Source of the DNA: a virus | Lineage: Duplodnaviria; Caudoviricetes | Virus record (IMG/VR): IMGVR_UViG_3300035498_000621 | Span: 32,001-96,000 of that record | Direction: 5' to 3' (one strand) | Length of the DNA stretch: 64,000 nt | Shown: positions 1-64,000 of the stretch, piece after piece | How the letters are laid out: the number at the start of each line of letters is the position of its first letter | How positions within the stretch are numbered: position 1 is the first letter of the stretch | Notes under the pieces: generated by a model | Databases searched by the model: none | What the model was told of the DNA's origin: nothing | Seen by the model: only the letters and a program-made list of their open reading frames with translations | Program-made: the position numbers and the translations under genes

Positions 1-1
1 G

Positions 2-214
2 AATGAAGAATTAGCTAAATTTGGTTCTGAATTTACATTAGTACCTCATCCAAATAAAACTGGAATTTTTATTTTATCTACAGGAATTGTTAATGATGAA
101 ATAGAAGAGCCAGAAGAGGAAGAAATTGATCTTCCTGATATAGATTTACAAGATTTAATAGATAATGAAGATGCAGATATTACTGAAGTTTCAGCTTCGA
201 TGTTTCAACTTTAA
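2..214 (+). CDS. 3' end of a hypothetical protein with a very acidic C-terminal tail (partial)
   Basis: Open frame from position 2 (NEELAKFGSEF...EEPEEEEIDLPDIDL...MFQL) ending at TAA 212-214. Confidence 0.75.
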   Translation, partial: NEELAKFGSEFTLVPHPNKTGIFILSTGIVNDEIEEPEEEEIDLPDIDLQDLIDNEDADITEVSASMFQL

Positions 215-233
215 TTTTTAATTTTTAATTATT

Positions 234-962
234 ATGTCATTTAATTTTAATCTTAATAGCACACCTGTAGCAAATAATACTGCATATCTTAAAGCTTATG
301 ATATTTATAATAATGTAGGCATTGATTCAGTTGAATTTAAAAGCGGTACTTCTGAGAAAGGAAATAATTGGAAATGTTTGAAGATTACTTTTAAGTGTCC
401 TGATGGCATTTATACAGAAAGTCTATTTATTCCTAATGCTGAAAATGTAAAGGATACAACTCGTCAAGAATTTGATATGCCTAATGGTGGTAAAAGACCA
501 GCTCCTTCTAATGCAGAAAATTTTATGGCTACTGTTGCTGCTATTGGTCGTAATTTCAATCCTAAAGGATATGAAAAGCTTCAAGAATTGAGTTCTAAAT
601 TTAATTCATTTGATGATGTTGCAAAAGGTCTAAAACAAATTCTAGAAAAAGGAACTGTTACTACATCTATGAAACTTGTAGGTAAGACTACTGCTGATGG
701 TAAAGTATATGCACGTCTTCCAAAGCCTCTTGGTATGACTCAAGATAAGGAATCTGGAGAATGGCGAGCTTTTGCAATTGCTATGTTTGGTGATAATCTT
801 GAATTTACCGCATATGAGCAAAATCAGCGTAATGCTTATCATAATGCTAAGCCTACTTCTGTAGGTAATTCTAATGTAGAGACTGATTCTATTAATAATT
901 TTGATACTCCTAATGGAGGTTCAGAAGATATTGATTTTAACAGTCTTATAAGCGAACTTTAA
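234..962 (+). CDS. Putative single-stranded DNA-binding protein (crAss-type)
   Basis: Beta-rich N-terminus and acidic tail (SEDIDFNSLISEL); lies directly upstream of primase. Confidence 0.5.
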   Translation: MSFNFNLNSTPVANNTAYLKAYDIYNNVGIDSVEFKSGTSEKGNNWKCLKITFKCPDGIYTESLFIPNAENVKDTTRQEFDMPNGGKRPAPSNAENFMATVAAIGRNFNPKGYEKLQELSSKFNSFDDVAKGLKQILEKGTVTTSMKLVGKTTADGKVYARLPKPLGMTQDKESGEWRAFAIAMFGDNLEFTAYEQNQRNAYHNAKPTSVGNSNVETDSINNFDTPNGGSEDIDFNSLISEL

Positions 963-968
963 TAAGTT

Positions 969-999
969 TTTGTTATTAGACTAAAATTTTATATATTTG
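969..999 (+). promoter_or_regulatory. Bacteroidetes sigma-A-type promoter upstream of primase
   Basis: TTTG (969-972), 19-nt spacer, TATATTTG (992-999). Confidence 0.75.
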
Positions 1000-1022
1000 C
1001 AATATTAATTATTGCATAATTT

Positions 1023-2042
1023 ATGGATTTTAGTTTAAAAGAAAAGCCTAAATTAAATAAGGATTTAATTTTATCTACGTTAACTGAAGAACAAATATTT
1101 GGTTTCTATATTGGATCGGAAATAAAGAGTAAAAAACTCTTCCGATCCAAACTTAGAAATGATAAAAATCCTACTTGTAGTATGTATAGAAATAAATCTG
1201 GGAGTCTTATATATAAAGACTTTGCTACTGATCAATATCTAAATTGTTTTGGGTATGTAATGGAGCTATTTAGATGTAATTACTATACAGCATTACAAAT
1301 AATTGCTAATGACTTTAATATTATTCATGACGATTCTTTTGTAAAAAATAAAGGTAAAATTATTCCTAAAGAATTTAAAATTGAAGAAAAAGAGTTTTCA
1401 AAAATTCAAATTGAAGCCCAAGAATTTACTGATTTAGAATTAAAATGGTGGGCTAAATATGGAATAACTTTAGAGATATTAAAAAAATATAACGTATATT
1501 CTTGTAAACACATTTTCTTAAATGGGCAATTAATTGCTAAATCTCAACAGCATTGTCCTATTTTTGGATATTATGGAAAAAAATATCAAGGAAATGAATT
1601 ATGGAAAATATATTTTCCTAAACGTAAAGAAGGAAGATTTATGGGAAATTATCCTTCAAAAAAAATGCAAGGCTATGAACAACTTCCAAAAACTGGGAAA
1701 ATATGTGTAATTACAAAAGCTCAAAAGGATTGTATGACTCTTTATTCATTAGGAATTCCTGCTTGTGCTCCAAATTCTGAAACTGTTATTCCTTCAGAAA
1801 ATATAATTAATGATCTTAAAAAAAGATTTAAATATATAATTTGCTTATGGGATAACGATTATACAGGAATATCTTTTCTTAATAAATTTAAAAAGAAATA
1901 TCCTGAATTAATATATACATGGATTCCAAAAAAATTAGGAGCAAAAGATATTAGCGATTTTTATAAAGAAAATGGTAAACAGAAAACGCTGAATTTAATT
2001 AAAGAATTTTTATTATGGCTAAAAAAACGTAGAAAGAATTGA
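1023..2042 (+). CDS. DNA primase (Toprim, DnaG-like, crAss-type)
   Basis: N-terminal 'RNDKNPTCS..YKDFA' region; Toprim motifs ITKAQKD, WDND and GAKDISD. Confidence 0.85.
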   Translation: MDFSLKEKPKLNKDLILSTLTEEQIFGFYIGSEIKSKKLFRSKLRNDKNPTCSMYRNKSGSLIYKDFATDQYLNCFGYVMELFRCNYYTALQIIANDFNIIHDDSFVKNKGKIIPKEFKIEEKEFSKIQIEAQEFTDLELKWWAKYGITLEILKKYNVYSCKHIFLNGQLIAKSQQHCPIFGYYGKKYQGNELWKIYFPKRKEGRFMGNYPSKKMQGYEQLPKTGKICVITKAQKDCMTLYSLGIPACAPNSETVIPSENIINDLKKRFKYIICLWDNDYTGISFLNKFKKKYPELIYTWIPKKLGAKDISDFYKENGKQKTLNLIKEFLLWLKKRRKN

Positions 2043-2578
2043 ATACTGCTTGTAAAGCTACATTTAAAAATGGAACAACTCAAGAGTTTTCTTCAATTGA
2101 AGAAGCTAGTGAGAAAACTGGTATTAGTATTGCATCAATTAAAATAAGATGTAATAAACCTGGAACTGGAGGTAAAGATAAAACTTTATTTGAATGGTTA
2201 GATGAATATACTGCTCGATATTATCGTGCTAAAAAATCTAAATCAAAAGGTAAAGATTTAGAATATGAAATAGTAGAGAAATTAAAAGAAATTGGATATG
2301 AAAATGTTTGTAGATCTGCTGGAGAGTCTAAAAAATTAGATAATATGAAGGTAGATATTGCTGATCCTAGTGGAGAACTTGAAGTAGCAATACAAGCTAA
2401 ACATTATGCCAATTTTCCTAACTATTTTAATATTAAGTCTGAGTGTCCAGACCCTAGGGATTTTGTATTAATATGGAAAAAATCAGCAGAAGGCGGTACT
2501 ATTAGTAAAGGTACTGTAGCTATAATGGATGTTGATTTATTTTATAAATTATTAGAGAATTATCATAAAAATAAATGA
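2039..2578 (+). CDS. Holliday junction resolvase-like PD-(D/E)XK nuclease with N-terminal NUMOD1-like HTH
   Basis: FSSIEEASEKTGI (NUMOD1-like), then KGKDLEYEIVEKL..VDIAD..IQAK (Hjc-like). Confidence 0.65.
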   Translation: MNTACKATFKNGTTQEFSSIEEASEKTGISIASIKIRCNKPGTGGKDKTLFEWLDEYTARYYRAKKSKSKGKDLEYEIVEKLKEIGYENVCRSAGESKKLDNMKVDIADPSGELEVAIQAKHYANFPNYFNIKSECPDPRDFVLIWKKSAEGGTISKGTVAIMDVDLFYKLLENYHKNK

Positions 2579-2796
2579 ATAAATATATAATTCCTATTTG
2601 TGATATTCAAGCAGGTTCTATATGGACTCATGTTATTATGGCAAAGTCTAGATCTGATTGTGAAGAAAAACTTATAAATAAGTTAATAGAGTTATATGAT
2701 GTATTAGATAACTTTAATACTTACAGAGAATTTGTAGAAAATGCTGATGAACACGATATCTTAATAGGAGATATAACAGATATTGAAGAACTATGA
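2575..2796 (+). CDS. Hypothetical protein
   Basis: ORF with ATGA overlaps on both sides. Confidence 0.7.
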   Translation: MNKYIIPICDIQAGSIWTHVIMAKSRSDCEEKLINKLIELYDVLDNFNTYREFVENADEHDILIGDITDIEEL

Positions 2797-3320
2797 ATTT
2801 AAAAGTTTCTATGGACCTTGACGGATGTTTATGTGATTTTTATGGTCCTTATATATCAAGATTTGGTAATCCAACAAAAGATTCTGAAATCACTAAAAAT
2901 GTAAATACAGTTTTAGCTAATGATAAAGATTTTTGGATGAATCTACCAGTTATAAATGAATTAAATTTTACTCCTAGACAATATACTACTGCTAGGATAA
3001 TTAAAAAACAATGGATTAAAGAATATTTAAATAAAGAATTATTTCCAAAAGCTCCTGTATATCAAATTCATGGTTATGGGTTAAGTAAATACAGTAAGAT
3101 CAAAATGGGAGGCTGTCATCTACATATTGATGATAGCCTTTCTGTTTTTACTGATCTTAATTTAAAAGGAATTCCTTGTTTATTATTAGATACTCCAACT
3201 AATCAATCGTGGGGTCCCATAGGACGTATTTATTCTTTAGACAAAGATGAAATAGAAGAAACATATCATCTTTTTAATAAGACTATGTTTCCATATTTTA
3301 AAGAATTAATTAATGAATAA
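2793..3320 (+). CDS. HAD-superfamily phosphatase (5'-nucleotidase-like)
   Basis: DLDG motif I, TTAR motif II, HIDDS motif IV. Confidence 0.7.
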   Translation: MNLKVSMDLDGCLCDFYGPYISRFGNPTKDSEITKNVNTVLANDKDFWMNLPVINELNFTPRQYTTARIIKKQWIKEYLNKELFPKAPVYQIHGYGLSKYSKIKMGGCHLHIDDSLSVFTDLNLKGIPCLLLDTPTNQSWGPIGRIYSLDKDEIEETYHLFNKTMFPYFKELINE

Positions 3321-4383
3321 TAATGTTTTAACAAAAGAATTTCTTAATTCTATTCAAATAATTCCACTTTTAGATACACTTCGATTACAAAAAATTGATG
3401 ATGAAGAATATTTTTCAGAAAAATATTCTAATTATATAAGTAATTCTAGGTTAGGTTTAATAAATCCAGAACAGGATAATGATCCTAAAGCTTTTTTTGA
3501 AGGGCTTAGTAAACATTCTAAATACAGCGATGCATTAATTTTTGGTAGTGCGGTACATGAGCTTACACTTCAACCAGAATTATTTTATCTTTGTTCTGAT
3601 GTTGATAGACCTACTGCTAAAATGGGGTTTATGTGTGATGAACTTTATAATATATGGATTAGAAATAATTTTCAAATATCTGATGAAGATGTAATAAAAA
3701 TTTCTGATAAAATTGATTATTATAAAGGTAAAATGACTCCAGAAAGAATACAAGCTGTAAAAAACGCTGGAAAATTATATTGGGATGCAAGAATTAAAAA
3801 TGAAAAGAATAATAATTCAAACCTTATTCCAATATATCTTGATGTAAAAAGCAGAGAAAGAGTTAATGCTTGTATCAATTCTTTAAGTAAAAGTAAAAAA
3901 ATTCAGGATCTTTTACATCCAAAAGGAATTATAGAAGATCCAATTTCTGAAAATGAACAAGCTATTCTAATGGATGTAGAAGTTAGAATATCTGGATATA
4001 ATCCTTTTAAACTTAAATTAAAGTCTAAATTGGATAATTATACAATAGATAAAGAGTCCAATATTATTACAGTTAATGATGTAAAAACTATTGGTAAAAT
4101 TTTATCTGAATTTCCTAATAATTTTAATAAATTTCATTATAGTAGAGAATTAGGACTTTATAGTTGGTTATTAAGCCTTTGTGCTAAAAAATATTATGGA
4201 ATGGATGATTGTACTATTAAAAGTAATTGTTTAGTAGTATCTACTATTCCACAATATTATTCTAAAGTATATGAAGTTACTAGGAAAAATCTTTTACAAG
4301 GATTTAATGAATTTAAATATCTGTTACGATTAGTTGCTTATTATACAGCAACACAATATAAAGATTTTGGAATATGGATATAA
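3313..4383 (+). CDS. PD-(D/E)XK exonuclease (RecE/ExoVIII, DUF3799-like)
   Basis: ISNSRL, FGSAVHEL, KSKLD, NDVKT and YSRELGLY motifs. Confidence 0.75.
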   Translation: MNNNVLTKEFLNSIQIIPLLDTLRLQKIDDEEYFSEKYSNYISNSRLGLINPEQDNDPKAFFEGLSKHSKYSDALIFGSAVHELTLQPELFYLCSDVDRPTAKMGFMCDELYNIWIRNNFQISDEDVIKISDKIDYYKGKMTPERIQAVKNAGKLYWDARIKNEKNNNSNLIPIYLDVKSRERVNACINSLSKSKKIQDLLHPKGIIEDPISENEQAILMDVEVRISGYNPFKLKLKSKLDNYTIDKESNIITVNDVKTIGKILSEFPNNFNKFHYSRELGLYSWLLSLCAKKYYGMDDCTIKSNCLVVSTIPQYYSKVYEVTRKNLLQGFNEFKYLLRLVAYYTATQYKDFGIWI

Positions 4384-4715
4384 TTAAAACACCTCCATAT
4401 GAAGAAATGCAGGAAATATATAATAAATATTTTTCTTTAGGATTTTTAGGTAAAAATATTTCTAACAAGTTTGCTCTTATAAGTCTTACCTGTTATCTTA
4501 CTGAAAAATTAAAAGCTAAAAAACCTGATATTACTCATTGGACTATTCTTTATAAAATTAGTAATGGATCAGTTTCTGAAGATTATTTAAAAAGATTAGC
4601 TGTTATCTGTTCAGATTTAAGTTATGGATGTAATGAATTTCCAACTTTTGATCTAAAAGATAAAGATATTCCTGCAAAAATAAAAGAATTGTTAGATCAA
4701 CATCTACCTTTCTAA
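4374..4715 (+). CDS. Hypothetical protein
   Basis: ORF overlapping the upstream gene. Confidence 0.7.
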   Translation: MDIIKTPPYEEMQEIYNKYFSLGFLGKNISNKFALISLTCYLTEKLKAKKPDITHWTILYKISNGSVSEDYLKRLAVICSDLSYGCNEFPTFDLKDKDIPAKIKELLDQHLPF

Positions 4716-4778
4716 ATAGAAAATTCAGATTTAATTTCCAAGTAAAATATAAATTAACATTTTTTAACAGATTAGTAA

Positions 4779-4809
4779 TTTGAAATAAAAGAAAATATAT
4801 CTATTTTTG
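4779..4809 (+). promoter_or_regulatory. Bacteroidetes-type promoter
   Basis: TTTG (4779-4782), 19-nt spacer, TATTTTTG (4802-4809). Confidence 0.6.
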
Positions 4810-4886
4810 TATCACTAATCTGGAAATAAGATGGTTTTAATGCCAGATAATTTAACTAAAAATGTTAATAGATTTAACAAATATTA

Positions 4887-4918
4887 CTTTAATAATTCAA
4901 TAGAAAGTAATATATTTG
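4887..4918 (+). promoter_or_regulatory. Second tandem promoter upstream of the 4986 gene
   Basis: TATATTTG -7 element at 4911-4918; -33 element degenerate. Confidence 0.55.
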
Positions 4919-4985
4919 TACATAGTTAATGTAGATGATAATACGAATTAATGTTTTATTTGAATTTTATAAATTTTATTGAATT

Positions 4986-5537
4986 ATGGAAAAAATGATG
5001 AATTTTAAGCGACTTGAAGTAACTGGAGCAACTAAGGCAGAAGCACTCGAAAAAGCTCCTTTCTTTGTACAAGGTGATGCAACTCAAGCTTATCGTAATT
5101 GGAAGAAAACTGTTGTTGGTGGTATTACTGATTCTGATAAGAAACAGTTTATGCTTGATTATTTGGCAAAGAAATCTAAGAACGCTCCTGGTGTTGGTTT
5201 CTCTATTACCGTTGAAGCTGCTGTTGCTGATACCCGTGAACGTCCCTATAAGGTTGAGGATGTAAAGAATGAAAAGGGAGCTCGTAAGTATAAGACTATT
5301 TATCAGATTCGCGATGCTGCTACTGGTGCTATTCTTGCAGAAACTGATGAAACTAAAGCTAAGGCTAAGGAAATTGCAAAAGCTTTGTACACTGAAAAGG
5401 ATTTTACTGGAAATCTTGTTTGTACTTATACTAAGCAAGTTGTTGAAGGTGAACCCACTGCATTTACAGTAACTTATGCTCCTTCTAAGAGTTCACATGT
5501 TGGTACTTATCTTGTATTTGGTATCGAAAATTGCTAA
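4986..5537 (+). CDS. Hypothetical protein, probably highly expressed
   Basis: Optimised codon usage (AAG, CGT, GCT, GGT); own promoters upstream and terminator downstream. Confidence 0.85.
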   Translation: MEKMMNFKRLEVTGATKAEALEKAPFFVQGDATQAYRNWKKTVVGGITDSDKKQFMLDYLAKKSKNAPGVGFSITVEAAVADTRERPYKVEDVKNEKGARKYKTIYQIRDAATGAILAETDETKAKAKEIAKALYTEKDFTGNLVCTYTKQVVEGEPTAFTVTYAPSKSSHVGTYLVFGIENC

Positions 5538-5569
5538 TTAAGCTTTCATATTCAAATCTTATAATTATG

Positions 5570-5608
5570 AGGCGATTGTCTAGAAATAGATGATCGCCTT
5601 TATTTTTT
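5570..5608 (+). terminator. Rho-independent terminator
   Basis: AGGCGATTGTCTA-GAAA-TAGATGATCGCCT stem-loop followed by a T-rich tract. Confidence 0.8.
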
Positions 5609-5656
5609 ATAGCGTAATAGCTTTACTTAAACATTGAATAAATCAATTAAAAATAA

Positions 5657-7246
5657 ATGAGACAAGGAACTTTAAAGAAATATATTAAAATTTTAAAGGA
5701 TATTAAAGATAGTAATCTTAGTATTAAAACTTATTGTGCTAAACACAAAATGTCCGAAAGTAGTATATATGGATATATTTGTGTTGCTAAAAAACAAAAT
5801 GATCAAGAATCAGAATTAGTAAGAGAACTTATTTCTTTATATGATTCAATTACAAATAAAGATACTGCAGCATCAACTGCAGATGTTGATATTACTTTAA
5901 AAGTTGATTCTGGATATGAAGTAGAAGTAGAAACAGACGATAAAGCTGAAACTTCATATACATTGGATGAAAATAATAAAATAAAATATTATAATTATAA
6001 AATATATAGACGTAATAAACCAGCTATTCATGGTAATTTTACCAGAGAAGAAATGGATATGATTTATCGTCTATATTCTTATTATGGAGATTCTCTTACT
6101 CAAAGAGTTATATCTAGACATTTTCCTGATTTATCTCTGATTGATTTTAAACGTATTCTTAGAGCTTTTAATATTACTAAAGCATCTTCTCCATTTGCTC
6201 CTCATATGATTGAGGAAAAAACAGAAGAAGAATTACGAGAAATTCAACTTCGAGAAAAAGAAAATAGTTTTCTTCGTAAAGCAGAAGAAGACGATATTAA
6301 AAATACTCAGAAACTTCTTAAAAAGTTTGCACAAGAAAATATAGATTTAAAACGTCAACTTGAAAGAATTTCTAATTTTAATATTACACTTCCAGATGAT
6401 ATTAAACCAGTTGAACTTACTGAATATGAACCAGTAAATCAAAGTATTAATCTTTATTTATCTGATATTCATCTTGGCGGTTGTGTAACTACTGGTTCTT
6501 TGTATAAAGAAAATTCTAATTATGGATTTAAAGAAGCAAAAAGACGATTGAATGTAGTTTTAAATAATCTTAGAAATTTTGATTGTTTTGATACTATTAA
6601 TTTAGTATTAATGGGTGATAATATTGATTGTTCTGGATTTTTTGGAAAAACTGCAAGACTTGATCATGATATGCCGGAAAATATGGATCCTAGAGAACAA
6701 GCTAATAAATATATTGAACTAATTATGTGGTTTATTGCATCTTTAGTTTCTAATGAAAATGAACTTTGTTCTAAAATAAGAGTTTTTTCTGTACCGTGTG
6801 GTAATCATGGTGGATCTTATGAATATATGTGTAATAAAGCTCTTCTTGCTTATATTAATGCTAAATATCCTAGTATTGAAACTACAATGTGGGAAGAATT
6901 TTATGGAGTTTTTGAACAAAATAATAATACTTTAATTTGTTGTCATGGTAAAGATGATCAATATATGAAAAAAGGTCTTCCTCTCAATCTTGATGATAAA
7001 TCAAAAGTACTTATTTATGAATGGTTAGAAGAAAATAATATTCATGGTAATAATATTCATTTTGTTAAAGGTGATTTACATTCTAATAGTTTAAATTCTT
7101 GTAGAAGATTTGATTATCGTAATGTACTTAGTCTTTTTGGAGCTTCTGATTATTCTAATTATAATTTTAGCCGTAATTCTTATGGACTTTCCTATGATTT
7201 ATTTGTAGGAGATAATATTATTCGTGGAACATTTGAAAATATGTAA
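5657..7246 (+). CDS. Calcineurin-like metallophosphoesterase with N-terminal HTH and coiled-coil regions
   Basis: SDIHLG, GDNID, GNHG, CHG and GDLH motifs in the C-terminal half. Confidence 0.75.
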   Translation: MRQGTLKKYIKILKDIKDSNLSIKTYCAKHKMSESSIYGYICVAKKQNDQESELVRELISLYDSITNKDTAASTADVDITLKVDSGYEVEVETDDKAETSYTLDENNKIKYYNYKIYRRNKPAIHGNFTREEMDMIYRLYSYYGDSLTQRVISRHFPDLSLIDFKRILRAFNITKASSPFAPHMIEEKTEEELREIQLREKENSFLRKAEEDDIKNTQKLLKKFAQENIDLKRQLERISNFNITLPDDIKPVELTEYEPVNQSINLYLSDIHLGGCVTTGSLYKENSNYGFKEAKRRLNVVLNNLRNFDCFDTINLVLMGDNIDCSGFFGKTARLDHDMPENMDPREQANKYIELIMWFIASLVSNENELCSKIRVFSVPCGNHGGSYEYMCNKALLAYINAKYPSIETTMWEEFYGVFEQNNNTLICCHGKDDQYMKKGLPLNLDDKSKVLIYEWLEENNIHGNNIHFVKGDLHSNSLNSCRRFDYRNVLSLFGASDYSNYNFSRNSYGLSYDLFVGDNIIRGTFENM

Positions 7247-7249
7247 GCT

Positions 7250-8128
7250 ATGAAAATATTTGATAAAGAATTAGAAAGCGAAATTAAGCCAATGTCACGT
7301 TCAAGAATATCTGGAACAGATAGAGTAATTGAATGTTTCATAAAAGCAAAAGGAGCCGATATTACTAACGTAATCTTCGGAACAACTTCTAGAGGTTTTA
7401 TTGATGGAAGAAAAATTCCTAATGGAATTTCTTTTGATAATTGTGTATTTAATTATATAAATTTCAAAACAATTTCAGAATGTACTTTTAAAAATTGTCA
7501 CTTCAATAAATGCTTGTTTGCTTCAATGAGAAATATTGTATTAGAAAATTGTACTGGATGTTATTCTAAAGTGAGTCATTATACTAATGCGTTTATATTA
7601 ACGGGCAATTGTTCTTTTATTAATTGCAATGGATTGGAATTTGATGGATATATTGATCTTAATGCTACTATTAAGTCAATAAACTGCCCTGATCTAGACA
7701 TAGCGTTGACTAGATCTGAACAGAGAAAGAAGGACATTGAGGATGCAAAACGTAAGAATGATGAACTTCGTAAATCTATAAAGTATGTATACAAAGTAGT
7801 TAGTGCCCAAGTTCTTGTTAAGTTATCATTACCAGACGAAGCTGAGATTGTAAATCTTGATAAAGATAAGAGTAGAGCTAATATGGCTTTTGTAGAAGCT
7901 GTCTATCCTATTAATAACTTTGGAGGAGAAGGAGTAACTAATACTAATTATAATCAGAACTGTAATTATGAAATTGGTAAGATGGTATATCCAGATTCAT
8001 ATGATCCAAATCCATATCAAGAGTGTGGGCATGGAATACATTTCTGTAAAGATATTAACAGTCTACGTACCTATTGTGATTTAACTTCAGACCAGGTTGA
8101 AAGTATTAAAAAGATGTTAAATCTCTAA
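7250..8128 (+). CDS. Pentapeptide/beta-helix-like repeat protein with C-terminal DUF5758-like domain
   Basis: FDNCVF/FKNCHF/LENCT repeats; C-terminal 'KSRA..YEIGKMVYPDSYD..ECGHGIHF'. Confidence 0.6.
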   Translation: MKIFDKELESEIKPMSRSRISGTDRVIECFIKAKGADITNVIFGTTSRGFIDGRKIPNGISFDNCVFNYINFKTISECTFKNCHFNKCLFASMRNIVLENCTGCYSKVSHYTNAFILTGNCSFINCNGLEFDGYIDLNATIKSINCPDLDIALTRSEQRKKDIEDAKRKNDELRKSIKYVYKVVSAQVLVKLSLPDEAEIVNLDKDKSRANMAFVEAVYPINNFGGEGVTNTNYNQNCNYEIGKMVYPDSYDPNPYQECGHGIHFCKDINSLRTYCDLTSDQVESIKKMLNL

Positions 8129-8153
8129 TATTAACTATAATATATTTTGAATT

Positions 8154-8339
8154 ATGAAAAAATTAACAATTAAATCAAACAATCGTAAAAATTTCTATGC
8201 ATTTGGTAACTACAATCCTAATAAAAATGCAAAACCTGTAACTTATAAAGGAACAGAATATCTTTCTAAAGCTCAATGTATGGCTCTTGAAGGAATTACT
8301 CGTAAAGAACTTGATGAGTATCTTAAAAAAAATAAATGA
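8154..8339 (+). CDS. Small basic protein, NUMOD1/HTH-like
   Basis: KPVTYKGTEYLSKAQCMALEGIT pattern. Confidence 0.5.
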   Translation: MKKLTIKSNNRKNFYAFGNYNPNKNAKPVTYKGTEYLSKAQCMALEGITRKELDEYLKKNK

Positions 8340-8403
8340 TGAATACTTTTTTAAGATACTTGAAACTTGTAATCTATAAAAGAACATATTAAAATAGAAT
8401 AAT

Positions 8404-8757
8404 ATGATAACAGCTGAAACTATTATTAATATTTTTGATACTCTTATTGAGAAAAGAAATCTTTTAGATAGAAAATGTACTTATACTGTATCTGCCTATT
8501 TTACTGATACAAAACATGGAATAGTTTATTGTGGTGATGCAATAATATTTTATAATTGTAATGATAAATATATTATAGGAATTACTGAAGATGCTAATGA
8601 AAAAAGATATATTTATATTTCAACAAATTCATTAGATTCTAAAATAGAAATTTCTGAATCAATATATCATTTGATTAAATTGAAATTTATTGAAATTTCT
8701 AAAATGTTAGATCAAGAACTTGAAAATAAAGTAAATAATCTTATATATAATCTTTAA
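8404..8757 (+). CDS. Hypothetical protein
   Basis: ORF in operon context. Confidence 0.7.
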   Translation: MITAETIINIFDTLIEKRNLLDRKCTYTVSAYFTDTKHGIVYCGDAIIFYNCNDKYIIGITEDANEKRYIYISTNSLDSKIEISESIYHLIKLKFIEISKMLDQELENKVNNLIYNL

Positions 8758-8759
8758 TT

Positions 8760-9554
8760 ATGATTTTAACTGTTGATGAATTGTTAAAAGGAAAAGCTAC
8801 TCAAATTAAAGGAAAAGAATATTTAAGTACTGAAGCTTATGTTACTCCTTTTCTTGAAAGAATGTCTAAATTTACTAATGATTTTAGAGTACAAGCTAAA
8901 TTGCCTGATCAAATTAGTATTACTAAAAAAGAAGATATAAATCTCGAAGATACTGTATTTAATAGAGTATGGGTACAAGCAGTACTTCCTGAAGAATATT
9001 CTTTTGATAATCATAAAGAAGTAATTGGTATGGTTTACGGGCTTGATGCTCGTAAACCTATTGCTAAAATTTATAGAGGTGCATTAAATATGGCTTGTTT
9101 AAATCTTTGTGTTTTTGATCCTTCATTTTTGAATGTACAAGAAATTGAACCAGAACGAGCTATTAATTTTAAGCCATTGAAATCTTTGATGGAGCAAACT
9201 TCTGATATTAAAGTATGGCTTGATCAACTTAATAATACTGAAGTTCCCTATGATGAAGATCTTATTAATGAAAATCTTGGATCATGGGTAAGAAATGCTC
9301 TAAATACTTCTTATGACACTGGATATAATAAAGTTAAACTTGCTACTAGTACAGCAATTGATGCTTATAAACTTCTTTATGAAAAGAAAGAATCTCCATA
9401 TTTTGTAAAAAGTGGAGAATCGACTAATATGTTTAATGTTTATAATGCATTTACTGAACTTATTACTAATGATGGTACTAAGGATGGAGGAGCTAAAGAT
9501 ATTCTTAATAAATGTGAAAAAACATTGCTATTGAAAAATATTCTTACTTTGTAA
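8760..9554 (+). CDS. DUF932-like phage protein
   Basis: 'NMACLNLCV' (CxN) and 'FNVYNAFTE' motifs. Confidence 0.5.
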   Translation: MILTVDELLKGKATQIKGKEYLSTEAYVTPFLERMSKFTNDFRVQAKLPDQISITKKEDINLEDTVFNRVWVQAVLPEEYSFDNHKEVIGMVYGLDARKPIAKIYRGALNMACLNLCVFDPSFLNVQEIEPERAINFKPLKSLMEQTSDIKVWLDQLNNTEVPYDEDLINENLGSWVRNALNTSYDTGYNKVKLATSTAIDAYKLLYEKKESPYFVKSGESTNMFNVYNAFTELITNDGTKDGGAKDILNKCEKTLLLKNILTL

Positions 9555-9559
9555 ACAAT

Positions 9560-9590
9560 TTTGTTATGTGCAAATAATTGTTTATATTTG
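9560..9590 (+). promoter_or_regulatory. Bacteroidetes-type promoter for the nrdDG operon
   Basis: TTTG (9560-9563), 19-nt spacer, TATATTTG (9583-9590). Confidence 0.75.
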
Positions 9591-9617
9591 CTAGTTAACC
9601 CTTAAAAATATATAATT

Positions 9618-11816
9618 ATGCAAAACATAACAAAAAGAGATGGAACAATAGTTCCTTTTGATAAAAACAAAATTATTAATGCACTTAAAAAAGCTTTTTC
9701 AGCTTGCGCATATACTATTTCAGATGATATTATAGAAAAGATAACTTCTGAAGTAAGAATTTGGGATGATATATCTGTAGAAGATATACAAGATCAATTA
9801 GAAGAACTTCTAATGGATTATGATTATTCTCAAGTTGCTAAAGAATTTATTTTGTATAGAGCAAAACGAACTGCAATTCGTAATCAAGAATCTAAACTTA
9901 TTAAAGGAATTTCTGAAAAATTAGAAGCTAAATCAGTTGAAAATCAAAATGCTAATGTAGATGAATATTCTTTTGGGGGTAGAATTGGTGAAGCTAGTCG
10001 TCTTGTAAATAAAGAATATGCTTTAAATTATTGTATGTCTGAAATGGCTAAAAATAATCATTTAAATAATGAAATTTATATTCATGATTTAGATTCTTAT
10101 GCCGTCGGGATGCATAATTGTTTAAGTATTCCTTTAGATAAACTTCTTAAAGAAGGATTTACAACTCGACAAGCAGATATTCGCCCAGCATCTACTGTTA
10201 ATACAGCAATGCAATTGTGTGCTGTTATTATGCAATTACAATCTCTTTGTCAATTTGGTGGAGTTTCTTATACACATTTAGATTGGTCTTTAGTACCATA
10301 TGTACGTAAATCTTTTTATAAACATTTTAAGGATGGTTTAAAATGGCTTGAAAAAATTGAATTAGAAAATCAATTAGAAAATCCTGAAGAAGTTTCTGTA
10401 AATTCTGAATTTTATACAAAACATTCTACAGCATATGAATATGCTATAGAAATGACTCGTAAAGAAATTAATCAAGGAGCAGAAGCTTTATATCATAATC
10501 TTGGAACTTTACAAAGTCGTTCTGGTGATCAATTGCCATTTAGTTCTATAAATTATGGAACTTGTACATTAACAGAAGGAAGATGGGTTATTGAAGCATT
10601 ATTAATGGCTTCTATTAATGGAATTGGTAATTTTCATAAAACTCCTATTTTTCCTTGTTCTATATTCCAACTTAAATCTGGAATAAATCGTAAACCTGGC
10701 GATAAAAATTATGATTTATATCGTTTGGCTTTAAAATCTACTGCTCAAAGACTTTATCCTAATTATGCTAATGTTGATTGGAGTGGTAATAAAGGATATG
10801 ACATTGATAATCCTTGTACATATTTTTCTACAATGGGTTGTAGAACAGCAAATGGAATGGATATTAATGGATTTGGTCAACTTAAAGATGGTCGTGGCAA
10901 TATTTGTCCAGTAACTATTATTTTACCTACATTAGCTATGGAAGTAAAAGAAAAATTAGGAAAAACTATTGCATCATCTTTAAATGATACTTTAATATCT
11001 GAATTTATTGAATTACTTGATACTAAAATTTATGAAGCTAAAGATATGTTAATTGAACGCTTTAATTGGATTTGTAAACAATCTCCTAAATCTGCTAGAT
11101 TTATGTGGGATAATGGTACAATGGCGGGATATGATGGTAAAAACATTTCTAGCGCTTTAAAACATGGTACTCTTGCAATTGGACAATTAGGTTTAGCTGA
11201 AGCTTTACAACTTTTAATTGGTTGTGATCATACTGATGAAAAAGGAATGGAATTAGCTAAAAGAATTGAACAACTATTTAAAGATAGATGTTCACAATTT
11301 AAAGAAAAATATAAGCTTAATTTTGGTGTATATTATACACCTGCTGAAAATCTTTGTTATACAGCTTTAAAGAAATTTAGAGAAAAGTATGGAGTAATTC
11401 CTGATGTTTCTGATAAAGAATTTTTTACTAATTCTATGCATGTTCCTGTATGGAAAAATGTAAGAATTAAAGAAAAAATTGATATAGAATCTCAATTAAC
11501 AGGATATTCTAATGCTGGATGTATTACTTATATTGAACTTCCGGAAACAGCTAAACATAATTTAGATGCTTTGGAAGAAATTGTTAATTATGCAATGGAT
11601 AAGGATATTCCTTATTTTGCAATTAATCTTCCAAATGATACTTGTGACAATTGTGGATATCAAGATGAAATAGGCAATAATTGTCCTATGTGTGGTAGTT
11701 CTAATATTAAAAGACTTCGTAGAGTAACTGGTTATTTAACTGGAGATTATAAATCTGCATTTAATTTAGGAAAACAACAAGAAGTCGAAATGAGAGTTAA
11801 ACATGCAAGTAATTAA
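9618..11816 (+). CDS. nrdD: Anaerobic (class III) ribonucleoside-triphosphate reductase with ATP cone
   Basis: ATP cone (ITKRDG), YIHDLD, MGCR, YTPAE, CxxC..CxxC and RRVTGYL glycyl-radical motif. Confidence 0.97.
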   Translation: MQNITKRDGTIVPFDKNKIINALKKAFSACAYTISDDIIEKITSEVRIWDDISVEDIQDQLEELLMDYDYSQVAKEFILYRAKRTAIRNQESKLIKGISEKLEAKSVENQNANVDEYSFGGRIGEASRLVNKEYALNYCMSEMAKNNHLNNEIYIHDLDSYAVGMHNCLSIPLDKLLKEGFTTRQADIRPASTVNTAMQLCAVIMQLQSLCQFGGVSYTHLDWSLVPYVRKSFYKHFKDGLKWLEKIELENQLENPEEVSVNSEFYTKHSTAYEYAIEMTRKEINQGAEALYHNLGTLQSRSGDQLPFSSINYGTCTLTEGRWVIEALLMASINGIGNFHKTPIFPCSIFQLKSGINRKPGDKNYDLYRLALKSTAQRLYPNYANVDWSGNKGYDIDNPCTYFSTMGCRTANGMDINGFGQLKDGRGNICPVTIILPTLAMEVKEKLGKTIASSLNDTLISEFIELLDTKIYEAKDMLIERFNWICKQSPKSARFMWDNGTMAGYDGKNISSALKHGTLAIGQLGLAEALQLLIGCDHTDEKGMELAKRIEQLFKDRCSQFKEKYKLNFGVYYTPAENLCYTALKKFREKYGVIPDVSDKEFFTNSMHVPVWKNVRIKEKIDIESQLTGYSNAGCITYIELPETAKHNLDALEEIVNYAMDKDIPYFAINLPNDTCDNCGYQDEIGNNCPMCGSSNIKRLRRVTGYLTGDYKSAFNLGKQQEVEMRVKHASN

Positions 11817-12312
11817 AATAATTCCAGATACAGTAGTGGATGGTCCTGGATTAAGGACCTCCATTTACTTTGCTGGATGTTCACATCAATGTAAAGGATG
11901 TCATAATCCTGAATCTTGGGATTTTGATCAAGGAATGAAATATTCAGCAGATGAATTATATGATTTACTTTCAAAAACGGGAAATTCAAAAGTTACTTTA
12001 ACCGGAGGAGATCCTTTATATCAAAATATTGTAGAATTACATAAATTTTTATGGTTATTAAAAAATAGTCCTATAACTCATAATTTAGTATATAATGTAT
12101 GGTTATATACAGGATATACTTGGGAAGAACTAATTCATTCACCTAGAAATAGCCATCTTTTACAATATATTGATGTAATAGTTGATGGTATGTTTAAAGA
12201 AGAACTTAAAGATCTATCTTTAAAATTTAGAGGATCATCTAATCAAAGAATTATAGATGTTCAAAATTCTTTAAAACAAAATAAAATTATATTATATAAT
12301 GGACGAAAATAA
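11803..12312 (+). CDS. nrdG: Anaerobic RNR activating radical-SAM protein
   Basis: VDGPGLR, CxxxCxxC, TGGDP and FRGSSNQR motifs. Confidence 0.95.
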   Translation: MQVIKIIPDTVVDGPGLRTSIYFAGCSHQCKGCHNPESWDFDQGMKYSADELYDLLSKTGNSKVTLTGGDPLYQNIVELHKFLWLLKNSPITHNLVYNVWLYTGYTWEELIHSPRNSHLLQYIDVIVDGMFKEELKDLSLKFRGSSNQRIIDVQNSLKQNKIILYNGRK

Positions 12313-12613
12313 TCTAATTTCATTGCTTAGTATTTTAGTTAAAGCTCCATCATTAATTCTTAATATTAATGATAATGTTTTTAAAACTGAATTTGGCATA
12401 ATAGAACGAGAAGATTCAACTTTAGTAAAAATTACTCTTCACAATGGTATTGTAATTTCAGTATATACACATGAAAATAAAGATACTATTGATAATTTAT
12501 TTGATCAAATTCGAAAATCTGCTGAAGAATTTGGTATTTATATTCTTGAAGATAAATTGAAGAAATGTTATGACGTCCTTGGCAATTCTGTTAATAATAA
12601 TCAGTCTGAGTAA
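12299..12613 (+). CDS. Hypothetical protein
   Basis: ORF overlapping the end of nrdG. Confidence 0.65.
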   Translation: MDENNLISLLSILVKAPSLILNINDNVFKTEFGIIEREDSTLVKITLHNGIVISVYTHENKDTIDNLFDQIRKSAEEFGIYILEDKLKKCYDVLGNSVNNNQSE

Positions 12614-12761
12614 GTTATTATTATCTATAATTATTCCTGAAGATGATATTTATCCTTCAATTTCATTACCTATATCATATCAAAAATATGTATTTTTAAT
12701 AAGAAATTTATTATTTTTTGATGGATTTATTGGACTTATTTGTGGTTTATATATATTATGA
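12570..12761 (+). CDS. Small membrane protein
   Basis: Two hydrophobic segments. Confidence 0.5.
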   Translation: MTSLAILLIIISLSKLLLSIIIPEDDIYPSISLPISYQKYVFLIRNLLFFDGFIGLICGLYIL

Positions 12762-13027
12762 TAACAGACGTATATATTGTTTATAATGACACATCATTCA
12801 TAAAGAAATTTGGAGATACTTCATTGAAAGTATCTCCATTTTTTCATTTTATAGATGAAACTACTAGACAAGGTAAAAAAGAAGCTTTTGCTTTAAAAGG
12901 ACATTGGGGTACTCGAATGACTCCGTTTATAATATGTTTTGATAAAGAAACTCCAGTTAAAGCATTTTATTCAGAAACTGGAGAAAATATTATTCAATCT
13001 TTAATTGATTATTTAAATGCTGATTAA
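12758..13027 (+). CDS. Hypothetical protein, possible thioredoxin-like fold
   Basis: ATG at 12758 overlaps the upstream stop; 'GTRMTPFII' resembles a cis-Pro loop. Confidence 0.5.
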   Translation: MITDVYIVYNDTSFIKKFGDTSLKVSPFFHFIDETTRQGKKEAFALKGHWGTRMTPFIICFDKETPVKAFYSETGENIIQSLIDYLNAD

Positions 13028-13241
13028 TTTAATAGGTTGGGTAGCAACTATTTTTAGAGGTTGGGGAATGTTATGTAAAAAAGCAACTACTGTTAAATAT
13101 TTAGTAAGTATTGGAAACTTATTTTGGATGATTAATGGTATTTTTACATATAACATTCCTCTTATAGTTAGTAATGCTTTTTGTTTAATAGTTATGCTTT
13201 ATGAAATAATTATTGGATTATGGAAGAAAAAGCAAACTTAA
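13017..13241 (+). CDS. Small three-helix membrane protein (PQ-loop/YgjV-like)
   Basis: LIGWVAT...IGNLFWMING...PLIVSN pattern. Confidence 0.55.
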   Translation: MLINLIGWVATIFRGWGMLCKKATTVKYLVSIGNLFWMINGIFTYNIPLIVSNAFCLIVMLYEIIIGLWKKKQT

Positions 13242-13402
13242 AATACAAAGTAGATATTTTTAATGAAAATCCAATTATTTATGGTATTTTTAGAACATAT
13301 GATGATTTAAATTGGGAAGTACTTAAAGTATCTACAGATTTTAAACAAATACAACAAGAAGTTAAATATCTTAATTTATTACCTATATATTATGGTAAAT
13401 AA
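13220..13402 (+). CDS. Hypothetical protein
   Basis: ORF tiling between its neighbours. Confidence 0.6.
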   Translation: MEEKANLKYKVDIFNENPIIYGIFRTYDDLNWEVLKVSTDFKQIQQEVKYLNLLPIYYGK

Positions 13403-14117
13403 AATTTTATTTATTGGAGATATACATGGCAGATTAATTTGGAAAGATATTATAGAAAAAGAAAATCCAGACTTAACAATCTTTTTAGGAGATTATGTAA
13501 GTACACATGAAGGAATTTCAGCTAATCAACAATTATCTAATTTAGAAGATATTCTAAATTATAAAAAAGATAATATTGATAAGGTTATTTTACTTAGAGG
13601 CAATCACGATTGCCAAATGCTAGGCTATTCTTGGGCTGAATGTTCAGGATATGATCCAGAAGTATTTAAATATATGTCAGAAAGTTCTTTTAGAGAACGT
13701 TTTTTAAAATTTACTCAATGGGTTTATTTAATTCCTGATACTAATATTATTTGTTCACACGCTGGAATATCTACTAAATTTCTAGAAAATGTAAATAATT
13801 ATAAAATATTTCCAAAAGAATGGAGAAATAATCCAAATATAATTAATTATATTAAACCTTGTGAATTATTTGGATTTACTCCTTGTAAATTAAGTGATTA
13901 TACTGGAATTTCAGCAACTCAACCATGTACATGGATAAGACCTCAAGCACTAATTGAATATGGTATTCCTTATTATATTCAAATAGTTGGACATACTCCA
14001 GTAAAAGAAATAACTAATATTACAAATGATAATATTAATATTTGGTTATGTGATTGTTTAGATAATAAACAATATTTAATATTAGAAAATGGAGAATTTA
14101 AATCATATAAATTTTAA
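13392..14117 (+). CDS. Calcineurin-like metallophosphoesterase
   Basis: GDIHG, GDYV, GNHD, SHAG and GHT motifs. Confidence 0.9.
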   Translation: MVNKILFIGDIHGRLIWKDIIEKENPDLTIFLGDYVSTHEGISANQQLSNLEDILNYKKDNIDKVILLRGNHDCQMLGYSWAECSGYDPEVFKYMSESSFRERFLKFTQWVYLIPDTNIICSHAGISTKFLENVNNYKIFPKEWRNNPNIINYIKPCELFGFTPCKLSDYTGISATQPCTWIRPQALIEYGIPYYIQIVGHTPVKEITNITNDNINIWLCDCLDNKQYLILENGEFKSYKF

Positions 14118-14718
14118 TGATATATCTAGAACTTATCATAGATGTATGCAAGAAATTAAAAATCAAGTAGATAATTATAATTTTATAAAAAATAATTTAA
14201 ATTCTATGGTATCTGTAAATGTAATTAATAATTCAGAAAATCAACTTCCTAAGTATGAAACAGATGAAGCAGCAGGTCTTGATTTGAGAGCTAGTTTTAA
14301 ATATATTACACCTGATAATCCAATTAAATTATTTGGAGATGGTGAAATTATTTTTGCTGGAGAAGGTCATCAAAAGACTATGTTGAGACTTGAACCAGGA
14401 AGTCGAGCTATTATTCCTACTGATTTGTTTGTGGCTATTCCTAAAGGCTATTTTTGTGCTATTTATCCTCGAAGCGGTCTTGCAATTAAGAAAGCTCTTT
14501 CATTGGTTAATAGTGTTGGAGTTTTAGATTCTGATTATAGAGGTAATATGGGAATTCCTGTTATTAATCATGGTTTTGAAACTATTTGGATTGAAGATGG
14601 AGAGCGTATTGCACAAATGATTGTTCAACCATACACTAAAATCGAATGGAATGAAGTAAAAAATCTAGATGAAACATCTCGTAATTCTAATGGTTTTGGC
14701 ACAACTGGTTCAAAATGA
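14089..14718 (+). CDS. dut: Trimeric dUTPase
   Basis: AGLDL, PRSGLA, GVLDSDYRG, RIAQ and R..GFGTTG motifs; start may be 14146 or 14206. Confidence 0.95.
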   Translation: MENLNHINFNDISRTYHRCMQEIKNQVDNYNFIKNNLNSMVSVNVINNSENQLPKYETDEAAGLDLRASFKYITPDNPIKLFGDGEIIFAGEGHQKTMLRLEPGSRAIIPTDLFVAIPKGYFCAIYPRSGLAIKKALSLVNSVGVLDSDYRGNMGIPVINHGFETIWIEDGERIAQMIVQPYTKIEWNEVKNLDETSRNSNGFGTTGSK

Positions 14719-14849
14719 TAAACTTTCAATTTGAAGTACAAACTGAATCTGGAAAAAGATTATCTAAAGTCATTAAAGCTCATGATATAGATTCAGCATA
14801 TGATCAAATTTATGATATGTATCCTAATTCTTATATTGAATTAATATGA
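14715..14849 (+). CDS. Small hypothetical protein (44 aa, not in the ORF track)
   Basis: MINFQFEVQTESGKRLSKVIKAHDIDSAYDQIYDMYPNSYIELI with ATGA overlaps at both ends. Confidence 0.6.
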   Translation: MINFQFEVQTESGKRLSKVIKAHDIDSAYDQIYDMYPNSYIELI

Positions 14850-15061
14850 CAGTAGAAGAAAAAGCAAAAGAAATTTTGTATAATATTTATATTTATATGG
14901 GAAAATGTCCAAAAAATAACAATGATGACTATTCTCATATTTTATTTATGTTGAATGAAGGTATTCAACCAGACGAACTTTATAATTGTCTTGTAAGAAA
15001 TTATCATAAACATTATAATTTTATTAAATTAAATTCTGGATTTAAAAGTTACGATTGGTAA
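14846..15061 (+). CDS. Hypothetical protein
   Basis: ORF in operon. Confidence 0.6.
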   Translation: MTVEEKAKEILYNIYIYMGKCPKNNNDDYSHILFMLNEGIQPDELYNCLVRNYHKHYNFIKLNSGFKSYDW

Positions 15062-15444
15062 TGGGACTTGATATTTATTTTGAAAAAGTTAAAAGAACTG
15101 AAGTAGGATATTTTAGAAAAATTAATTTTCTAGTTAAATATTTTGAAACTTTAGGGTTTAATGGCGGAAATCTAGAACCATTTAATATTAAAAAAGAATA
15201 TATTATTACACTTAAAGATAAATGTAAATATATTCTAAAAGCTAATGAACTTTTTGATGATATTAAAGAAGAAGCAGAAAAAGTACTTCCTAATACTAGT
15301 GGATTTTGTTTTGGAAGTACTGATTATGATGAATATTATTTAAAAGATATTCAAGAAGTTTATGATTATTGTAATGATACACTTATTCCATTATTTGATA
15401 CATTAGGACCAAATGAAACAATACAATTTAAAATTTGGTATTAA
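15061..15444 (+). CDS. Conserved phage hypothetical protein ('MGLDIY' family)
   Basis: MGLDIYF..YFRK..LP..SGFCFGSTDYDEYY motif. Confidence 0.75.
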   Translation: MGLDIYFEKVKRTEVGYFRKINFLVKYFETLGFNGGNLEPFNIKKEYIITLKDKCKYILKANELFDDIKEEAEKVLPNTSGFCFGSTDYDEYYLKDIQEVYDYCNDTLIPLFDTLGPNETIQFKIWY

Positions 15445-15446
15445 TT

Positions 15447-15785
15447 ATGAATAATAAATTAAATTCTTTAGTAAACGAATATCGTAAATTGGTAAATAGT
15501 TCTAATGATACTTTAACTTTAGATAATGAATTAGAAGAAAAAATAGACAATATATATGATGAAATCTATAATCTAATTTGTGATTCTAAAGATAAATTTA
15601 AATTAAAGTTTTCAGGTGAATTTACTTCAAAAATTTGTAATATTTCTGATAAAGATAGATTAATTGATTTTTTATATGAAGGTGGAAAAATTGATGATTT
15701 TATCTTATATGAATTACGAAATGACATTTTAGATGTAATTGGCGGTGTTAGTAATTTTAAAATTGAATTTACAAATGAATGTTGA
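15447..15785 (+). CDS. Hypothetical protein
   Basis: ORF with ATG at 15447. Confidence 0.65.
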   Translation: MNNKLNSLVNEYRKLVNSSNDTLTLDNELEEKIDNIYDEIYNLICDSKDKFKLKFSGEFTSKICNISDKDRLIDFLYEGGKIDDFILYELRNDILDVIGGVSNFKIEFTNEC

Positions 15786-16101
15786 TAAAATTAAAGAATT
15801 AGCTAAACGACATAAACAACTTATTGATAGTAATAATTATGATGAAAAAGAACTTGATACTATTTGTGATGAAATTGAGTTTCTTTTAAAATCATGTAAT
15901 GATTATGTATCAATTCGTAAAGACATTTTCTTCAATAATTTAGATAGTTATAATTGGCTTGTAGAGTCAATTATTGATGAGCCTGAAAGAACTCCTCAAT
16001 CTATACTTGTTGAAGATATTAAACTTGACCCTACAAATTATTTAACAGTTTTTGATTCTACTATTTTAGTTAAAGACGAACATGGAAAAGAAATTAAATG
16101 A
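15775..16101 (+). CDS. Hypothetical protein (possible paralog of the upstream gene)
   Basis: ATG at 15775; N-terminus resembles that of the 15447 ORF. Confidence 0.6.
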   Translation: MNVDKIKELAKRHKQLIDSNNYDEKELDTICDEIEFLLKSCNDYVSIRKDIFFNNLDSYNWLVESIIDEPERTPQSILVEDIKLDPTNYLTVFDSTILVKDEHGKEIK

Positions 16102-16393
16102 AGCACATTTCCAAAAACTTATAATGGAAAGACAACAACAAACTAATAGTCTAGATAAATTGAGTGATTATGGTTTGGATTTATGGGATAGTAAAATAAT
16201 AGAATATGGAAATAAATTATTTGATGAAATCTTAGGTCTTTATTTTACTGATGAAGGAGCTGAATGGATTTTTTGGTGGCTTTATGAAAAGAATGGAAAT
16301 TCTAATATTAATTGTTTTGATAGCGACCACAATGAAATTCCTACAGAAACTATACATGATCTTTGGCAAATAGTTAAAAATTATTTGAGATAA
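16082..16393 (+). CDS. Hypothetical protein
   Basis: WIFWWLYE...I.DLW motif typical of small phage proteins. Confidence 0.7.
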   Translation: MEKKLNEAHFQKLIMERQQQTNSLDKLSDYGLDLWDSKIIEYGNKLFDEILGLYFTDEGAEWIFWWLYEKNGNSNINCFDSDHNEIPTETIHDLWQIVKNYLR

Positions 16394-16403
16394 ATTATTA
16401 TTA

Positions 16404-16443
16404 ATATGGGCAGGATTAAATAATTCTGCCCTATTATTTATTT
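16404..16443 (+). terminator. Stem-loop, possible terminator or processing site
   Basis: GGGCAGGATT-AAAT-AATTCTGCCC followed by an AT-rich tract. Confidence 0.5.
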
Positions 16444-16446
16444 AAT

Positions 16447-17649
16447 ATGATAAAATATCTTCTTGGAAAAAGTAGTACTGGTAAATTTCGTTGGTGGACT
16501 TGTGAATGTGATGAAACAAATTATGGTGTACAAGGTTATGTAATAAAACGTAAATATGGACAAGTTAATGGAAAAGAAACTAATGGTCCTACCATATTTG
16601 TATCACATGGAAAAGCTAAACGAACAACTTATGAACAATTAGTGCTACAATTTAATAGTGAAGTTAAAAAACAATTAGATAAAGGCTATAAAGAAGTTCC
16701 TAAACATCCTAATGAATATACAGAAAAAGAACTTCAAGAAATCTATGGAGATATTAAAACAAGAGGAGAAGGTATTATTAAACCAATGTTGGCTAAACAA
16801 GCTGATAAAGTAGCTGCTAAAACTTTTGATAAAGAATATTACGGAAGTCGAAAAGTAAATGGGGTTAGATGTCTTATTTACTGTAATAATGGTAAAATTA
16901 AAACAGCTTCTAGAGGAGCTACTAATTATGATATAGCTATTTTGCATATTATTCAACATCCTCTAATAGAAACATTCTTTAAAAATCATCCAGATGCTAT
17001 TTTAGACGGAGAAGTTTATAAACATGGATTAACTTTGAATAAAATTAGCGGAATTTGTAGATCTCAGTCTACAGTTGATGATGGAAAAGACCTTGAATTT
17101 TATTGGTATGATATAGTCGATTTGGAACACTCTTTTACTGAAAGATATAAACTAATGAAAGAATGGTCTAAAGAGCTTCAGCTGTCTGAATTTAATCCAT
17201 ATAGACATTTTTCTGATGAAGAACTACATATTCAATTTCTACCACAAGTTGAAATTTCTGGTTATGATAATATGAAAAAACTTCATGATGAATATGTATC
17301 TGAAGGTTGGGAAGGTCTAGTAATACGATTAGCTTCTTCTGTTTATAAACCAGGTGCTCGTGGAAATGATTGGATAAAAATAAAAGTTTATAAGGATTCA
17401 GAATATCCTATTGTTGGTTTATCTGAAGGTCTCAGAGAAGAAGATATGTGTTTTATTCTAGAAACTCCTAATGGTCAACGATTTAATTGTAAACCAATGG
17501 GAGATAGAGAACAAAAACAATGGTATAGAGAACATATTAATGAACTGATAGGTAAAATGTTAACTATTAAATATTTCGAAATGTCCGGAGTAGAAGGTTC
17601 TGATGTTCCTCAACAACCTATTGGTATTTGTATTAGAGATTATGAATAA
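16447..17649 (+). CDS. ATP-dependent DNA ligase
   Basis: KPMLA, KVNGVR (motif I), LDGEVY, EGLVIR and KIK motifs. Confidence 0.92.
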   Translation: MIKYLLGKSSTGKFRWWTCECDETNYGVQGYVIKRKYGQVNGKETNGPTIFVSHGKAKRTTYEQLVLQFNSEVKKQLDKGYKEVPKHPNEYTEKELQEIYGDIKTRGEGIIKPMLAKQADKVAAKTFDKEYYGSRKVNGVRCLIYCNNGKIKTASRGATNYDIAILHIIQHPLIETFFKNHPDAILDGEVYKHGLTLNKISGICRSQSTVDDGKDLEFYWYDIVDLEHSFTERYKLMKEWSKELQLSEFNPYRHFSDEELHIQFLPQVEISGYDNMKKLHDEYVSEGWEGLVIRLASSVYKPGARGNDWIKIKVYKDSEYPIVGLSEGLREEDMCFILETPNGQRFNCKPMGDREQKQWYREHINELIGKMLTIKYFEMSGVEGSDVPQQPIGICIRDYE

Positions 17650-17696
17650 ATATTATGATTTATCAATTAAAATTATAATTATTTTTAACAAATAAT

Positions 17697-18050
17697 ATGA
17701 AATTACCAAAATCATTTGTAATACATGGACATACTATTACAGTTAATATAGTAGAGTTTTGTGATGATCCATCTGTATTTGGTACTTATAATGATGTTAC
17801 TGAAGAAATAACTATTGCTACCAAAATTATGGATGGCACTAAAATACATGAATTGAGTCAAATACAAATAGAACATACATTTTTACACGAATTGATTCAT
17901 TGTTTTCAATTTCATGTAAAAGGAGAATTTGATGAAGGAGAAGCACAAGCTTATTCTGGATTACTTATTGAATTTTTTAAAACTAGTGGAATTAAAATAG
18001 ATCCTAATGTTATTAACGAACCAATTAATAATGACAATGAATACATTTGA
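17697..18050 (+). CDS. Zincin-like metallopeptidase
   Basis: TFLHELIH (HExxH) with a downstream E. Confidence 0.65.
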   Translation: MKLPKSFVIHGHTITVNIVEFCDDPSVFGTYNDVTEEITIATKIMDGTKIHELSQIQIEHTFLHELIHCFQFHVKGEFDEGEAQAYSGLLIEFFKTSGIKIDPNVINEPINNDNEYI

Positions 18051-18246
18051 TTTTCAAGAAGCACTATCTTATATTAAAGCAGGTTTGAGCGTATCTATTA
18101 ATATTGATAATAGAAAAAGAACATATAAACTTAATGATAATGGGAATATTATTTGTATTCCTAATGAAAAAGAATTTCTTTCTTATAAAGTAAAACATTT
18201 TCATATAGACGCAATTATGTCTAATGAATGGCAGCTATGTAATTAA
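18037..18246 (+). CDS. DUF2829/Tad2-like small protein
   Basis: FDFQEALSYIKAG N-terminus and IDAIMSNEWQL C-terminus resemble the DUF2829 consensus. Confidence 0.5.
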   Translation: MNTFDFQEALSYIKAGLSVSINIDNRKRTYKLNDNGNIICIPNEKEFLSYKVKHFHIDAIMSNEWQLCN

Positions 18247-18247
18247 A

Positions 18248-18976
18248 ATGTTAGAAATTAAAACATTAGCCGATTGGGCAAAAATTCTCAAAGAACTTGA
18301 TTTTCATTCTGAATCTTGCCAATTTTTAGATCAAGAATTAACTGGAATTGATTGGCATCATGATAATGAACATATTGTTCTTTATACTAATTATACTAAA
18401 GATTATTATGAGTTTCTAAAAAATCTTCCTGAAAATACAGAATTTACTCCTGATTGGAATAAATGTGAAGTAAGAAGTATTGAATTATATACTAAAGAAT
18501 TTGGCTATCCAGAAGGAAAAGTAGATTTTAGTGATAATTGGATTGGAAATATACTTCTTTCTTGTGATGATCCTTATGAAAATTTTAAAAGTCTTACTGT
18601 AGAGAATTTTCATAAAGCTTTATTAATGATTAGAAATCCTATTACAACTAAAAATGAAATAATTAAAGGATTTATTTCTGAAATGGATATTTTTCTTAAT
18701 AAACATAGTGAAATATTAAAGAAACTTGGGTTTAAAGAAAAAAGTAGTTCCATATTAAATGTAGGATCAGAAACTCATGAAACAGAACCTTGGATAGAAT
18801 ATATTAATGATAATGGTTATAATAATTTAATTATTAGTTATAATATATTTACAGATATTTTATATTATACTAAATACATAAAATCTAATAACGATTATCT
18901 TTGTTATCAAGTAAATGTTAATGATTTAACTTGTGAAGAATTTGAAAAGGAATTAACAGAATATTTAAATAATTAA
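18248..18976 (+). CDS. Hypothetical protein
   Basis: Long ORF; likely ATG at 18248. Confidence 0.7.
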   Translation: MLEIKTLADWAKILKELDFHSESCQFLDQELTGIDWHHDNEHIVLYTNYTKDYYEFLKNLPENTEFTPDWNKCEVRSIELYTKEFGYPEGKVDFSDNWIGNILLSCDDPYENFKSLTVENFHKALLMIRNPITTKNEIIKGFISEMDIFLNKHSEILKKLGFKEKSSSILNVGSETHETEPWIEYINDNGYNNLIISYNIFTDILYYTKYIKSNNDYLCYQVNVNDLTCEEFEKELTEYLNN

Positions 18977-18978
18977 AG

Positions 18979-20352
18979 ATGAAGTTAATAAAAAGTAAAA
19001 AAGCAAGTGAAAACTATTTATCTAAAATAGTTAAAATAGAAACATTTCGTAAGCATAATGATCCAGAAGTAACTAAATTAAAATGTTGTGCTATAGATGG
19101 TTTCAATATAATTACTGGTATAGATTCAAAACCTGGATTATATATTTATTTTCCTGTATTATCTCAAATAAATAGTGATTTTTTAAGTTTTGCTAATTTA
19201 TATAGGCATAAAGAATTAAACAAAGATCCAGAACAATCTGGAATGTTTGAGGATAATGGCAGAGTTAAAGCTATTAAATTAAGAGGAGAATTATCTGAAG
19301 GATTTATTATTCCTATTACTATCTTTGAAAATTATATTATATCAGTAACAAATAAAGAACTTGAAAATGTCAAAGAAAATACGGAATTTGATGCAATCGA
19401 ACATAATGGAAAAGAATTCTGGATTAGTAAAAAGTATCTCCCAAAAAGAGAAAATTATGAAAAACAAAGCACAGGTAATGGCAAAATCAAAAAAGTGTCA
19501 AAAAGATATGATAGAGTTATTGACACCCAATTTAGATACCATTACAACACAGTTGTTATTAAGAAATGTCCTTTCGTATTAACTCCAAATTCTATTATTC
19601 AAATATCTGGTAAAATACATGGAACATCTGGCATTTCAGCATATGTATTATGCCATAAAAAGTTATCTTTAAAAGAAAAAATTGCTAAATGGTTAACTGG
19701 AAATCAATTTGATGCTTATGACTATTTATATTCATCTCGAACTGTTATAAAAAATAAATATTATAATAAAGAAATTACAGATGGATATTATGGAATAGAT
19801 GTATGGGCAGAAGCTGATAAAATTGTTAAACCGCATCTTGAAAAAGGGCAAATAGCTTATTATGAAATAGTAGGATTTCTTCCAACTGGAGCATATATTC
19901 AGAAAAATTATGATTATGGATGCGTAGCACCAAAAAAAGGAGAAAAATATACTCCAGAAAAACATTTTAAAGTAAGAATTTATCGTATTACTTATACTAA
20001 TGTAGATGGGGATGTTCTTGAATATACTACTCATCAAGTTCAACAATGGTGTGAAAAAACAGGATTAATTCCTGTGAAAGAATACTATTATGGTAAAGCT
20101 AAAGATCTTTATCCTGAATTAAATAATTGTGATAATTGGAATGAATGTTTCATAGATAAACTTGCTAATGATGCTAATTTTAATATGGAACAACTTTCTC
20201 CTGATTGTAATAATAAAGTTCCACATGAAGGTATTGTAATTAAAATTGAGGATGGAATGTCTAGAGCTTTCAAATTAAAATCTTTTGCCTTTATTAATAA
20301 AGAACAACAAGCTTTAGATAAAGGTGAGGAAAATATAGAAGATGAAAATTAA
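18979..20352 (+). CDS. RNA ligase (Rnl2-like, DRB0094-type, with N-terminal OB fold)
   Basis: RVKAIKLRGELSEG, KIHG (motif I), YEIVG, EGIVIK and FKLKS motifs. Confidence 0.85.
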   Translation: MKLIKSKKASENYLSKIVKIETFRKHNDPEVTKLKCCAIDGFNIITGIDSKPGLYIYFPVLSQINSDFLSFANLYRHKELNKDPEQSGMFEDNGRVKAIKLRGELSEGFIIPITIFENYIISVTNKELENVKENTEFDAIEHNGKEFWISKKYLPKRENYEKQSTGNGKIKKVSKRYDRVIDTQFRYHYNTVVIKKCPFVLTPNSIIQISGKIHGTSGISAYVLCHKKLSLKEKIAKWLTGNQFDAYDYLYSSRTVIKNKYYNKEITDGYYGIDVWAEADKIVKPHLEKGQIAYYEIVGFLPTGAYIQKNYDYGCVAPKKGEKYTPEKHFKVRIYRITYTNVDGDVLEYTTHQVQQWCEKTGLIPVKEYYYGKAKDLYPELNNCDNWNECFIDKLANDANFNMEQLSPDCNNKVPHEGIVIKIEDGMSRAFKLKSFAFINKEQQALDKGEENIEDEN

Positions 20353-20377
20353 TATTAATTATTTTATTTAAATAAAA

Positions 20378-20791
20378 ATGGAAACACTTGATAATAAAAT
20401 CATTGAAATTTTTAATAATCTTATTGAATCTAGAACTAAATATATTGATTGTATCAATTATTATGGACAAAATATTGTTTATAATCTTGGTCCTAATTTG
20501 AGAGTTCATTTGATATTGCAAAGAAGTATTGAACCTAATGTTAAAGAAAATCAACCTAGTACAATTGAAGATTTATTTTCAAAGAATTCTGAAATTTATT
20601 TTCAATTTCCACAAGAAACTGGACATATTAACTTTTTGTTAGTAATAAATGAAAAAACATATTATGTTCCTAAAATGGATAGAATTAACGAGGCACGTAC
20701 TTTGAGTGCTCTTGAAGAAACTATTGCTGAATATGAATCTGATGTTCTTGATAAAGTTTACAAAAAAATAGAATTAGAAGAATATCTTTAA
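20378..20791 (+). CDS. Hypothetical protein
   Basis: ORF. Confidence 0.7.
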   Translation: METLDNKIIEIFNNLIESRTKYIDCINYYGQNIVYNLGPNLRVHLILQRSIEPNVKENQPSTIEDLFSKNSEIYFQFPQETGHINFLLVINEKTYYVPKMDRINEARTLSALEETIAEYESDVLDKVYKKIELEEYL

Positions 20792-20793
20792 AT

Positions 20794-21651
20794 ATGAAAC
20801 CTATAACTATAGGGCAAACAATAACTGATAGGCAAGATGCATCCTTAAGTATATATTTTAAGGATGTATCTAAACAGCCTATGATTGATATTAACGAAGA
20901 AATAGCATTAGCTAAGCGTGTTCAAAAAGGTGATAAACAAGCTTTAGATAAATTAGTTAAAGCTAATCTTCGTTTTGCTATATCTGTTGCTAAACAATAT
21001 CAAAATAAAGGTTTGAGTTTAGTTGATTTAATTCAAGAAGCTTCATTTGGTTTAATAGAAGCAGCTAAGAAATATGATCCTGATAGAGGATATAAATTTA
21101 TATCTTATGCTGTATGGTGGATAAGACAAGCTATAATGCGAGCTATATCAGAACAATGTAGAACTGTTAGAGTTCCAATGAATCAAATAGCAAATTTGAA
21201 TAAAATTAATAAAGTCGCTGATAAATTTGAAAAAGAATATCAACGAAAACCATCTAATGAAGAATTAGAAGAAGAAACTAAAATAGAATCTAATAAAATT
21301 TCTTTAGCTATAACTTCCATTGGGCAATCTCTTTCATTAGATGCTCCTTTTAGTACAGATCAAGAAGCAGGATGTTTACTTGACGTAATTCCAAATAATA
21401 ATTCTATTAATACAGATAGTCAAGCAATTGATGAATCTATTTCTAAAGAATTAGAATCAGTTTTATATAAATTATCAAATAGAGAAGGTGATGTTATAAG
21501 AATGTCTTTTGGATTAGGAATGTTTCCTATGACATTAGAAGAAATTGCTATTCGATTTGGAATTGGTGCAGAAAGAGTTAGACAAATTCAACATGAAGCT
21601 TTATGTAAAATTAAAGAAAAATATAGTAAAGAATTAAAAGAATTATTATAA
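20794..21651 (+). CDS. RNA polymerase sigma-70 factor, Bacteroidetes RpoD/SigA-like
   Basis: ANLRFAISVAKQY, DLIQE, FISYAVWWIRQAI, RTVRVP and region 4.2 TLEEIA..ERVRQI. Confidence 0.93.
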   Translation: MKPITIGQTITDRQDASLSIYFKDVSKQPMIDINEEIALAKRVQKGDKQALDKLVKANLRFAISVAKQYQNKGLSLVDLIQEASFGLIEAAKKYDPDRGYKFISYAVWWIRQAIMRAISEQCRTVRVPMNQIANLNKINKVADKFEKEYQRKPSNEELEEETKIESNKISLAITSIGQSLSLDAPFSTDQEAGCLLDVIPNNNSINTDSQAIDESISKELESVLYKLSNREGDVIRMSFGLGMFPMTLEEIAIRFGIGAERVRQIQHEALCKIKEKYSKELKELL

Positions 21652-21654
21652 ATT

Positions 21655-21903
21655 ATGGAAAAATATTATTTGCTAGTTGATAATAAAATTACTGTTTGGA
21701 GACGAGATAAAGTTATGATTAAAGCAGAATCTTTAGAAGAAGCAATAAATATTGCAGAATCTGGAGAATATGACGATTGTATGGATGTTGAATATTTAGA
21801 TGAAACTGAAGTATATCTTCGTCCAGAAGAAAATAATGGAGAAATGACTTGTGAAATTATGGATAGAGATGGAAAAACTCTATGGCATAATGGTAATGAA
21901 TAA
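21655..21903 (+). CDS. Hypothetical protein
   Basis: Acidic ORF containing the 'AESLEEA' motif. Confidence 0.7.
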   Translation: MEKYYLLVDNKITVWRRDKVMIKAESLEEAINIAESGEYDDCMDVEYLDETEVYLRPEENNGEMTCEIMDRDGKTLWHNGNE

Positions 21904-21905
21904 TT

Positions 21906-23852
21906 ATGATTTTAGAAGTATATGATCTTGAATGTTTAAGAAATTTATTTACATATACTGGATATTGTCCTAAAGAAGATAAATATTATCAATTTGTTAT
22001 ATGTAATTGGAGAAATGATTTAAAAGAATTATATAAACATCTTAATAGAGATAAATTAATTCAAGTAGGATTTAATAATCTTTCATATGATTATCCATTA
22101 GAACATCATTTACTTAATCATTTTGAAAATTATAAATATTTAACTGGACAAGAAGTAGCTCAAGCATTATATAATAAATCTCAAGAAATTATTGAACAAG
22201 AATTCAGTGTTATTGCTGATAAAAATACATATATACCTCAATTAGATTTATATAAAATACATCATTTAAATAATAAAGCACGTATGGCTAGTTTAAAAGA
22301 TTTAGAAATAGCTATGCGTATGGAAAATGTTGAAGAAATGCCTATTCATCATACTACATGGTGTAATCCTGGAGATGAAGAGTCAGTACTAGCATATAAC
22401 GCAAATGATGTTCTAGCTACTTATAAATTTTTATTAGTTACTATTGGAAAAACAGATTATCCAGTATATAAAGGAAGAAATAAAATAGAACTTCGACAAC
22501 AAATAAATAAGATGTTTAATATTAAATGTCTAAATTTACCAGATGTTGGAATGGGTTCTGAATTAATGCTTCAGTTATATTCTAGAGCTGTAAATAAAAA
22601 TCCATATGAAATAAAAAAATTAAGAACAGTACGAGGCCCAATAAAATTAAAAGATTGTGTTCCATTTTGGTGTAATATAAAATCTAAAGAATTTAATAAA
22701 TTTTTAGATATTATAAACAATACTACTGTTGTAGGAGAAAAAAAGGAATTTGAATGTACTATTAATTTTCATGGATATAATTTTAATTTTGGATTAGGAG
22801 GAAGTCATGGAGATTGTGGCCCTGGTGTTTATACTTCCGATTCTATTAATGTAATTGTTGATCTTGATGTTTCTTCACTATATCCTAGTATTGCTAAATC
22901 ATTAAATCTTTATCCTGAACATCTTGGCCCTGAATTTATGTCATTATATAGTGGTTTTATAGAAAAACGTATAGCTGAAAAACATAAACCAAAAAATGAA
23001 CGAAATAATGCATTAATTGAAGGATATAAATTAATTTTAAATGGCACATATGGAAAAAGTAATGAAGATAGTAGCTTTATGTTTGATAGATTATACACTT
23101 TCAAAACAACAATAGCTGGACAAATATTTATAGCTATGTGGGCTGAAAGAATGTATAATGCATGTGAAGGTAATATTAAATTTTTGCAAACGAACACTGA
23201 TGGTCAAACGATTTTAATAAATCGTAAGTACTTAGACAAAATTAGAGCAGTAAATGAACAATTAACTAAAGAAACTACTCTCGGCATTGAAGAAGTTTTA
23301 TATAGTAAAATGATAATGAGAGATGTTAATTCATATATTGCTGTATATGATGATAATACTTCTGAAAATGAGCATCTTAAATTAAAAGGATGTTTTGAAA
23401 TATTTCAAGAATATCATAAAGATCCATCTATGAGAATTGTACCTATGGCTCTTAAAGAATATTTTGTAAATAATGTTCCTATAAGAGATACTATTTTTAA
23501 TCATAAAGATATTTATGATTTTTGTTTAAGACTAAAAACAAATTCTAAATCTATTCCGATTTATAAGTATATAGATAATAATAAAATATGTACAAAAGAA
23601 TTGAATAGAACTACTAGATATTATATATCTAATAATGGTGGATCTTTGTTTAAAGAATTTAAAGAAAATCATAATATAGTTGGAGTAAATATTGGATATT
23701 CTGCAACTTTATTTAATAAATTTGTTAAAAAAGAAGATTTTAAAGATTATAATATTAACTATCAATTTTATATTGCTGAAGCAATGAAAATTGTGAATGT
23801 TATTAATAAAAACAACATACCAAATTTATTTGATTATGGGATGGCAAACTGA
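21906..23852 (+). CDS. DNA polymerase, family B
   Basis: Exonuclease motifs YDLE, FN..YD and YNANDV; polymerase motifs DVSSLYP, KLILNGTYG, NTDG and LKG. Confidence 0.93.
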   Translation: MILEVYDLECLRNLFTYTGYCPKEDKYYQFVICNWRNDLKELYKHLNRDKLIQVGFNNLSYDYPLEHHLLNHFENYKYLTGQEVAQALYNKSQEIIEQEFSVIADKNTYIPQLDLYKIHHLNNKARMASLKDLEIAMRMENVEEMPIHHTTWCNPGDEESVLAYNANDVLATYKFLLVTIGKTDYPVYKGRNKIELRQQINKMFNIKCLNLPDVGMGSELMLQLYSRAVNKNPYEIKKLRTVRGPIKLKDCVPFWCNIKSKEFNKFLDIINNTTVVGEKKEFECTINFHGYNFNFGLGGSHGDCGPGVYTSDSINVIVDLDVSSLYPSIAKSLNLYPEHLGPEFMSLYSGFIEKRIAEKHKPKNERNNALIEGYKLILNGTYGKSNEDSSFMFDRLYTFKTTIAGQIFIAMWAERMYNACEGNIKFLQTNTDGQTILINRKYLDKIRAVNEQLTKETTLGIEEVLYSKMIMRDVNSYIAVYDDNTSENEHLKLKGCFEIFQEYHKDPSMRIVPMALKEYFVNNVPIRDTIFNHKDIYDFCLRLKTNSKSIPIYKYIDNNKICTKELNRTTRYYISNNGGSLFKEFKENHNIVGVNIGYSATLFNKFVKKEDFKDYNINYQFYIAEAMKIVNVINKNNIPNLFDYGMAN

Positions 23853-24240
23853 TTTATTTTGTAATATTACATTTAATAGAGAAACTTTTAACTCTAAATA
23901 TGATGTAGAAAATAAAATTGAAGAGGAAACTAGAACTCTAAATTATGCAAAAAATAGACTTAGAAATCTTGTTTATATGACCGAACCTAATAAATTTTGT
24001 CCTCCTGAACAAGATACTATTATATTTGTAGAAAATGAGTTTAATGATACTCTTGAAACTATTGAAGAATGTACAAGTAATCTAGTTAAATTATACATAT
24101 TATTGGATAATTGGGATTATTGTCATGATAAAAATGGTTTGGCAATTAATCCTCCTGATTCAATTACTTGGAAAACAGCTTATCTTGATGGAGATTTTGT
24201 TAAAACAGTCAAGAGACCTGATGCTAATGAATGTTTGTAA
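23836..24240 (+). CDS. Hypothetical protein
   Basis: Likely ATG at 23836 (MGWQTDLF). Confidence 0.65.
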   Translation: MGWQTDLFCNITFNRETFNSKYDVENKIEEETRTLNYAKNRLRNLVYMTEPNKFCPPEQDTIIFVENEFNDTLETIEECTSNLVKLYILLDNWDYCHDKNGLAINPPDSITWKTAYLDGDFVKTVKRPDANECL

Positions 24241-24483
24241 ATGAGTAAATTCGTAAATATTACAGTCAGTACTAATCTTAGTACTGACTTTTATATAGAA
24301 GTGCCTGATAATGCTTCTAATGATGATATAAAAAAATTAGCAGAAAAAGAAATTATCTTTCCTAATAAATATCCAGAATTTATTGATAAAATGCTTAAAG
24401 ATAAATGTGGAATTAATATTAATATAAAAGATAGTCTTTTAAAAAATTGGAATATTATTAATACTGAATATATTATTAAATGA
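24241..24483 (+). CDS. Hypothetical protein
   Basis: ORF abutting its neighbours. Confidence 0.65.
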   Translation: MSKFVNITVSTNLSTDFYIEVPDNASNDDIKKLAEKEIIFPNKYPEFIDKMLKDKCGININIKDSLLKNWNIINTEYIIK

Positions 24484-25046
24484 TTGGAGCACATAATACA
24501 TTATCTTATTTATCTCCAACACATAGTTGGATGAAAATATTTAATTTTATTTCTAAATGTCAAAAACATAATTTAGATGAATTAATTAAATTAGGTGTTA
24601 GATGTTTTGATATAAGAGTATGGTTTGATGAATTTAATGGAAGTGTAAGATTTGCTCATGGTGTTATGGATTATGGAAATGATTCTAATAAATTATTTAA
24701 TATATTAGATGAAATTTCTGAAAAAGTAAATGATCCTTATGTTCGTATTATATTAGAAAAGAAATATAATGAACATAGTAAATATTTATTTAAAATTTTA
24801 TGTGAAAAACTTCCAGAACAATATCCAAAAATTACTTTTTATGGAGGTAATTATAAAACAACATGGGAACAAATTCATTCATTTAATAATAATTTAGAAT
24901 CTCAAACAGATCAATACGTTGGATCTATGGCTAGTGATGCTAGATGGTATGAAAAATTTATTCCAATTTTTTATGCTAAAAGAATGAATAAAAAGAATTT
25001 AGAAAAAATAGATAATACTAAAATTAATTTATTTGATTTTATTTAA
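24480..25046 (+). CDS. PI-PLC-like (PLC X-domain) phosphodiesterase
   Basis: GAHN, CQ, LGVRCFDIRV and FAHG motifs. Confidence 0.75.
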   Translation: MIGAHNTLSYLSPTHSWMKIFNFISKCQKHNLDELIKLGVRCFDIRVWFDEFNGSVRFAHGVMDYGNDSNKLFNILDEISEKVNDPYVRIILEKKYNEHSKYLFKILCEKLPEQYPKITFYGGNYKTTWEQIHSFNNNLESQTDQYVGSMASDARWYEKFIPIFYAKRMNKKNLEKIDNTKINLFDFI

Positions 25047-25047
25047 A

Positions 25048-25374
25048 ATGGAATCTGGATATTATCCTCCTGGTGCTGAATTTGATTCAACTGCACCTTA
25101 TAATGAGGAACCACAAGATGAAGAAGAAATTGAAGTTACAATTTCATTAAGTATAAGTAAAAATTTCAAATTATCTAGTAAAAATCATGAAAATGATTTA
25201 CATAATTTAGTTGATAATCAAGTAACACTACCTATTGATTTAGCAGATTGTGTAAATAGTATTTTTAAATATGATTTAGATTTAAAAGCTGCTGGTATGC
25301 CTTTATATTTAAAAATGGTATTAGAAGATTGTTCAGATTGGAATGTTGATGATTTTGAAATAATTCGTGAATAA
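25048..25374 (+). CDS. Hypothetical protein ('YPPGAE..APYN' family)
   Basis: ATG at 25048. Confidence 0.7.
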   Translation: MESGYYPPGAEFDSTAPYNEEPQDEEEIEVTISLSISKNFKLSSKNHENDLHNLVDNQVTLPIDLADCVNSIFKYDLDLKAAGMPLYLKMVLEDCSDWNVDDFEIIRE

Positions 25375-25555
25375 AATGTCTAATAAAGCACAATATCTAT
25401 TTGAAGTACAAAAAGCTATTAATCAAGCTATTGAAATTTATACTTGTTATAGAAATGAATCAGCTGGATTAATTAATCCTAAAACAGTTGAAAAACTTCG
25501 AAATCTTAAAGAAACTATTGTTAGAGAACAAACTAAAGCGTCTAAATTGAAATAA
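25367..25555 (+). CDS. Hypothetical protein
   Basis: ORF. Confidence 0.55.
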   Translation: MNKMSNKAQYLFEVQKAINQAIEIYTCYRNESAGLINPKTVEKLRNLKETIVREQTKASKLK

Positions 25556-25591
25556 AAAAATTTATATTTTCAATAATTATATTAGAAAATA

Positions 25592-25858
25592 ATGGAAAAT
25601 AATTTTAAAGAAGTATATACAAACGAAGATGGATATACTTTTTATATTGATAAAGAATTAACTGATTGGGCTAATCATTTAGAAAATGATAGACATTATG
25701 TAGTTTATTTGGTTAAATCGGGAGATATATCTGTCTCCCGATTATTGCTTAATAATAAAGAACAAAAAGTGCTTGATGAAATTCCTTTAGATAAAAGTCT
25801 TCATGAAGCATGTGCTAGAATTGATATTATTAAATTATGGAGTAAAGAAAATTTATGA
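25592..25858 (+). CDS. Hypothetical protein
   Basis: ORF with ATGA overlap to thyX. Confidence 0.65.
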   Translation: MENNFKEVYTNEDGYTFYIDKELTDWANHLENDRHYVVYLVKSGDISVSRLLLNNKEQKVLDEIPLDKSLHEACARIDIIKLWSKENL

Positions 25859-26763
25859 GAATAATTCATTCTGACGTAAAAATATTACCACAAAAACCTG
25901 GACTTCAGGGTATTTATGAACAAATAGAACTTGCTGCAAGAAATTGTTATAAGTCTGAAGGACTTATTAAATATGATGATAATTGTAATTCTACTACTGC
26001 AAAAGATTTTGTTGATAAAATAGTTAATGTTTATAAGCATCGCAGTGTTGCAGAACATGGAACTGTATATCTTAAAATTTATGGTAATAAAGGTACAGCT
26101 CATGCCTATATGAATAATCCTTATAGTAAAGTAATAGAAAAACTTGAATATGAAGATTTAATGAATGCGTATGGAAAACGTACTTATTATATTACTACTA
26201 ATTATCGTGTAATTCTTGAAAATCATTGGGAAAATGATTTACAATATTTATGTGAACCTACAGAATTTCATGAAAAAAGAGTAACTGTAAGAGTTACATG
26301 TCCTATTTCAGTATCTAGAGAGTGGAATAGGCATAGAACGCTTTCTGTAAGTGAACAAAGTACAAGATATTGTAATTTTACTAAGGATAAATTTCAAAAT
26401 GAACTTACTTTTTGTGCTCCCTATTGGGCAGTTACATTACTTGCTCATTCTCCATTTACTGTTAGAAATATAGGAGAAAGAACAAATATAGAAACAAAAT
26501 TACCACAAGATGAATTACATCTTTTCTTAAAAATGATAGAAACAGAAGTAAGTTATTTATATCTAGTTACAGAATTAGGATTACAACCACAAGAAGCTAG
26601 AGAATTTCTTCTTTTATGTACAGCTACTGAAGTAATATATACAGGTTTTGTAAGTGATTGGAAGCATTTCTTTGAATTGAGAACTGCCACAAATGCACAC
26701 CCTGATATAAAAAAGATAGCTGATTTTTTACAAGAACAATTTAAAGATAAACATTTACTATGA
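25855..26763 (+). CDS. thyX: FAD-dependent thymidylate synthase
   Basis: H.SVAEH, REWNRHR..S.SEQSTRY, QEARE and F.LR...AH motifs. Confidence 0.92.
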   Translation: MRIIHSDVKILPQKPGLQGIYEQIELAARNCYKSEGLIKYDDNCNSTTAKDFVDKIVNVYKHRSVAEHGTVYLKIYGNKGTAHAYMNNPYSKVIEKLEYEDLMNAYGKRTYYITTNYRVILENHWENDLQYLCEPTEFHEKRVTVRVTCPISVSREWNRHRTLSVSEQSTRYCNFTKDKFQNELTFCAPYWAVTLLAHSPFTVRNIGERTNIETKLPQDELHLFLKMIETEVSYLYLVTELGLQPQEAREFLLLCTATEVIYTGFVSDWKHFFELRTATNAHPDIKKIADFLQEQFKDKHLL

Positions 26764-27068
26764 GAGCTTTTAATGTTATTATAGAAGATTTTAACAAAAA
26801 GGAATTTATCCCTTATGATGTTATGCCTTATTTTGAAAAGTGTTATAAAGAAGCCAAAGAAAAACCTATAACACTTGAAGAATGTACTAAATTTATAGAT
26901 AGTAAAGCTAAATATAGATTTTGGAGTAGATGTGAATATGAAATAGTTCTTACAAGCTTTCCTTCAGGAAAAATTAAAGAAAAGATTGATGTATATTCAC
27001 AAATAAAACTAAATCTTGAAGTTATAACTGAACTATTTATGGAAGATTTAAAAATTAAAAAGAAATGA
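26760..27068 (+). CDS. Hypothetical protein
   Basis: Y.FWSRCEYEI..KIDVY.QI pattern; ATGA overlaps. Confidence 0.7.
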   Translation: MRAFNVIIEDFNKKEFIPYDVMPYFEKCYKEAKEKPITLEECTKFIDSKAKYRFWSRCEYEIVLTSFPSGKIKEKIDVYSQIKLNLEVITELFMEDLKIKKK

Positions 27069-27433
27069 GTTTAGACGTATATTTATTTAAACATAAACAA
27101 CAAATAAATAATAATGATTATGATGATATAATTAATACAGATGATTCTGAATTATATTCAGCTAATATTACTCATAATCTAGGCGAAATGGCTGAAAAAG
27201 CTGGTATATATCAAGCTTTATGGAGGCCTGAAGAAATAAATGCAATTCAAGCAAAAGATATTATTAATATAGTAGAAAAAGGATTACAAGAATTAATTAT
27301 GAAACCTAGTTATTATAAACAATTTGATAGTCCAAATGGCTGGGGTGTTTATGAGCATTTTGTACCTTTTGTAGCTAAATATCTTGAAGCTTTAAAACAA
27401 TATCCAAATTCTTATATTTATATATCACGATGA
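27065..27433 (+). CDS. Conserved phage hypothetical protein ('MSLDV..NITHNL..PNGWG' family)
   Basis: Motif pattern; ATGA overlaps. Confidence 0.75.
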   Translation: MSLDVYLFKHKQQINNNDYDDIINTDDSELYSANITHNLGEMAEKAGIYQALWRPEEINAIQAKDIINIVEKGLQELIMKPSYYKQFDSPNGWGVYEHFVPFVAKYLEALKQYPNSYIYISR

Positions 27434-27804
27434 AAACAAAAAATATTATTTTAACAATAGTAGTAGCAATAATAGGAATAATTGGTTTAGCGATTGGTAT
27501 TCCTAGTTATAATGTTTGGTCTCAAGAAATGTCAGGTAAAGCTGAATTTGCTAAAGCTGAACAAAATAGACGTATTAAAATTGAGGAAGCAAAAGCCAAT
27601 CTTGAGGCAGAAAAACTTAATGCGCAAGCCGAAGTAGAACGCGCTAAAGGTGCTGCCCAAGCTATAGAAATTGAAAATGGTAGTATTACACCAACTTATA
27701 TTCAATATCTTTGGGTAAGACAACAAAATTTAAATCAAGGAGATAAAATTATTTATATTCCCACTGAAACAGGTCTTCCAATTTTAGAAGCAGGACATAA
27801 TTAA
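27430..27804 (+). CDS. Membrane-anchored coiled-coil protein (SPFH/band-7 C-terminal-like)
   Basis: N-terminal TM helix, AEVERAKG.A.A coiled coil, IYIPTE.GLPI. Confidence 0.65.
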   Translation: MKTKNIILTIVVAIIGIIGLAIGIPSYNVWSQEMSGKAEFAKAEQNRRIKIEEAKANLEAEKLNAQAEVERAKGAAQAIEIENGSITPTYIQYLWVRQQNLNQGDKIIYIPTETGLPILEAGHN

Positions 27805-27808
27805 AATT

Positions 27809-28015
27809 ATGGAACACGATAATCGAAGAACAATAACAGATAATTTACATAAATATGATTATCTTGCTAAAGAAGATGATCGAATTGAAATATGTGAATG
27901 GATTAATGGAGACGGATATGATATTTCTATCAATGATTCTAAAATTATATCTCTTACTAGAGGAGAAATTGATGCAATTGATTATCTTGTAAAAACATTA
28001 AATTATGAAAATTAA
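27809..28015 (+). CDS. Hypothetical protein
   Basis: ORF. Confidence 0.65.
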   Translation: MEHDNRRTITDNLHKYDYLAKEDDRIEICEWINGDGYDISINDSKIISLTRGEIDAIDYLVKTLNYEN

Positions 28016-28616
28016 AAATATATTAAAGAAATTTTCTTTTCCTTGGTATACTTCTCATGATGGTAAAAGAAATTATATTGGATTTTGGATAGAAAATCCA
28101 TTAGCTACATGGTGGAAAGCAAGAAAATATTTTAAACGTCCAAAAATTAGTATTCATTTCTTTAGTAAAATACGTTATAATTGTCCATATATTAATTCTA
28201 AATATGTTGGAAAAATATTAGAAATTTCTATACACGATTTAATGTGGAAAGATAAATTTAATAGTCCAAGACATGAAAGAAATCCATATATTTGGGTATG
28301 TTTCTTTAGAAAATTTGGATTTTCAATTAATTTTGATGTATATTATAAAGATGAATTTGGCATTAAACAAAATGGAGATACTTATTATTGGGAATATCTT
28401 CTAGAATGGCTATATTATAAAGAAAAGAAAACTTTAAGATGTTATTCTGCATGGCAATATGATTCTAAGTTATATAGACTTAGAAATAAATATGGAAAAG
28501 CTGAAGATGGATCTGAAGATACATTTTCTCCATTTAAAATGATTATTCCATGTGTTGAAATGTCTTTAACTAAAAAAGGATCTAAAGAACTTAAACGAGA
28601 AATAGAAAATGGCTAA
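28005..28616 (+). CDS. Hypothetical protein
   Basis: Basic, aromatic-rich ORF. Confidence 0.7.
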   Translation: MKIKNILKKFSFPWYTSHDGKRNYIGFWIENPLATWWKARKYFKRPKISIHFFSKIRYNCPYINSKYVGKILEISIHDLMWKDKFNSPRHERNPYIWVCFFRKFGFSINFDVYYKDEFGIKQNGDTYYWEYLLEWLYYKEKKTLRCYSAWQYDSKLYRLRNKYGKAEDGSEDTFSPFKMIIPCVEMSLTKKGSKELKREIENG

Positions 28617-28905
28617 TATCTGTAATAATGAATTTTATGCTTATTCTGAAGATTCTAGAAATATAGAATTTATTAATAAATTTTTTGAAAAATATTTTTC
28701 ATTTTATGATGAATATGATGAATCTGATGAATATATAAATATTAGATTTGATTCTAAATGGACATTTCCTGAAGATTTAATGGAAGAACTACGAAAAGGT
28801 ATTCCAAATAAAGATGATATTTATATGCGATGTATGTCTATAGAATATGGCTGTTTATATCATGAATTATGGGTTTGTGAAGGTGAAACTTGGGACAGTG
28901 TATGA
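28609..28905 (+). CDS. Ferredoxin-like fold protein (DUF1281/YubB C-terminal-like)
   Basis: MAN.C.N...FDSKWTFP...E.G pattern. Confidence 0.5.
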   Translation: MANICNNEFYAYSEDSRNIEFINKFFEKYFSFYDEYDESDEYINIRFDSKWTFPEDLMEELRKGIPNKDDIYMRCMSIEYGCLYHELWVCEGETWDSV

Positions 28906-29441
28906 CAATTAATTCAAATGAAGCTATTAAAATCGGATTGTTTTTAAAACAAAATGGTTGGTATAAATATATTAAAACTGAAAAGGGAACTTTATGGCGA
29001 CATCATTTTAGTAATTTATATATTACTTCTTTAGATGGACGATTTAGTATTAATAAACATAAAATATTTCCTTATTATAAACAATCTGTAACTACTTTTA
29101 ATTCCTTCTATACTAAATATGTAGAAGGAATTAGAAGTGAATTAAAAATTATTTATGGTGTAAATGAATCATTTTATCATTGTACTGAATGTGGAATAAT
29201 AATTGATGATAGCATACCTATATCTCCATTTTTTAAAAAGAAAAAAGATTGTTTAAATTATATTAATATTCATGAATCTATTAGTAGTAATAGTATATTA
29301 ATTCCAAATATTTATTCTGTATATGATAGATATGATGAAAATGCACCAGGTGTATTTCTTATGGATCAAATAAAAAATGAATATTTAGATAAATTAAATG
29401 ATGACATTAAACAACCTTTTTATCAAAATTTAATGAAATGA
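28902..29441 (+). CDS. Hypothetical protein
   Basis: ATG at 28902 overlaps the upstream stop. Confidence 0.65.
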   Translation: MTINSNEAIKIGLFLKQNGWYKYIKTEKGTLWRHHFSNLYITSLDGRFSINKHKIFPYYKQSVTTFNSFYTKYVEGIRSELKIIYGVNESFYHCTECGIIIDDSIPISPFFKKKKDCLNYINIHESISSNSILIPNIYSVYDRYDENAPGVFLMDQIKNEYLDKLNDDIKQPFYQNLMK

Positions 29442-30127
29442 AAATATATGCTTTATCAGATCTTCATGGAACTTTACTTCCTGTAGAAGATTATTTTAAA
29501 CCTTGCGAATTAGTTTGTATATGTGGAGATATTTCACCATTAAATATACAAGGTAATTATACACAAATGAGATATTGGTTAGTAAATAAATTTAAACCTT
29601 GGTGTGAATCATTACCATGTGATAAAGTTATATTTATAGCTGGAAATCATGATTTTGGTTGTTCTAATCTTGATTTTATGTATACGTTATTTCCTAAAGA
29701 TAAAAAAGTAACTTATCTTTTTCATGAAAATTATGTTTATACATCTAAATCTGGTAAAGAATATTCTATATTTGGAACTCCATATTGTAAATTATTTGGT
29801 AATTGGGCATTTATGGAAATAGATGAAATACTTGATAAATTATATCAAGATATACCTGAAAATCTTGATATACTTTTAACTCACGATCAACCATTTGGTT
29901 GGGGCGATGTTTTATTTGATAATGTAGTATGGAATACAGGAGAACATATTGGAAATAAGCCTCTTGCAAAAGCAATTATACAAAAACAACCAAAATATTT
30001 ATTTGTTGGGCATTTACATAGTACAGATCATTCTTGTATTGAAATTGGAGAAACTAAAAGGTATAATGTAAGTATAAAAAATGAAAAATATGATCCCGTT
30101 TATGATCCATTGTTTTTAGAAATATGA
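29438..30127 (+). CDS. Calcineurin-like metallophosphoesterase
   Basis: SDLHG, CGD, GNHD, LTH and GHLH motifs. Confidence 0.9.
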   Translation: MKIYALSDLHGTLLPVEDYFKPCELVCICGDISPLNIQGNYTQMRYWLVNKFKPWCESLPCDKVIFIAGNHDFGCSNLDFMYTLFPKDKKVTYLFHENYVYTSKSGKEYSIFGTPYCKLFGNWAFMEIDEILDKLYQDIPENLDILLTHDQPFGWGDVLFDNVVWNTGEHIGNKPLAKAIIQKQPKYLFVGHLHSTDHSCIEIGETKRYNVSIKNEKYDPVYDPLFLEI

Positions 30128-30324
30128 TGCAAACAGCTACTATATTATCACCTGATGAATCCTGCGTTTTAGGAGTTTTCTATGAAAATGGAAAATTCTA
30201 CGCAGGATATATTTCTAATTCTGGAGTAAATAAAGAATGGAATATAGATTACGATAAAGATTTTACATTTGATGAAAATTTACAATCATTATACGAAATA
30301 ATTGAAAATGATTACCGCAAATGA
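30124..30324 (+). CDS. Hypothetical protein
   Basis: ORF. Confidence 0.6.
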   Translation: MMQTATILSPDESCVLGVFYENGKFYAGYISNSGVNKEWNIDYDKDFTFDENLQSLYEIIENDYRK

Positions 30325-30547
30325 ACTTCATGATATTGCATATTCAGTTAAAAATTGTTTTCCAGATGAATATTTAGATCAATTAGAAAATATATTAATT
30401 GAACGTGCTAAAAAAGGATATACATCATATAGATATTCTTTATCTACTTTTAATGAAAATCAAATATCTGATCTTGAAGAAACTCTTAACTATCATGGAT
30501 ATTCAGTAACAGAATATGATAAACAAATTGTAATTGATTGGGATTAG
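30308..30547 (+). CDS. Hypothetical protein ending in TAG
   Basis: MITANEL...L..HGYSV...IVIDWD*, a natural-looking C-terminus; next ATG at 30549. Confidence 0.65.
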   Translation: MITANELHDIAYSVKNCFPDEYLDQLENILIERAKKGYTSYRYSLSTFNENQISDLEETLNYHGYSVTEYDKQIVIDWD

Positions 30548-30548
30548 T

Positions 30549-30785
30549 ATGAATCAAATATATCAAATGAAAATTAGTTTTGATGAAACTAATTGGTATC
30601 AACTTGAATGGCTAAATATAGAATTTAGAAAATTTGATGAAACTATAAAAAATTGTAACAATATTGAAGAATTAGAATCTAAAATATTAACATCTTTTCC
30701 TAAATCAGAATTAAAATATGAATTTTTAGGTAAAAGAGAGAAAAAGATGTTTAAAGAATCTAAGAAAACTAAGAAAAAGAAATAA
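30549..30785 (+). CDS. Hypothetical protein
   Basis: ATG at 30549; basic tail. Confidence 0.6.
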   Translation: MNQIYQMKISFDETNWYQLEWLNIEFRKFDETIKNCNNIEELESKILTSFPKSELKYEFLGKREKKMFKESKKTKKKK

Positions 30786-30796
30786 ATTTTATTATT

Positions 30797-31204
30797 ATGA
30801 ATAAATATATAATGGTGTCTTGGCCAGAAATTCAAAACTATATGGGGAATCCTAGATGGAAAGAGTGCATCTTTTGTCAAGAAATTGAAGGGCACCCTTG
30901 TCCTGATAATTCATATATGGTTCCTGAAGATTTATATAAAGAAGTAGAAACAATTAAACTTTATCCTGCTGAATTTGATTTACCTATTGGTCATCTTCGT
31001 ATAACAATTGATGGAATAGAACTTGATGGAATAAAATATACTAGAGATGAAAATCAACTTAATAATGGTTCAGAAGTAATTTTATATTCTCCAAATAAAG
31101 GTTATTGGACTACTACTTGTACTTCTTATTCATATGGATTTCCTCCAATTTTTGAAGATAATTCTACATTAATTGATGCTGAAATTCTTGGAATAAAACT
31201 TTAA
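30797..31204 (+). CDS. Hypothetical protein
   Basis: 'V.WPEIQ..M...Y.VPE' motif. Confidence 0.7.
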   Translation: MNKYIMVSWPEIQNYMGNPRWKECIFCQEIEGHPCPDNSYMVPEDLYKEVETIKLYPAEFDLPIGHLRITIDGIELDGIKYTRDENQLNNGSEVILYSPNKGYWTTTCTSYSYGFPPIFEDNSTLIDAEILGIKL

Positions 31205-31513
31205 ATGAAAAATAAAAAAGATATAATAAATCAATATTTAGAGACTCATACAGAAGATTTAGAGTCAAAATGTACGAGTAATCAAAAACATCAAAAAAAT
31301 CAATCTGCAAGTCTGATAGATATTGAAGAAATAGAATATCGACTATATAACTGGGCAGATGAACTTTATTTTATGGACTATTCTGGAACTGGAATTCCAA
31401 AAATTACTATTCCAGAAAAAGGAGTAGAAAATGCAATTAAGTTTTTAAATTCTATATTTCCAACTATTGATAATAAAATAATTTCTGAAATCGTTAAAAA
31501 ATATACTATATGA
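31205..31513 (+). CDS. Hypothetical protein
   Basis: ORF. Confidence 0.6.
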   Translation: MKNKKDIINQYLETHTEDLESKCTSNQKHQKNQSASLIDIEEIEYRLYNWADELYFMDYSGTGIPKITIPEKGVENAIKFLNSIFPTIDNKIISEIVKKYTI

Positions 31514-31971
31514 AATATAAATGTATATCTAAATGTTTTATGGAAGATTCTACAATTATGAGTCCTGGTGATTTTATTACAACAGATGGTAATAAACTTT
31601 ATAATATTACTACAGGATTGTCTTATAATAATATTCCTAATATTAATAATCTTAAATATTGTTTAGAAGCAGTTACAGATGAACCTATTTCAAATTATAA
31701 AACTGATTATGATCTTTTTGTTGATATAACTAAAAATATGTCAGAAACATTTAAAAAGAAGAATCATGATTATGGAAATAGTTTTGAAGAATCTTTAAAT
31801 GAAGAAGGTCTTGCTGCATCTAGAATTAGAATTGGAGATAAATGGAATAGATATAAAACATTATCTAAAGGAATTCAAAAACAAGTAAATGATGAATCCA
31901 TTAGAGATACTTTATTGGATATGGCAAATTATGCTATAATGACAGTAATGTGGCTTGATAAACAAAAATAA
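31510..31971 (+). CDS. DUF1599 (nucleotide-modification-associated domain) protein
   Basis: KKNHDYGNSF..R.GDK..R..ESIRDTLLDMANYAIM. Confidence 0.75.
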   Translation: MKYKCISKCFMEDSTIMSPGDFITTDGNKLYNITTGLSYNNIPNINNLKYCLEAVTDEPISNYKTDYDLFVDITKNMSETFKKKNHDYGNSFEESLNEEGLAASRIRIGDKWNRYKTLSKGIQKQVNDESIRDTLLDMANYAIMTVMWLDKQK

Positions 31972-31975
31972 ATAG

Positions 31976-32029
31976 TAAAGGCATACAGCTTAGGATCAAT
32001 TTCCTAGGTTGTATGCCTTTATTTTTTTT
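31976..32029. terminator. Long bidirectional terminator between the convergent arms
   Basis: ~20-bp stem TAAAGGCATACAGCTTAGGA / TCCTAGGTTGTATGCCTTTA followed by T8. Confidence 0.85.
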
Positions 32030-32210
32030 AAATTATATAATAAAAGTCTTTTCTATTTAATATATCTAAATTATTTGCATCACACCAAAAATCTTTATTA
32101 TTAAAAACTAAAATATTTCTACCATAATCCCATTTAAATATTCCTTCGAAATTAGGAAGTTTTATTAATTTTCCTAATTTTGCTTTAGGTATTATTTCAA
32201 AATATGTCAT
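32028..32210 (-). CDS. Small protein, DUF2829/Tad2-like; last gene of the minus-strand operon
   Basis: MTYFEII.KAK.GK.IKLP.F.G...DIL.R.DF; TAATG-coupled to the upstream gene; no in-frame TAG. Confidence 0.55.
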   Translation of the reverse strand: MTYFEIIPKAKLGKLIKLPNFEGIFKWDYGRNILVFNNKDFWCDANNLDILNRKDFYYII

Positions 32211-35200
32211 TATTCCTATGATTTTCTATATATTGCATGTCCAGTATCTTTAGCAGATCTGCCAAAACCAGTATTATCAAATATTAAATACTTCCAAGTT
32301 TTTTTACCCATAAGTACTTCACCAGTTTCTTTAAGCACTTCTACAGGAGTAGAATAAAATGGAGGATTCATATTTTCTCCAAAAAATTGTATAACATTAA
32401 TTGGGCCTTTAAATTGATCATATGATCTTGAAGATGATTTATATAAAATTTCAGTTACTAAATTCTATAATACTGGATTATCTTTCATTCCTTTTTTATA
32501 TTGTTTGTATGCTGGGTCTACTGCAAATTTAAATAAAGCTGCTAATAAGAATGACATAAGTATATCAGAAATTAATTTTCTCATATTAGCTTTAGCAACA
32601 TCATTTCCTTTTATATATTGATATGTAGCTTTTATTCCATCTTGCTTACACATTCGAGCAGCATCAATAACCGTGTACATAATACCTTGCATAAGTATAG
32701 GAACATTTTTAAGAACAGGAACACCTGTATCTTCGGTAGTTTGTCCGCCATCTTCTGTAAAGAATAAAGGTCTACCTTGCTCATCTGTGTCTTGTTCTGA
32801 AAATAATTTAGATACACCATTTTTTTGAGGTTTCATAAAATATGTATTTACAATACCATTCATCCAAGTAGTAAACATACCAAATAAAGTTCCTAAACAC
32901 ATATTTTCAGACATTGCTTTTTTACCTTTATCGTATGAACCATATATATTATCACCAACTGCACGAATACTCATAATTTCTCTATTAGAATATGGAGTTG
33001 GAAGGTCACCATCAGGTTCTATTGGAGATTCGGGGTGTTCCTAATTATATTCACGTATTTTAGATAAATATAATGAACGTTGTTTTTTATAATCAGGATG
33101 ATTAACGTCTTTAGCTGCTAATCTGTCAAATCGTTTATCTTTTTTCCAATCATAAACAAGGTTATTATCATCATCAATACTATATGCATCCCATACGCCA
33201 TCATGCATACATTTAGCTACAAATAAAGTCATTCTATTTAAAAAATCAGGACTTCTTAAAGTTCCATACATCCAATTATCATAATTAAAAATACCATTAC
33301 GACCAGATTTTGCTCTTTCTGTAATACGACCTACATCAGTATTAGACAAACGATATTTTAAACATAATTTACTTAATAAATTAACTGCCATAGCATTAGA
33401 TGTAGCATGAGTCATAACATATTGATATGCTTTTCTAACAGAAGCAGGATCAATATCTGTATTTAATTTAATAAGAGAACGAATAAAATTTTGTTGAATA
33501 CCTTCAAAGGCATCTCTAAACATTGAAACTACATTACCTCCAAGAAGCATATTAGTTACTACATGTTTAACAGGTTGTACATATCCAACAATTGCTTTTT
33601 CAGTTTTACTCATAATAGATGTATTAAATACATTTACTTTTAAATAGTCTTGTATATATTTAACTTCTTTTTCGACTACTTCTTCATTTCCAGCAAAATT
33701 TCCAGTTAAATGTAATTGTAAAAGTAAAGCTTTAGAGGTAACAAGAAGTTTATTAAGTTGAACAGTTGAAATATGTTTAGCTAGAAAATCTATCATAATA
33801 TTTTCAACATTTGTTTCAAAAAATTCTGGACCATATCCATTTTTTCTATCTAACATTTGTGCCCTCTTTTTAGCAATTTCTGTAGTAGAACTATTACTAA
33901 ATGGAATGCTAACTGAAAATGGATTTGTTAAAGTCATTTTATAAAATTTATCATTATCATTTCCTAAAAGTTCACGTTCTTCTTCAGTAAGATTATTAAC
34001 AAATTCATCAAATGCTTCACTAGCTTTTGTCATTCTTTTCCATGTATTTTTCATTTTAGCAGTAATTGCTTTTGCACTCTATCTAGAAGTAGCTTTTGAT
34101 GCTCTTTCTAATGGAACCCACAAATATTCTTCATGAGCTTTTATATATTCAGGAAGTCTACTATCATTAAAATCATAAGGAAATTTTCCATTATGAGTAA
34201 TCTATGCAATTTGATACAATATTGGTTTAAGCAATTCTCTTTCATGAGGTTTTAAATCATTAGACATATCATATGGATTTTTAAATATCATAAGATTTTC
34301 TCCAGTCATTGTATCTCTTTGATATAAATTATTATACTATTGAGCCTAATTACCAATAGACATATTCTATGCAGCAGTATATCCTGTTTCAGAATAGAAT
34401 TTATCAAATATTGGTCTAACATCTTTATCAAATGTACTTAAGAATTCCGAAGCAATAGTATCATGTGTAATTTGCAAATTGTTAACGACTATTCTAATAT
34501 TTGGATCAGGTACAGTAGCAGCTGTAAACAAATTTTTATTAACTGGATCAAGTTCAGTCTAATATGTAGGAGTTTCTCCAGATAAATTAAGATATGCTTT
34601 TGTTACTAAATCATATAAAATAGCCATATTTCTAGTTTGAGCACTTCCTTCTGTTAAAGTAGTCTTAAAATATTCAGGATCAGCAAATCTTTTATGTATA
34701 TCAAGAATTTGTGTCATTATATATTGCAATGCTTTCATTTGTTCATATTTAGTTTGAGCATTTTCAAGCTAATCAAATCCAAATTCTTCATATTCTGCTT
34801 TTACTTTGTCTGATTTTTTATCAACAATTTTAAGATATTCTTCTAAAATAGCTTCAACAGGATCTACAAATTGAGCAGCTCTAAAATTATTTTCTATTTT
34901 TAATTCATTATTTTCTACAATAGAAATAATAGGCTAAAAATATGTTTTATTAAAATGTGCAATATCAAATTTTCTAAAACTAGAACCTTCAATAGAACTT
35001 AATACTCCTAATGTTCCTAATTTTACATCACCTAACTAAGGTAAAATTTCATTAAGAAGTTCCATTGTTCTTACAGCTTCTATATTACCATAATCACCTC
35101 TTAAATCATTATATTCACCATCAAATTTATGACTTCCTAAAATATTTGTACCTTTTTTAAATCCAGCCTAAGTATTTAAATCAAATGCTGTTAATGATAT

Positions 35201-36772
35201 AATATCAACTACATTATCTTCATTTTCAAAAATAAGTACATTAGCATCAATTAAATCTTTTTTCAATTTCCAACCAGATTCTACAATTTTTCCTTCTGAA
35301 TCTAATTTAGGTAAATATTTATTAAATACTGCATTTAATGTAGTAGCAGAACCTCTTAAACCTTGTATTTTATCAAACATTGGAAATCCATGGTCATAAC
35401 TACTTTCAATTGCTTCTTTTAAACGTTGAGTAGAATAACCTTTTGCATCATCTAAATCAGAAATATATTGCTCTACAACTTTACGTATTTCTTCATTATT
35501 ATTTTTAGATTTAGCTGACTTAATTGTGTGTACAGTTCCATTTATAATAACATCGTAAGCATGATCAGGTTCTCCAACTTCTTTAATTACTAACTATTCA
35601 GTTCCAGTTGGATCAATATTAGGAGCAGCTTTAATCCATGCTCTAGCTGATCTTGCAATACCTTCTGTTCTTATATTAAATTCTGGAAATATTGCTTTAT
35701 TTACTTCATCAGCTCGTTCTATAGGCTTATCAGAAATATGAAAAGGAATAGTAGAACTTTTTATAAAAGCTTTTGCTTGATTTTCAAATTTATGCATCGC
35801 ATATTCAGCATTACTGTGTCTAGTTGAATATACTTTAGTTGGATGAATTGTAACTTTATTTACTTTAGAATAATCTGTATTATATTCTAATTGTACTGGA
35901 ATAATATTAAGAGTCATATTATTAACTTTTAATCCTTTACTAGCTAACATTTGTTTAAGAAATGCAAGTTGATATTTATATTTTTCCTCTTTTGTATTAG
36001 CCCATGTTTTTGGATCAGAAGCTGTAGTTTTAAATAAATAAAGATGTAATGTTCCATCTTCTCCGACAAATAGATAATCTATATGTCCAAGAATTTCTTC
36101 ATCCAATCCTTTAATTTTAGTAATAAGATTAATATTTTTAAAAGCTTTACTTCCACTAATTTTTCCTTTTTCTTTTTTATAAGTATTTTTTAATTCATTA
36201 AATAATTCTGTAAGTACACCAACACTATTTAAAGATTCAGGAATATCATTTTTAACGCTATTTATAAAATCTACATCAGTAGCTGTTTTATTTTGTATAT
36301 TTTCATTTACAAATAGTTTATGTAAAGCAAAAGAATCTTTTTGTATTTGTTCCCAACTTTTTATTATTTCAGCAACTTTTTTCTCTGCTAATTCTCGATC
36401 CATATCTTTAGATAATATATCTATTTGTCTTTTTATATAGTCTTCTCTATTAATAGGAGTAACAAGACGATTACCAGAAGGAAGAGTACAAGATTCACTA
36501 TCTATAAAATCAAGAATAGTTTTAGCTCCTTTTACTTGTGGTTCTCCATTTACTAATGAAGAAACATTAGCTGCTATATCAATTTTAGGAACATATTCAG
36601 CTTTTAATTCTTTAATTTTTTCTATCTATGCTGTTTGAGAAGCAACTCTACTATATACTATATCTGAAATCTTAAGCTTTTTAAAATCAAGATTTAATGT
36701 ATCTAAATGATTTAATAATTCAGTATATGAATTAAATGTCTATCCTTTTAATATATATTTACAATTAACCAT
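32210..36772 (-). CDS. Large virion cargo protein (~1520 aa, TAG read as sense) with a degenerate PD-(D/E)XK-like domain
   Basis: Fragments 32465, 33041, 35168 and 35594 share one frame and end in TAG; ATG at 36772 (MVNCKYILKG), TAA at 32210; GHIDYLFV..LYLFKT..KYKYQLAF. Confidence 0.85.
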
Positions 36773-39209
36773 AACATTGTTCTTTTATTTCACCTTCTCT
36801 AATTTGTTTAGAAATCCAATTTGAATACATACGTGATGTTTTTGTATTTGCAAAATCTAATCCTTTTGTCTAAAGTAATTGAGCTACATCAGAATTAAAT
36901 CTTGTAAATACAGATTCAATAGTTTTACCATAAAAGGATTGTAAATCATCTATTTCATTATTAAATATTATTTTAGTAGCATCTTTCATAAATCTATCCT
37001 AAGATATAAATATTTGTCTTAAATTTGGATCTATAGTTCCCATAACATAATTACTAAATTTTTCAACAAATATTTCTTCCATAAGATCCATTTCAGATAC
37101 TTCATTATATTTTCTTCTAAATCTATCTATTTCTTCTTTAGATAATTTACTTGCAACTAAATACATTAATTGTTCATAATTTTTTCTTAAATTAGGATCT
37201 GTTTTTAATACTCCTAATATTAAGTGAGAATATTCATGAAGTAAATCTGAAGATGATGCAATTGTAGTATTTATATAAATTTCATCATCTTTAATAAATG
37301 CTTTAGATGTATTAGCATTTATTTCTGGAAATTTTTTAGATATTTCTTCTGCTGATAGCATATTTATTTGTACTTTAAAATTTTCTTTAAGTACATCTGA
37401 AATTGCATTCATTAAAAGAATTATTGGAGTTCTTTTCTATTTTTTATATTCATCAATTTTAATAGCATCAGTAGGAATAATTCTATAATAATTTTTATTT
37501 TTACCTTTAATAAAACCTTTAGATTCAATATAATATGCTTTTTTAGGAGCATTATTAATCATATCAACAATTTTCTACATTGTAGAATCCTATCCAGTAC
37601 GTTCTCCAGATGGAACAAGTTCATTTAATTTATAAATAAATATTGTAATTTTTTCAGCATTATCTACTGTTTTAAAAATATTATTTTTAGTTTCTTCTGA
37701 AATATTCCATCCATTTACAATTTTTTTAAATGATGATAAATTTTGTCTGTCTTCTCTAAAAAGTCTATCTTCTCCATTTAGAATTCTAGTTCCTTCAACA
37801 ATAGGAACATCTAACGATTCTATAATAGATCCAACAATTAATGATTGTGAAGTATATAAAGTATATGAATCAAGTTCATCAGTATATTTTATTTGACCAT
37901 CATCATCTTTATAACGATCTCTATATTTAAATTCAAGAAATGCATTCTTTTTAATATCCTATTTTTCAACAGCACTGTCAATATATTTTCTTACCTCTTC
38001 TTCAGAATCATATTTTTTAACTTGATGTTGTTCAGTAAGATACCCTCTAGATGGAATAAATACTTCTTTTTCATTTTCTAAAAATTTATATATTTTATAT
38101 CCTTTATAATCTTCTTTATTAATTATGTCAAATGTATGAATAGTATCATATGAAATTCCATATTTTGATAAAATTGATCTAGGAACAGATTTTAAAAGAA
38201 TTCCTTGATTTGAATTACTTACATATTCTAAAGTAAAGTCAGGTTCTGCTGAAAATAAAGATTGTAATAATGTATAATATCCATATGATTCTTCATTAAC
38301 TTCATCAAATACTTTTGATAATTGTTCTTTTGTTTCTGATGCTGGTTTAGAAAAGAAATTATTAAATTTAGTTTTAGTATCTAATTTTAATTTTTCTAAA
38401 ATTTCTGGATGATAATTTTTTACTGCTGCAAATAAACCATCTAAAGTTAAATATTTTTTATTATTATCAAGATGTGTTATTTGAAGATTAATTGTATTTA
38501 CAAATTCGTCAGAATATGATATTCTATTACTATACTATAAAATAGTATTTAATGTTTTAGTTAAAATAGAATATGCACTACGATTATCTATATATATATC
38601 TTGATATTTACTTCTATTATAATGAAAATCTAGCATTAAATCAAAAATATTATCAATTTTTTTATTATTCTTATCAACTTTTTTATTTTTTTCAATAAGA
38701 ATTTTTTGTAAATCTTGATAATAAGCAGAAGTTTCATCAAAATTAAAAGATTGTTCTTCTAATTGCTATCGCACTCTTAAAAATTCAGCTAATTTCTAAA
38801 CATCTTCTTTAGTACCTTTTACTATAAATAATTCCTTACCTTGTGAATTTATAACTCTATTATAAATACTTCCGCCTTTTGTTGGTAATGTTAATTTATC
38901 TATTAACAATATATTAGCGTCTACATTTTCAGGAAAATCTACAGTATCAAATTCATGTTTTAAAAAATCTAAAGTACAATTTCCTATTAATCCTTCTTTA
39001 TTAATAATATTATTTAAAGAAACTTCTCCTAATTTAGATTGCTTATATAATTTATTATAAATTGAATCACATAATGTTGTATGCTTATCTTTATTATTTA
39101 TAAGAGCGTTTAATATGTCTTGATCAGTAAGTGTAGAAGGATCTGAATCTGTTTCCAGATCCAGATCTATTTCTTCTCCACCAACTGTAAATATTACTTT
39201 ACATTTCAT
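36765..39209 (-). CDS. Virion protein (~814 aa, TAG read as sense) with a C-terminal zincin-like HExxH domain
   Basis: Fragments 36999 and 38796 in frame; ATG at 39209 (MKCKVIF), TAA at 36765; LLHEYSHLI..MEEIFV. Confidence 0.82.
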
Positions 39210-42200
39210 TTGCAAATTTTCTATAATTGTATTGTACCTTGTCTTAATAACTAATTAATGGCATCTATAGTTTTATCAGTAATATTTCTTAAATTATCAA
39301 CTAGTTTATTAACTGTTTCTGAATAAACTCCTCCAAGAGTGAAATAACTGTTCTAATTATATATTCTAGCTAATGTATCATCTTTTGTTTCGCCATCAAC
39401 TTTAGGAACTATTTCACCAAATGGAACATATCTACCATTTTGTCTAATCATAAGAACTGGTCCATCTTCGGTATTTACTATAATAGTTGGATCTTTCTAT
39501 CCAATTTCAGAATTAACTATAGCAGCAGCTTCTTTCATCAAGTCAATAATACTAATTTGTAAATCTTTTTCTGAACCTTTATAGTCTAAATCTCCAACAA
39601 ATTGTAGATATTTTTTTATGAGTGAAAGTTGTCCAGTATTCTATATAAATGAATCAAATAATGTAGTCATTCTATCTGAACCATATTGATTTTTATTTGT
39701 AATTAAATTATATAAAACAAATATATCAGATAAAGATATACCATTTATTTTAATTTTCTATAATTCCTATAATCCTTTTATATATTTCTAAAATTTAACT
39801 TTACTATTAGGAGAATTTTCAATAGTAAGCATATCTATATCACATTTATATAAAGGCATATCGTGATCATCTCCGTTTATTAAAGACTATATAAATTCAT
39901 TGCTCATTAAAGATTTATCCTCAACTACAATATATTCTTTTTTATTTCCTTTTTTCTAAATATCAATATATTTTCCTTGTTTAAGCATTGGAATTATAGA
40001 ATTTTCAAATAACTATTTAAATGATGCTATATCACTTAAAGAATTAAATTCTATTTCTCCATCTTGTGCAGCTGGAATAACCTATCTTAATTCATTTAAA
40101 AGGCTAGATCCTTTTTTATATGGAATTTTAATATCTAACTGATTTACAAACTTAGCAATAATAGCATTATCTATTGCTTTTAATAGTCTAGTTTGCCATT
40201 CTTTAGACATATATCCAACTTTATATTCACCTTCTTTTAATTCTTTATAAACAACATCAAATTTTTTAGTTTTAATAGAAATATTATGATCAATATCTAG
40301 TACAGCTGAAAAAATTTCAAAAATACTATGAAATTGAGGAATCTAATCTATTATTTCAAAAATATTAATACACAATTTAACTTTATCATATCTATCTATT
40401 ATTTGTTGTTTATATTCTTCATCAGTGAATAATTTTTTAACATCGAGAAGTTCACCTTTAATTCCCATTTTCTCTTCTCTATCACTTAATATTTTTTGTA
40501 TAAATTGAATTCTTTCTTGTAAATCAGCTTTTGAAGTAGGTAATCCTTGATTAAATCCAAGAAGTCGTCCAAAATTACTAAATTCATTTGCTCCTTCAAA
40601 GATATTTTCAAATTCATCTATATCTTGTGGAATACTATTTAAAATTTCTTCTCGAATTTCTTCTTTGTTTCTTTTAGTAGCTTTATATATTGCTTCTACT
40701 TCAGTATCTATTACTGATTCTAATATATATTTAATTTCTTTAATAGCATTTAAAGCATTTTCGAATTCAATAAATTCTTTACTACCTTTTGGAAAAGTAT
40801 TTTCAATTCCTTCAGTAATGCCTTGTTTTAATTTCTTTTTAATTTCAGAAGTATTGTCAAGATTATTAAGTTTAGATAAAGTTCTATTGCTTAAAAATGA
40901 ATAATAATAATCTTTATAGTTACCTCTTGCAATTTTTATTGCATCTTGAATACTAAGATTCTATCCAGTAAATATATTTTGTTCTGTAATTGTATCAATA
41001 AATGATACTATAGGACTAGTCATAAATTTTACAATATCTTTAATATCGAATCCTAAAGTAACCATAAATAAATACATTTTAGCTAATTTATTACCCGCAT
41101 TAACCTTTGCTAATATTAGCTCTTTTGCATTCAATTTTGTTAATCTTATACTTTCATATAAGTTCAGACCATATCTTATTCTTAAATATTTAAGAATCCT
41201 CGCACTTCGGAATTACAATTCCTACTCTACTAAGTTCAGAATAAATTCTGCTTTTCGATGGTCGTTGCTCCTTTTTCCTTTTATAGGAAACTTGGATCAG
41301 GATTGTCCAATCTTTAACCTTATTACCATACCTGAATAATTACTTCAGCCACATAATATATTACTATTTATGCTTGGTAGTTAAAGCTCTAAGGATTTTC
41401 CCTGAGTTCACGAGGTATTTTATCCTACAGACTCTGCTTGTAATACATCTAAGTATTTGAGCTTATAATACATAGATGGCAGCATATATGGAAAAATTAA
41501 TTTTTCAAACTTTAGTCTTGATTCAGATTTAATATATATTTGAAATTGATTTAAATTATGTTGAATAGTACAATTTATTCCCCATTTTTTGATTAACCAC
41601 ATACATAATAGTTCATTTTCTTTCAGAGAAAAACAATGAGTAGCAAATATTCCATTATAAGTTCCATCATCCATAAACCAATATGCTAATGCTATAGGAT
41701 GATGTATTGTATCAAGATATTCTTGAGTTAAAACTTTTTTATTGTTAGGATAAAGTTCATTGTATATTTTAGTAAAAACAGGATGGGATTTACTATTTCC
41801 TCTCCATGACTTATATACTTTTCCTGTTCTAGTATCTAGATTTGATGTGTACAATTTATATGATCCCATAAATTCTCCAAGAATTTCAACTTTCTTAAGA
41901 AATAATTCTTCTTGTTTATTACTATGTACTAATGCAAGTCTAGAATTTGTATGTCTATTAAAAGTAGGGTTAGATAAATTTAAATCCCCTAATAAACTTC
42001 CTCTAATAAATTGGTCTTGAATTTCTGATAGAAATTGCTCAGTTTGAGAAAAATTTCTTATAATATTAAATTTTCCAGCATTTTCTCCTTTAGTTCTATA
42101 AGTTCTTATAGTAAGTTCTTTTACTCCAAAGTATTCTGCAATTTCTTTATCAGATTTACCTTCATTCCAAAGTTTTTCAAAAGTATCTTGATCTATTTGT

Positions 42201-45200
42201 TTTACATATTTTTTCTTTTCAATTCCAAATCTTTCTTTTAAGTATTTACTTACTGTTTGGTTTCCAATACCTAATTCTTTTGCAATTTTTAAATTGCTTA
42301 ATCCTTGATCATAAAGTTCTTTAATTTTCCCAATTGTTTCTTCAGAAATTTTTTTCATAATTGTATAATTTTTATTATATACAAATATAATATTACTTTC
42401 TGAATTAACCAAATAATTATTGCTGCTTACGAAAATCTGTAGCTGCAGAAAGAATTTGAGAAATCATCAAATCCACAGTAATATCTCCTGTTAATCTTGT
42501 ACCATATTTTTCCCTTAATCTAAGATCTATTCCTTCAAAATTAACATCTGGCAATGTATTTATTTCTATTGGTATTATATTTCCAGAAGCTCTACCTCTA
42601 ATTCTAGTTGTTTTAAAACCAAATAATGATTTTTTAACTTTATCAGCATATGGTTTTAAATCCTAAAAAAGTTTCTTTAACTCTGGAATATCACTATACC
42701 GTTTATCTTCTTCTATATCCTTTTGATAATTTTCATTTGTTAAATATTCTAAAACATTTATATATTCATACTATATTTTAGAAACTTTATTAATATTATC
42801 TATTATTGAATTAGATTTCTTCTAAAGAGCAATAACATCAATATTAGTTTTTTGTATAACATCATTTAAATAATAGTGCCACATAAAAGAAGCTTTTTCA
42901 CCATTAGCTGCAATACCAATTACATTTTTACCAGTAATATTTTGATATTGCATTAATAATTTAGTAGCAGGATTAAATAGAGTCATTTTTGAAGATTGTT
43001 CACCTTTAGGACTTGCTTCAGAAGCATCTCTAAATATTTCCATGTCAATAGGAGAATAAGCTCCAATCATATTTCTAAGATTCTAAACTGTATTCTAAAT
43101 ATGTGAAGAAATAAAGTTTTTACTAGCATCTTCTGTTAAACTTTGTGGAACTTGAGTAAATTCATGCATACGTAAATTTGCTAAAACTTCTGCTCCTTCC
43201 TATGTTGTATAATAAATATCTGTAATATTATTATTATTTAAATAATTTATTAATTTAACATATCCTTCTATTCTTTCAACTGCTGTTTTTGCACTAGCAA
43301 TATCTACAACAAAAGAATCAATATTAAATCCATATTCAACTTTATTATAAATTTTTCTTTTTGGCATTGGAAGATATTCAGAAGCCTTTATTGTATCTAT
43401 AGAACTATAATCAAATAAACTACTCCAGCCAACATATTTGCCATTTCCGTCAAATGACAAGCCCATTATGTACGCTTTGTCTATATCGTAATCGCTTCCT
43501 TGTACATTTTGTTATCTTAAGAGCTCTTTATCTCTTAATTCTACAGTTTGTTGTTAGGTTATACTGTAAGTTCAGACTATATCTTCATCTAATCTAAATA
43601 ATTAAGATTAGAGTCGGGCACTCATGGAGAAAATTATTGTTAGGCTCATTTCTCTAGTCGTTGAACCTTCTAAGCTCCTTTATCCTAAGCTTAGCTTGGC
43701 TGCTGATTGTCCACCTCTGGAGTTCCCAGCAATTCACCCGATTTAGACTTGGCAACAAGTACTTGCGATAATAATGTTTCTAAATAATCTTTTTTATATA
43801 AATCTTTATAACATATTACATATAATTGTTTATTATGTTCTTTACACCAATTTACTTTAATATTATCTTTTTCTTGTTGTTCTAATAAAAAAGATTCACC
43901 TCCAAACTTTTCATTAATTTCATAATGTTGTTTGCCTTGTATTTCTATTAATATATCAAATTCTGGCAAATAATAATCAAATCGAAGTTTATCTTTATAA
44001 ACACAATCATCAAATGTCTTTTGTGATTCATATAAAATTCCATATTTATCACAAAATCCAGCAAAATAAGCTTCTAGAGCTGAACTATATTTAGATATTA
44101 ATCCAAATTCAGCATTTAAATCTGGAAGTCTTATTCCATAATAATTAAGTAAACTAGAATTAATATTATAATTTTTTAATATAAGTATTGAAACATATTC
44201 TCTAGTATTTACAATTATATGTTTTATTTTATTTACAATAAATTCTTTTTTATCGGCATTTGAAATTTTACTTATATCTTCATTAAAATCATATTTCAAT
44301 GGTTCTAATACAATATTAGATATATCATCATCTGAAAGATGAGTTTTAACTTTAAGATTTAAATTTAATTCTTTAATATATTTTCTAGCTGTAGTTGGAG
44401 CACATCCAACTTTTTTAGCTACTTCATATGCCGATAAGCAATTTGGAGTAATTTTAATTATATCTTCTTTTAATTTTTTATATTCTTTGTCTCTATTACT
44501 TTCAACATTATATTTATTTAATATATTTTTTATAGTAGTTTGAGATTTATATCCTAATTTTGAACAAATATCTTTAACTGATATACCAGATTGATATAAA
44601 GATATTATTTCTTTTTTATAATCTTCAGCAGTAGGTTTTACATACTTAATATTATATTTTTTCTTATATGTAGTAAGTGTGGTAGTACCTATTCCTAATT
44701 CTGCACAAATATCTGTATTTTTCATTCCAGATTCTACTAATTCTTTTAATTTTGCTATTAATTCGTCAGTAATTTTTGTTGGTGATTTTCTTTTTGTTTC
44801 CATATAAAAATTTTATATAAGTTTAATATTAATAAGCAAATATAATATTTTTATAAATTACTTCCAAATTTGTCAATGGCGATTATTTTATTTTACCAAG
44901 TTTGCCAGTGACTAACAAAACACTGATTAGAAGCAACTCCCGTAAATCCTACATTCCTCATCTGCATAAATGACTGTAAAGTTTGAGCAGGAATACGTGA
45001 TGCGGTAAATTCTTGTGCTTTCTTAAATGATATAAACTATTTATGTGCTAATTTATCTATATATTGTCCTAATATTTTAGATTTCATACGATTACTATAA
45101 GTAACATAACCATCTTCAGCTTTACCAGAATTTACTAAATCTATTAATCCCTTAATTCTGTTTTCGCCATCCTATTTACCTCTAATATATTCAAGCAAAT

Positions 45201-48200
45201 CATTATCATATTTTAATTGTTCACTTAATCCATACAAAGTATTCTATAAAATATAAGCAGAACCAGTAGTAACTCTATTATTTACCTACATTCCATTAAA
45301 ATCTTTTGTATGATATATATCAGCAAGTAAATGACTAATAAAATTATTTACTTCTTCATCAAATTTCTAATCTGCTGTAATTGTATAAGTCTCTCCAGTT
45401 TTTTTATCTTTTCTAGTTAATTGTTGTTCGGTATATTCTTGTCTATGAAGAATTTTTTCTTTGATAATCTTTCTATTTATATTATATAAATCATATTTAA
45501 TAGTAGTATTACCAATTTCAGTTACTTGATTATTAGATATAAATTCTACATATTCAAGAACTTTATCTTCTCCATATCTACGATATTTTCCATGAACAAC
45601 TTTACCGTTTTTTTCAAATTTACCTGTTTTTTTATTATATTGAACATCTTCAACTAATATTTCTCTACCAACTTCAAATAAAGGTATATTATCATTTGTA
45701 GCTGCATATACTCTATATTTTATTGGACCACTTTGGCCTTCAGGATATTCAAAATCTTTTTTAATTGTATTTTTCCATTTTCGTCTAGTAGAGTCAAAAC
45801 TTTCATCATTTTGATGTAATGGTTTAAATGTAATATATAAGTTTCTATTATTAGTTTTTGTATAAACTAAATCATAATTATCAGATGTTACAGGAATAAT
45901 TTGTTCTGAAAGTCTCTTTTTAAAATAATTTTCACCTTCATCAATAATATCCGCTAATGAATCGCCATCCTAAAGTCCAAATTTAGATTTATATAAATTT
46001 GACATTATAATTTCAGCGGCTTTATTAGAAACTTTACCTTCTTGAATATTACCATTTTCATCTCTACTATAAATTTTTACTCCAACTTTATCCTTCGGAC
46101 TACGATAATAAATTCCTTTTTCTAAATCATCAAATACTTTCTAAATTAAAGTAACTTTATTATCCCCTGGAACAAGTTCTTTACGTTTATCTAATATAAG
46201 TTTTTCACCCTATTTTTTAGATATTTGTTTTGATTTAATTTTAGCACTAATCTCTTTTTCATAAAGATAAAGATTTTTAATCGGCCAACTATCAAAAATA
46301 TTCATTGTATGATGACCTGATTTATCATCATATTCCCATTGAATTTTAACTGGAGCTAAATTTCTAGGTACTTTAATATTTTTTTGATAATGAATATTTA
46401 TAGGATTTATTACTTTTTTCTTATTAAATATAAAAGTAGTAATATCATTTTTAAATAAATAATAATCATCAAGATTATCTAAACTTACTTCTAGTATTTG
46501 TGTTTCTCCAGTACCTTCAATATTATAACTAATTCTAACATTATCTGTTGGTTGATAAATTTCTGAACTAGTTTCAATAGGGATTTCATTCTATTTAGCT
46601 ATAAGATATTGATCTACAATTTCTCTATTTTTTAAAGCTAAATCAGTTTGAGTAGAAGTATATCCAGATTGTATAGCTAATTTTATTAAATCTTCATATT
46701 GATAAGTTTTCCCATCTATATCATATATCATAGATATATTATAGCCAGGAACCATAACAGTACCTAAACCAGGATATTGTCTTTTAATAGATTTTTTATT
46801 AATTACAGATACAAAAGTAGATAAAATAGTAGAATAAATATTTGGATCACTAAATGGAATTTTAAATTCATCAAGAGCATGATCAGTATTAAAATTAAAT
46901 TTCTATTTAATTGCACTAATAATGGCATTAGCAAGTCCAGCCTATCCTTTATTTCTAGATAAGTTATTCATTATAGTGCGACCAACTACATCATATATAG
47001 CGGATAATTTTGTTTCATCGCTATCTCTAAATTCCTAAACAGCATCCAATTCTACTTTTGATAAATCTAATGCTAATTTACCTAAAGCTTCATAAATCTA
47101 AGAAACATATTCATGCAATCTACCATTAGCATCAAGAGAAGAAATAACCTAAGAAAACTCAGTCATGTGCCCTTCATCTGCTGTATGATCAGCATCCATT
47201 TGAATACCATAACCTTCTGTACCTATTTCCATATAAGTAAAATCGGTATCATCATAAAAAGATGAAGTAGGATTTATATTACCAGCACCATTTTTTACAG
47301 CAGTATTATTTGCTAATACATCAATCATCGCTTCTTTTAATGGTTGATAATAACTATCCTAAGTATGATCTTCAGGGTCAGCTCCAGGTTTTAATGTAGC
47401 TACACTATTTATAAATTTAGTTACAGCAGAATTAGAAGCTTCTGAATATTGTAATATACCATTACTATCAATACTTTCTGAATAAATTCCACCAAGTGCA
47501 GTATGTAATTCAAATAAAGAATCAATGCTATGTAAATTTAAATCATTTAATATAGTTTCTGATTTTATATGAGTTCCATCTTTTTGAAAATAGTGATAAA
47601 TTTTCTTTTGATCATATGGTTCTGATCCAGTATTATCTACACTATATTCTATAGTATAATATACACCATTTTCAATTCCAAAATCATGAATTTTTTTATG
47701 TTCAAGCCCATCTCTATAAAATAAACCTTGAATTTCGCCATTATGTTCAGCAATGTCTTCTAAGAAATTAATTCTTGGATTATCTTTATATTCACATCCA
47801 TCAATTAAATTAATTTCTCCAAATTTCCAACTTCCATCATCATTATGCCATCGAATATTGGTCATTTTCTTAAATATATTTCTAAGAACAATACCATTTT
47901 TATTTCCTTCTGCCTAACGCATCCATTGATTTGTAATTGTATCAACAGCATATTTTAATAAGGTTGCTGACATATATCTATCATCATACCAATGTTGAAT
48001 AGGTTTTTTTACAGTTCCAACTTCACAATCCTAAAGTGAATTATTTTCCAAATTAGAACTAAAAGGATTAACAAATGCAGAACCATCATGCGCATCAATT
48101 TCAGTAGCTAATCCATCAAAATTAAATACATTAGCCTATACATCATTAATTACTGCAACTTTCATTTTATTTCTAATACCATTTAATCTACCTTGTAAGT

Positions 48201-51200
48201 AATATCTCATAGTACCAGGAATAATTACATTACGTTTAAACTAAGCATTTTGTGCAGCATTTTCTATTTTATAAATATTATCATTATATATTTTTAAAAG
48301 TCCATTTATCGCCGCTTCATCTTCTGGAGAGATATTTGGATCTTCTGGATCTATACTACGACCAAAATTTTGTATAGCTCTAGATATATCATAAAATGTA
48401 ATATTTCCACCATCATAATTAGGATTATATCCTTGAATAAATCCTTTATATAAATTTGCTCCTAATTGTCCTAAATCAAGTTTAGATAATGCTTTTACTT
48501 TATGATTAATTTCAGAACCAGTTAAACTAAACCTTAAATTATTTCCAACTAAATTATCAATCATAAAGAAAGTATTTAATACAGGATTTAATTCAACAGT
48601 TTCATTTTCTGATAAATTAATTTTACCAAAAGTTATATTTTTAACTTTTCCTGTTTTTTTATTTTTAACTTTTGCTAAAATCATTTTATTGCCTACAACC
48701 CACTATTTGCCTTGTGCATCAGAATCAGTAAGTTTAATAAGCATTTTCGTCATTTCATTACCAGTTCCATCTAAATATTTTCCATTTTCAGTATAATTTA
48801 TTTCAAATCCTAATCGTTTAGATAAAAGATCATTAATAAAACTAATTTTTTCTCTTTCTAAACGTTGATGTAAAGCTGATGGAGTATATAAATTATTAGC
48901 ATATTCATAAAGTAATTCATTAATAGATAAAATTTTTCCTGAAATTTCTCTATAATGAACATCTTTATATAATGTTACATTTGCATTTAATGCTTTTTTA
49001 ATAAACTAATCTGCTTTTGAATCATATTTTTCTTTTTCTTCTTCAGTTAATGGAGTTTTTAACCATTTCTAAACTAAATCAAGATTTACTTTTCCATTTA
49101 TTACAAATTCTGGAAATATTTTAGCATAATCATCTAATACCTAATTATATACTTCTTTATAAGCGGCACCAATAGTATTAATTATTTTCTATTCTACTAC
49201 TTCATTAAAATTAGCAGATCTTAAATCTGTAATTCCTATATCCTCTAAACTAACTTGATAAAGTATAAATTTTGTTTTATCAGAATATACTGTTGGTTGT
49301 GTATAAACACTACCATCTTTTAAAAATGGTGTAATAAATTTATTAACTATAGCATCATATAACAATTCTCCTTCTGTCATATTTTTTACTTGTTTTTTTA
49401 ATCCATCTCTAGTAATTACATCAGAATTAACTACTTTTGCATGAATAGCAGTAGGATTATTAACAAATAGCAATCTAGCAGTTGCTTTATTAGCCGAATT
49501 AGATCGAGCAAGTTGCTATTCAATTCTAGCACCTAAATATCCAGGACCATAATTAGGTAATTTATCACCATCAAGATTTGTAGTAACAGATTTAGAAGTA
49601 TCACCACTTAAAATGGCTTGAACAGTTGCAAAATCTTCAACCCATCTTTGTATTGTTCGCGTAGTATTTAACTAATAACCATCATATCTCTAAATAAAAT
49701 ATTCTTTTTTCTTTTTATCGCTTAAATCCTAAATTTTATCACCATAAACATCATAATCACTTAAAAATTTAAGTAATTCAGTTTGAGAATATTTATCACC
49801 ATTTGGTTTAGTTGCATTTTTAAATTGATTATATATATCAGTAACTAATAAAGCTCTAGATGCAGATAAAAACATTTCTTTAAAATTATTTTTATTCATT
49901 TTATTTATTAAATAAAATAATTTCAAACCATCCCTATCTTTTCCAAAAAAAGTGTTTTCAAACATTGTATCTAGAAAATCAAGAATTGACATAAATGTTT
50001 GTTCATCCTCATTTAAACCTTCTCGAGATAATAATCTATCTCTAGATTTAATAGTAGATAAATCAATTTTTTTAAGTAAATCAGTTATTTCTTTAATTTC
50101 AAGATTAGATGATTTCTAACCTTTATCAAGAAGATTTCCTGTTTTTGAAACAATTTTAAATTGTTTATTTTTTCCATTTACATTTAAAGTTACTATATAA
50201 TCCTTTTTATTAGAAGTTTCAATTTTAAAACGGTCTAAAATATCCTATTTATTATCTCTATTTATAGTAACTTTGTTTATATTATTAACAATATCAAATT
50301 TTGTTCTATTAGTTGAATATCGTACTTTTATAGAAGTTTCAATTATTTCAGAATCATGATCATATGTTGTTTGTAAATAATTCATCATTACATTAGAATT
50401 ACAAACTCCTAATAATGTATCAATAAGATTATATCTATCAGTATAACCATGTTCTTTTGTATATTCATTTTCAATAGTTTTCCAAGAATCTTTTCCTTTA
50501 AATACAGTTCTATATATAGAATATAAATAATTTATAGTATTTGAATCAAGTCCAAGTTTTTCTAATTCACTCAATAAAGTAATATTATTTTTATTTTCAA
50601 ACAATCGACTAAAAATAATTTCTAAATTTTGTGAAGGATGATTGTCAAAATCACTTACAGCTTTTCTAAAATCATTATCATTTTTAATTCTTGCTCCAAC
50701 ATCAAGCAATCTACATATTGATCCAATAAAATCTTTAGGCTATAATTTACTAATTTCTATAGATCGTGTATCATAATTATAAAGCGGAATACTCTTAATA
50801 AGAACTTGTTGAAATTTACTCATTTCTTTAAGAGAATCACGATTTTCTATACCAAAATTTCTATTTACAGCATTTTTATTTCCTCTAGTAAAAGAATATT
50901 TATAAGACACTTTAGTAATTCCATCATTTTTTTCTATTACTATAGGTTGATCATAATTATAATTAATATCAATATAATCACCAAAACATTCTTTTATAAT
51001 ATCATCAAAATATGTAAGATTTACATATGCATTAATTGCTTCATATTCTAAATTATCTTCTTTTCTATTAAACATTTCATTTTCCCAACCATCTTCTAAT
51101 GCCTATTCAAGTTGTCCTTTATTTTTTTTATCTTGAATATAATTATACATCATCAATAAGGCATTAGTATAATTTCTTTGAAGAATTTTTATTGAATTAT

Positions 51201-51843
51201 CACCATTTTTTCCTCGATATAAACTTTGTGGAACTTCTGATAAATCATATCCTTTACTTTTTAAAAATTTTCTAATGATTTTAAATTGTTCATCTTGATA
51301 ATCCATTATTCCTTGATTTACATCATCTTGATTATCAACAATTCTATGCTCGCTAATATCTATAATTGTCCTAATGCGCATTTCATCATTAAAATTAGTT
51401 TGTCTCTAATCATTTATAGCAGTACTATCACCATAAATTTCTTTAAGCACCTCATTAAGTTCTAATTCTCTGCGCTAATCTTCAGTAATTAAATCAGAAC
51501 CGGCTATATTTGCCTAAATATATTCTTCAACTTTAGTTAATGGTTTTGGAAGTAATTCTTCTTGAAAATATTTTCTTATTTTATTCTTTACAGATCTGTT
51601 TAATTTAATAGGAAGATTTTCTTTTGCATCTAATTTTTCTATGATAGTTTCAATTAATTCATTTATACTATCTTGATAAGATTCATGATTATCAGATGAA
51701 TCAAAACTAATGCTGAAGGTTTTACCCTCCAGCATAGTTTTAATATTTTCTAATATTTCATCTAAATTTTCTCCTTTCAAATCAGAAAAATTTAAATCTC
51801 CTGAATGTAAGGCTTTACTAAAATTTGATTGTTTACAACTCAT
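39206..51843 (-). CDS. Virion DNA-dependent RNA polymerase (~3314 aa, TAG read as sense); exons 51843-44895, 43504-42435 and 41131-39206
   Basis: Splicing restores SRIPAQ..HWQTWLQGSDYDIDK (catalytic DxDxD) and LSAATDNAKEL; all fragments within each exon share a frame; ATG at 51843, TGA at 39206. Confidence 0.9.
41420..42358 (-). CDS. Intron-encoded LAGLIDADG homing endonuclease with N-terminal HTH repeats
   Basis: RGSLLGDL and ALAYWFMDDG motifs; likely start MKKISEE at 42358. Confidence 0.88.
   Translation of the reverse strand: MKKISEETIGKIKELYDQGLSNLKIAKELGIGNQTVSKYLKERFGIEKKKYVKQIDQDTFEKLWNEGKSDKEIAEYFGVKELTIRTYRTKGENAGKFNIIRNFSQTEQFLSEIQDQFIRGSLLGDLNLSNPTFNRHTNSRLALVHSNKQEELFLKKVEILGEFMGSYKLYTSNLDTRTGKVYKSWRGNSKSHPVFTKIYNELYPNNKKVLTQEYLDTIHHPIALAYWFMDDGTYNGIFATHCFSLKENELLCMWLIKKWGINCTIQHNLNQFQIYIKSESRLKFEKLIFPYMLPSMYYKLKYLDVLQAESVG
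42382..42413 (-). promoter_or_regulatory. Intron-internal Bacteroidetes-type promoter for the LAGLIDADG endonuclease
   Basis: TTTG, 20-nt spacer, TATATTTG on the minus strand, about 25 nt before the ATG. Confidence 0.7.
43691..44803 (-). CDS. Intron-encoded homing endonuclease: tandem HTH repeats plus C-terminal Vsr/DUF559-like nuclease
   Basis: Three HTH-like repeats; LRFDYYLP..ILIEIQGKQHY..KDNIK..WC. Confidence 0.85.
   Translation of the reverse strand: METKRKSPTKITDELIAKLKELVESGMKNTDICAELGIGTTTLTTYKKKYNIKYVKPTAEDYKKEIISLYQSGISVKDICSKLGYKSQTTIKNILNKYNVESNRDKEYKKLKEDIIKITPNCLSAYEVAKKVGCAPTTARKYIKELNLNLKVKTHLSDDDISNIVLEPLKYDFNEDISKISNADKKEFIVNKIKHIIVNTREYVSILILKNYNINSSLLNYYGIRLPDLNAEFGLISKYSSALEAYFAGFCDKYGILYESQKTFDDCVYKDKLRFDYYLPEFDILIEIQGKQHYEINEKFGGESFLLEQQEKDNIKVNWCKEHNKQLYVICYKDLYKKDYLETLLSQVLVAKSKSGELLGTPEVDNQQPS
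44837..44868 (-). promoter_or_regulatory. Intron-internal Bacteroidetes-type promoter for the second endonuclease
   Basis: TTTG, 20-nt spacer, TATATTTG on the minus strand upstream of ATG 44803. Confidence 0.7.
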
Positions 51844-54800
51844 ATTATACAACTATTATTTTTAATATTAGATAATGCATTAATTGTATTATTTAAAACA
51901 TTAGAATATTCAGGATCGGAATCATCTGTCATTGTTTGTAACTTTTCTTGAACTTTATTTACCGCTTTAGCAATAAGTTTTTCAGAAGCTATAGTAGATT
52001 CCTAATTACCTTTAAATGCTTCATTAATAACCGTTTCTATTGCTTTCTTTTCATCAGATTCTAATAAATTTGAAAGTTCAGTCATAGCTGCATTAATTTG
52101 AGAAATAACATCCTTGACAGTTCTTTGTGTTGAATTTGGTTCTGTAATATCATCCCAAACTAATTTTTTTCGTACTATTTGAACCGATTTTTTACTACCA
52201 TCATTTAAAGTCATTATTATAGCTTTTCCTTTTCGTTCATATGATTGAATAGATTTACCATTTAACTCTGGAGATGATGTAAAATAAATAAATTCTAAGT
52301 TATTTCCATTAATTTTTACATCCATTATTAAAGTATCCAATGGAGATAATTCTTGTCCTTTAAAATACTATGTAAATTTAGTATTTATTTCAGATTTAAC
52401 CAAATTATATAAATCTTCAATTGTATTAACTTTGGCTAAAGCTTTATTTGAAATAGTTATACCACTTTGAGAAAGACTTTGAATTGAAGCAGATTTTGCT
52501 TGTTCTAATATTTTATCAATTTCTGGTTGAGTAGATATTGGAGCCTATTGTTGAGTTTCTGGTTCAACGTATGGATCTAAAGAGATTCCTAGAATTGGAA
52601 ATCCGGGAACTACATTAGTTGAAAATAATTTTCTATTACTAGCAACAGGAGCACTAACATTTTCACTTCCATCTTCTTTACATACTAATATTGGATCTGT
52701 AAAGAATCCATATTTAAATTTAGCATCAGTAGCACGTATATCATCTTTATTAAAATCATTTTCTCTTGAAGTAGATATCATGCCATGGAACATAAGACTG
52801 AATAAATTTTCAATACGTTTGTCTAATATACCAAATGGCTATCCATCTTCTTTGTATAATGGTCTAATACCAGGATCAAATGCACCTTCTACAAAATCTG
52901 CATCTCTATCCATCTATACTTGATCGCCTGTTAATTTTTTTACTACTGATACCCAATCAAGAGTTTCATCTCCAAATTTAAGATAATATTTACTATTAGG
53001 ATTTTCAGCTAAACGATTATCAAATTCTTCAGGATCTACTGCTCTTACACCTATAAACTTATTCATTTCTATAAGTAATATAGGTAACATAGATAATGTA
53101 TCTTCACCAGGAAGATTAATTTCAGTATCTGTATCTTTACCTTCTTCATCATACATTTTAATAGATAAAGATCTATCTCTTGATACTTTTTCAAACCATC
53201 CTTTTGCTAATTCATTATCAATATATTTTAAAGCAATATCTTCTGCTTTTTCGCCTTCTTTTAAATTTAAAGGAATAACTTTATTAATAATATTATCAAA
53301 TAATGCATCAAGTACATCATTAAACTAATATGCCATAGATGGATTAATATAAATACCTAAAGTATTATTTACATCTTTATAAAATCCATCTTCTTTAAGA
53401 TTAGTAAGTTTTCTAATGTAAGCTCCATTTTGTGCATTATAACCAAGTCGAAATTCTCTTACTCGAGTAGCTAAACCATCATTAAAATCCCAAATTGGTT
53501 TAAGTTTCTTTTTATTTTCTTCTGAAACTTGTTTTCTATAATCTTCTTCATTAAGATATTTCTAATCTCCTTTAATTCTATTATATTCAGCATTATCTAA
53601 CTTACATAATTCTTCTACTTCTTTATCGGTAAGATTATTAGCTGTTAAAAATTCTTTATAATTAGCTATAAATCTCTTTAAATTAGATCTAAAATTCCAT
53701 GCAGATATATACATACGTATTGCCATTGGTTCAGAATCAAATGGAAGTTTATATGATACTCCTTTATTTGCAATAGTGTATATATCAGTATATTTGCCTC
53801 TATATAAAGAGCTAAACGATACACCTTCATTATTAAGAATAACCATTCTAACCTATGGAACTAAATCAGGATTTTGTCTCTATGCCATATATCTAGATTC
53901 AAGTTCACTTGGATTTAATAGCGCATTACTAGAAACATACATTACTGCTTTACCTTTTAAAGAAATTTCTTTACCATTAGAATCAGTCCAAGTCATATTT
54001 AATCCTGGAACATCATCAACTATAGCATAAATTTTAGATTTAACAGCGTACTCAGTTTCATTGTCATAAGGACTAAAACCAGTATTAATATCCTCTAATC
54101 TTAATTTTGAATCTCTTTTTATTAATGTAGTAAGTCCATTATTTTTTGGTGCATTAATTCTTTGAGTATATGTACCAGAATTAGATTGAGATATTAATTC
54201 ATCAATTTTATTTCGATAAGCAAGAATATTAGCATCCATTCCATCTAAATATTCTTGCAATTCAGTAGCATTTTCTGCTCCACTATCTATTCTTTTCTAA
54301 ATAGCATATTGAACAGCTGCTTTATTAGATATATTTGGATTATCACGATTTGGTCTTTCCCACACATCTGGATCTGATAATCCACCAATAGTTACTGTAT
54401 AAGTTTCTATTATTTGTCCATTATCATCTTTAACTGGAATTTTTGCTTTTAAAGTAATAACTTTTCCTTTAATTGCACGTTTATTTTGATCCAAATCTGT
54501 TAATCCAACTAATCTATTAGTTGAAGATTCATCTTCTACAGATACATAATATTCTACATCATTAAATGCTTCTTCTGGAATCAATAATTTAGTTTCAGCA
54601 GGAAGTCTATCATATAATTCAGTTCCATAAACTAATATAGATTTTAATTCCATTAATTTTTTAACCAATTCGTATTTTTCTCTACCTTTTTTAATTGTTT
54701 GTCCAGGTTGTAAAAATATTCCAAGGTCAGTTTTTGAATCATCTGAATTAACCCATTCATCTTGAGATGTATCAATTCCAGAATAACTAATATTACTATA

Positions 54801-57800
54801 AACTCGTACATGTTGAGTCATTTGTTCATAGTTTTTTCTTTCATCAAGATCAGACTATGCAATTTCACCTTCATTTCCAGAACTATTATCTTGCGAAAAT
54901 TCTTTTTCATCAGTTAATTGATCAACAGTTGTATTAGTGCCTTTAATTTTAGGCGAAGGAGGTTCTTCAGGTTTTTCTTCAGGTTTTACTTCTGGATTAG
55001 TAGTAGCTTCTTCCTCTTCTGCTTTTACATTAGATAAAGCCTGGTCTATTTGCTAAAGTCTTGTCTATCTAAATTTTTCAATAGCTGGTTTAATATCATT
55101 AGCTTTTCCAGTAAATTCATCCTGTATATTTGAAATAAATTTTGAAAGTCCTCTATCTATTAAAATAGTTCCTTGTCTACTTCTACTTATCATAGTATAA
55201 AGATCTTTCATAAAATAAACTAAATTTCTACCTTTTTTAGCAAAATCAGAGTCATCAAGATTTAATTTCCAATCTTTATCTATAACTACATAATCAAATT
55301 CCCTACCTTGTACTTGTAAAGGATCAATAACAACTACATTTTTTCCAGCATCTTTTAATTGTTTATAATATTCTGAAGATTCAGTTCCAATAAAACCTAT
55401 AGGATTTTCATCATCAGAATTGAGCTTTGCGATTAATTCTGGACTAATTGAGTCAGTAATTAATTCACCAGAAAATTCATCGCCATCATAATATTTAAAA
55501 ACAAACTGTTTAAAATCCTCATCAAAAATTTTCTTACTAGCTTCTATAAGTTCATCTTCTGTAGTAGCAAATTGCAACTAATCTATAATATTAATTGTAG
55601 ACTATAGATTATGTATTTTCTAAACATTATTATCTCTAAGAGAAATAAATAAATTAGGAGCTCTCCAAGCTAGTACAGATTCTCTATCAAAATTATACAT
55701 TAATCCATTAGCTCTAAATCCATTTTGATGATCATCTCCTAATAAAATTACATTAATTTCATTTTCTCGCGCAAATTTACTTATTATTTGTAATTCTACA
55801 GTATTAAAATGTGTTGCTTCGTCAATTATTATTAATTTAGGGGCGTTTTCTATTTTATTTACTTTAACAGAATCTTTTAATACACAAGTTGTATTTTCAA
55901 TACCTGATTCTTTAACATAATATTTTCCATTAGTTTTATCAATCCATTTATTTTTATCTACATCGTATTTTACACTAGTTAAAAATTCATCAGATTGTGC
56001 TTTTCCAAGCATTATTTCGAACATCTCTTCTTTAGACATTCCTTTTCCTTTTGGAAGTGTTTTTAATAAACCTTCTACTTGTGAAGAAGTAGGACCAGAC
56101 AACCAAGTATTTTCTCCATTATTAGTAGATAATTTTGTAACTGCATAAGTTTTTCCGGCACCGCCTACACCAGTTATAACTGTTGTATTATATAATACAG
56201 GAGCTTTTAATTTAAGTAAATCATTTCTTAAATAATCTAATGCTTGATTAATTAATTCTGGATTTTGTTGCTATGCTTGTGATAATTTTGCTACATATTC
56301 CTAAAGAGATAATGGTGCTAAATTTTTATTATTATTAATAAATTCTTTTAATTTAGTATAAAAACTAGCATCACTTAATGCAAAATTACTTATAAGTAAT
56401 GCAAATTTATCATAATCAGTTAGTTTAGAATAAGTAATAGTTTCATCAAGTTTTGATGTTATTTGATATTTTAAAGAACTAATATTTACTATTTTTGGAA
56501 GTATTGCATCTAAAATTTCTTTTAATGTAGTTCCATTTTTTGTAAATTTTTTATAATTTCTATGTAATAATTCTTCTATTTGAACAATACTAGATAATGA
56601 ATTATCTAAAGCTAGATCTTCATAACCATCAAGTAAATCAAGAGTTGGGCTTATTTTAAAAGCTTCTCTATTAACTTTATAAAATTCTAATCTTGCTTTA
56701 TTAAATGCTATATCACCATCAATAAATTTCTAAACTTTATCAGCTGTATTTTTCTAATGACGTTGAATCCAACGAGTTATTTCTTTTTGATAATTATTAG
56801 CTTCATTAATTAAAAAATTTCCAAGTTCTTCTGTTATTTCTGGAAGAGCTTTAACTTTACCAAATACATCAGAATGATTAGCTACAAATTCATTTATAGA
56901 TTTATTATGTCCAACTGGATTATCATAACTAGATTTAGAAGAAGCAGCATGTATAAAAGCTTTTGCCATTTCTAAATCTTCTTTAAAATATAATAATGCT
57001 TGAAATTGAGGTTCAGTTAATTGAAATTCTTGGGCACTTGCTCCTTTTGCGTACTATTGATATATTTCTTCAAGAACATCTTCTATATTAATATCACTAT
57101 TTCTAATTTTTTTTGATATTTGTTTAATTATAGGAAGAATTGGATTATTTATAAAAGAAACAGCTTCTAAATTATCAAGAGCTTTTAATGATTTATCAGA
57201 ATTTAAATCTTTAAAAATTTTATCCTTTAAAAGTTTTTTAATTTTATCAAAAGATTCTTTTGAAGCTGTATCTGTAAGAGTATTAATATAACCTTCAGTT
57301 ATTTCTACTACTTCGTCTCCTTCCTCACTATCAAAACTTGTAAGACCACTTTGAACACGATTATAAAAATCAATTATTTCATTATTAACTAAACCTTGAC
57401 TTTCTTTTGTATCAAAACTAAATTCATAACTTTCTAAAACATCAATAGCATCATTAACTGTTACTCCAGTATTTCCTTTACTTTCTTGATTTTTTATCCA
57501 ACTATCTATCCAAATATACATATCTCGTTTAGTTAACGGAGCTTCTGGATAATCACCAGTAATAAATTCTAAATCACCTTTAATTGTATCCCATTGGTCT
57601 AAATTAAGACGACCTTTATACTCCTAAATAAACTAAGCTTTTATTGATTCAGATATAGCATTTTGAATTTGTTTATAAAGTTCTTTTCTATTTTTTGGAT
57701 CAGGTCCAATAATTTTAATTATATTCTATAATTTCTATTGAAGTTCTGGATTATTTGGAATTTGTAATTGTTCAATAATATTATCGTAAACATTTTTTCT

Positions 57801-60800
57801 AAGAAGTCCAAGTGTAGCTTGAATAGTTCTAAATGTATTTTTATCAATTGGAATTTGACTTAATTCATTAATCCATTCATTTAAATGATCATTATTATAT
57901 TTTTCTATATCTTCCTATCTTTTTTGTTTTCTTTTCTTAAATTGTTCTTCATCTTCTCCTTCTTTTTTAATATGACGATATTGATAACTTTCATCAGATT
58001 CTCCTTCTAATTTAGAATCGTATGTTAAATATCTATTAAAAGGATCTAATTCAGCAATTTTTTTAAATTGTTCTATATCTTTAGATAAATCTTTATCTGC
58101 AAGTTTTTCTATTTCTGGATTAAGTTTAGACTGCATTTCTTTAAATAAATTAAATGCCTAATCCAAATCCATTCTTTTAATTTTAGAATATTCTTCGTAT
58201 TTTTTATTATAATAATCTTTTTCTGATTCAGTTAATTGAGAATATGTTTTACCAGTTGCATTTCTAATAAACTAATTTTTTGTAAGAGTCACAAATTGTC
58301 CACAAAGATTAGTATCTATAGCAAATAACATTTTCTCTACATAACCAAGAGAGCCTTCTCCAAACAAATAATCCTTTTGTTCAATTAAGTCTTGTTTTTC
58401 TTTTCTTAATTTGTCTAATTTTTCCTAAAATTCTGGATTATTACGTTTAGCAGGATCAGAAGTAGTATTTAATAGTTCGCTTATTTCTGATTCTTTATTA
58501 ACTATTTTCTAAGTAAGTTCCTAAAAATCTTGCTAATATTTAGTAATATAAGAAACTTCTTTTACATTTTCTTTATCGCCTTTTAAAAAATCAGTAAGTG
58601 CTGTAGCTCTATATTCACCCTAAACCATTTTATCAAATAATTCATCTTCTGAAAGATTTAATTGATTCTCATTAAGAATCATATCTAATTGATTAATGGT
58701 TTTCTTTAATGTATCATATACATAAGAACTCTAAGATTTATGATTTGCATCTGCTGATAAATAAACAGTTTTTCCATTTTCATCAGTTGTAGTATCATAA
58801 GATAAGTCCTTACTTCCTAATTTTCCTTTTTTCTCAAGTTTATCAAGTTCAGCAAAAATTTCATCTTTTTTACCCTATCTAAGTAAATAAGTAATTTCAT
58901 TTTGTATATCACTTGTTTTATTATTTCTATTACGAACAAGTTCTGCTCCATAGAATAAACCGCCACCGGCAGCACCTCCTAAGAATGACATTGCATATCT
59001 ATCGAAAAAATTTTCCCCAGCACCATAATCTGTTTGAGAAAAATATCCAAGTTTTCCAGCAAGTTCACCCATATATTTAGAAGCATCAGCTACTAATTCT
59101 TCTGAAACTTCTTCTAAACCTTCACCTAAAGATTTACCAACAAAACCAAGACTTCTATCTTTTATAGCTCCTCGATAATCAGAAACAGCTTTCTTTCCAG
59201 TCTATATGCCTTTTTGAATAAGTCCAATTATACCTTTTCTAGTTTGAGTTTCAGCTTGACGTATTCCTGCTGACTCCATAAGTAAATCAGCATTATGTCT
59301 AGCTGATTCTCTAATGGCACGTCTAGATGGTTCATCATTAAAAAACATTTCACCTAAACCAAGATATTTATCAACTCCAAACATACCTATAGTACTTCCT
59401 AATGCAATAGCAGCAGCTTCTAATGGAGTTCCTCCTTTTTCTAATACTGATTGATATACATCTGTATTAGATATAATTGCCATATATACTAAAGAAAGAT
59501 CTTGACCCATTTTCATTCTAGATTCAGCAATTTTCTATGCAGCAGGAAGATATTTATTTAATGCAGCTTTACCAAAAGCTGTTTCCATCCATTTTCCTTC
59601 ACTAAACATTGCTTTTAATTCTAATGGATTATCTGTTCCAATAAACTGTGTTAATTTATCAGCAGAAAGTTTACCACTATAAAAATCGTCAAGACTTGAT
59701 TTTGCTCTTTTAATATATTCATTTTGTGCTTTAGCATATGCAGTATTAACAGCACGCTCTCCGCCATTTGCTAATTTAGAAAAAGTATTTGCAATAACTT
59801 TTTGTTGTCCCCATTGTAAAGCAACATCAGACATTAAATTACCAAAATTTTCAAAACTAAAAGTATTTCCTTGTGCATAATCAGAAGTACTTCCAGTAAA
59901 TTTTTCTCCATATGCAGCAAGAGTATTTGCTAATTTAGAATTTACATCATCAGCTCCAGAAAATCCCATAGCCATACCATAAAGCATAGGTAATGATTTA
60001 CTCATTTCTCTAGCTACTAATAATCCAGAATATGCTGTACTAACATAAGGAATAAAAATTGGAAGAACAGCAGCAATATTTTTAGCTATAGTTCCACCTA
60101 CTGATTTTTCTAAATCATCAGAATCAAAAAAATCATATTTATTTGAAGAACTATTTTCAGAAGTTAAATAGTCTAAAGAAGATACAACTTGTTTGCCCAT
60201 TAATGAGCGACCATTTAATTTTTCTGTATAATATTCTCCAAATTCATTAACTTTCCATTCTCCTTTTTGATGTAAAGTTTTTCCAGTTTTTTCATCGACT
60301 TCATCTTCATCATATGTTGCATATACAATAGGATCATCAAATAAAGATTTAAAATATTCAATAGGACTTTCAAATAATGATATATCATTTACTGATTTAT
60401 CCAAATAAGTATCAGTTTCAGGATCATAAATTTTACTATCCTAAGCAAGTTCTCTACGAGATTTATTAGATTCAGACATTTCATTAAATCCAGATATACC
60501 TATAGATATATGTTCTGGATTATCTTGTGTTTGAATAGCAAAATTTGGATTTTTTATTTTTCCATTTTTGGGACGCATAACATCCCACATATCATATTCA
60601 TAATTATCTACAATATTTTCTGTACTAAACTTTGCAAATTCAGAAGCAGCGTTATTATAAAATTTATTAAATAAATCTTCTGAAAATTCACCTTTATCAT
60701 TTTTAAATCTATCATTTTCTCTAATATATCTACTTTTTAGATATTGATCTTTAGACAACAACTAAGTGTTGTCTAAAGACATATCTGAAATATATTGAAA

Positions 60801-60860
60801 ATCCCCAGCATCGAATGTAGGATTATTTAAAGTGGCTACAATCCAATCATTTTCTTTCAT
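51840..60860 (-). CDS. Giant virion/ejection protein (~3006 aa, TAG read as sense) with hydrophobic helices and an SF1 helicase domain
   Basis: 15 fragments (52002 to 60441) share one frame; ATG at 60860 (MKENDW), TGA at 51840; TGVGGAGKT, IIDEATH, LLGDDHQ, VQGREFDYVVID and YTMISRSR. Confidence 0.85.
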
Positions 60861-62761
60861 TGTTCTAATTCTTTACTTTTACTAGATCCAAAATTATCTT
60901 GTTTTTTCCACGTCTAAGTAGCTTCTTCTAAATCATATGACGTAGACATCTTTATATCATTTTCATCAGCATTCATTCCATTTATAGGATTATTAGATAT
61001 TGGAATATATATATTTCCTTTATAAATATTGTCTCTTCCCCATCCATACCATGGATTTTTAATTTCATAGTTACCTCTATCCTTATTACTTAAACCAATT
61101 TGTAATAATGAATAAAGTTCAGGATCATCTCCAGCATTTATAAAGAAATTAGATGTAGTATCTTCAATATTAGAAGTTTTATTTTCAGAATTAACAATTC
61201 TTGCTTTATCACTTGTTAATCCTTCTAATATTACGAATCTACCAAAACGATCTTTTCTAGGAAGTCCTTGTGAATCAATCAAATGATCTAAATTAGCATC
61301 AGTTATAAGTTTTTTATACTTATTATTATATTCTTGAGTTCCTTGCTTAAGTCCACTATCTCGCATTTTTTTATCTATAGCTAAATACTCATCAAGAATA
61401 CTAAAATCTACATGACCTTCTTTCATAGGTAATGTAACTACAAACATTCCTGACCCAGCATTAACCATAACATCATTATAACTATTTGTAGAAATTTTAG
61501 CATCACCAAAAGTAATATTGCCTTTACTCTAAATTAAATAGCCAACACCAGATTGAGTTATAAAATCTCCAAGTGAACAATTATTTGAAATTCCAGGAAT
61601 AGCTCCATAATATTTACCAGTAGACGTCATAAATCCTCTTCCTTGTAAAAGATTATAACTACTAGTTTCACCTCCTTGTCCAGCTTGAACTTGACTCCAA
61701 TATCCCATTTTTGGATCTTCATCTTTACTATTTCCAGATGAAGATTTGCCCATTGCGTGATTTATAGATCCTTTATAAGATATTTCAGAAGTTAAAGATG
61801 TTTTATTACCACCAATTAAATACTAATATATTAAATATTCAATAGCTTTTTCTTTTTTATCAGTTTTTAATTTATAAGCAGCCCAAACTTTAACTCTATC
61901 TGGAAGTGTAGATTCTAAATAACTAGTTAAAGCTTTAATTTGACCAAGTTGAGATTCATTAATTATTTTATATTCATATAAACCATCAAGATTTATTAAA
62001 CCTTGTGAATTAATTATTTTTTGAAATTGTGGATTTTCTTTAAGTTTTTCTATTTCTTGCAATCCTTTAGCTGCTTTACTAGTAAATTGTCCACTTATAG
62101 TGCTACTAGTGTCACCAAGACTTAATTTAGCAGAGTCAATTAATTTCTAAAATGATTCAAATCCAACGCTATTATACATAGTATTAAAAACATCATTTTG
62201 ATCTTTAAATTCAGGAATATATTTTCGAAGATAAGCTACATTAGATACAGTTAATATATATTTATCATATGCTTCAGGATTTTCAGCATACTATTCAAGT
62301 GATAATTCTGCTAAATCTCCATCTCCTTTCTATATTAATAAATTTCCTTTTGGAGTAATAGCTGGTTCATGTAATGCGCCATTATTTATTGCAGTTTCTA
62401 ATGCTTTATCATATTCTTTTTTATTATCAACTACGTCTTTTACTTTACGTAATATGCGAGAATATTTTAATGATAAATCTCGTGGAGAAGATCCAGTAAG
62501 ATTTTCCATTACTAAGAAATTATCTATCTAATCAAACAAATAATCTTTTTCATTTTTAAGACCATCCATTTCTTTAACCATTGTAAATAGGTCTTTTATA
62601 GTTATCTTTCCTTTTGTATCTTCATCAGAGTCACTAGATGATTTAGAACTAGATGATTTACTTTTAGTACTAGCTGTACTTTTAGGTACATCTGGAACTC
62701 CAATTGTATCATATATAGTATAAAAAGATGATCCTTTTTGAAGTTTTGGTATTAATTTCAT
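60857..62761 (-). CDS. Virion cargo protein (~634 aa, TAG read as sense)
   Basis: Fragments 60914, 61529, 61823 and 62528 in frame; ATG at 62761 (MKLIPKLQKG), TGA at 60857. Confidence 0.82.
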
Positions 62762-64000
62762 TTTGTTTTTCTAGGAATCAATTTAGATCCTTTTTTGGAA
62801 TAACTAATTTCATATTTTCCATTATATGGATCTGTATAATTATAATTAAATATTCTACTTCTTAGACTATTTAATCTAGCATTATTCATTTGAGTAGCTT
62901 GATCAATCCATCTCTAAGCTTTTTGTCCTTTTGCAGTATTTAAAAATTCTGTAACTGTTTTTCCTTTATTAATTTCTTTTCCAGAATCATCAGTCTAATC
63001 TAACCAAGAATAATAAGATTTATTAAATTTATCTTGAGCCTATTGAACTAATAATGTTGCATTTTGAGTTTCAACATCCTTTTCAAAATCATATTGATCT
63101 TGAAGATTTTCTTTATTAAGATTTTTTCTATACCAATATAAACTTAATAATGCTTTACCATAATTAGCTAAACTTTGTTGATCAGCTTGTCTTTTTTGAG
63201 CTGTATTTTGAGCTTTAGCAAGATTAGAATCAACTCTTTGACTATGATTAAAGAACATATCTTCATCTTTAATTGTCTAAAAATCTTTAACATTTTGCCA
63301 AGATTTTTCTTGTGATTCTCGAACACTTTCATCATAAGCTGTATTAGCCTAAGTTCTTTGTTTATTTGCATTAACATTAGCTTGTAATCTTGTTGCTGCA
63401 CCTAATGAAGCATCACTATAAGTATCAGCAACTCTATCGCCTACATTTTCAGTTTCAGCTGCATTTTCTAATTCATTTTGCCATTTACTATATCTACCAA
63501 CAATTTGTCTAGGAGTAAATGTATGTACTTTCTATTTTGGTTGTATAGCATTATCTATAGTTTCCCAATTTTTTTGATTAGTATGTAATGAATTAAAAAG
63601 CATTGCTGTATTTATTGCTTCAGGAATATAATCTGCAGCATATTGTCCTATTTTATCCCAATTAATTCCTTTTCCTTTATTATCAGGATCACTTCCTCCT
63701 ACAAAATCATCATCAGTATATTGATCATCCTAACCAAAATAACCACTACCATCTCCAATGGTTTTTAATTCTAATTTTTCAGTAGGAATTTGAACTTTAG
63801 GAGTTAAATCAATCATTTTACCTTGTTCTCTTACCCATTGCTTACCATTCCAATAAACTCTATCATCTCCAATATTTAAAACATTATTTCTATTATTATA
63901 AGTTTTTTTTAATCTTTCTAGAAATGCATGTCTATTGTAAGTAGAAGGGCCCATGTAATCATATCTAGTTGTATCATTTCCAAAATATTCATTAAATCCA
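62758..64000 (-). CDS. Virion cargo protein, 3' part (TAG read as sense; runs off the window)
   Basis: Fragments 63040 and 63730 in frame; Ala/Gln/Asn-rich helical sequence; TGA at 62758 overlaps the next ATG. Confidence 0.8.

What the first reader, a model, noticed from the sequence alone, without database searches (positions are those of the whole stretch)
32210..64000. TAG reassigned to a sense codon (probably Gln) across the whole virion-protein arm
Seen: minus-strand ORF fragments fall into long same-frame runs, and every fragment boundary I checked is TAG. Reading through TAG gives six large genes that end in TAA/TGA and tile with 1-8 nt overlaps. Known: amber-to-Gln recoding (table 15) of late genes is described in some crAss-like phages. 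Inference: Gln identity rests on that precedent and on TAG being one transition from CAG. The suppressor tRNA must lie outside this window.
Basis: partly seen in the sequence, partly recalled or inferred. Interest (0 to 1): 0.8.

Follow-up and report, generated by a model that had tools for sequence, protein, structure and literature searches.

The report
Phage late genes read TAG as glutamine

Summary
The phenomenon is already known for this phage group.

- **Genome:** the window is part of a 161-kb Zeta-type crAss-like phage contig.
- **Coding density:** in the minus arm, ORFs of at least 150 aa cover 28% under table 11 and 98% with TAG read through. The TGA and TAA controls give 32% and 42%. 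The plus arm does not change.
- **Stops:** the merged genes hold 138 in-frame TAG and no TAA or TGA. All end in TAA or TGA.
- **Amino acid:** in seven or more related phage genomes, Gln is the dominant residue opposite TAG. The TAG substitution profile matches that of real CAA/CAG codons. Tyr, Leu, Ser and Glu are rejected.
- **tRNA:** a tRNA(CUA) lies 65 kb beyond the window. I found no release-factor or GlnRS gene.

- Three of the ORFs are exons of one 3,317-aa DxDxD (RNA-polymerase-like) gene. Two group I introns split it, and each carries a TAG-free homing endonuclease.
- Recoding extends over about 95 kb.

The tRNA(CUA) is 88 nt. It has a tRNA-Gln body and an extra arm whose loop shows a Gln anticodon (UUG). 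Other agents of this scan noted this design before on other genomes. I verified it on six sequences.

The parts
32210..36772 (-). Gene of 1520 aa with 16 in-frame TAG; ends in TAA. No Pfam or PHROG match. Last gene of the recoded arm.
   Evidence: Aligns full-length, 55% identity, to relative G001 across all TAG sites.
36765..39215 (-). Gene of about 814-816 aa with 9 in-frame TAG. The likely ATG at 39209 overlaps the upstream TGA stop in an ATGA arrangement.
   Evidence: The start is inferred from the printed translation.
39206..41131 (-). Exon 3 (641 codons plus stop, 14 TAG) of the 3,317-aa DxDxD polymerase-like gene.
   Evidence: The junction ...SAATD|NAKELIL is identical to the uninterrupted G001 frame.
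41132..42434 (-). Group I intron 2 (1,303 nt). The upstream exon ends in U and the intron ends in G.
   Evidence: Rfam RF00028 at 41145-41495(-), 52 bits, gathering score 50. Junction bases.
41420..42412 (-). LAGLIDADG homing endonuclease ORF (330 aa) inside intron 2, with no TAG.
   Evidence: PHROG 11023, E 1.7e-15. No TAG.
42435..43504 (-). Exon 2 (1,070 nt, 6 TAG). It begins with the catalytic-type motif QGSDYDIDKAY.
   Evidence: G272, D274, D276, D278 and K279 (numbered in the 551-aa G001 stretch used as query) are invariant in 42 homologs.
43505..44894 (-). Group I intron 1 (1,390 nt), inserted directly before the DxDxD motif. The upstream exon ends in U and the intron ends in G.
   Evidence: Rfam RF00028 at 43559-43755(-), 68.4 bits. 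Junction bases. The spliced reading HWQTW-L-QGSDYDID equals G001.
43691..44803 (-). HNH-type homing endonuclease ORF (370 aa) inside intron 1, with no TAG.
   Evidence: PHROG 559, E 2.2e-21, and PHROG 9084, E 1e-18.
44895..51852 (-). Exon 1 (2,319 codons plus 1 nt, 35 TAG) of the DxDxD polymerase-like gene.
51840..60860 (-). Gene of 3,006 aa with 39 in-frame TAG. It has a P-loop/SF1-helicase-like stretch at residues 1559-1713.
   Evidence: AAA_30, 1.4e-07. Homologs in five relatives have only TAG as internal stops.
60857..62761 (-). Gene of 634 aa with 7 in-frame TAG.
62758..64000 (-). 3' part of a 990-aa gene (12 TAG) that starts beyond the window end, at window-equivalent position 65730.
31975..32022 (+). 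20-bp hairpin followed by a T run, at the point where the TAG-free plus arm and the recoded minus arm converge.
   Evidence: 2 terminator-like sites found against 0.1 expected.

Best explanation
The window belongs to a large crAss-like phage of the Zeta type, a 161-kb contig. The phage keeps its early and replication genes readable in the standard code and writes its late genes in 'code 15', where TAG means glutamine. The late genes include the transcription block, structural genes and other late-block genes.

A phage-encoded tRNA with anticodon CUA is built on a tRNA-Gln body. It is probably charged by the host glutaminyl-tRNA synthetase, and it inserts Gln at UAG in competition with host release factor 1.

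In half of the late genes the first TAG lies within about 37 codons of the start, so full-length late proteins can be made only once the suppressor is active. This gives a translational gate on late expression.

- **Shown:** TAG is the only internal stop. Gln stands opposite it. A tRNA(CUA) exists. Early genes avoid TAG.
- **Inferred:** charging by host GlnRS, competition with RF1, and the timing role.
For: **Only TAG interrupts the frames.**
- The window arm holds 138 in-frame TAG, no TAA or TGA, and coding density rises from 0.278 to 0.980.
- Genome-wide there are 440 in-frame TAG in 61 late genes, 1.4% of codons. Of the 90 ORFs called at 9.5-64 kb, those of the window's plus arm carry no internal TAG; the 25 in-frame TAG counted there lie mostly in one 738-aa gene (12) and in small or doubtful ORFs. 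All ORFs were defined as ending at TAA or TGA.

**Relatives behave the same way.** Their internal stops are 15 to 112 TAG per locus, against 0 to 3 TAA or TGA.

**Gln stands opposite TAG.**
- Codons opposite our TAG: CAA 219, TAG 191, CAG 87.
- Residues opposite our TAG: Q 306 of 986, K 93, E 87, Y 12.
- The reverse tally (our residue opposite relatives' TAG): Q 357, K 153, E 131.
- Likelihood: Q is best. E trails by 52, S by 93, Y by 177 and L by 206 log units.
- The empirical profile of TAG matches that of real Gln codons. The distance is 0.13-0.15, against 0.36 or more for all others. Q-conservation is 0.26 opposite TAG and 0.22 opposite CAA/CAG in the window genes.

**The tRNA.**
- tRNA(CUA) at genome c[160755,160842]; Rfam tRNA score 59.8 bits.
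- It shares U1-A72, A73 and a D-arm one loop base different with the phage's own tRNA-Gln(UUG), and four of five anticodon-stem pairs.
- With any anticodon allowed, the only other viral tRNAs with this D-arm and anticodon stem are tRNA-Gln(UUG).

**Literature.**
- TAG-to-Gln in late genes of Zeta and other crAss-like phages: PMC7886860.
- The late-gene regulation model: bioRxiv 10.1101/2021.08.26.457843.
- Per its abstract, peptide evidence for TAG=Gln in two crAss-like phages: PMC9523058.
Against: - There is no protein-level evidence for this genome.
- The tRNA(CUA) is atypical. It is 88 nt with a long extra arm, which in bacteria is the mark of Leu, Ser or Tyr tRNAs.
- Its discriminator is A73 and pair 3-70 is C-G, not the G73 and G3-C70 of the E. 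coli GlnRS rules.
- Gln codons sum to 4.3% in late genes (CAA + CAG + TAG) against 3.0% in early genes, so TAG adds to CAA rather than replacing it.
- The contig is linear and about 89% complete. A second suppressor or a release-factor gene could be missing.
- All relatives used are themselves TAG-recoded.
Confidence: 0.93

Rival explanations
1. TAG is read through but as another amino acid. Tyr, Ser or Leu would fit the tRNA's long extra arm (the class II shape). Glu or Lys would fit as near neighbours of Gln.
For: - The tRNA(CUA) is 88 nt with a roughly 20-nt variable region.
- Its anticodon arm is identical, except for base 34, to a relative's tRNA-Tyr(GUA).
- Other agents of this scan report Leu- and Glu-type amber suppressors in other phages (unchecked notes).
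Against: - Opposite TAG, Tyr is 12 of 986 residues and Leu is 34 of 986, both below background. Ser is at background level.
- Log-likelihood deficits against Gln: Y 177, L 206, S 93, E 52, K 66.
- Profile distance is 0.47 or more for all residues but Gln across all genes.
- The D-arm, the 1-72 pair and the discriminator match the phage's tRNA-Gln, not class II tRNAs.
Confidence: 0.03
2. TAG means Gln, but the 88-nt tRNA is not the decoder or not the only one. A canonical 72-73-nt tRNA(CUA) in the missing ~11% of the genome, or a host factor, does the decoding, and the long-armed tRNA has another role.
For: - Relatives G002, G004 and G005 carry a 72-nt tRNA(CUA).
- Three Zeta-type relatives carry a 73-nt and an 89-nt tRNA(CUA) in tandem.
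- The contig is linear and 89% complete.
Against: - ARAGORN finds one tRNA(CUA) among 14 tRNAs in the 161 kb held.
- L080, L081 and L083 show only the long-armed form in 11-15 kb of strongly TAG-recoded DNA.
- The anticodon arm is invariant across six diverged members, as expected for a working decoder.
Confidence: 0.1
3. The arm consists of decayed pseudogenes or assembly errors, or the in-frame TAG codons encode pyrrolysine.
For: ARAGORN labels the tRNA 'Pyl', but that label follows from the anticodon alone.
Against: - Only one of the three stop codons interrupts the frames.
- The same pattern appears in every relative examined, at partly shared sites (191 TAG-TAG columns).
- Similarity runs unbroken across the TAG sites.
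- The tRNA has a 5-bp anticodon stem and a 20-nt variable region, unlike tRNA-Pyl (established knowledge).
- Columns opposite TAG show Gln. I did not search for pyl genes.
Confidence: 0.01

Closest known systems
Zeta-group crAss-like phages with late-gene TAG-to-Gln recoding (Yutin et al. 2021, PMC7886860; proposed family in PMC12386605)
   Same: - Genome size within the 145-192 kb range.
- TerL and portal of crAss type.
- TAG recoding confined to late genes.
- A phage-encoded suppressor tRNA.
- A transcription block of giant proteins with a DxDxD motif.
- Introns carrying LAGLIDADG endonucleases.
   Different: Nothing essential differs. In this genome the disruption at the DxDxD motif is fully explained by a bounded group I intron. 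Yutin et al. suspected additional unknown expression mechanisms for Zeta RNAP genes.
Stop-codon recoding as a late-gene and lysis gate (Borges et al., bioRxiv 10.1101/2021.08.26.457843), with the abstract of Peters et al. 2022 (PMC9523058) reporting metaproteomic evidence for TAG=Gln in two crAss-like phages
   Same: - Early genes compatible with the standard code and late genes recoded.
- A suppressor tRNA is present.
- No phage synthetase, so reliance on the host GlnRS is inferred.
   Different: I found no release factor 2 gene. There are no proteomic data for this genome.
E. coli supE, the tRNA-Gln(CUA) amber suppressor (textbook knowledge)
   Same: A tRNA-Gln body with anticodon CUA that inserts Gln at UAG in competition with RF1.
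   Different: The phage tRNA has an extra hairpin between the anticodon arm and the T arm. Its 7-nt loop shows UUG or CUG followed by A. The discriminator here is A73.
Homing-endonuclease-bearing group I introns in phage genes (Rfam RF00028; examples in crAss-like phages in PMC7886860)
   Same: - Rfam score above the gathering threshold.
- U at the exon end and G at the intron end.
- An endonuclease ORF inside.
- An intron-less allele in a relative.
   Different: Both endonuclease ORFs are free of TAG although they sit in a heavily recoded gene. A third endonuclease ORF elsewhere in this genome (217 aa, weak HNH match) does contain 3 TAG.

Membership tests
Code-15 (TAG=Gln) recoded phage | Conserved genes are interrupted by in-frame TAG only and terminate at TAA or TGA | tested here: met
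   138 TAG, 0 TAA and 0 TGA in frame; terminators 6 TAA and 4 TGA; coding density 0.278 to 0.980
Code-15 (TAG=Gln) recoded phage | Homolog columns opposite TAG are dominated by Gln | tested here: met
   Q 306 of 986 (window genes 84 of 337). Q is best by at least 27 log units (window) and at least 52 (all genes). The profile equals that of real Gln codons
Code-15 (TAG=Gln) recoded phage | A tRNA with anticodon CUA is available | tested here: met
   Genome c[160755,160842], outside the window; Rfam tRNA 59.8 bits
Code-15 (TAG=Gln) recoded phage | Peptides with Gln at TAG positions | not testable with these tools
   Requires (meta)proteomics, as in PMC9523058
Crassvirales, Zeta group | crAss-type TerL, portal and major capsid protein, with a genome of 145-192 kb | tested here: met
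   PHROG 6681 TerL 4.6e-66; PHROG 6547 portal 7.1e-41; PHROG 11589 MCP 1e-10. TerL is about 27% identical to named crAss-like phages. The contig is 161 kb at 89% completeness. I built no TerL tree, so the Zeta placement is inferred from size and features
Crassvirales, Zeta group | Transcription block with a giant protein bearing the RNAP DxDxD motif | tested here: inconclusive
   The motif GSDYDIDK is present and invariant in 42 homologs. The fold test gave no RNAP match by Foldseek, VIA-align or a PDB profile search
Group I self-splicing intron | Match to the catalytic core model | tested here: met
   RF00028 at 68.4 and 52 bits, gathering score 50. The matches were lost by the speed filters when 32 kb or more was searched at once
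Group I self-splicing intron | The exon ends in U, the intron ends in G, and removal restores the conserved frame | tested here: met
   The spliced peptide junctions are identical to the uninterrupted G001 gene
Group I self-splicing intron | Splicing observed in RNA | not testable with these tools
   Needs RT-PCR or an in vitro splicing assay
tRNA-Gln (GlnRS substrate, E. coli rules) | Weak or absent 1-72 pair, G2-C71 and U35 | tested here: met
   U1-A72, G2-C71 and U35 here. In other family members 1-72 is A.C, U.U or U-A
tRNA-Gln (GlnRS substrate, E. coli rules) | G3-C70, G73 and G36 | tested here: not met
   C3-G70, A73 and A36 here. The phage's own tRNA-Gln(UUG) also has A73. Three of six family members have G3-C70. 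The host's rules are unknown
tRNA-Gln (GlnRS substrate, E. coli rules) | Short (class I) variable loop | tested here: not met
   A roughly 20-nt variable region with a 3-4-bp stem and a 7-nt loop

The most novel reading that the evidence does not exclude
The suppressor is a 'two-headed' tRNA. A tRNA-Gln body reads UAG with its CUA anticodon arm, and a conserved extra hairpin displays a genuine Gln anticodon loop (UUG here, CUG in five other members, followed by A).

The extra arm might restore or sharpen recognition by the host glutaminyl-tRNA synthetase, which normally reads G36. It could serve some other purpose instead, such as competition with RF1 or escape from host tRNA nucleases.

The design occurs in at least three phage groups, two of which show no TerL similarity to this phage. 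Most carrier loci tested showed clear TAG recoding. I found it in none of the papers I could search. Other agents of this scan have already noted it on other genomes.
Probability: 0.3. Interest if true: 0.7.

Novelty: new member of a known kind. Interest (0 to 1): 0.3.

Why it matters
**Annotation.** Under table 11 this 95-kb block falls apart into fragments. Under code 15, with two intron excisions, the window yields six coherent genes, one of them a 3,317-aa polymerase-like protein.

**Biology.** The genome adds one more well-documented Zeta-type example of late-gene amber recoding. For this genome, recoding plus ordinary group I splicing is enough to explain a polymerase gene 'broken' at its catalytic motif. 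No unknown expression mechanism is needed.

**The open point.** The extra-armed suppressor tRNA bears on a real unanswered question: how a host synthetase that reads the anticodon accepts a tRNA whose anticodon has been changed.

Tried and rejected
- **Class II identity (Tyr, Ser, Leu).** I considered it because of the long arm and the Tyr-like anticodon arm. The residue tallies and the Gln-type D-arm and acceptor end reject it.
- Not diagnostic, because TAG adds to CAA rather than replacing it.
- **Sequence context around TAG.** Only mild biases appear (C at +4 is 0.15 against 0.09 after CAA). TAG codons are spread evenly along the genes. I draw no mechanistic conclusion.
- **RNA polymerase identity of the split gene.**
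  - phmmer against PDB found nothing.
  - A profile search against PDB found nothing.
  - An AlphaFold model of the DxDxD region (pLDDT 77) gave no meaningful match with Foldseek.
  - VIA-align wide gave only generic helical hits with Z below 6.
  - Identity therefore rests on the motif, size, synteny and the literature.
- **PHROGs and Pfam on the window's giant proteins.** Nearly blank, apart from one P-loop hit.
- **Rfam on long stretches.** These searches missed the introns because of the speed filters. Absence of further introns is therefore not shown.
I could not check which full-length library homologs are encoded in the standard code, and I did not use library proteins in the tally, to avoid circularity.
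- **Phage-encoded factors.** I found no release-factor gene (PF00472) and no Gln/Glu-tRNA synthetase gene (PF00749).

Full report
**1.

Under table 11 the minus strand of 32210-64000 contains only short ORFs, 370 aa at most. With TAG read through, the same frames fuse into ORFs of 1520, 816, 642, 349, 2319, 3006 and 634 aa, plus a 990-aa ORF that runs off the window end. These hold 16, 9, 14, 6, 35, 39, 7 and 12 TAG codons.

Across the ten ORFs of the arm there are 138 in-frame TAG and no in-frame TAA or TGA. Six ORFs end in TAA and four in TGA.

The fraction of the arm lying in ORFs of at least 150 aa is 0.278 under table 11 and 0.980 with TAG as sense. With TGA as sense it is 0.323, and with TAA as sense 0.420. 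The plus arm (1-32000) stays at 0.677 whether or not TAG is read.

In the two other frames TAA plus TGA occur at 4.9% and 15.6% per codon. A 3006-codon frame free of them cannot arise by chance; my arithmetic from those counts gives below 1e-60. Similarity to relatives runs straight across the TAG sites. For example, residues 1-1520 of the first gene align in one segment at 55% identity.

**2. Genome context**

The window is positions 32001-96000 of a single 161,412-bp viral contig. The contig is linear and CheckV rates it 89% complete.

Recoding is genome-wide in a block. The 61 genes between 64.2 and 160.6 kb hold 440 in-frame TAG, which is 1.4% of codons. Among the 90 ORFs called at 9.5-64 kb, those of the window's plus arm carry no internal TAG. 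The 25 in-frame TAG counted in that region lie mostly in one 738-aa gene (12 TAG) and in small or doubtful ORFs. Under table 11, only four plus-strand ORFs of at least 60 aa in that region end at TAG.

The hallmark genes outside the window are of crAss type:
- TerL: PHROG 6681, E 4.6e-66, 9 TAG.
- Portal: PHROG 6547, 15 TAG.
- Major capsid protein: PHROG 11589.
- A tail protein: PHROG 5302.

TerL is about 27% identical to named crAss-like phages and 57% identical to unannotated human-gut phage contigs.

The following features match the Zeta group of crAss-like phages described in PMC7886860 and PMC12386605:
- the genome size;
- 24-27% G+C across the window;
- late-gene TAG recoding;
- a transcription block with a DxDxD protein;
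- introns carrying endonucleases.

I did not build a TerL tree, so the Zeta placement is an inference.

**3. Which amino acid**

I translated all genes with X at TAG and aligned them by tblastn to DNA loci from at least seven related phage genomes. These relatives have TerL identity of 45-74% and transcription-block identity of 25-59%. I read the codons directly from the DNA, so no gene caller's code enters the tally.

| Measure | Result |
|---|---|
| TAG sites aligned | 222 |
| Codons opposite TAG | CAA 219, TAG 191, CAG 87, AAA 57, GAA 53 |
| Residues opposite TAG | Q 306 of 986 (31%), K 93, E 87, S 73, L 34, Y 12 |
| Background Gln in the first alignment set | 2.9% |
| Window genes only | 124 of 138 sites align; Q 84 of 337 |
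| Reverse tally (our residue opposite relatives' TAG) | Q 357, K 153, E 131 |

A likelihood that gives each site total weight 1 puts Gln first. Across all genes Glu trails by 52 log units, Lys by 66, Ser by 93, Tyr by 177 and Leu by 206. Within the window, Gln leads Glu by 27.

As an internal control I compared the residue profile opposite TAG with the empirical profiles opposite each of the 20 sense amino acids in the same alignments. TAG is closest to Gln. The total-variation distance is 0.15 in the window genes and 0.13 across all genes. The next best is 0.36 (window) and 0.47 (all).

The fraction of Q opposite TAG is 0.26 in the window genes and 0.31 across all genes. Opposite this genome's real CAA/CAG codons it is 0.22 and 0.36. 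TAG therefore behaves as a Gln codon.

Relatives' internal stops are almost only TAG: 15 to 112 per locus, against 0 to 3 TAA or TGA.

**4. The decoder**

ARAGORN finds 14 tRNAs in the contig. One has anticodon CUA, at c[160755,160842], 65 kb beyond the window end. Rfam scores it at 59.8 bits as a tRNA. I found no RF-1-domain gene and no class Ic synthetase gene. Charging by the host enzyme is therefore inferred, as in the Borges preprint.

The tRNA is unusual. It is 88 nt long and has a roughly 20-nt variable region, which made me test Tyr, Ser and Leu seriously.

Its body, however, is of the Gln type:
- It has U1-A72 and A73, like the phage's own tRNA-Gln(UUG).
- Its D-arm differs from that tRNA's at one loop base.
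- Four of the five anticodon-stem pairs are shared.
- When I searched the viral collection for this D-arm and anticodon stem with any anticodon, the only other hits were two ordinary tRNA-Gln(UUG) genes.

Relatives G002, G004 and G005 carry a plain 72-nt tRNA(CUA).

Pattern searches found the long-armed form in other large viral contigs. There are six distinct sequences in all:
- Three Zeta-type relatives carry it in tandem with a 73-nt tRNA(CUA). Their TerL is about 50% identical to ours and holds 14-17 in-frame TAG.
- Two contigs have no TerL similarity to ours. One of them is clearly TAG-recoded, with coding density rising from 0.35 to 0.93.

Across the six sequences the acceptor and T stems covary: nine pairs carry double changes. 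The anticodon arm and the extra arm are conserved.

The extra arm is GCC, a 7-nt loop, then GGC. Its fourth pair toggles between C.A and U.G. It also appears in the minimum-free-energy fold of our copy alone.

Following a lead from notes of other agents of this scan on other genomes, I checked the loop. It reads C-U-UUG-A-A here and N-N-CUG-A-R in the other five. The central triplet is always one of the two Gln anticodons, followed by A.

What the arm does is unknown. That it helps the host GlnRS accept a tRNA lacking G36 is a hypothesis. Its geometry is not obviously compatible with the normal binding mode. I found no description of this tRNA design in the papers I searched.

**5. What the arm encodes, and a correction**

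The two TAG-free ORFs inside the arm are homing endonucleases. ORF 41420-42412 is a LAGLIDADG type and ORF 43691-44803 an HNH type.

In relative G001 the homologs of ORFs 44893-51852, 42417-43466 and 39206-41134 form one uninterrupted frame of at least 2,533 codons, with 47 TAG and no endonucleases.

Rfam finds group I introns above the gathering score at 43559-43755(-) (68.4 bits) and at 41145-41495(-) (52 bits).

Alignment to G001 and the raw bases fix the junctions:

| Segment | Window coordinates (5' to 3' on the minus strand) | Note |
|---|---|---|
| Exon 1 | 51852 to 44895 | Last base U |
| Intron 1 | 44894 to 43505 | Last base G |
| Exon 2 | 43504 to 42435 | Last base U |
| Intron 2 | 42434 to 41132 | Last base G |
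| Exon 3 | 41131 to 39206 | Ends with the stop codon |

The spliced reading gives ...HWQTW-L-QGSDYDIDKAY... and ...SAATD-NAKELIL..., identical to G001. The three exons sum to 9,954 nt, which is 3,317 codons plus a stop, with 55 TAG.

Intron 1 sits directly before the DxDxD motif. G272, D274, D276, D278 and K279 (numbered in the 551-aa G001 stretch used as query) are invariant in 42 homologs. Full-length homologs in the protein library are 3,100-3,800 aa. Many other library proteins end at, or begin just after, this same site, and G005 has a 1-kb interruption there. The insertion site therefore recurs.

Yutin et al. noted that Zeta RNAP ORFs are disrupted even within DxDxD and suspected unknown expression mechanisms. 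In this genome, TAG=Gln plus two ordinary group I introns suffice.

The polymerase identity itself rests on the motif, size, synteny and the literature. My fold and profile tests were inconclusive.

**6. Mechanism**

*Shown:*
- TAG is the only internal stop.
- Gln stands opposite it.
- A tRNA(CUA) of Gln type is encoded.
- The genes of the window's plus arm carry no internal TAG.

*Inferred, from the Borges model and textbook amber suppression:*
- Early genes are translated under the host's code.
- Once the suppressor accumulates, it competes with RF1 at UAG, and late proteins can be completed.
- In half of the late genes the first TAG lies within about 37 codons of the start, so unsuppressed translation would abort early.

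The major capsid gene has no TAG, where about 7 would be expected at the late-gene rate. Its orthologs in five relatives have 0, 0, 1, 1 and 3. This fits selection against a slower or leakier codon in the most heavily expressed late gene, which is also an inference.

**7. Verdict**

The finding is correct and well supported. It describes a phenomenon already published for this phage group, with peptide evidence in relatives (PMC9523058). It is a new member of a known kind.

The less ordinary item is the extra-armed suppressor tRNA. It lies outside the window and has already been noted by this scan on other genomes.

Noticed in passing
outside the window: genome c[160755,160842] = L006:13556-13643(-): The only tRNA(CUA) found is 88 nt. 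It has a tRNA-Gln-type body and an extra hairpin whose 7-nt loop reads CU-UUG-AA. Five other distinct family members in other phages show CUG in that position. The arm is conserved while the acceptor and T stems covary.
   Followed up: yes
L049:355-521, L052:4619-4785, L055:192-358: Three TAG-recoded Zeta-type relatives carry two tRNA(CUA) genes 5 nt apart: a 73-nt ordinary one and an 89-nt extra-armed one. Why they have two suppressors for one codon is unexplained.
   Followed up: partly
L051:422-508 and L053:3201-3287: A different 87-nt tRNA(CUA). It has G1-C72, a larger D-arm and a variable arm without a Gln-anticodon loop. It sits in a tRNA array that also encodes tRNA-Tyr, tRNA-Ser and tRNA-Leu. 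It may be a class II suppressor that inserts another amino acid.
   Followed up: no
window 41420-42412 and 43691-44803 (-): Both intron-borne homing endonuclease ORFs contain no TAG although the host gene has 55. Another endonuclease ORF in this genome (genome 8052-8705, weak HNH_3 match) has 3 TAG.
   Followed up: partly
outside the window: genome 116771-118198(-) = L004:5572-6999: The major capsid gene (475 aa) has no TAG, against about 7 expected at the late-gene rate. Orthologs in five relatives have 0-3. Neighbouring ORFs at genome 113732-114694 and 115815-116678 are also TAG-free and have no family match.
   Followed up: partly
G005:C1:79266-80290 (L072/L079) and many library proteins: The polymerase-like gene is interrupted at the same pre-DxDxD site in G005 (a gap of about 1 kb). 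Many homologs in the protein library end at query residue 269-276 or start at 283. The intron insertion site therefore recurs.
   Followed up: partly
outside the window: genome 13444-13528 and 3041-3120: ARAGORN calls a tRNA-Thr(UGU) of 85 nt and a tRNA-Glu(UUC) of 80 nt. Both are over-long for class I tRNAs.
   Followed up: no
window 30302-30583 (+): This is the only ORF of at least 60 aa in the window's plus arm that ends at TAG under table 11 (81 aa). Read through, it runs 12 codons further, across a second TAG, to TAA. I did not test whether it is a real gene.
   Followed up: no
outside the window: genome 6253-7602 and 14940-17156 (+): Two ORFs of 449 and 738 aa among the tRNA genes carry 5 and 12 in-frame TAG and have no Pfam match. 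Recoded genes therefore also lie on the 'early' side of the contig.
   Followed up: partly
window 31975-32022 (+): A 20-bp hairpin followed by a T run lies where the two arms converge. It is probably a strong terminator.
   Followed up: no
window 41000-45100: Rfam's group I intron matches (68 and 52 bits) appear only when about 4 kb is searched. They vanish in searches of 32 kb or more because of the speed filters. Other introns in this genome may therefore have been missed.
   Followed up: partly

Follow-up and report, generated by a model that had tools for sequence, protein, structure and literature searches.

Two predicted group I introns in a putative, TAG-recoded virion RNA polymerase gene of a crAss-like phage

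Our analysis of a 64,000-nucleotide stretch of viral DNA (the window), which is part of a metagenome-derived contig estimated to be 89% complete, identified a gene predicted to encode a single-polypeptide virion RNA polymerase (RNAP) of a large (at least 161 kb) phage of the Crassvirales. Very probably, this gene is split by two mobile group I introns, its coding sequence is restored by splicing, and its TAG codons are read as glutamine. The source is a gut crAss-like phage with a crassvirus-type major capsid protein (Pfam PF23898 Crass_capsid, E 4.4e-15, in the ORF at 116771-118198 of the genome). The features of the RNAP gene are listed in Table 1.

The split gene and its joined reading frame

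The RNAP gene belongs to a series of giant late genes on the minus strand, like gp076-gp078 in phage phi14:2, and the ATG of exon 1 (at 51843) overlaps the TGA of the upstream gene. The first exon ends at 44895 with ACT TGG T, which corresponds to ...HWQTW and the first base (T) of a leucine codon, while the second starts at 43504 with TA CAA GGA AGC GAT TAC GAT ATA GAC, that is, the rest of this codon followed by QGSDYDID. In the unspliced RNA the intron bases AA complete the interrupted codon to give TGG-TAA. These positions agree to the base with the initial annotation, which had placed an intron inside a Leu codon (T/TA; here and below a slash within a sequence marks the junction) four codons before DYDID; the site is five codons ahead of the first Asp of the catalytic DxDxD motif (TW/LQGSDYDID). 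Exon 2 ends at 42435 with GCA GCT ACA GAT and exon 3 starts at 41131 with AAT GCA AAA GAG, and hence the second intron splits AATD/NAKE, as had also been proposed, inside the invariant TD/NAK motif. Both introns are inserted in the two most conserved stretches of the RNAP gene. Both intron lengths equal 1 modulo 3, and therefore each intron shifts the reading frame, which had been claimed for the second one. The predicted spliced junctions read CAAACTTGGT/TACAAGGAAGC (junction 1) and GCTACAGAT/AATGCAAAAGA (junction 2), and the peptides spanning them would be TWLQGSDYDIDK and SAATDNAK, respectively.

Table 1. Features of the predicted virion RNAP gene (positions in the window)
Feature	Position	Strand	Details
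Virion RNAP gene (predicted)	39206-51843	minus	stop and start exactly at these ends
Exon 1	44895..51843	-	35 in-frame TAG; holds the beta-like DPBB region
Intron 1 (putative group I, 1390 nt)	43505..44894	-	begins AA.. (TAA when unspliced), ends ..AAAAUG (omega-G)
Intron-1 ORF	43691..44803	-	370 aa, no TAG; three HTH modules and a C-terminal nuclease-like domain
Intron-1 internal guide sequence GCCAAGU	43747..43753	-	pairs with the exon-1 end ACUUGGU (P1)
Intron-1 catalytic core P3-P9	43559..43785	-	RF00028 76.8 bits, E 4.7e-20
Exon 2	42435..43504	-	1070 nt; 6 TAG; catalytic DxDxD at 43493-43479; ends ...SAATD
Intron 2 (putative group I, 1303 nt)	41132..42434	-	begins UUUCGUAAGCAGCAAUAA, ends ..AAAAUUG (omega-G)
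Intron-2 ORF	41420..42358	-	312 aa, ATG 42358, no TAG; HTH modules and a LAGLIDADG homing endonuclease
Intron-2 internal guide sequence GUCUGUAG	41425..41432	-	pairs with the exon-2 end CUACAGAU
Intron-2 catalytic core	41145..41452	-	RF00028 48.4 bits, E 1.6e-11
Exon 3	39206..41131	-	14 TAG; starts NAKELILAKVNAG, ends ...QKICK + stop (39206-39208)

With TAG read as Gln, the three joined exons form one open frame of 3,314 codons that contains 55 TAG, and the earlier observation of in-frame TAG in every exon holds (35, 6 and 14 were counted). Ahead of the terminal stop, the 9,942 nt of exon sequence contain neither TAA nor TGA and no frameshift; all family-invariant residues are retained in the joined product, and the ORFs of both introns are intact. 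A decaying pseudogene or an assembly chimera, with the exons as relics, might be suspected in an incomplete contig assembled from a metagenome, but is hardly credible given this open frame, the retained invariant residues and the intact intron ORFs, and given that the same split architecture recurs in four independent assemblies (L009, L010, L012 and L013).

Ribozyme cores and intron-encoded proteins

The two introns are the only matches of the Rfam group I model RF00028 (gathering score 50 bits) in the 161-kb genome. When searched in their own genome they scored 81.7 bits (intron 1) and 52 bits (intron 2), the latter value being borderline relative to the gathering score. An Rfam search over 38000-53000 at E<=1 found neither intron because of speed-filter loss, and both were recovered by the narrow and the own-genome scans.

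In both introns the first helix, P1, has a U.G pair at the splice site. The guide of intron 1 is located directly 5' of P3 and is the sole 7-nt match within this intron. In mononucleotide shuffles, a 7-nt guide match occurred somewhere in a 1.3-kb AT-rich intron in 20-39% of cases; since chance matches are this common, the guides count solely through their position beside P3 and through covariation. For intron 1, covariation of P6, P8 and P9.1 was seen by pairwise inspection of the window against L012 and L013 (2-3 sequences), both of which have an intron at the identical site: a decayed copy of 579 nt in L012 and an ORF-less copy of 307 nt in L013, the latter with an RF00028 score of 84.4 bits. 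For intron 2, a homologous intron with 79% identity is found at the same TD/NAK site in L010, where P1 covaries with the exon (CUACUGAU / GUCAGUAG, a compensatory change from A-U to U-A). Between the same two sequences, P7 changes from GACCA paired with UGGUC in the window to GACUA paired with UAGUC in L010, and pairwise inspection identified three compensatory pairs in P3 and P9. The 3' boundaries read ...AAAAUG/UACAAGG (intron 1) and ...AAAAUUG/AAUGCA (intron 2). We conclude that both interruptions are group I introns at these junctions, for which self-splicing is predicted; splicing as such we infer from the DNA sequence. Inteins were considered as well and ruled out, the spacers being out of frame, rich in stops and matched by the ribozyme model.

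The intron ORFs are unrelated to each other. That of intron 1 matches Pfam HTH_28, HTH_23 and HTH_7, PHROG 559 (2e-21) and PHROG 9084 annotated as 'homing endonuclease' (1e-18), while its C-terminal 140 aa were assigned to no family by Pfam or PDB sequence searches. According to the alignment with the ORF-less intron of L013, this ORF lies downstream of the 5' splice site and upstream of the guide sequence, in the P1 loop, and its final ~30 codons extend into the ribozyme core. The ORF of intron 2 matches LAGLIDADG_2 (Pfam PF03161, 114 bits, E 7.9e-33, residues 134-302) and PHROG 11023, and the first bases of this intron put a TAA stop five codons in.

Polymerase identity and intron distribution among relatives

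The three exon proteins had no match in Pfam or PHROGs, and no RNAP was found among PDB sequences either with exons 1 and 3 (phmmer) or with a 16-member family profile (hmmsearch). The identification as an RNAP therefore comes from profile-profile and fold comparisons rather than from the window's own joined protein; these were run on the family profile and on the intronless relative L004, which is 42-45% identical to and colinear with the window. Using hhalign, the family profile A2 was aligned with phi14:2 gp66 at residues 1291-1374 (88% probability, E 3e-6; the RIPxQ...GSD[YF]DIDK region) and 1487-1663 (95.6%, E 1e-8), the second match covering the TD/NAK junction. The DxDxD metal-binding loop of a beta'-like double-psi beta-barrel (DPBB) is present in the spliced window protein, where the catalytic loop is GSDYDIDKAY, compared with GSDFDIDKMY at 1359-1368 of gp66. 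The AF2 model of the homologous region of L004 matched 6vr4_A 1301-1728 (VIA) with Z 11.1 over 296 residues, the next Z being 4.9. The model of L004 residues 1150-1700, which correspond to the exon-1 region, matched 6vr4_A with Z 12.3 (rmsd 2.8 A, 160 aligned residues), followed by the RNAi polymerase QDE-1 (Z 6.2-6.4), RDR2 (Z 5.8) and cellular RNAP subunits (Z 4-5). In this region the polypeptide has its second DPBB, which is beta-like, giving a QDE-1-like architecture; at the sequence level, the exon-1 DPBB region gave no match to gp66 (hhalign, 0.9% probability). Profile and modelled fold identify the product as homologous to phi14:2 gp66 (PDB 6VR4), which is in line with the crAss-like virion RNAP suggested initially.

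The spliced product is colinear with an intronless 3,251-aa homolog from IMG/VR across both junctions (residues 6-2542 with 45% identity and 2606-3317 with 42%), and the expectation that the joined protein would align contiguously with intronless homologs was thus borne out. In L002-L005 and L016, which are intronless, the corresponding nucleotides are contiguous. The family consensus over both junctions (TWLQGSDYDIDKAY and SAATDNAKELIL) equals the spliced window sequence; G-S-D-x-D-x-D (in 31 family members) and D-N-x-K are invariant. Among the 150 top family representatives, the motifs at both breaks are contiguous in 68, at least 25 terminate at one of three positions lying within eight codons, and 12 terminate at TD/NAK. 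The intron content differs between relatives: none in L002-L005, one intron in L001, and the ORF-less and decayed copies in L013 and L012. This pattern of presence and absence among close relatives indicates selfish mobile introns and not a regulatory module; the introns are sporadic selfish mobile elements at recurrent hot spots.

We also searched for exact copies of spliced junction 1. None was found in IMG/VR, and the only match in JGI metagenomes was L016, a relative with 70-78% identity. It is not a transcript of this phage; as an intronless relative it represents an empty site and not splicing. The locus had no megablast match among INPHARED phages, and tblastn with exon 2 found only two distant unannotated records there.

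Contrary to the initial claim that standard annotation would miss the gene completely, gene callers that read TAG as Gln recover exon-sized proteins and lose 13 residues, LQGSDYDIDKAYI, which bear the catalytic motif. Such pieces are given by gene callers in many relatives, and they could be taken for separately translated subunits that assemble without splicing into a split multi-subunit RNAP like those of jumbo phages, the more so as an ATG (MGLSFDG) occurs in exon 2 and an in-frame TTG lies at the 5' edge of exon 3. This is very improbable: the catalytic LQGSDYDIDKAYI would be left untranslated, because an in-frame TAA precedes it and the unspliced RNA has no start codon from this TAA to DYDID; moreover, both spacers are group I ribozymes with covariation, and the breaks are inside invariant motifs that are contiguous in the 68 representatives mentioned above.

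Recoding, dependency on splicing and comparison with known systems

Recoding is limited to the late block. Most ORFs there have 1-3 TAG per 100 codons; at 9.5-64 kb of the genome, by contrast, the plus-strand ORFs are almost free of TAG, with a single TAG in one of them. Q makes up 17.8% of the residues aligned to TAG and 19.2% of those aligned to CAA, and the conserved Q of WQTW is encoded by TAG in L003-L005, by CAG in L002 and by CAA in the window. ARAGORN identified a tRNA(CUA) of 88 nt at c[160755-160842] of the genome, which is atypical in having a long extra arm; its D-arm and U1-A72 resemble those of the phage tRNA-Gln(UUG). The predicted product requires that TAG be read as Gln in each of the three exons, and we infer the same for decoding in vivo.

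Taken together, two group I introns with unrelated ORFs would have been inserted in the RNAP gene. In each, the P1 loop would house a free-standing homing endonuclease gene that lacks TAG, and the 3' end a full ribozyme core. After transcription the ribozymes would excise themselves, with P1 arising from the pairing of the exon end with a guide ~1.1 kb downstream, and with a terminal G. Splicing would restore the 3,314-codon frame, in which the phage tRNA(CUA) would read the 55 TAG as Gln, while on the unspliced RNA translation would be stopped by a TAA at (intron 1) or five codons past (intron 2) the 5' splice site. The endonucleases may cut intronless alleles.

The initial annotation had described the gene as an AND gate of splicing and code switching. 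Formally, two splicing reactions and TAG decoding are indeed all required; an evolved gate is unsupported, because the recoding spans the late block and the introns come and go among relatives. Ribozymes and code switch acting as an evolved device that limits virion RNAP synthesis to one infection state would fit the need for all three events, the stops at or just past both 5' splice sites and the absence of TAG from both intron ORFs within a TAG-rich gene, and timing of late-gene translation by recoding is proposed in published work (bioRxiv 10.1101/2021.08.26.457843). We nevertheless consider such a device improbable. The recoding hits most late-block ORFs and not the RNAP gene in particular; among the TAG-free ORFs in the late block is that of the major capsid protein, so lack of TAG is not peculiar to the intron ORFs; and close relatives encode the same protein with 0, 1 or 2 introns, including ORF-less or decayed copies, which means that the introns act like mobile elements that the phage can do without. 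Two independent features, both described before in these phages, give rise to the three-way dependency as a by-product; it is no dedicated logic gate.

It is also unlikely, though conceivable, that the dependency is exploited: the TAG-free endonucleases would be made early, and the RNAP with its 55 TAG would have to wait for the code switch and for ribozyme folding. Lacking TAG, the endonuclease ORFs might be read already on the unspliced or early transcript, ahead of tRNA(CUA) accumulation. If so, the recoding would separate intron mobility or interference in time from expression of the host gene, and the endonucleases would attack the DNA of the RNAP catalytic site in co-infecting intronless crAss-like phages.

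The classical phage group I introns with homing endonuclease genes, those of T4 (td with I-TevI, nrdB, sunY), SPO1 and Twort, are self-splicing and located at essential, highly conserved sites. Their endonuclease ORFs are free-standing and loop out of the ribozyme, in-frame stops occur soon past the 5' splice site, and the introns are sporadic among relatives. Their ORFs are located in P6 or P9, whereas those of the window introns are in the P1 loop. The host gene also differs, being a virion RNAP in the window, where a reassigned stop codon occurs in the exons and not in the intron ORFs.

Both phi14:2 gp66 and the window RNAP are single giant polypeptides encoded in a block of giant virion genes, and they share the RIPxQ...GSD[FY]DIDK[MA]Y catalytic DPBB motif and the DNAK motif. 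However, gp66 has 2,180 aa, is uninterrupted and uses the standard code, compared with 3,314 aa, two introns and 55 TAG in the window, and plain HMM searches do not link the two proteins.

An interrupted gene for a virion RNAP subunit is known from PhiPA3, in which gp210 contains a group I intron together with its homing endonuclease (Birkholz et al. 2024, Science, PMC11620839). As in the window, the PhiPA3 intron adjoins conserved catalytic aspartates. PhiPA3 is a jumbo phage with a multisubunit RNAP and an HNH nicking endonuclease, and its advantage in co-infection was shown experimentally, whereas the window gene has two introns with a LAGLIDADG endonuclease and HTH modules with an unclassified nuclease, and belongs to a recoded phage.

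For crAss-like phages, Yutin et al. 2021 (Nat Commun 12:1044, PMC7886860) described TAG-to-Gln recoding of late genes and suppressor tRNAs; in the transcription gene block they also noted group I introns that contain LAGLIDADG ORFs (Fig. 3 legend). The same study reported RNAP ORFs broken within the DxDxD motif in large Zeta-group genomes and ascribed these disruptions to 'additional, yet unknown expression mechanisms'. Introns were located there via endonuclease domains, while our analysis gives exact predicted splice junctions, ribozyme cores, guides and covariation, and adds the ORF-less 307-nt intron of a relative. Introns and recoding in crAss-like phages are thus already published, and the window is a clear example of them and not a new mechanism or regulatory device. 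It shows why RNAP genes of these phages look broken in annotations: the DxDxD disruptions here and in many database relatives could be explained by ordinary group I introns, some of which have no ORF and are therefore invisible to endonuclease-based searches. Annotation needs code 15 and narrow-window ribozyme scans; otherwise the catalytic motif is absent from every predicted protein. Beside the known DxDxD hot spot, TD/NAK appears to be a second recurrent homing site in the virion RNAP, a parallel to the intron of PhiPA3.

Structure and identity of the interrupted polymerase gene

If TAG is taken to encode an amino acid, three long TAG-rich frames, with two TAG-free ORFs between them, appear on the minus strand at 39206-51852. 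With exon and intron bounds set from the DNA around the breaks and a coordinate script, the first junction is TGG-TAA and the second GAT-TTT-CGT-AAG-CAG-CAA-TAA in unspliced RNA; in the joined exons they become T|TA (Leu) ahead of QGSDYDID, and AATD|NAKE. The joined frame from the ATG at 51843 has 3,314 codons, including 55 TAG (35, 6 and 14 in the three exons) and no other stop. The junctions, the TGG-TAA, AATD|NAKE and the TAGs in all three exons were all described correctly in the initial annotation. In the unspliced RNA an in-frame TAA lies ahead of the DYDID codons and no start codon follows it before them, so the catalytic loop would be untranslatable without splicing.

Exons and introns of the RNA polymerase gene in the window, and other group I introns in relatives
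Feature	Coordinates	Strand	Remark
Exon 1	51843 to 44895	minus	3' end ACT TGG T
Intron 1	44894 to 43505	minus	1390 nt
Exon 2	43504 to 42435	minus	1070 nt
Intron 2	42434 to 41132	minus	1303 nt
Exon 3	41131 to 39206	minus	
Other group I introns	L001:8965-10000, L006:7945-8990, L009 (~1756-2790), L010:2702-3980		sites GS|D and DY|D

The neighbours of this gene (51840-60860, 32210-39209) are likewise giant and TAG-recoded (3006, 814 and 1520 aa); starts and stops in the block overlap (ATGA at 51840-51843), and the gene order is syntenic with the relatives L001-L005 and resembles the phi14:2 gp076-gp078 block.

Of these five IMG/VR relatives, four (L002-L005) carry an uninterrupted TAG-recoded gene of 3,251 codons and L001 has a single intron. 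The joined protein aligns with the intronless L004 homolog over residues 6-2542 (45% identity) and 2606-3317 (42%), both junctions lying inside aligned blocks, so that the comparison proposed in the initial annotation is contiguous across both of them. In the intronless alleles the DNA is unbroken at junction 1, TGG (C/T)AG ACA TGG TTA CAA GGA ... GAT TA(C/T) GAT ATA GA(T/C), and at junction 2, GCA AC(A/T) GAT AAT GCT AAG GAG. A full HMMER search with an L004 segment found 913 relatives, and alignments of 16-31 full-length members place both junctions where conservation within the family is highest (ARIPAQxLQSFMxMKxVGF...SHxQTWLQGSDYDIDKAY and SAATDNAKELILxKINAG, respectively), with G-S-D-x-D-x-D and D-N-x-K invariant in the aligned members. 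These alignments argue that the joined protein is a real gene product.

Plain sequence searches returned no identifying match. The phi14:2 record supplied the 2,180-aa virion RNA polymerase gp66 (PDB 6VR4), and comparison of the family profile with its sequence by hhalign, a check also suggested initially, gave two colinear matches: L004 2244-2325 to gp66 1291-1374 (88%, E 3e-6; RIPxQ...GSD[YF]DIDK[AM]Y) and L004 2486-2690 to gp66 1487-1663 (95.6%, E 1e-8; SAATDNAKE versus NAFVDNAKD). In Foldseek, L004 aa 2200-2760 modelled with AF2 (pLDDT 82.8) had 6vr4_A as its sole significant match (E 2.4e-4), and VIA gave Z 11.1 over 296 residues, the next match having 4.9. For the exon-1 region, a model of L004 aa 1150-1700 matched 6vr4_A with Z 12.3, followed by the RNAi polymerases QDE-1 and RDR2 and cellular RNAP subunits, which is the published signature of gp66. 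All these comparisons used the family profile and L004 rather than the joined protein of the window itself. The phage genome that contains the window also has a gene for a Crass_capsid protein. The profile and the models identify the gene as a predicted crAss-like virion RNA polymerase.

Ribozyme cores and ORFs of the two spacers

Narrow Rfam scans found RF00028 at 43559-43785 in intron 1 (76.8 bits, E 4.7e-20) and at 41145-41452 in intron 2 (48.4 bits, E 1.6e-11); a search of the whole 161,412-bp record gave 81.7 and 52 bits (gathering score 50) and no other RF00028 match. An Rfam E-value scan of 15 kb (38000-53000) matched neither intron, although scans of about 300 nt score them at 77 and 48 bits and the whole-record search at 82 and 52 bits; in this AT-rich DNA (about 25% GC), group I introns that bear ORFs are lost to the speed filters.

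The last base is U in both 5' exons and G in both introns. Immediately 5' of P3, a guide complementary to the exon end is present in each intron and places U.G at the splice site: GCCAAGU (43753-43747) is complementary to ACUUGGU for intron 1, and GUCUGUAG (41432-41425) to CUACAGAU for intron 2. Because a comparable match turns up fairly often in shuffled introns, the weight is carried by position and covariation. In the intron 2 homolog of the relative L010, which is 79% identical and occupies the same site, the exon reads CUACUGAU and the guide GUCAGUAG; A-U in P1 is replaced by U-A, a compensatory change that spans about 1 kb, and P3, P7 and P9 show further compensatory changes. Intron 1 occupies the same site in L012 (579 nt, with a 100-aa ORF remnant) and in L013 (an ORF-less 307-nt ribozyme, RF00028 84.4 bits), and its relatives show compensatory changes in P6, P8 and P9.1. 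Core, guide and covariation indicate that both spacers are group I introns.

In both introns the ORF follows the 5' splice site and precedes the guide. That of intron 1 (370 aa) combines HTH modules with a nuclease (PHROG 'homing endonuclease'), and that of intron 2 (312 aa) HTH modules with LAGLIDADG (Pfam 7.9e-33). The last ~30 codons of the intron 1 ORF (43691-43790) are ribozyme sequence, comprising the guide and P3-P6, and are almost identical in the ORF-less L013 intron; the ORF enters the core and stops at the first TAA. In the L010 homolog of intron 2 the HTH-LAGLIDADG ORF (L010:4888-5825) is split into 78 + 196 aa and the core is intact, with compensatory changes, which looks like endonuclease decay inside a still-constrained intron.

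Decoding of TAG

Plus-strand ORFs at 9.5-64 kb of the own genome have no in-frame TAG, except one ORF with a single TAG, and in most ORFs of the late block TAG occurs 1-3 times per 100 codons and CAG is almost missing. Residues aligned to TAG codons of the window follow the CAA profile (Q 17.8% versus 19.2%). The conserved Gln of WQTW is encoded by TAG in the intronless L003, L004 and L005 (near 9960), CAG in L002 and CAA in the window, a single column that illustrates TAG=Gln directly. This Gln is near-invariant and lies three codons before the TW|L splice junction; its codon difference is possibly also one between homing-site variants. TAG=Gln in crAss-like phages has been published with proteomics support (PMC7886860; PMC9523058). 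With 55 TAG codons, near-complete reassignment rather than leaky suppression would be needed.

A tRNA with anticodon CUA is encoded outside the window (G000:C1:160755-160842 of the own genome, minus strand). It has 88 nt and a long extra arm as in class II tRNAs. In D-arm, anticodon stem and U1-A72 it resembles a 72-nt tRNA-Gln(UUG) that the phage also encodes (7871-7942). It may be a suppressor derived from a tRNA-Gln by insertion of a variable arm.

Four ORFs of the recoded late block are TAG-free: the major capsid protein (G000:C1:116771-118198; Pfam Crass_capsid, 4e-15) and a PD-(D/E)XK nuclease (145893-146795), at the loci L014 and L015 outside the window, and two unassigned ones (113732-114694 and 115815-116678). 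It seems that the virion protein of highest abundance avoids the reassigned codon. As these ORFs include the capsid and nuclease genes, TAG-freeness is no special mark of the intron ORFs.

AND gate or mobile elements

The two splicing events and TAG decoding had been interpreted as an AND gate controlling the full-length polymerase. Although all three are indeed required, there is no sign of design: the recoding extends over the whole block, and the introns are polymorphic among relatives, some of which lack them, while others have one or two, a copy free of any ORF, or one whose ORF has decayed. The DxDxD motif is contiguous in 68 of the top 150 family representatives; 33 start just past it, and 12 comprise exon 2 alone, with SAATD at their end; exon-1-only proteins end at TW|L (n=10), GS|D (n=4-6) or DY|D (n=9), three insertion sites within eight codons. 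L001, L006 and L009 have an intron at DY|D with an architecture unlike that in the window; in L001 and L006 the ORF is downstream of P3-P7, not in the P1 loop, and partial RF00028 matches flank it. Judged from the sequences, this distribution is the classic picture of homing elements aimed at an invariant sequence. The observation itself is confirmed and its interpretation partly supported: the component parts were identified correctly, whereas the AND gate lacks support.

Late-gene recoding, suppressor tRNAs, abundant group I introns and inteins, and a LAGLIDADG 'intron-encoded endonuclease' in the transcription block were described by Yutin et al. 2021, who ascribed RNAP ORFs disrupted inside DxDxD to possibly unknown mechanisms (PMC7886860). 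In a jumbo phage, a vRNAP intron endonuclease beside conserved aspartates was shown to mediate interference competition (Birkholz et al. 2024, PMC11620839). The present case belongs to an already known kind of element in crAss-like RNAP genes, to which it adds a second site (TD|NAK), the ORF-in-P1-loop layout and a clean allelic series.

Follow-up and report, generated by a model that had tools for sequence, protein, structure and literature searches.

TAG-free homing endonucleases with promoter-like sites of their own in two group I introns of a TAG-recoded phage RNA polymerase gene

Can a selfish gene lodged inside a recoded gene stay outside the recoding? We examined this question in a window of 64,000 nucleotides (the whole stretch of DNA analysed, to which coordinates refer unless stated otherwise), part of the 161-kb genome of a Zeta-like crAss phage from the gut. 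In the virion genes of this phage TAG encodes glutamine (Gln), and its TAG codons align with Q in homologues. In-frame TAG at Gln positions is confined to late genes, where it accounts for 133 of the 446 Gln codons in the window (0.30). The phage also carries a tRNA(CTA), anticodon CUA, at c160755-160842 of the genome. The relatives compared are labelled L002, L011, L018-L022, L030, L032 and L034-L037.

The locus is a giant RNA polymerase-like late gene on the minus strand, as are all features described within it, and its neighbours are giant virion-arm genes. Exon 1 (44895..51843) begins at the ATG of MSCK, contains 35 TAG codons read as Gln and ends ...CAC TGG CAA ACT TGG T, an end fixed by alignment to the uninterrupted homologues L002 and L019-L022. 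Exon 2 (42435..43504; 1070 nt, 6 TAG codons) starts TA CAA GGA AGC GAT TAC GAT ATA GAC, which reads LQGSDYDID, and ends ...ACA GAT. Exon 3 (39206..41131) starts AAT GCA AAA GAG (NAKELIL...), contains 14 TAG codons and stops at TGA. The spliced product has 3314 codons, and full-length homologues have 3163-3427 aa.

At the join of exons 1 and 2 lies DYDID, a DxDxD catalytic motif; this motif is the criterion for crAss-like virion RNA polymerases (PMC7886860), here of the phi14:2 gp66-like kind. The protein had no sequence match in PDB, whether searched singly or as a profile of 8 sequences, and no Pfam or PHROG match, so that similarity to a solved polymerase was not found; crAss-like polymerases have been described as extremely divergent (PMC7886860). 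The two introns occupy the most conserved spots of the gene, namely the DxDxD motif and the SAATD/NAKELIL site.

The sequence-only reading of this DNA had assumed that the interruptions are introns, and matches to the Rfam family RF00028 together with uninterrupted homologues confirm this. Intron 1 (43505..44894; 1390 nt; 5' splice site after U44895, omega-G at G43505) exceeds the gathering score of 50 with 71 bits (E 2.7e-18), and its core DNA resembles introns from phages of Flavobacterium, Staphylococcus and Bacillus. Its removal (TGGT/...G/TACAAGG) gives the junction W/LQGSDYDID, the same as in uninterrupted homologues. Intron 2 (41132..42434; 1303 nt; 5' splice site after U42435, omega-G at G41132) scores 48.4 bits, slightly below the gathering score of 50, with an E of 1.7e-11 over the full model. 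Its removal (ACAGAT/...G/AATGCA) gives SAATD/NAKELIL, again as in homologues. A single RF00028 scan of the full 7.5 kb missed both cores. An in-frame TAA arises right at the 5' splice site of intron 1 and five codons past that of intron 2.

Each intron has the same internal order: 5' splice site, promoter-like site, endonuclease ORF, guide sequence and ribozyme core. The putative guide of intron 1, GCCAAGU (43747..43753), pairs with the exon 1 end ACUUGGU over 7 bp, with U.G at the splice site, and stands 2 nt ahead of P3 in the Rfam alignment; a weaker local 4-bp alternative is present. A guide at this position would place the endonuclease ORF within the P1 loop. In intron 2, the guide read from the sequence, GUCUGUAG (41425..41432), pairs with the exon 2 end CUACAGAU over 8 bp, also with U.G at the splice site, and no local partner comparable to this pairing was found near the 5' splice site.

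RNA contigs bear on the 3' boundary of intron 2, since they end or join exactly at 41132, the predicted omega-G. They also reveal a 362-nt circular RNA made of the ribozyme part of this intron (41132..41493), with G41132 joined to U41493. The back-joint is seen in contigs from two metatranscriptome runs, with a 30-nt self-overlap, and the circle has a depth of 73-85 versus 2-4 for exon 2. This agrees with group I circle formation; a ligated-exon read was absent from these data, which consist of contigs from the two RNA runs.

The two introns encode different endonucleases. The intron 1 ORF (43691..44803; 370 aa) comprises three HTH modules and a putative C-terminal PD-(D/E)xK-like nuclease domain, and it extends into the ribozyme core with its final 70 nt. 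It matches the homing endonuclease family phrog_9084 (1e-18) and phrog_559; it had no Pfam match even at E 5 and no PDB match, and DUF559 or DUF2726 occurs in 11-14% of the members of its look-alike clusters in the Atlas. A candidate catalytic motif, DYYLP...IEIQGKQH, was read by eye. The intron 2 ORF (41420..42358; 312 aa) has two HTH modules and a double-motif LAGLIDADG_2 domain that matches PF03161 (114 bits against a cut-off of 25), with the motifs LLGDLN and WFMDDG and putative cleavage activity. The guide sequence lies within its last codons.

Both endonuclease ORFs lack in-frame TAG and stop at TAA, as first noted from the sequence, in a gene whose exons carry 35, 6 and 14 TAG codons. 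The intron 1 ORF has 9 CAA and 2 CAG codons, and the intron 2 ORF 14 CAA. Set against the late-gene TAG ratio, the probability of finding no TAG is 0.020 for the 11 Gln codons of the former and 0.007 for the 14 of the latter. The joint value of 1.4e-4 means that the absence of TAG is not due to chance, and the suggestion that low Gln counts might account for it is thereby excluded. CAG makes up 8% of Gln codons in the endonucleases, 8.0% in the replication block and 2% in late genes (which add 30% TAG). The Gln codon use of both endonucleases thus matches the TAG-free replication genes, unlike the host exons.

Absence of TAG persists in relatives. Four further TAG-recoded phages (L034-L037) have orthologous endonucleases at these sites, none of which contains TAG; pooled with the present genome, TAG accounts for 0 of 101 Gln codons, versus about 39 expected. 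In the exons of these four relatives, TAG makes up 16-66% of Gln codons. The orthologues share 58-84% (intron 1) and 64-92% (intron 2) identity and are read by table 11; for those of L034-L037, all in TAG-recoded genomes, divergence leaves 58-91% identity. An orthologous intron occupies the intron 2 site in L011, L034 and L037. The proposal that such genes escape the recoding therefore stands for the two ORFs and their orthologues in L034-L037. It does not extend to all relatives: a single TAG occurs in each of the LAGLIDADG copies of L032 and L030, in one case at a conserved Gln, and endonuclease orthologues in TGA-recoded phages, whose replication genes are recoded too, write every Trp as TGA.

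We consider it somewhat probable that these are mobile, self-contained intron cassettes in a late polymerase gene, each with its own host-type promoter and kept free of TAG by selection. A possible but less likely explanation is that the cassettes are young and are passively re-supplied by homing from TAG-free contexts, either standard-code phages or unrecoded early genes, with no selection for suppressor-independent expression. Turnover of introns is fast. L030 and L034 have polymerases that are 99% identical and different intron sets, L018 has an intron that L019 lacks at 93% identity, and near-identical published Zeta genomes differ in all endonucleases (PMC12386605). Such turnover keeps supply from TAG-free sources a live alternative. 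Endonucleases are also more alike than the genes that host them (90% vs 64% and 71% vs 30% identity), so horizontal supply could keep TAG out without selection. A neighbouring, related LAGLIDADG intron is common to a standard-code phage and TAG-recoded phages, with endonucleases 79% identical and polymerases 32%. In addition, a change from CAA to TAG takes two steps, through rare CAG or lethal TAA, and the Gln codons of both ORFs are nearly all CAA; TAG does enter elsewhere, as in the L032 and L030 copies and three times in an HNH endonuclease.

Three observations argue against passive supply. Every sampled orthologue at both sites sits in a TAG-recoded genome, and these orthologues have diverged to 58% identity with zero TAG. 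The endonucleases retain CAG where exons have turned CAG to TAG: in L035, G-ending Gln codons comprise 4 CAG and 0 TAG in the endonucleases versus 8 CAG and 79 TAG in the exons. Finally, a conserved promoter argues for an expression programme belonging to the endonucleases themselves.

The promoter-like site TTTG-N20-TATATTTG was said to precede each endonuclease inside its intron, and this is borne out at 44837..44868 in intron 1 and 42382..42413 in intron 2, 34 and 24 nt before the respective ATG. The sites start 26 nt (intron 1) and 21 nt (intron 2) past the 5' splice sites. These are the only two exact matches in the window, where 0.11 are expected. The same motif had been reported before primase and nrdD; it is present there (969-999 and 9560-9590), with a spacer of N19 rather than N20. 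Genome-wide, the full two-box motif occurs 14 times (5.1 +/- 2.1 expected), and 6 of the 14 copies lie 24-44 nt ahead of an ATG. The Bacteroidetes sigma-A promoter consensus reportedly consists of TTTG at -33 and TAnnTTTG at -7 (Bayley et al. 2000). Our sites fit this consensus in both boxes, in their 19-21 nt spacer and in their position before genes, and they are enriched and conserved.

The motif is kept in five of six orthologous introns from the TAG-recoded relatives, with diverged spacers. For intron 1 it is kept in L034, L035 and L036. For intron 2 it takes an N19 form in L034, and in L035 an N20 motif precedes the LAGLIDADG ORF after exon 2, in what is by position the equivalent place; it is absent from L037 and from the TGA lineage. 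Could the ORFs instead be genes in their own right, located between three distinct genes, with a motif that arose by accident in AT-rich DNA? Across the genome, the bare -7 octamer TATATTTG indeed shows no enrichment (46 copies vs 36.6 +/- 5.2 expected). However, in many homologues the exons follow one another directly in a single frame, both cores match Rfam, the two-box motif is not only enriched but also conserved and in the right place, and the TAG statistics speak against chance. We judge this explanation extremely improbable and reject it on the Rfam core matches, the in-frame uninterrupted homologues and the conservation in L034-L037.

TAG avoidance and promoter-like sites of their own suggest that both endonucleases can probably be made without the suppressor tRNA. 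The promoter class had also been tied to replication genes, and it is not specific to them. The TATATTTG -7 box is found ahead of two other operons as well, one a late operon with TAG codons beside the capsid gene, the other that of the suppressor tRNA, so this promoter type marks no suppressor-free phase. Overall, the original interpretation, which combined replication-phase and suppressor-independent expression with movement between codes, is partly supported.

Absence of TAG alone does not mark a gene as early either, as the major capsid gene (0 TAG in 15 Gln codons, P = 0.005) and four other late-arm ORFs also lack it. These TAG-free late ORFs adjoin the capsid gene, and an unrecoded capsid gene is known from a Zeta phage (Yutin et al., PMC7886860). 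Such genes would be expected if suppression were slow or leaky, and genes needing a reliable full-length product avoided TAG whatever their timing. For the endonucleases we think this improbable: homing endonucleases are as a rule scarce products under negative regulation (PMC2988022), and many TAGs are present in the giant virion proteins and in the HNH endonuclease, which evidently tolerate them.

That HNH endonuclease provides a counter-case within the same genome. It is encoded in a group I intron of a tRNA-Lys gene, it is preceded by a promoter-like site (TTTG-N19-TATATTTG), and TAG makes up 3 of its 7 Gln codons, which makes it dependent on the suppressor or on TAG read-through. Its intron resembles the two polymerase introns in splice site, promoter-like site, P1-loop ORF and ribozyme. 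It differs in that the ORF uses TAG and the host gene is a tRNA on the other genome arm.

We propose that two mobile group I introns invaded a late, virion-packaged RNA polymerase gene, and that a host-type (Bacteroidetes sigma-A) promoter in each would drive the P1-loop endonuclease ORF. Selection would keep TAG out of both ORFs, so short transcripts of their own could serve for translation of the endonucleases with or without the amber suppressor tRNA. On the late pre-mRNA, ribosomes would halt at the TAA at or just past the splice site, and in intron 2 at least, a hairpin may mask the endonuclease start codon. A halt at TAA and a hidden start codon might leave the ribozyme free to fold and splice. 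In this predicted hairpin (42336..42409), the -7 box region and spacer pair with the AUG and codons 4-6; it could form on the read-through pre-mRNA only, not on RNA from the internal promoter. For the long leader of intron 2 the predicted folding energy is -18.7 kcal/mol (z -4.1, 0 of 200 shuffles), versus -0.1 kcal/mol for the 43-nt short leader. The other leader hairpins are weak (z -0.4 for intron 1, -2.2 for the tRNA intron).

This arrangement varies a theme known from phage T4, and is not a new principle: promoters within introns and uncoupling from host-gene splicing have long been known there. In T4, such promoters, together with hairpins that hide the start codon, make the translation of endonucleases independent of splicing (PMC2988022). 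Both systems have a homing-endonuclease ORF in a group I intron; an internal promoter of a temporal class unlike that of the host gene, putative in our phage, is a further likeness. They also share a start-hiding hairpin, found on read-through transcripts only, that keeps ribosomes off the ribozyme core, a feature predicted for our phage. Unlike in T4, the order here is inverted, with a late host gene and a predicted cassette promoter of general host type, and each ORF is placed in the P1 loop and continues across the guide sequence. A genetic-code layer, known here from sequence, comes on top: the reassigned TAG is missing from these ORFs, a layer that T4 lacks.

A second comparison concerns Agate phages, in which an early gene houses a group I intron whose endonuclease is enriched in TGA (Borges et al., bioRxiv 10.1101/2021.08.26.457843). 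Both cases tie stop-codon recoding to expression of an intron homing endonuclease in a recoded gut phage. They are mirror images: the Agate endonuclease is rich in the reassigned codon and has been suggested to be produced with a delay, whereas ours, housed in a late gene that is itself recoded, avoid their reassigned codon. Tentatively, intron endonucleases in recoded phages may follow the code of the replication module and not that of the host gene, with reassignment as a two-way timing gate, although we hold this to be rather unlikely as a general rule. The TGA lineage, where endonucleases and replication genes both contain TGA, fits an endonuclease that shares the code of the replication module. 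Were the idea true, late genes would house TAG-free cassettes with portable host promoters, early or tRNA genes would house cassettes rich in TAG or TGA, endonuclease translation would be kept apart from host-transcript splicing in both directions, and TAG-free cassettes could cross between phages of different codes. Regardless, recoding need not reach the selfish genes that a recoded gene contains, consistently so across diverged relatives, and these genes can retain a promoter-like site of their own. Both endonucleases thus offer a clean natural test of whether stop-codon reassignment times gene expression, and of whether differing codes obstruct the passage of mobile elements from phage to phage.

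Zeta-group crAss-like phages have been described as having introns, inteins and disrupted RNAP genes (Yutin et al. 2021, PMC7886860). Our phage has a genome of the same kind: genomes in that group span 145-192 kb, their late genes follow an alternative code, group I introns are numerous, the transcription block contains LAGLIDADG ORFs, and the reading frame is broken within the DxDxD motif. The intron ORFs described there carry TGA, whereas the polymerase-intron ORFs studied here avoid the reassigned codon. The breaks in the DxDxD motif were ascribed to “yet unknown expression mechanisms”; in the present phage they are ordinary group I introns with exactly defined splice sites, and can be annotated as such.

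Recoding of TAG is confined to part of this genome. The record is 161,412 bp long (the window being bases 32001-96000), with a GC content of ~26%. Table 11 suffices for the plus-strand genes up to ~32000, which include primase, nrdD, DNA ligase, DNA polymerase, RNA ligase, and ThyX. From 32210 onward, minus-strand genes open only when TAG is read as an amino acid. Also present are a major capsid gene of Crassvirus type and the gene for a tRNA with anticodon CTA (genome c160755-160842). The record fits among Zeta-group crAss-like phages (Yutin et al., PMC7886860) in size, code use, and intron load. A 38-nt stretch, made up of an 8-nt promoter-like -7 box and the 30 nt upstream of it, occurs at both ends of the record (boxes at genome 20-27 and 161282-161289, both minus strand). 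The ends therefore overlap, whether as a terminal repeat or through the cutting of a circular assembly at this point.

The two endonuclease genes lie in group I introns of a giant late gene (exons 44895-51843, 42435-43504, and 39206-41131, minus strand). An Rfam scan of the whole 38500-46000 region returned no RF00028 match because the long ORFs break the model; narrow scans matched both cores, at 43559-43760 (71 bits) in intron 1 (43505-44894) and at 41145-41452 (48.4 bits, E = 1.7e-11) in intron 2 (41132-42434). Relatives L002 and L019-L022 have the three frames as a single uninterrupted TAG-rich gene, and alignment to these fixed the joins. Exon 1 ends in ...TGG T at 44895 and exon 2 starts with TA CAA GGA at 43504; exon 2 ends in ...ACA GAT at 42435 and exon 3 starts with AAT GCA at 41131. 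In both cases, the base before the intron is U and the last intron base is G. Thus, the intron status that the sequence-only reading had assumed is borne out by the RF00028 matches and the uninterrupted relatives. In unspliced RNA, the exon 1 frame runs into TAA directly at the splice site, and the exon 2 frame does so five codons into intron 2. Inteins were ruled out, since these stops precede the endonucleases, whose frames differ from those of the exons.

The spliced gene has 3314 codons, and full-length homologues have 3163-3427 amino acids; a second length class of ~2300 amino acids comprises copies broken at the first site. Joining exons 1 and 2 restores W-LQGSDYDID, containing the DxDxD motif that is the recognition mark of the crAss polymerase (PMC7886860). 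Single-sequence and profile searches of Pfam, PHROGs, and PDB left the gene product without a match, solved polymerases included. The RNA polymerase label is based on its size, its position, the DxDxD motif, and the literature. Yutin et al. noted Zeta phages with breaks inside this motif and suspected unknown expression mechanisms (PMC7886860). The break in this genome is an ordinary group I intron.

Both ORFs extend into the ribozyme. In intron 1, GCCAAGU (43753-43747) can pair with the exon end ACUUGGU, and in intron 2, GUCUGUAG (41432-41425) can pair with the exon end CUACAGAU. We infer the intron 1 guide from this pairing, and a weaker local pairing also exists. Each exon-pairing sequence falls at the 3' end of its endonuclease ORF, directly before P3. 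The ORFs are therefore placed in the P1 loop and continue across the guide into the core, overlapping the Rfam match by 70 nt (intron 1) and 33 nt (intron 2). The 312-aa endonuclease of intron 2 combines a LAGLIDADG_2 domain (114 bits) with two HTH modules. In the 370-aa endonuclease of intron 1, three HTH modules accompany a C-terminal domain matching phage 'homing endonuclease' PHROGs. Searches with the nuclease domain of this second enzyme drew no hit in PDB or, at E 5, in Pfam; part of its look-alike clusters carry DUF559 or DUF2726.

Intron 2 RNA was detected in four gut metatranscriptome runs, as contigs that cover small shares of the region and leave the intron 1 ORF and exon 1 outside coverage. 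The 3' portion of intron 2 is more abundant than any other piece, with a depth of 65-85 vs 2-4 for exon 2. In two runs, a contig closes on itself, G41132 to U41493, through a 30-nt self-overlap, giving a 362-nt circle (41132-41493, minus strand) that ends at the predicted omega-G. Its parts are the final 74 nt of the LAGLIDADG ORF, the guide, and the ribozyme core. This circular RNA is compatible with group I circle formation and backs the 3' splice site of intron 2. It is covered 20 times as deeply as exon 2, and its attack site, 941 nt into the intron, pairs poorly with the guide sequence. No ligated-exon junction occurs among the contigs of the four runs, whose cover is sparse.

Both endonucleases avoid TAG inside a recoded gene. 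The 312-aa ORF (41420-42358, minus strand) has 14 Gln codons and the 370-aa ORF (43691-44803, minus strand) has 11; neither has a TAG, and both stop at TAA. The flanking frames hold 35, 6, and 14 TAGs. The pattern described by the sequence-only reading is confirmed. Nor is it what Gln counts would yield by chance. At the late-gene rate of the window (133 of 446 Gln codons, or 30%), the probability of no TAG is 0.007 for the 312-aa ORF and 0.020 for the 370-aa ORF (joint P = 1.4e-4). CAG makes up 8% of Gln codons in the endonucleases and 8.0% in the replication block, and 2% in the late genes.

Five other ORFs of the TAG-recoded arm also lack TAG: the major capsid gene, despite its 15 Gln codons, and four more (L007:3771-5198, L007:2815-3678, L007:732-1694, L007:9347-9775, and L009:893-1795 of this record, all minus strand). 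Late-gene TAG avoidance is therefore not limited to mobile elements. The TAG-free capsid gene prompts the alternative that TAG is avoided on grounds of translation quality, which we consider improbable.

TAG avoidance extends to relatives. Orthologous endonucleases occupy the same two sites in other TAG-recoded phages, and table 11 reads all of them. TAG accounts for 0 of 49 Gln codons in the 370-aa family and 0 of 52 in the 312-aa family, while the host exons of those genomes use it for 16-66% of Gln codons. Pooled, 39 TAGs are expected from exon rates and none is observed; the naive P of 5e-25 is an overstatement, as the copies are non-independent. Among G-ending Gln codons of one such relative (L035), the endonucleases have 4 CAG and no TAG, and the exons have 8 CAG and 79 TAG.

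Relatives that read TGA as Trp carry, at the same site, orthologues of the 312-aa enzyme that use TGA for 4 of 4 Trp codons, and a second LAGLIDADG enzyme of that lineage does so for 4 of 5. We considered these a counter-case but dropped them, because the replication genes there are recoded too (primase, 6 TGA; nrdD, 2; part of the polymerase, 3). The endonucleases of this lineage thus again match the replication genes in code. A Crass_capsid search hit neither these genomes nor its controls. Recoding in its genomes (G002 and G003; loci L016, L017, and L039-L041) is genome-wide, whereas here it is limited to late genes. Agate phages (bioRxiv 10.1101/2021.08.26.457843) and Zeta PolB introns (PMC7886860) have recoded intron endonucleases, opposite in sign to those of this genome. 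Within the literature searched, we found no report of a recoded late gene whose internal endonucleases avoid the reassigned codon.

Each endonuclease ORF is preceded by a promoter-like site. The window has exactly two copies of TTTG-N20-TATATTTG (0.11 expected), one ahead of each. The sequence-only reading had found the same motif before primase and nrdD; the boxes do recur there, but with a spacer of 19 nt rather than 20. Both boxes (-33 TTTG and a -7 box) are of the Bacteroidetes sigma-A type; E. coli-type promoters are not applicable to Bacteroidetes. Genome-wide, the two-box motif has 14 copies vs 5.1 +/- 2.1 in shuffles. Six of these stand 24-44 nt ahead of an ATG, namely those of primase, nrdD, the two endonucleases, an ORF at genome 6253 that contains TAG, and an HNH endonuclease at genome 8061. 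Among orthologous introns, 5 of 6 retain the boxes, with differing spacers. A further match, TTTG-N19-TAATTTTG, lies inside exon 3 (40570-40600, minus strand) and may be chance.

The promoter class is not restricted to TAG-free genes. The HNH ORF (L004:8061-8705, plus strand, of this record) uses TAG in 3 of 7 Gln codons with its HNH motif intact. It has a promoter-like site (TTTG-N19-TATATTTG, L004:7994-8024) and a group I core against it (L004:8651-8859, 39.7 bits). This cassette shares the plan of introns 1 and 2, but its codon use is opposite. Ahead of the operon beside the capsid gene stands a perfect -7 box whose -33 is weaker. Another perfect -7 box (L009:16282-16289, minus strand; genome 161282-161289) precedes a 129-aa ORF followed by the suppressor tRNA(CTA). 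That region shares 18 nt (AATATTATATTTGCTTAT) with the intron 1 promoter, and its -33 is degenerate; thus, the suppressor tRNA may be driven by the same promoter class as the endonucleases. The class is therefore general and marks neither replication genes nor a phase free of the suppressor.

The -33 region of the intron 1 promoter (ATTGACAAATTTGG, 44863-44876, minus strand) resembles the 5' half of this intron's own homing site (ACTGGCAAACTTGG, 44897-44910, minus strand) at 11 of 14 positions, a likeness reached by 12 of 500 shuffles. This recalls I-TevI, whose operator overlaps its promoter. The same -33 bases could also pair with the guide sequence.

On balance, we lean toward the cassettes being expressed from their own promoters, with TAG selected against since translation must be suppressor-independent. 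This would fit the T4 precedent, in which promoters lie inside introns and endonuclease translation is uncoupled from splicing (PMC2988022); both features are textbook T4 biology. A predicted leader hairpin in intron 2 (z = -4.1) would mask the AUG solely on read-through RNA. Leader hairpins of intron 1 (z = -0.4) and the HNH intron (z = -2.2) were unconvincing.

Introns turn over rapidly among these phages. Endonuclease identity exceeds host identity (90% vs 64%; 71% vs 30%). A LAGLIDADG family at DY|DID also occurs in the standard-code phage L001 (0 TAG in 2185 exon codons), whose endonuclease is 79% identical to copies in TAG-recoded phages; the polymerases are 32% identical. This family has no visible promoter and has 2 TAGs in 44 Gln codons, one at a conserved Gln (in four distinct copies, 2 vs 11.7 expected, P = 1e-4). 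A passive process, combining rapid re-supply from TAG-free sources with a slow path from CAA to TAG, accounts for most of the same facts as own-promoter expression; we regard it as a serious rival, though less likely.

L030 and L034 have polymerases that are 99% identical. L034 carries both introns of this genome; L030 lacks the second and, in place of the first, has a LAGLIDADG intron at a site 17 nt downstream (DY|DID). Near-identical phages can thus have wholly different polymerase intron sets, as do L018 and L019. The unrelated introns at W|LQGSDY and DY|DID occupy sites just 17 nt apart at the DxDxD motif.
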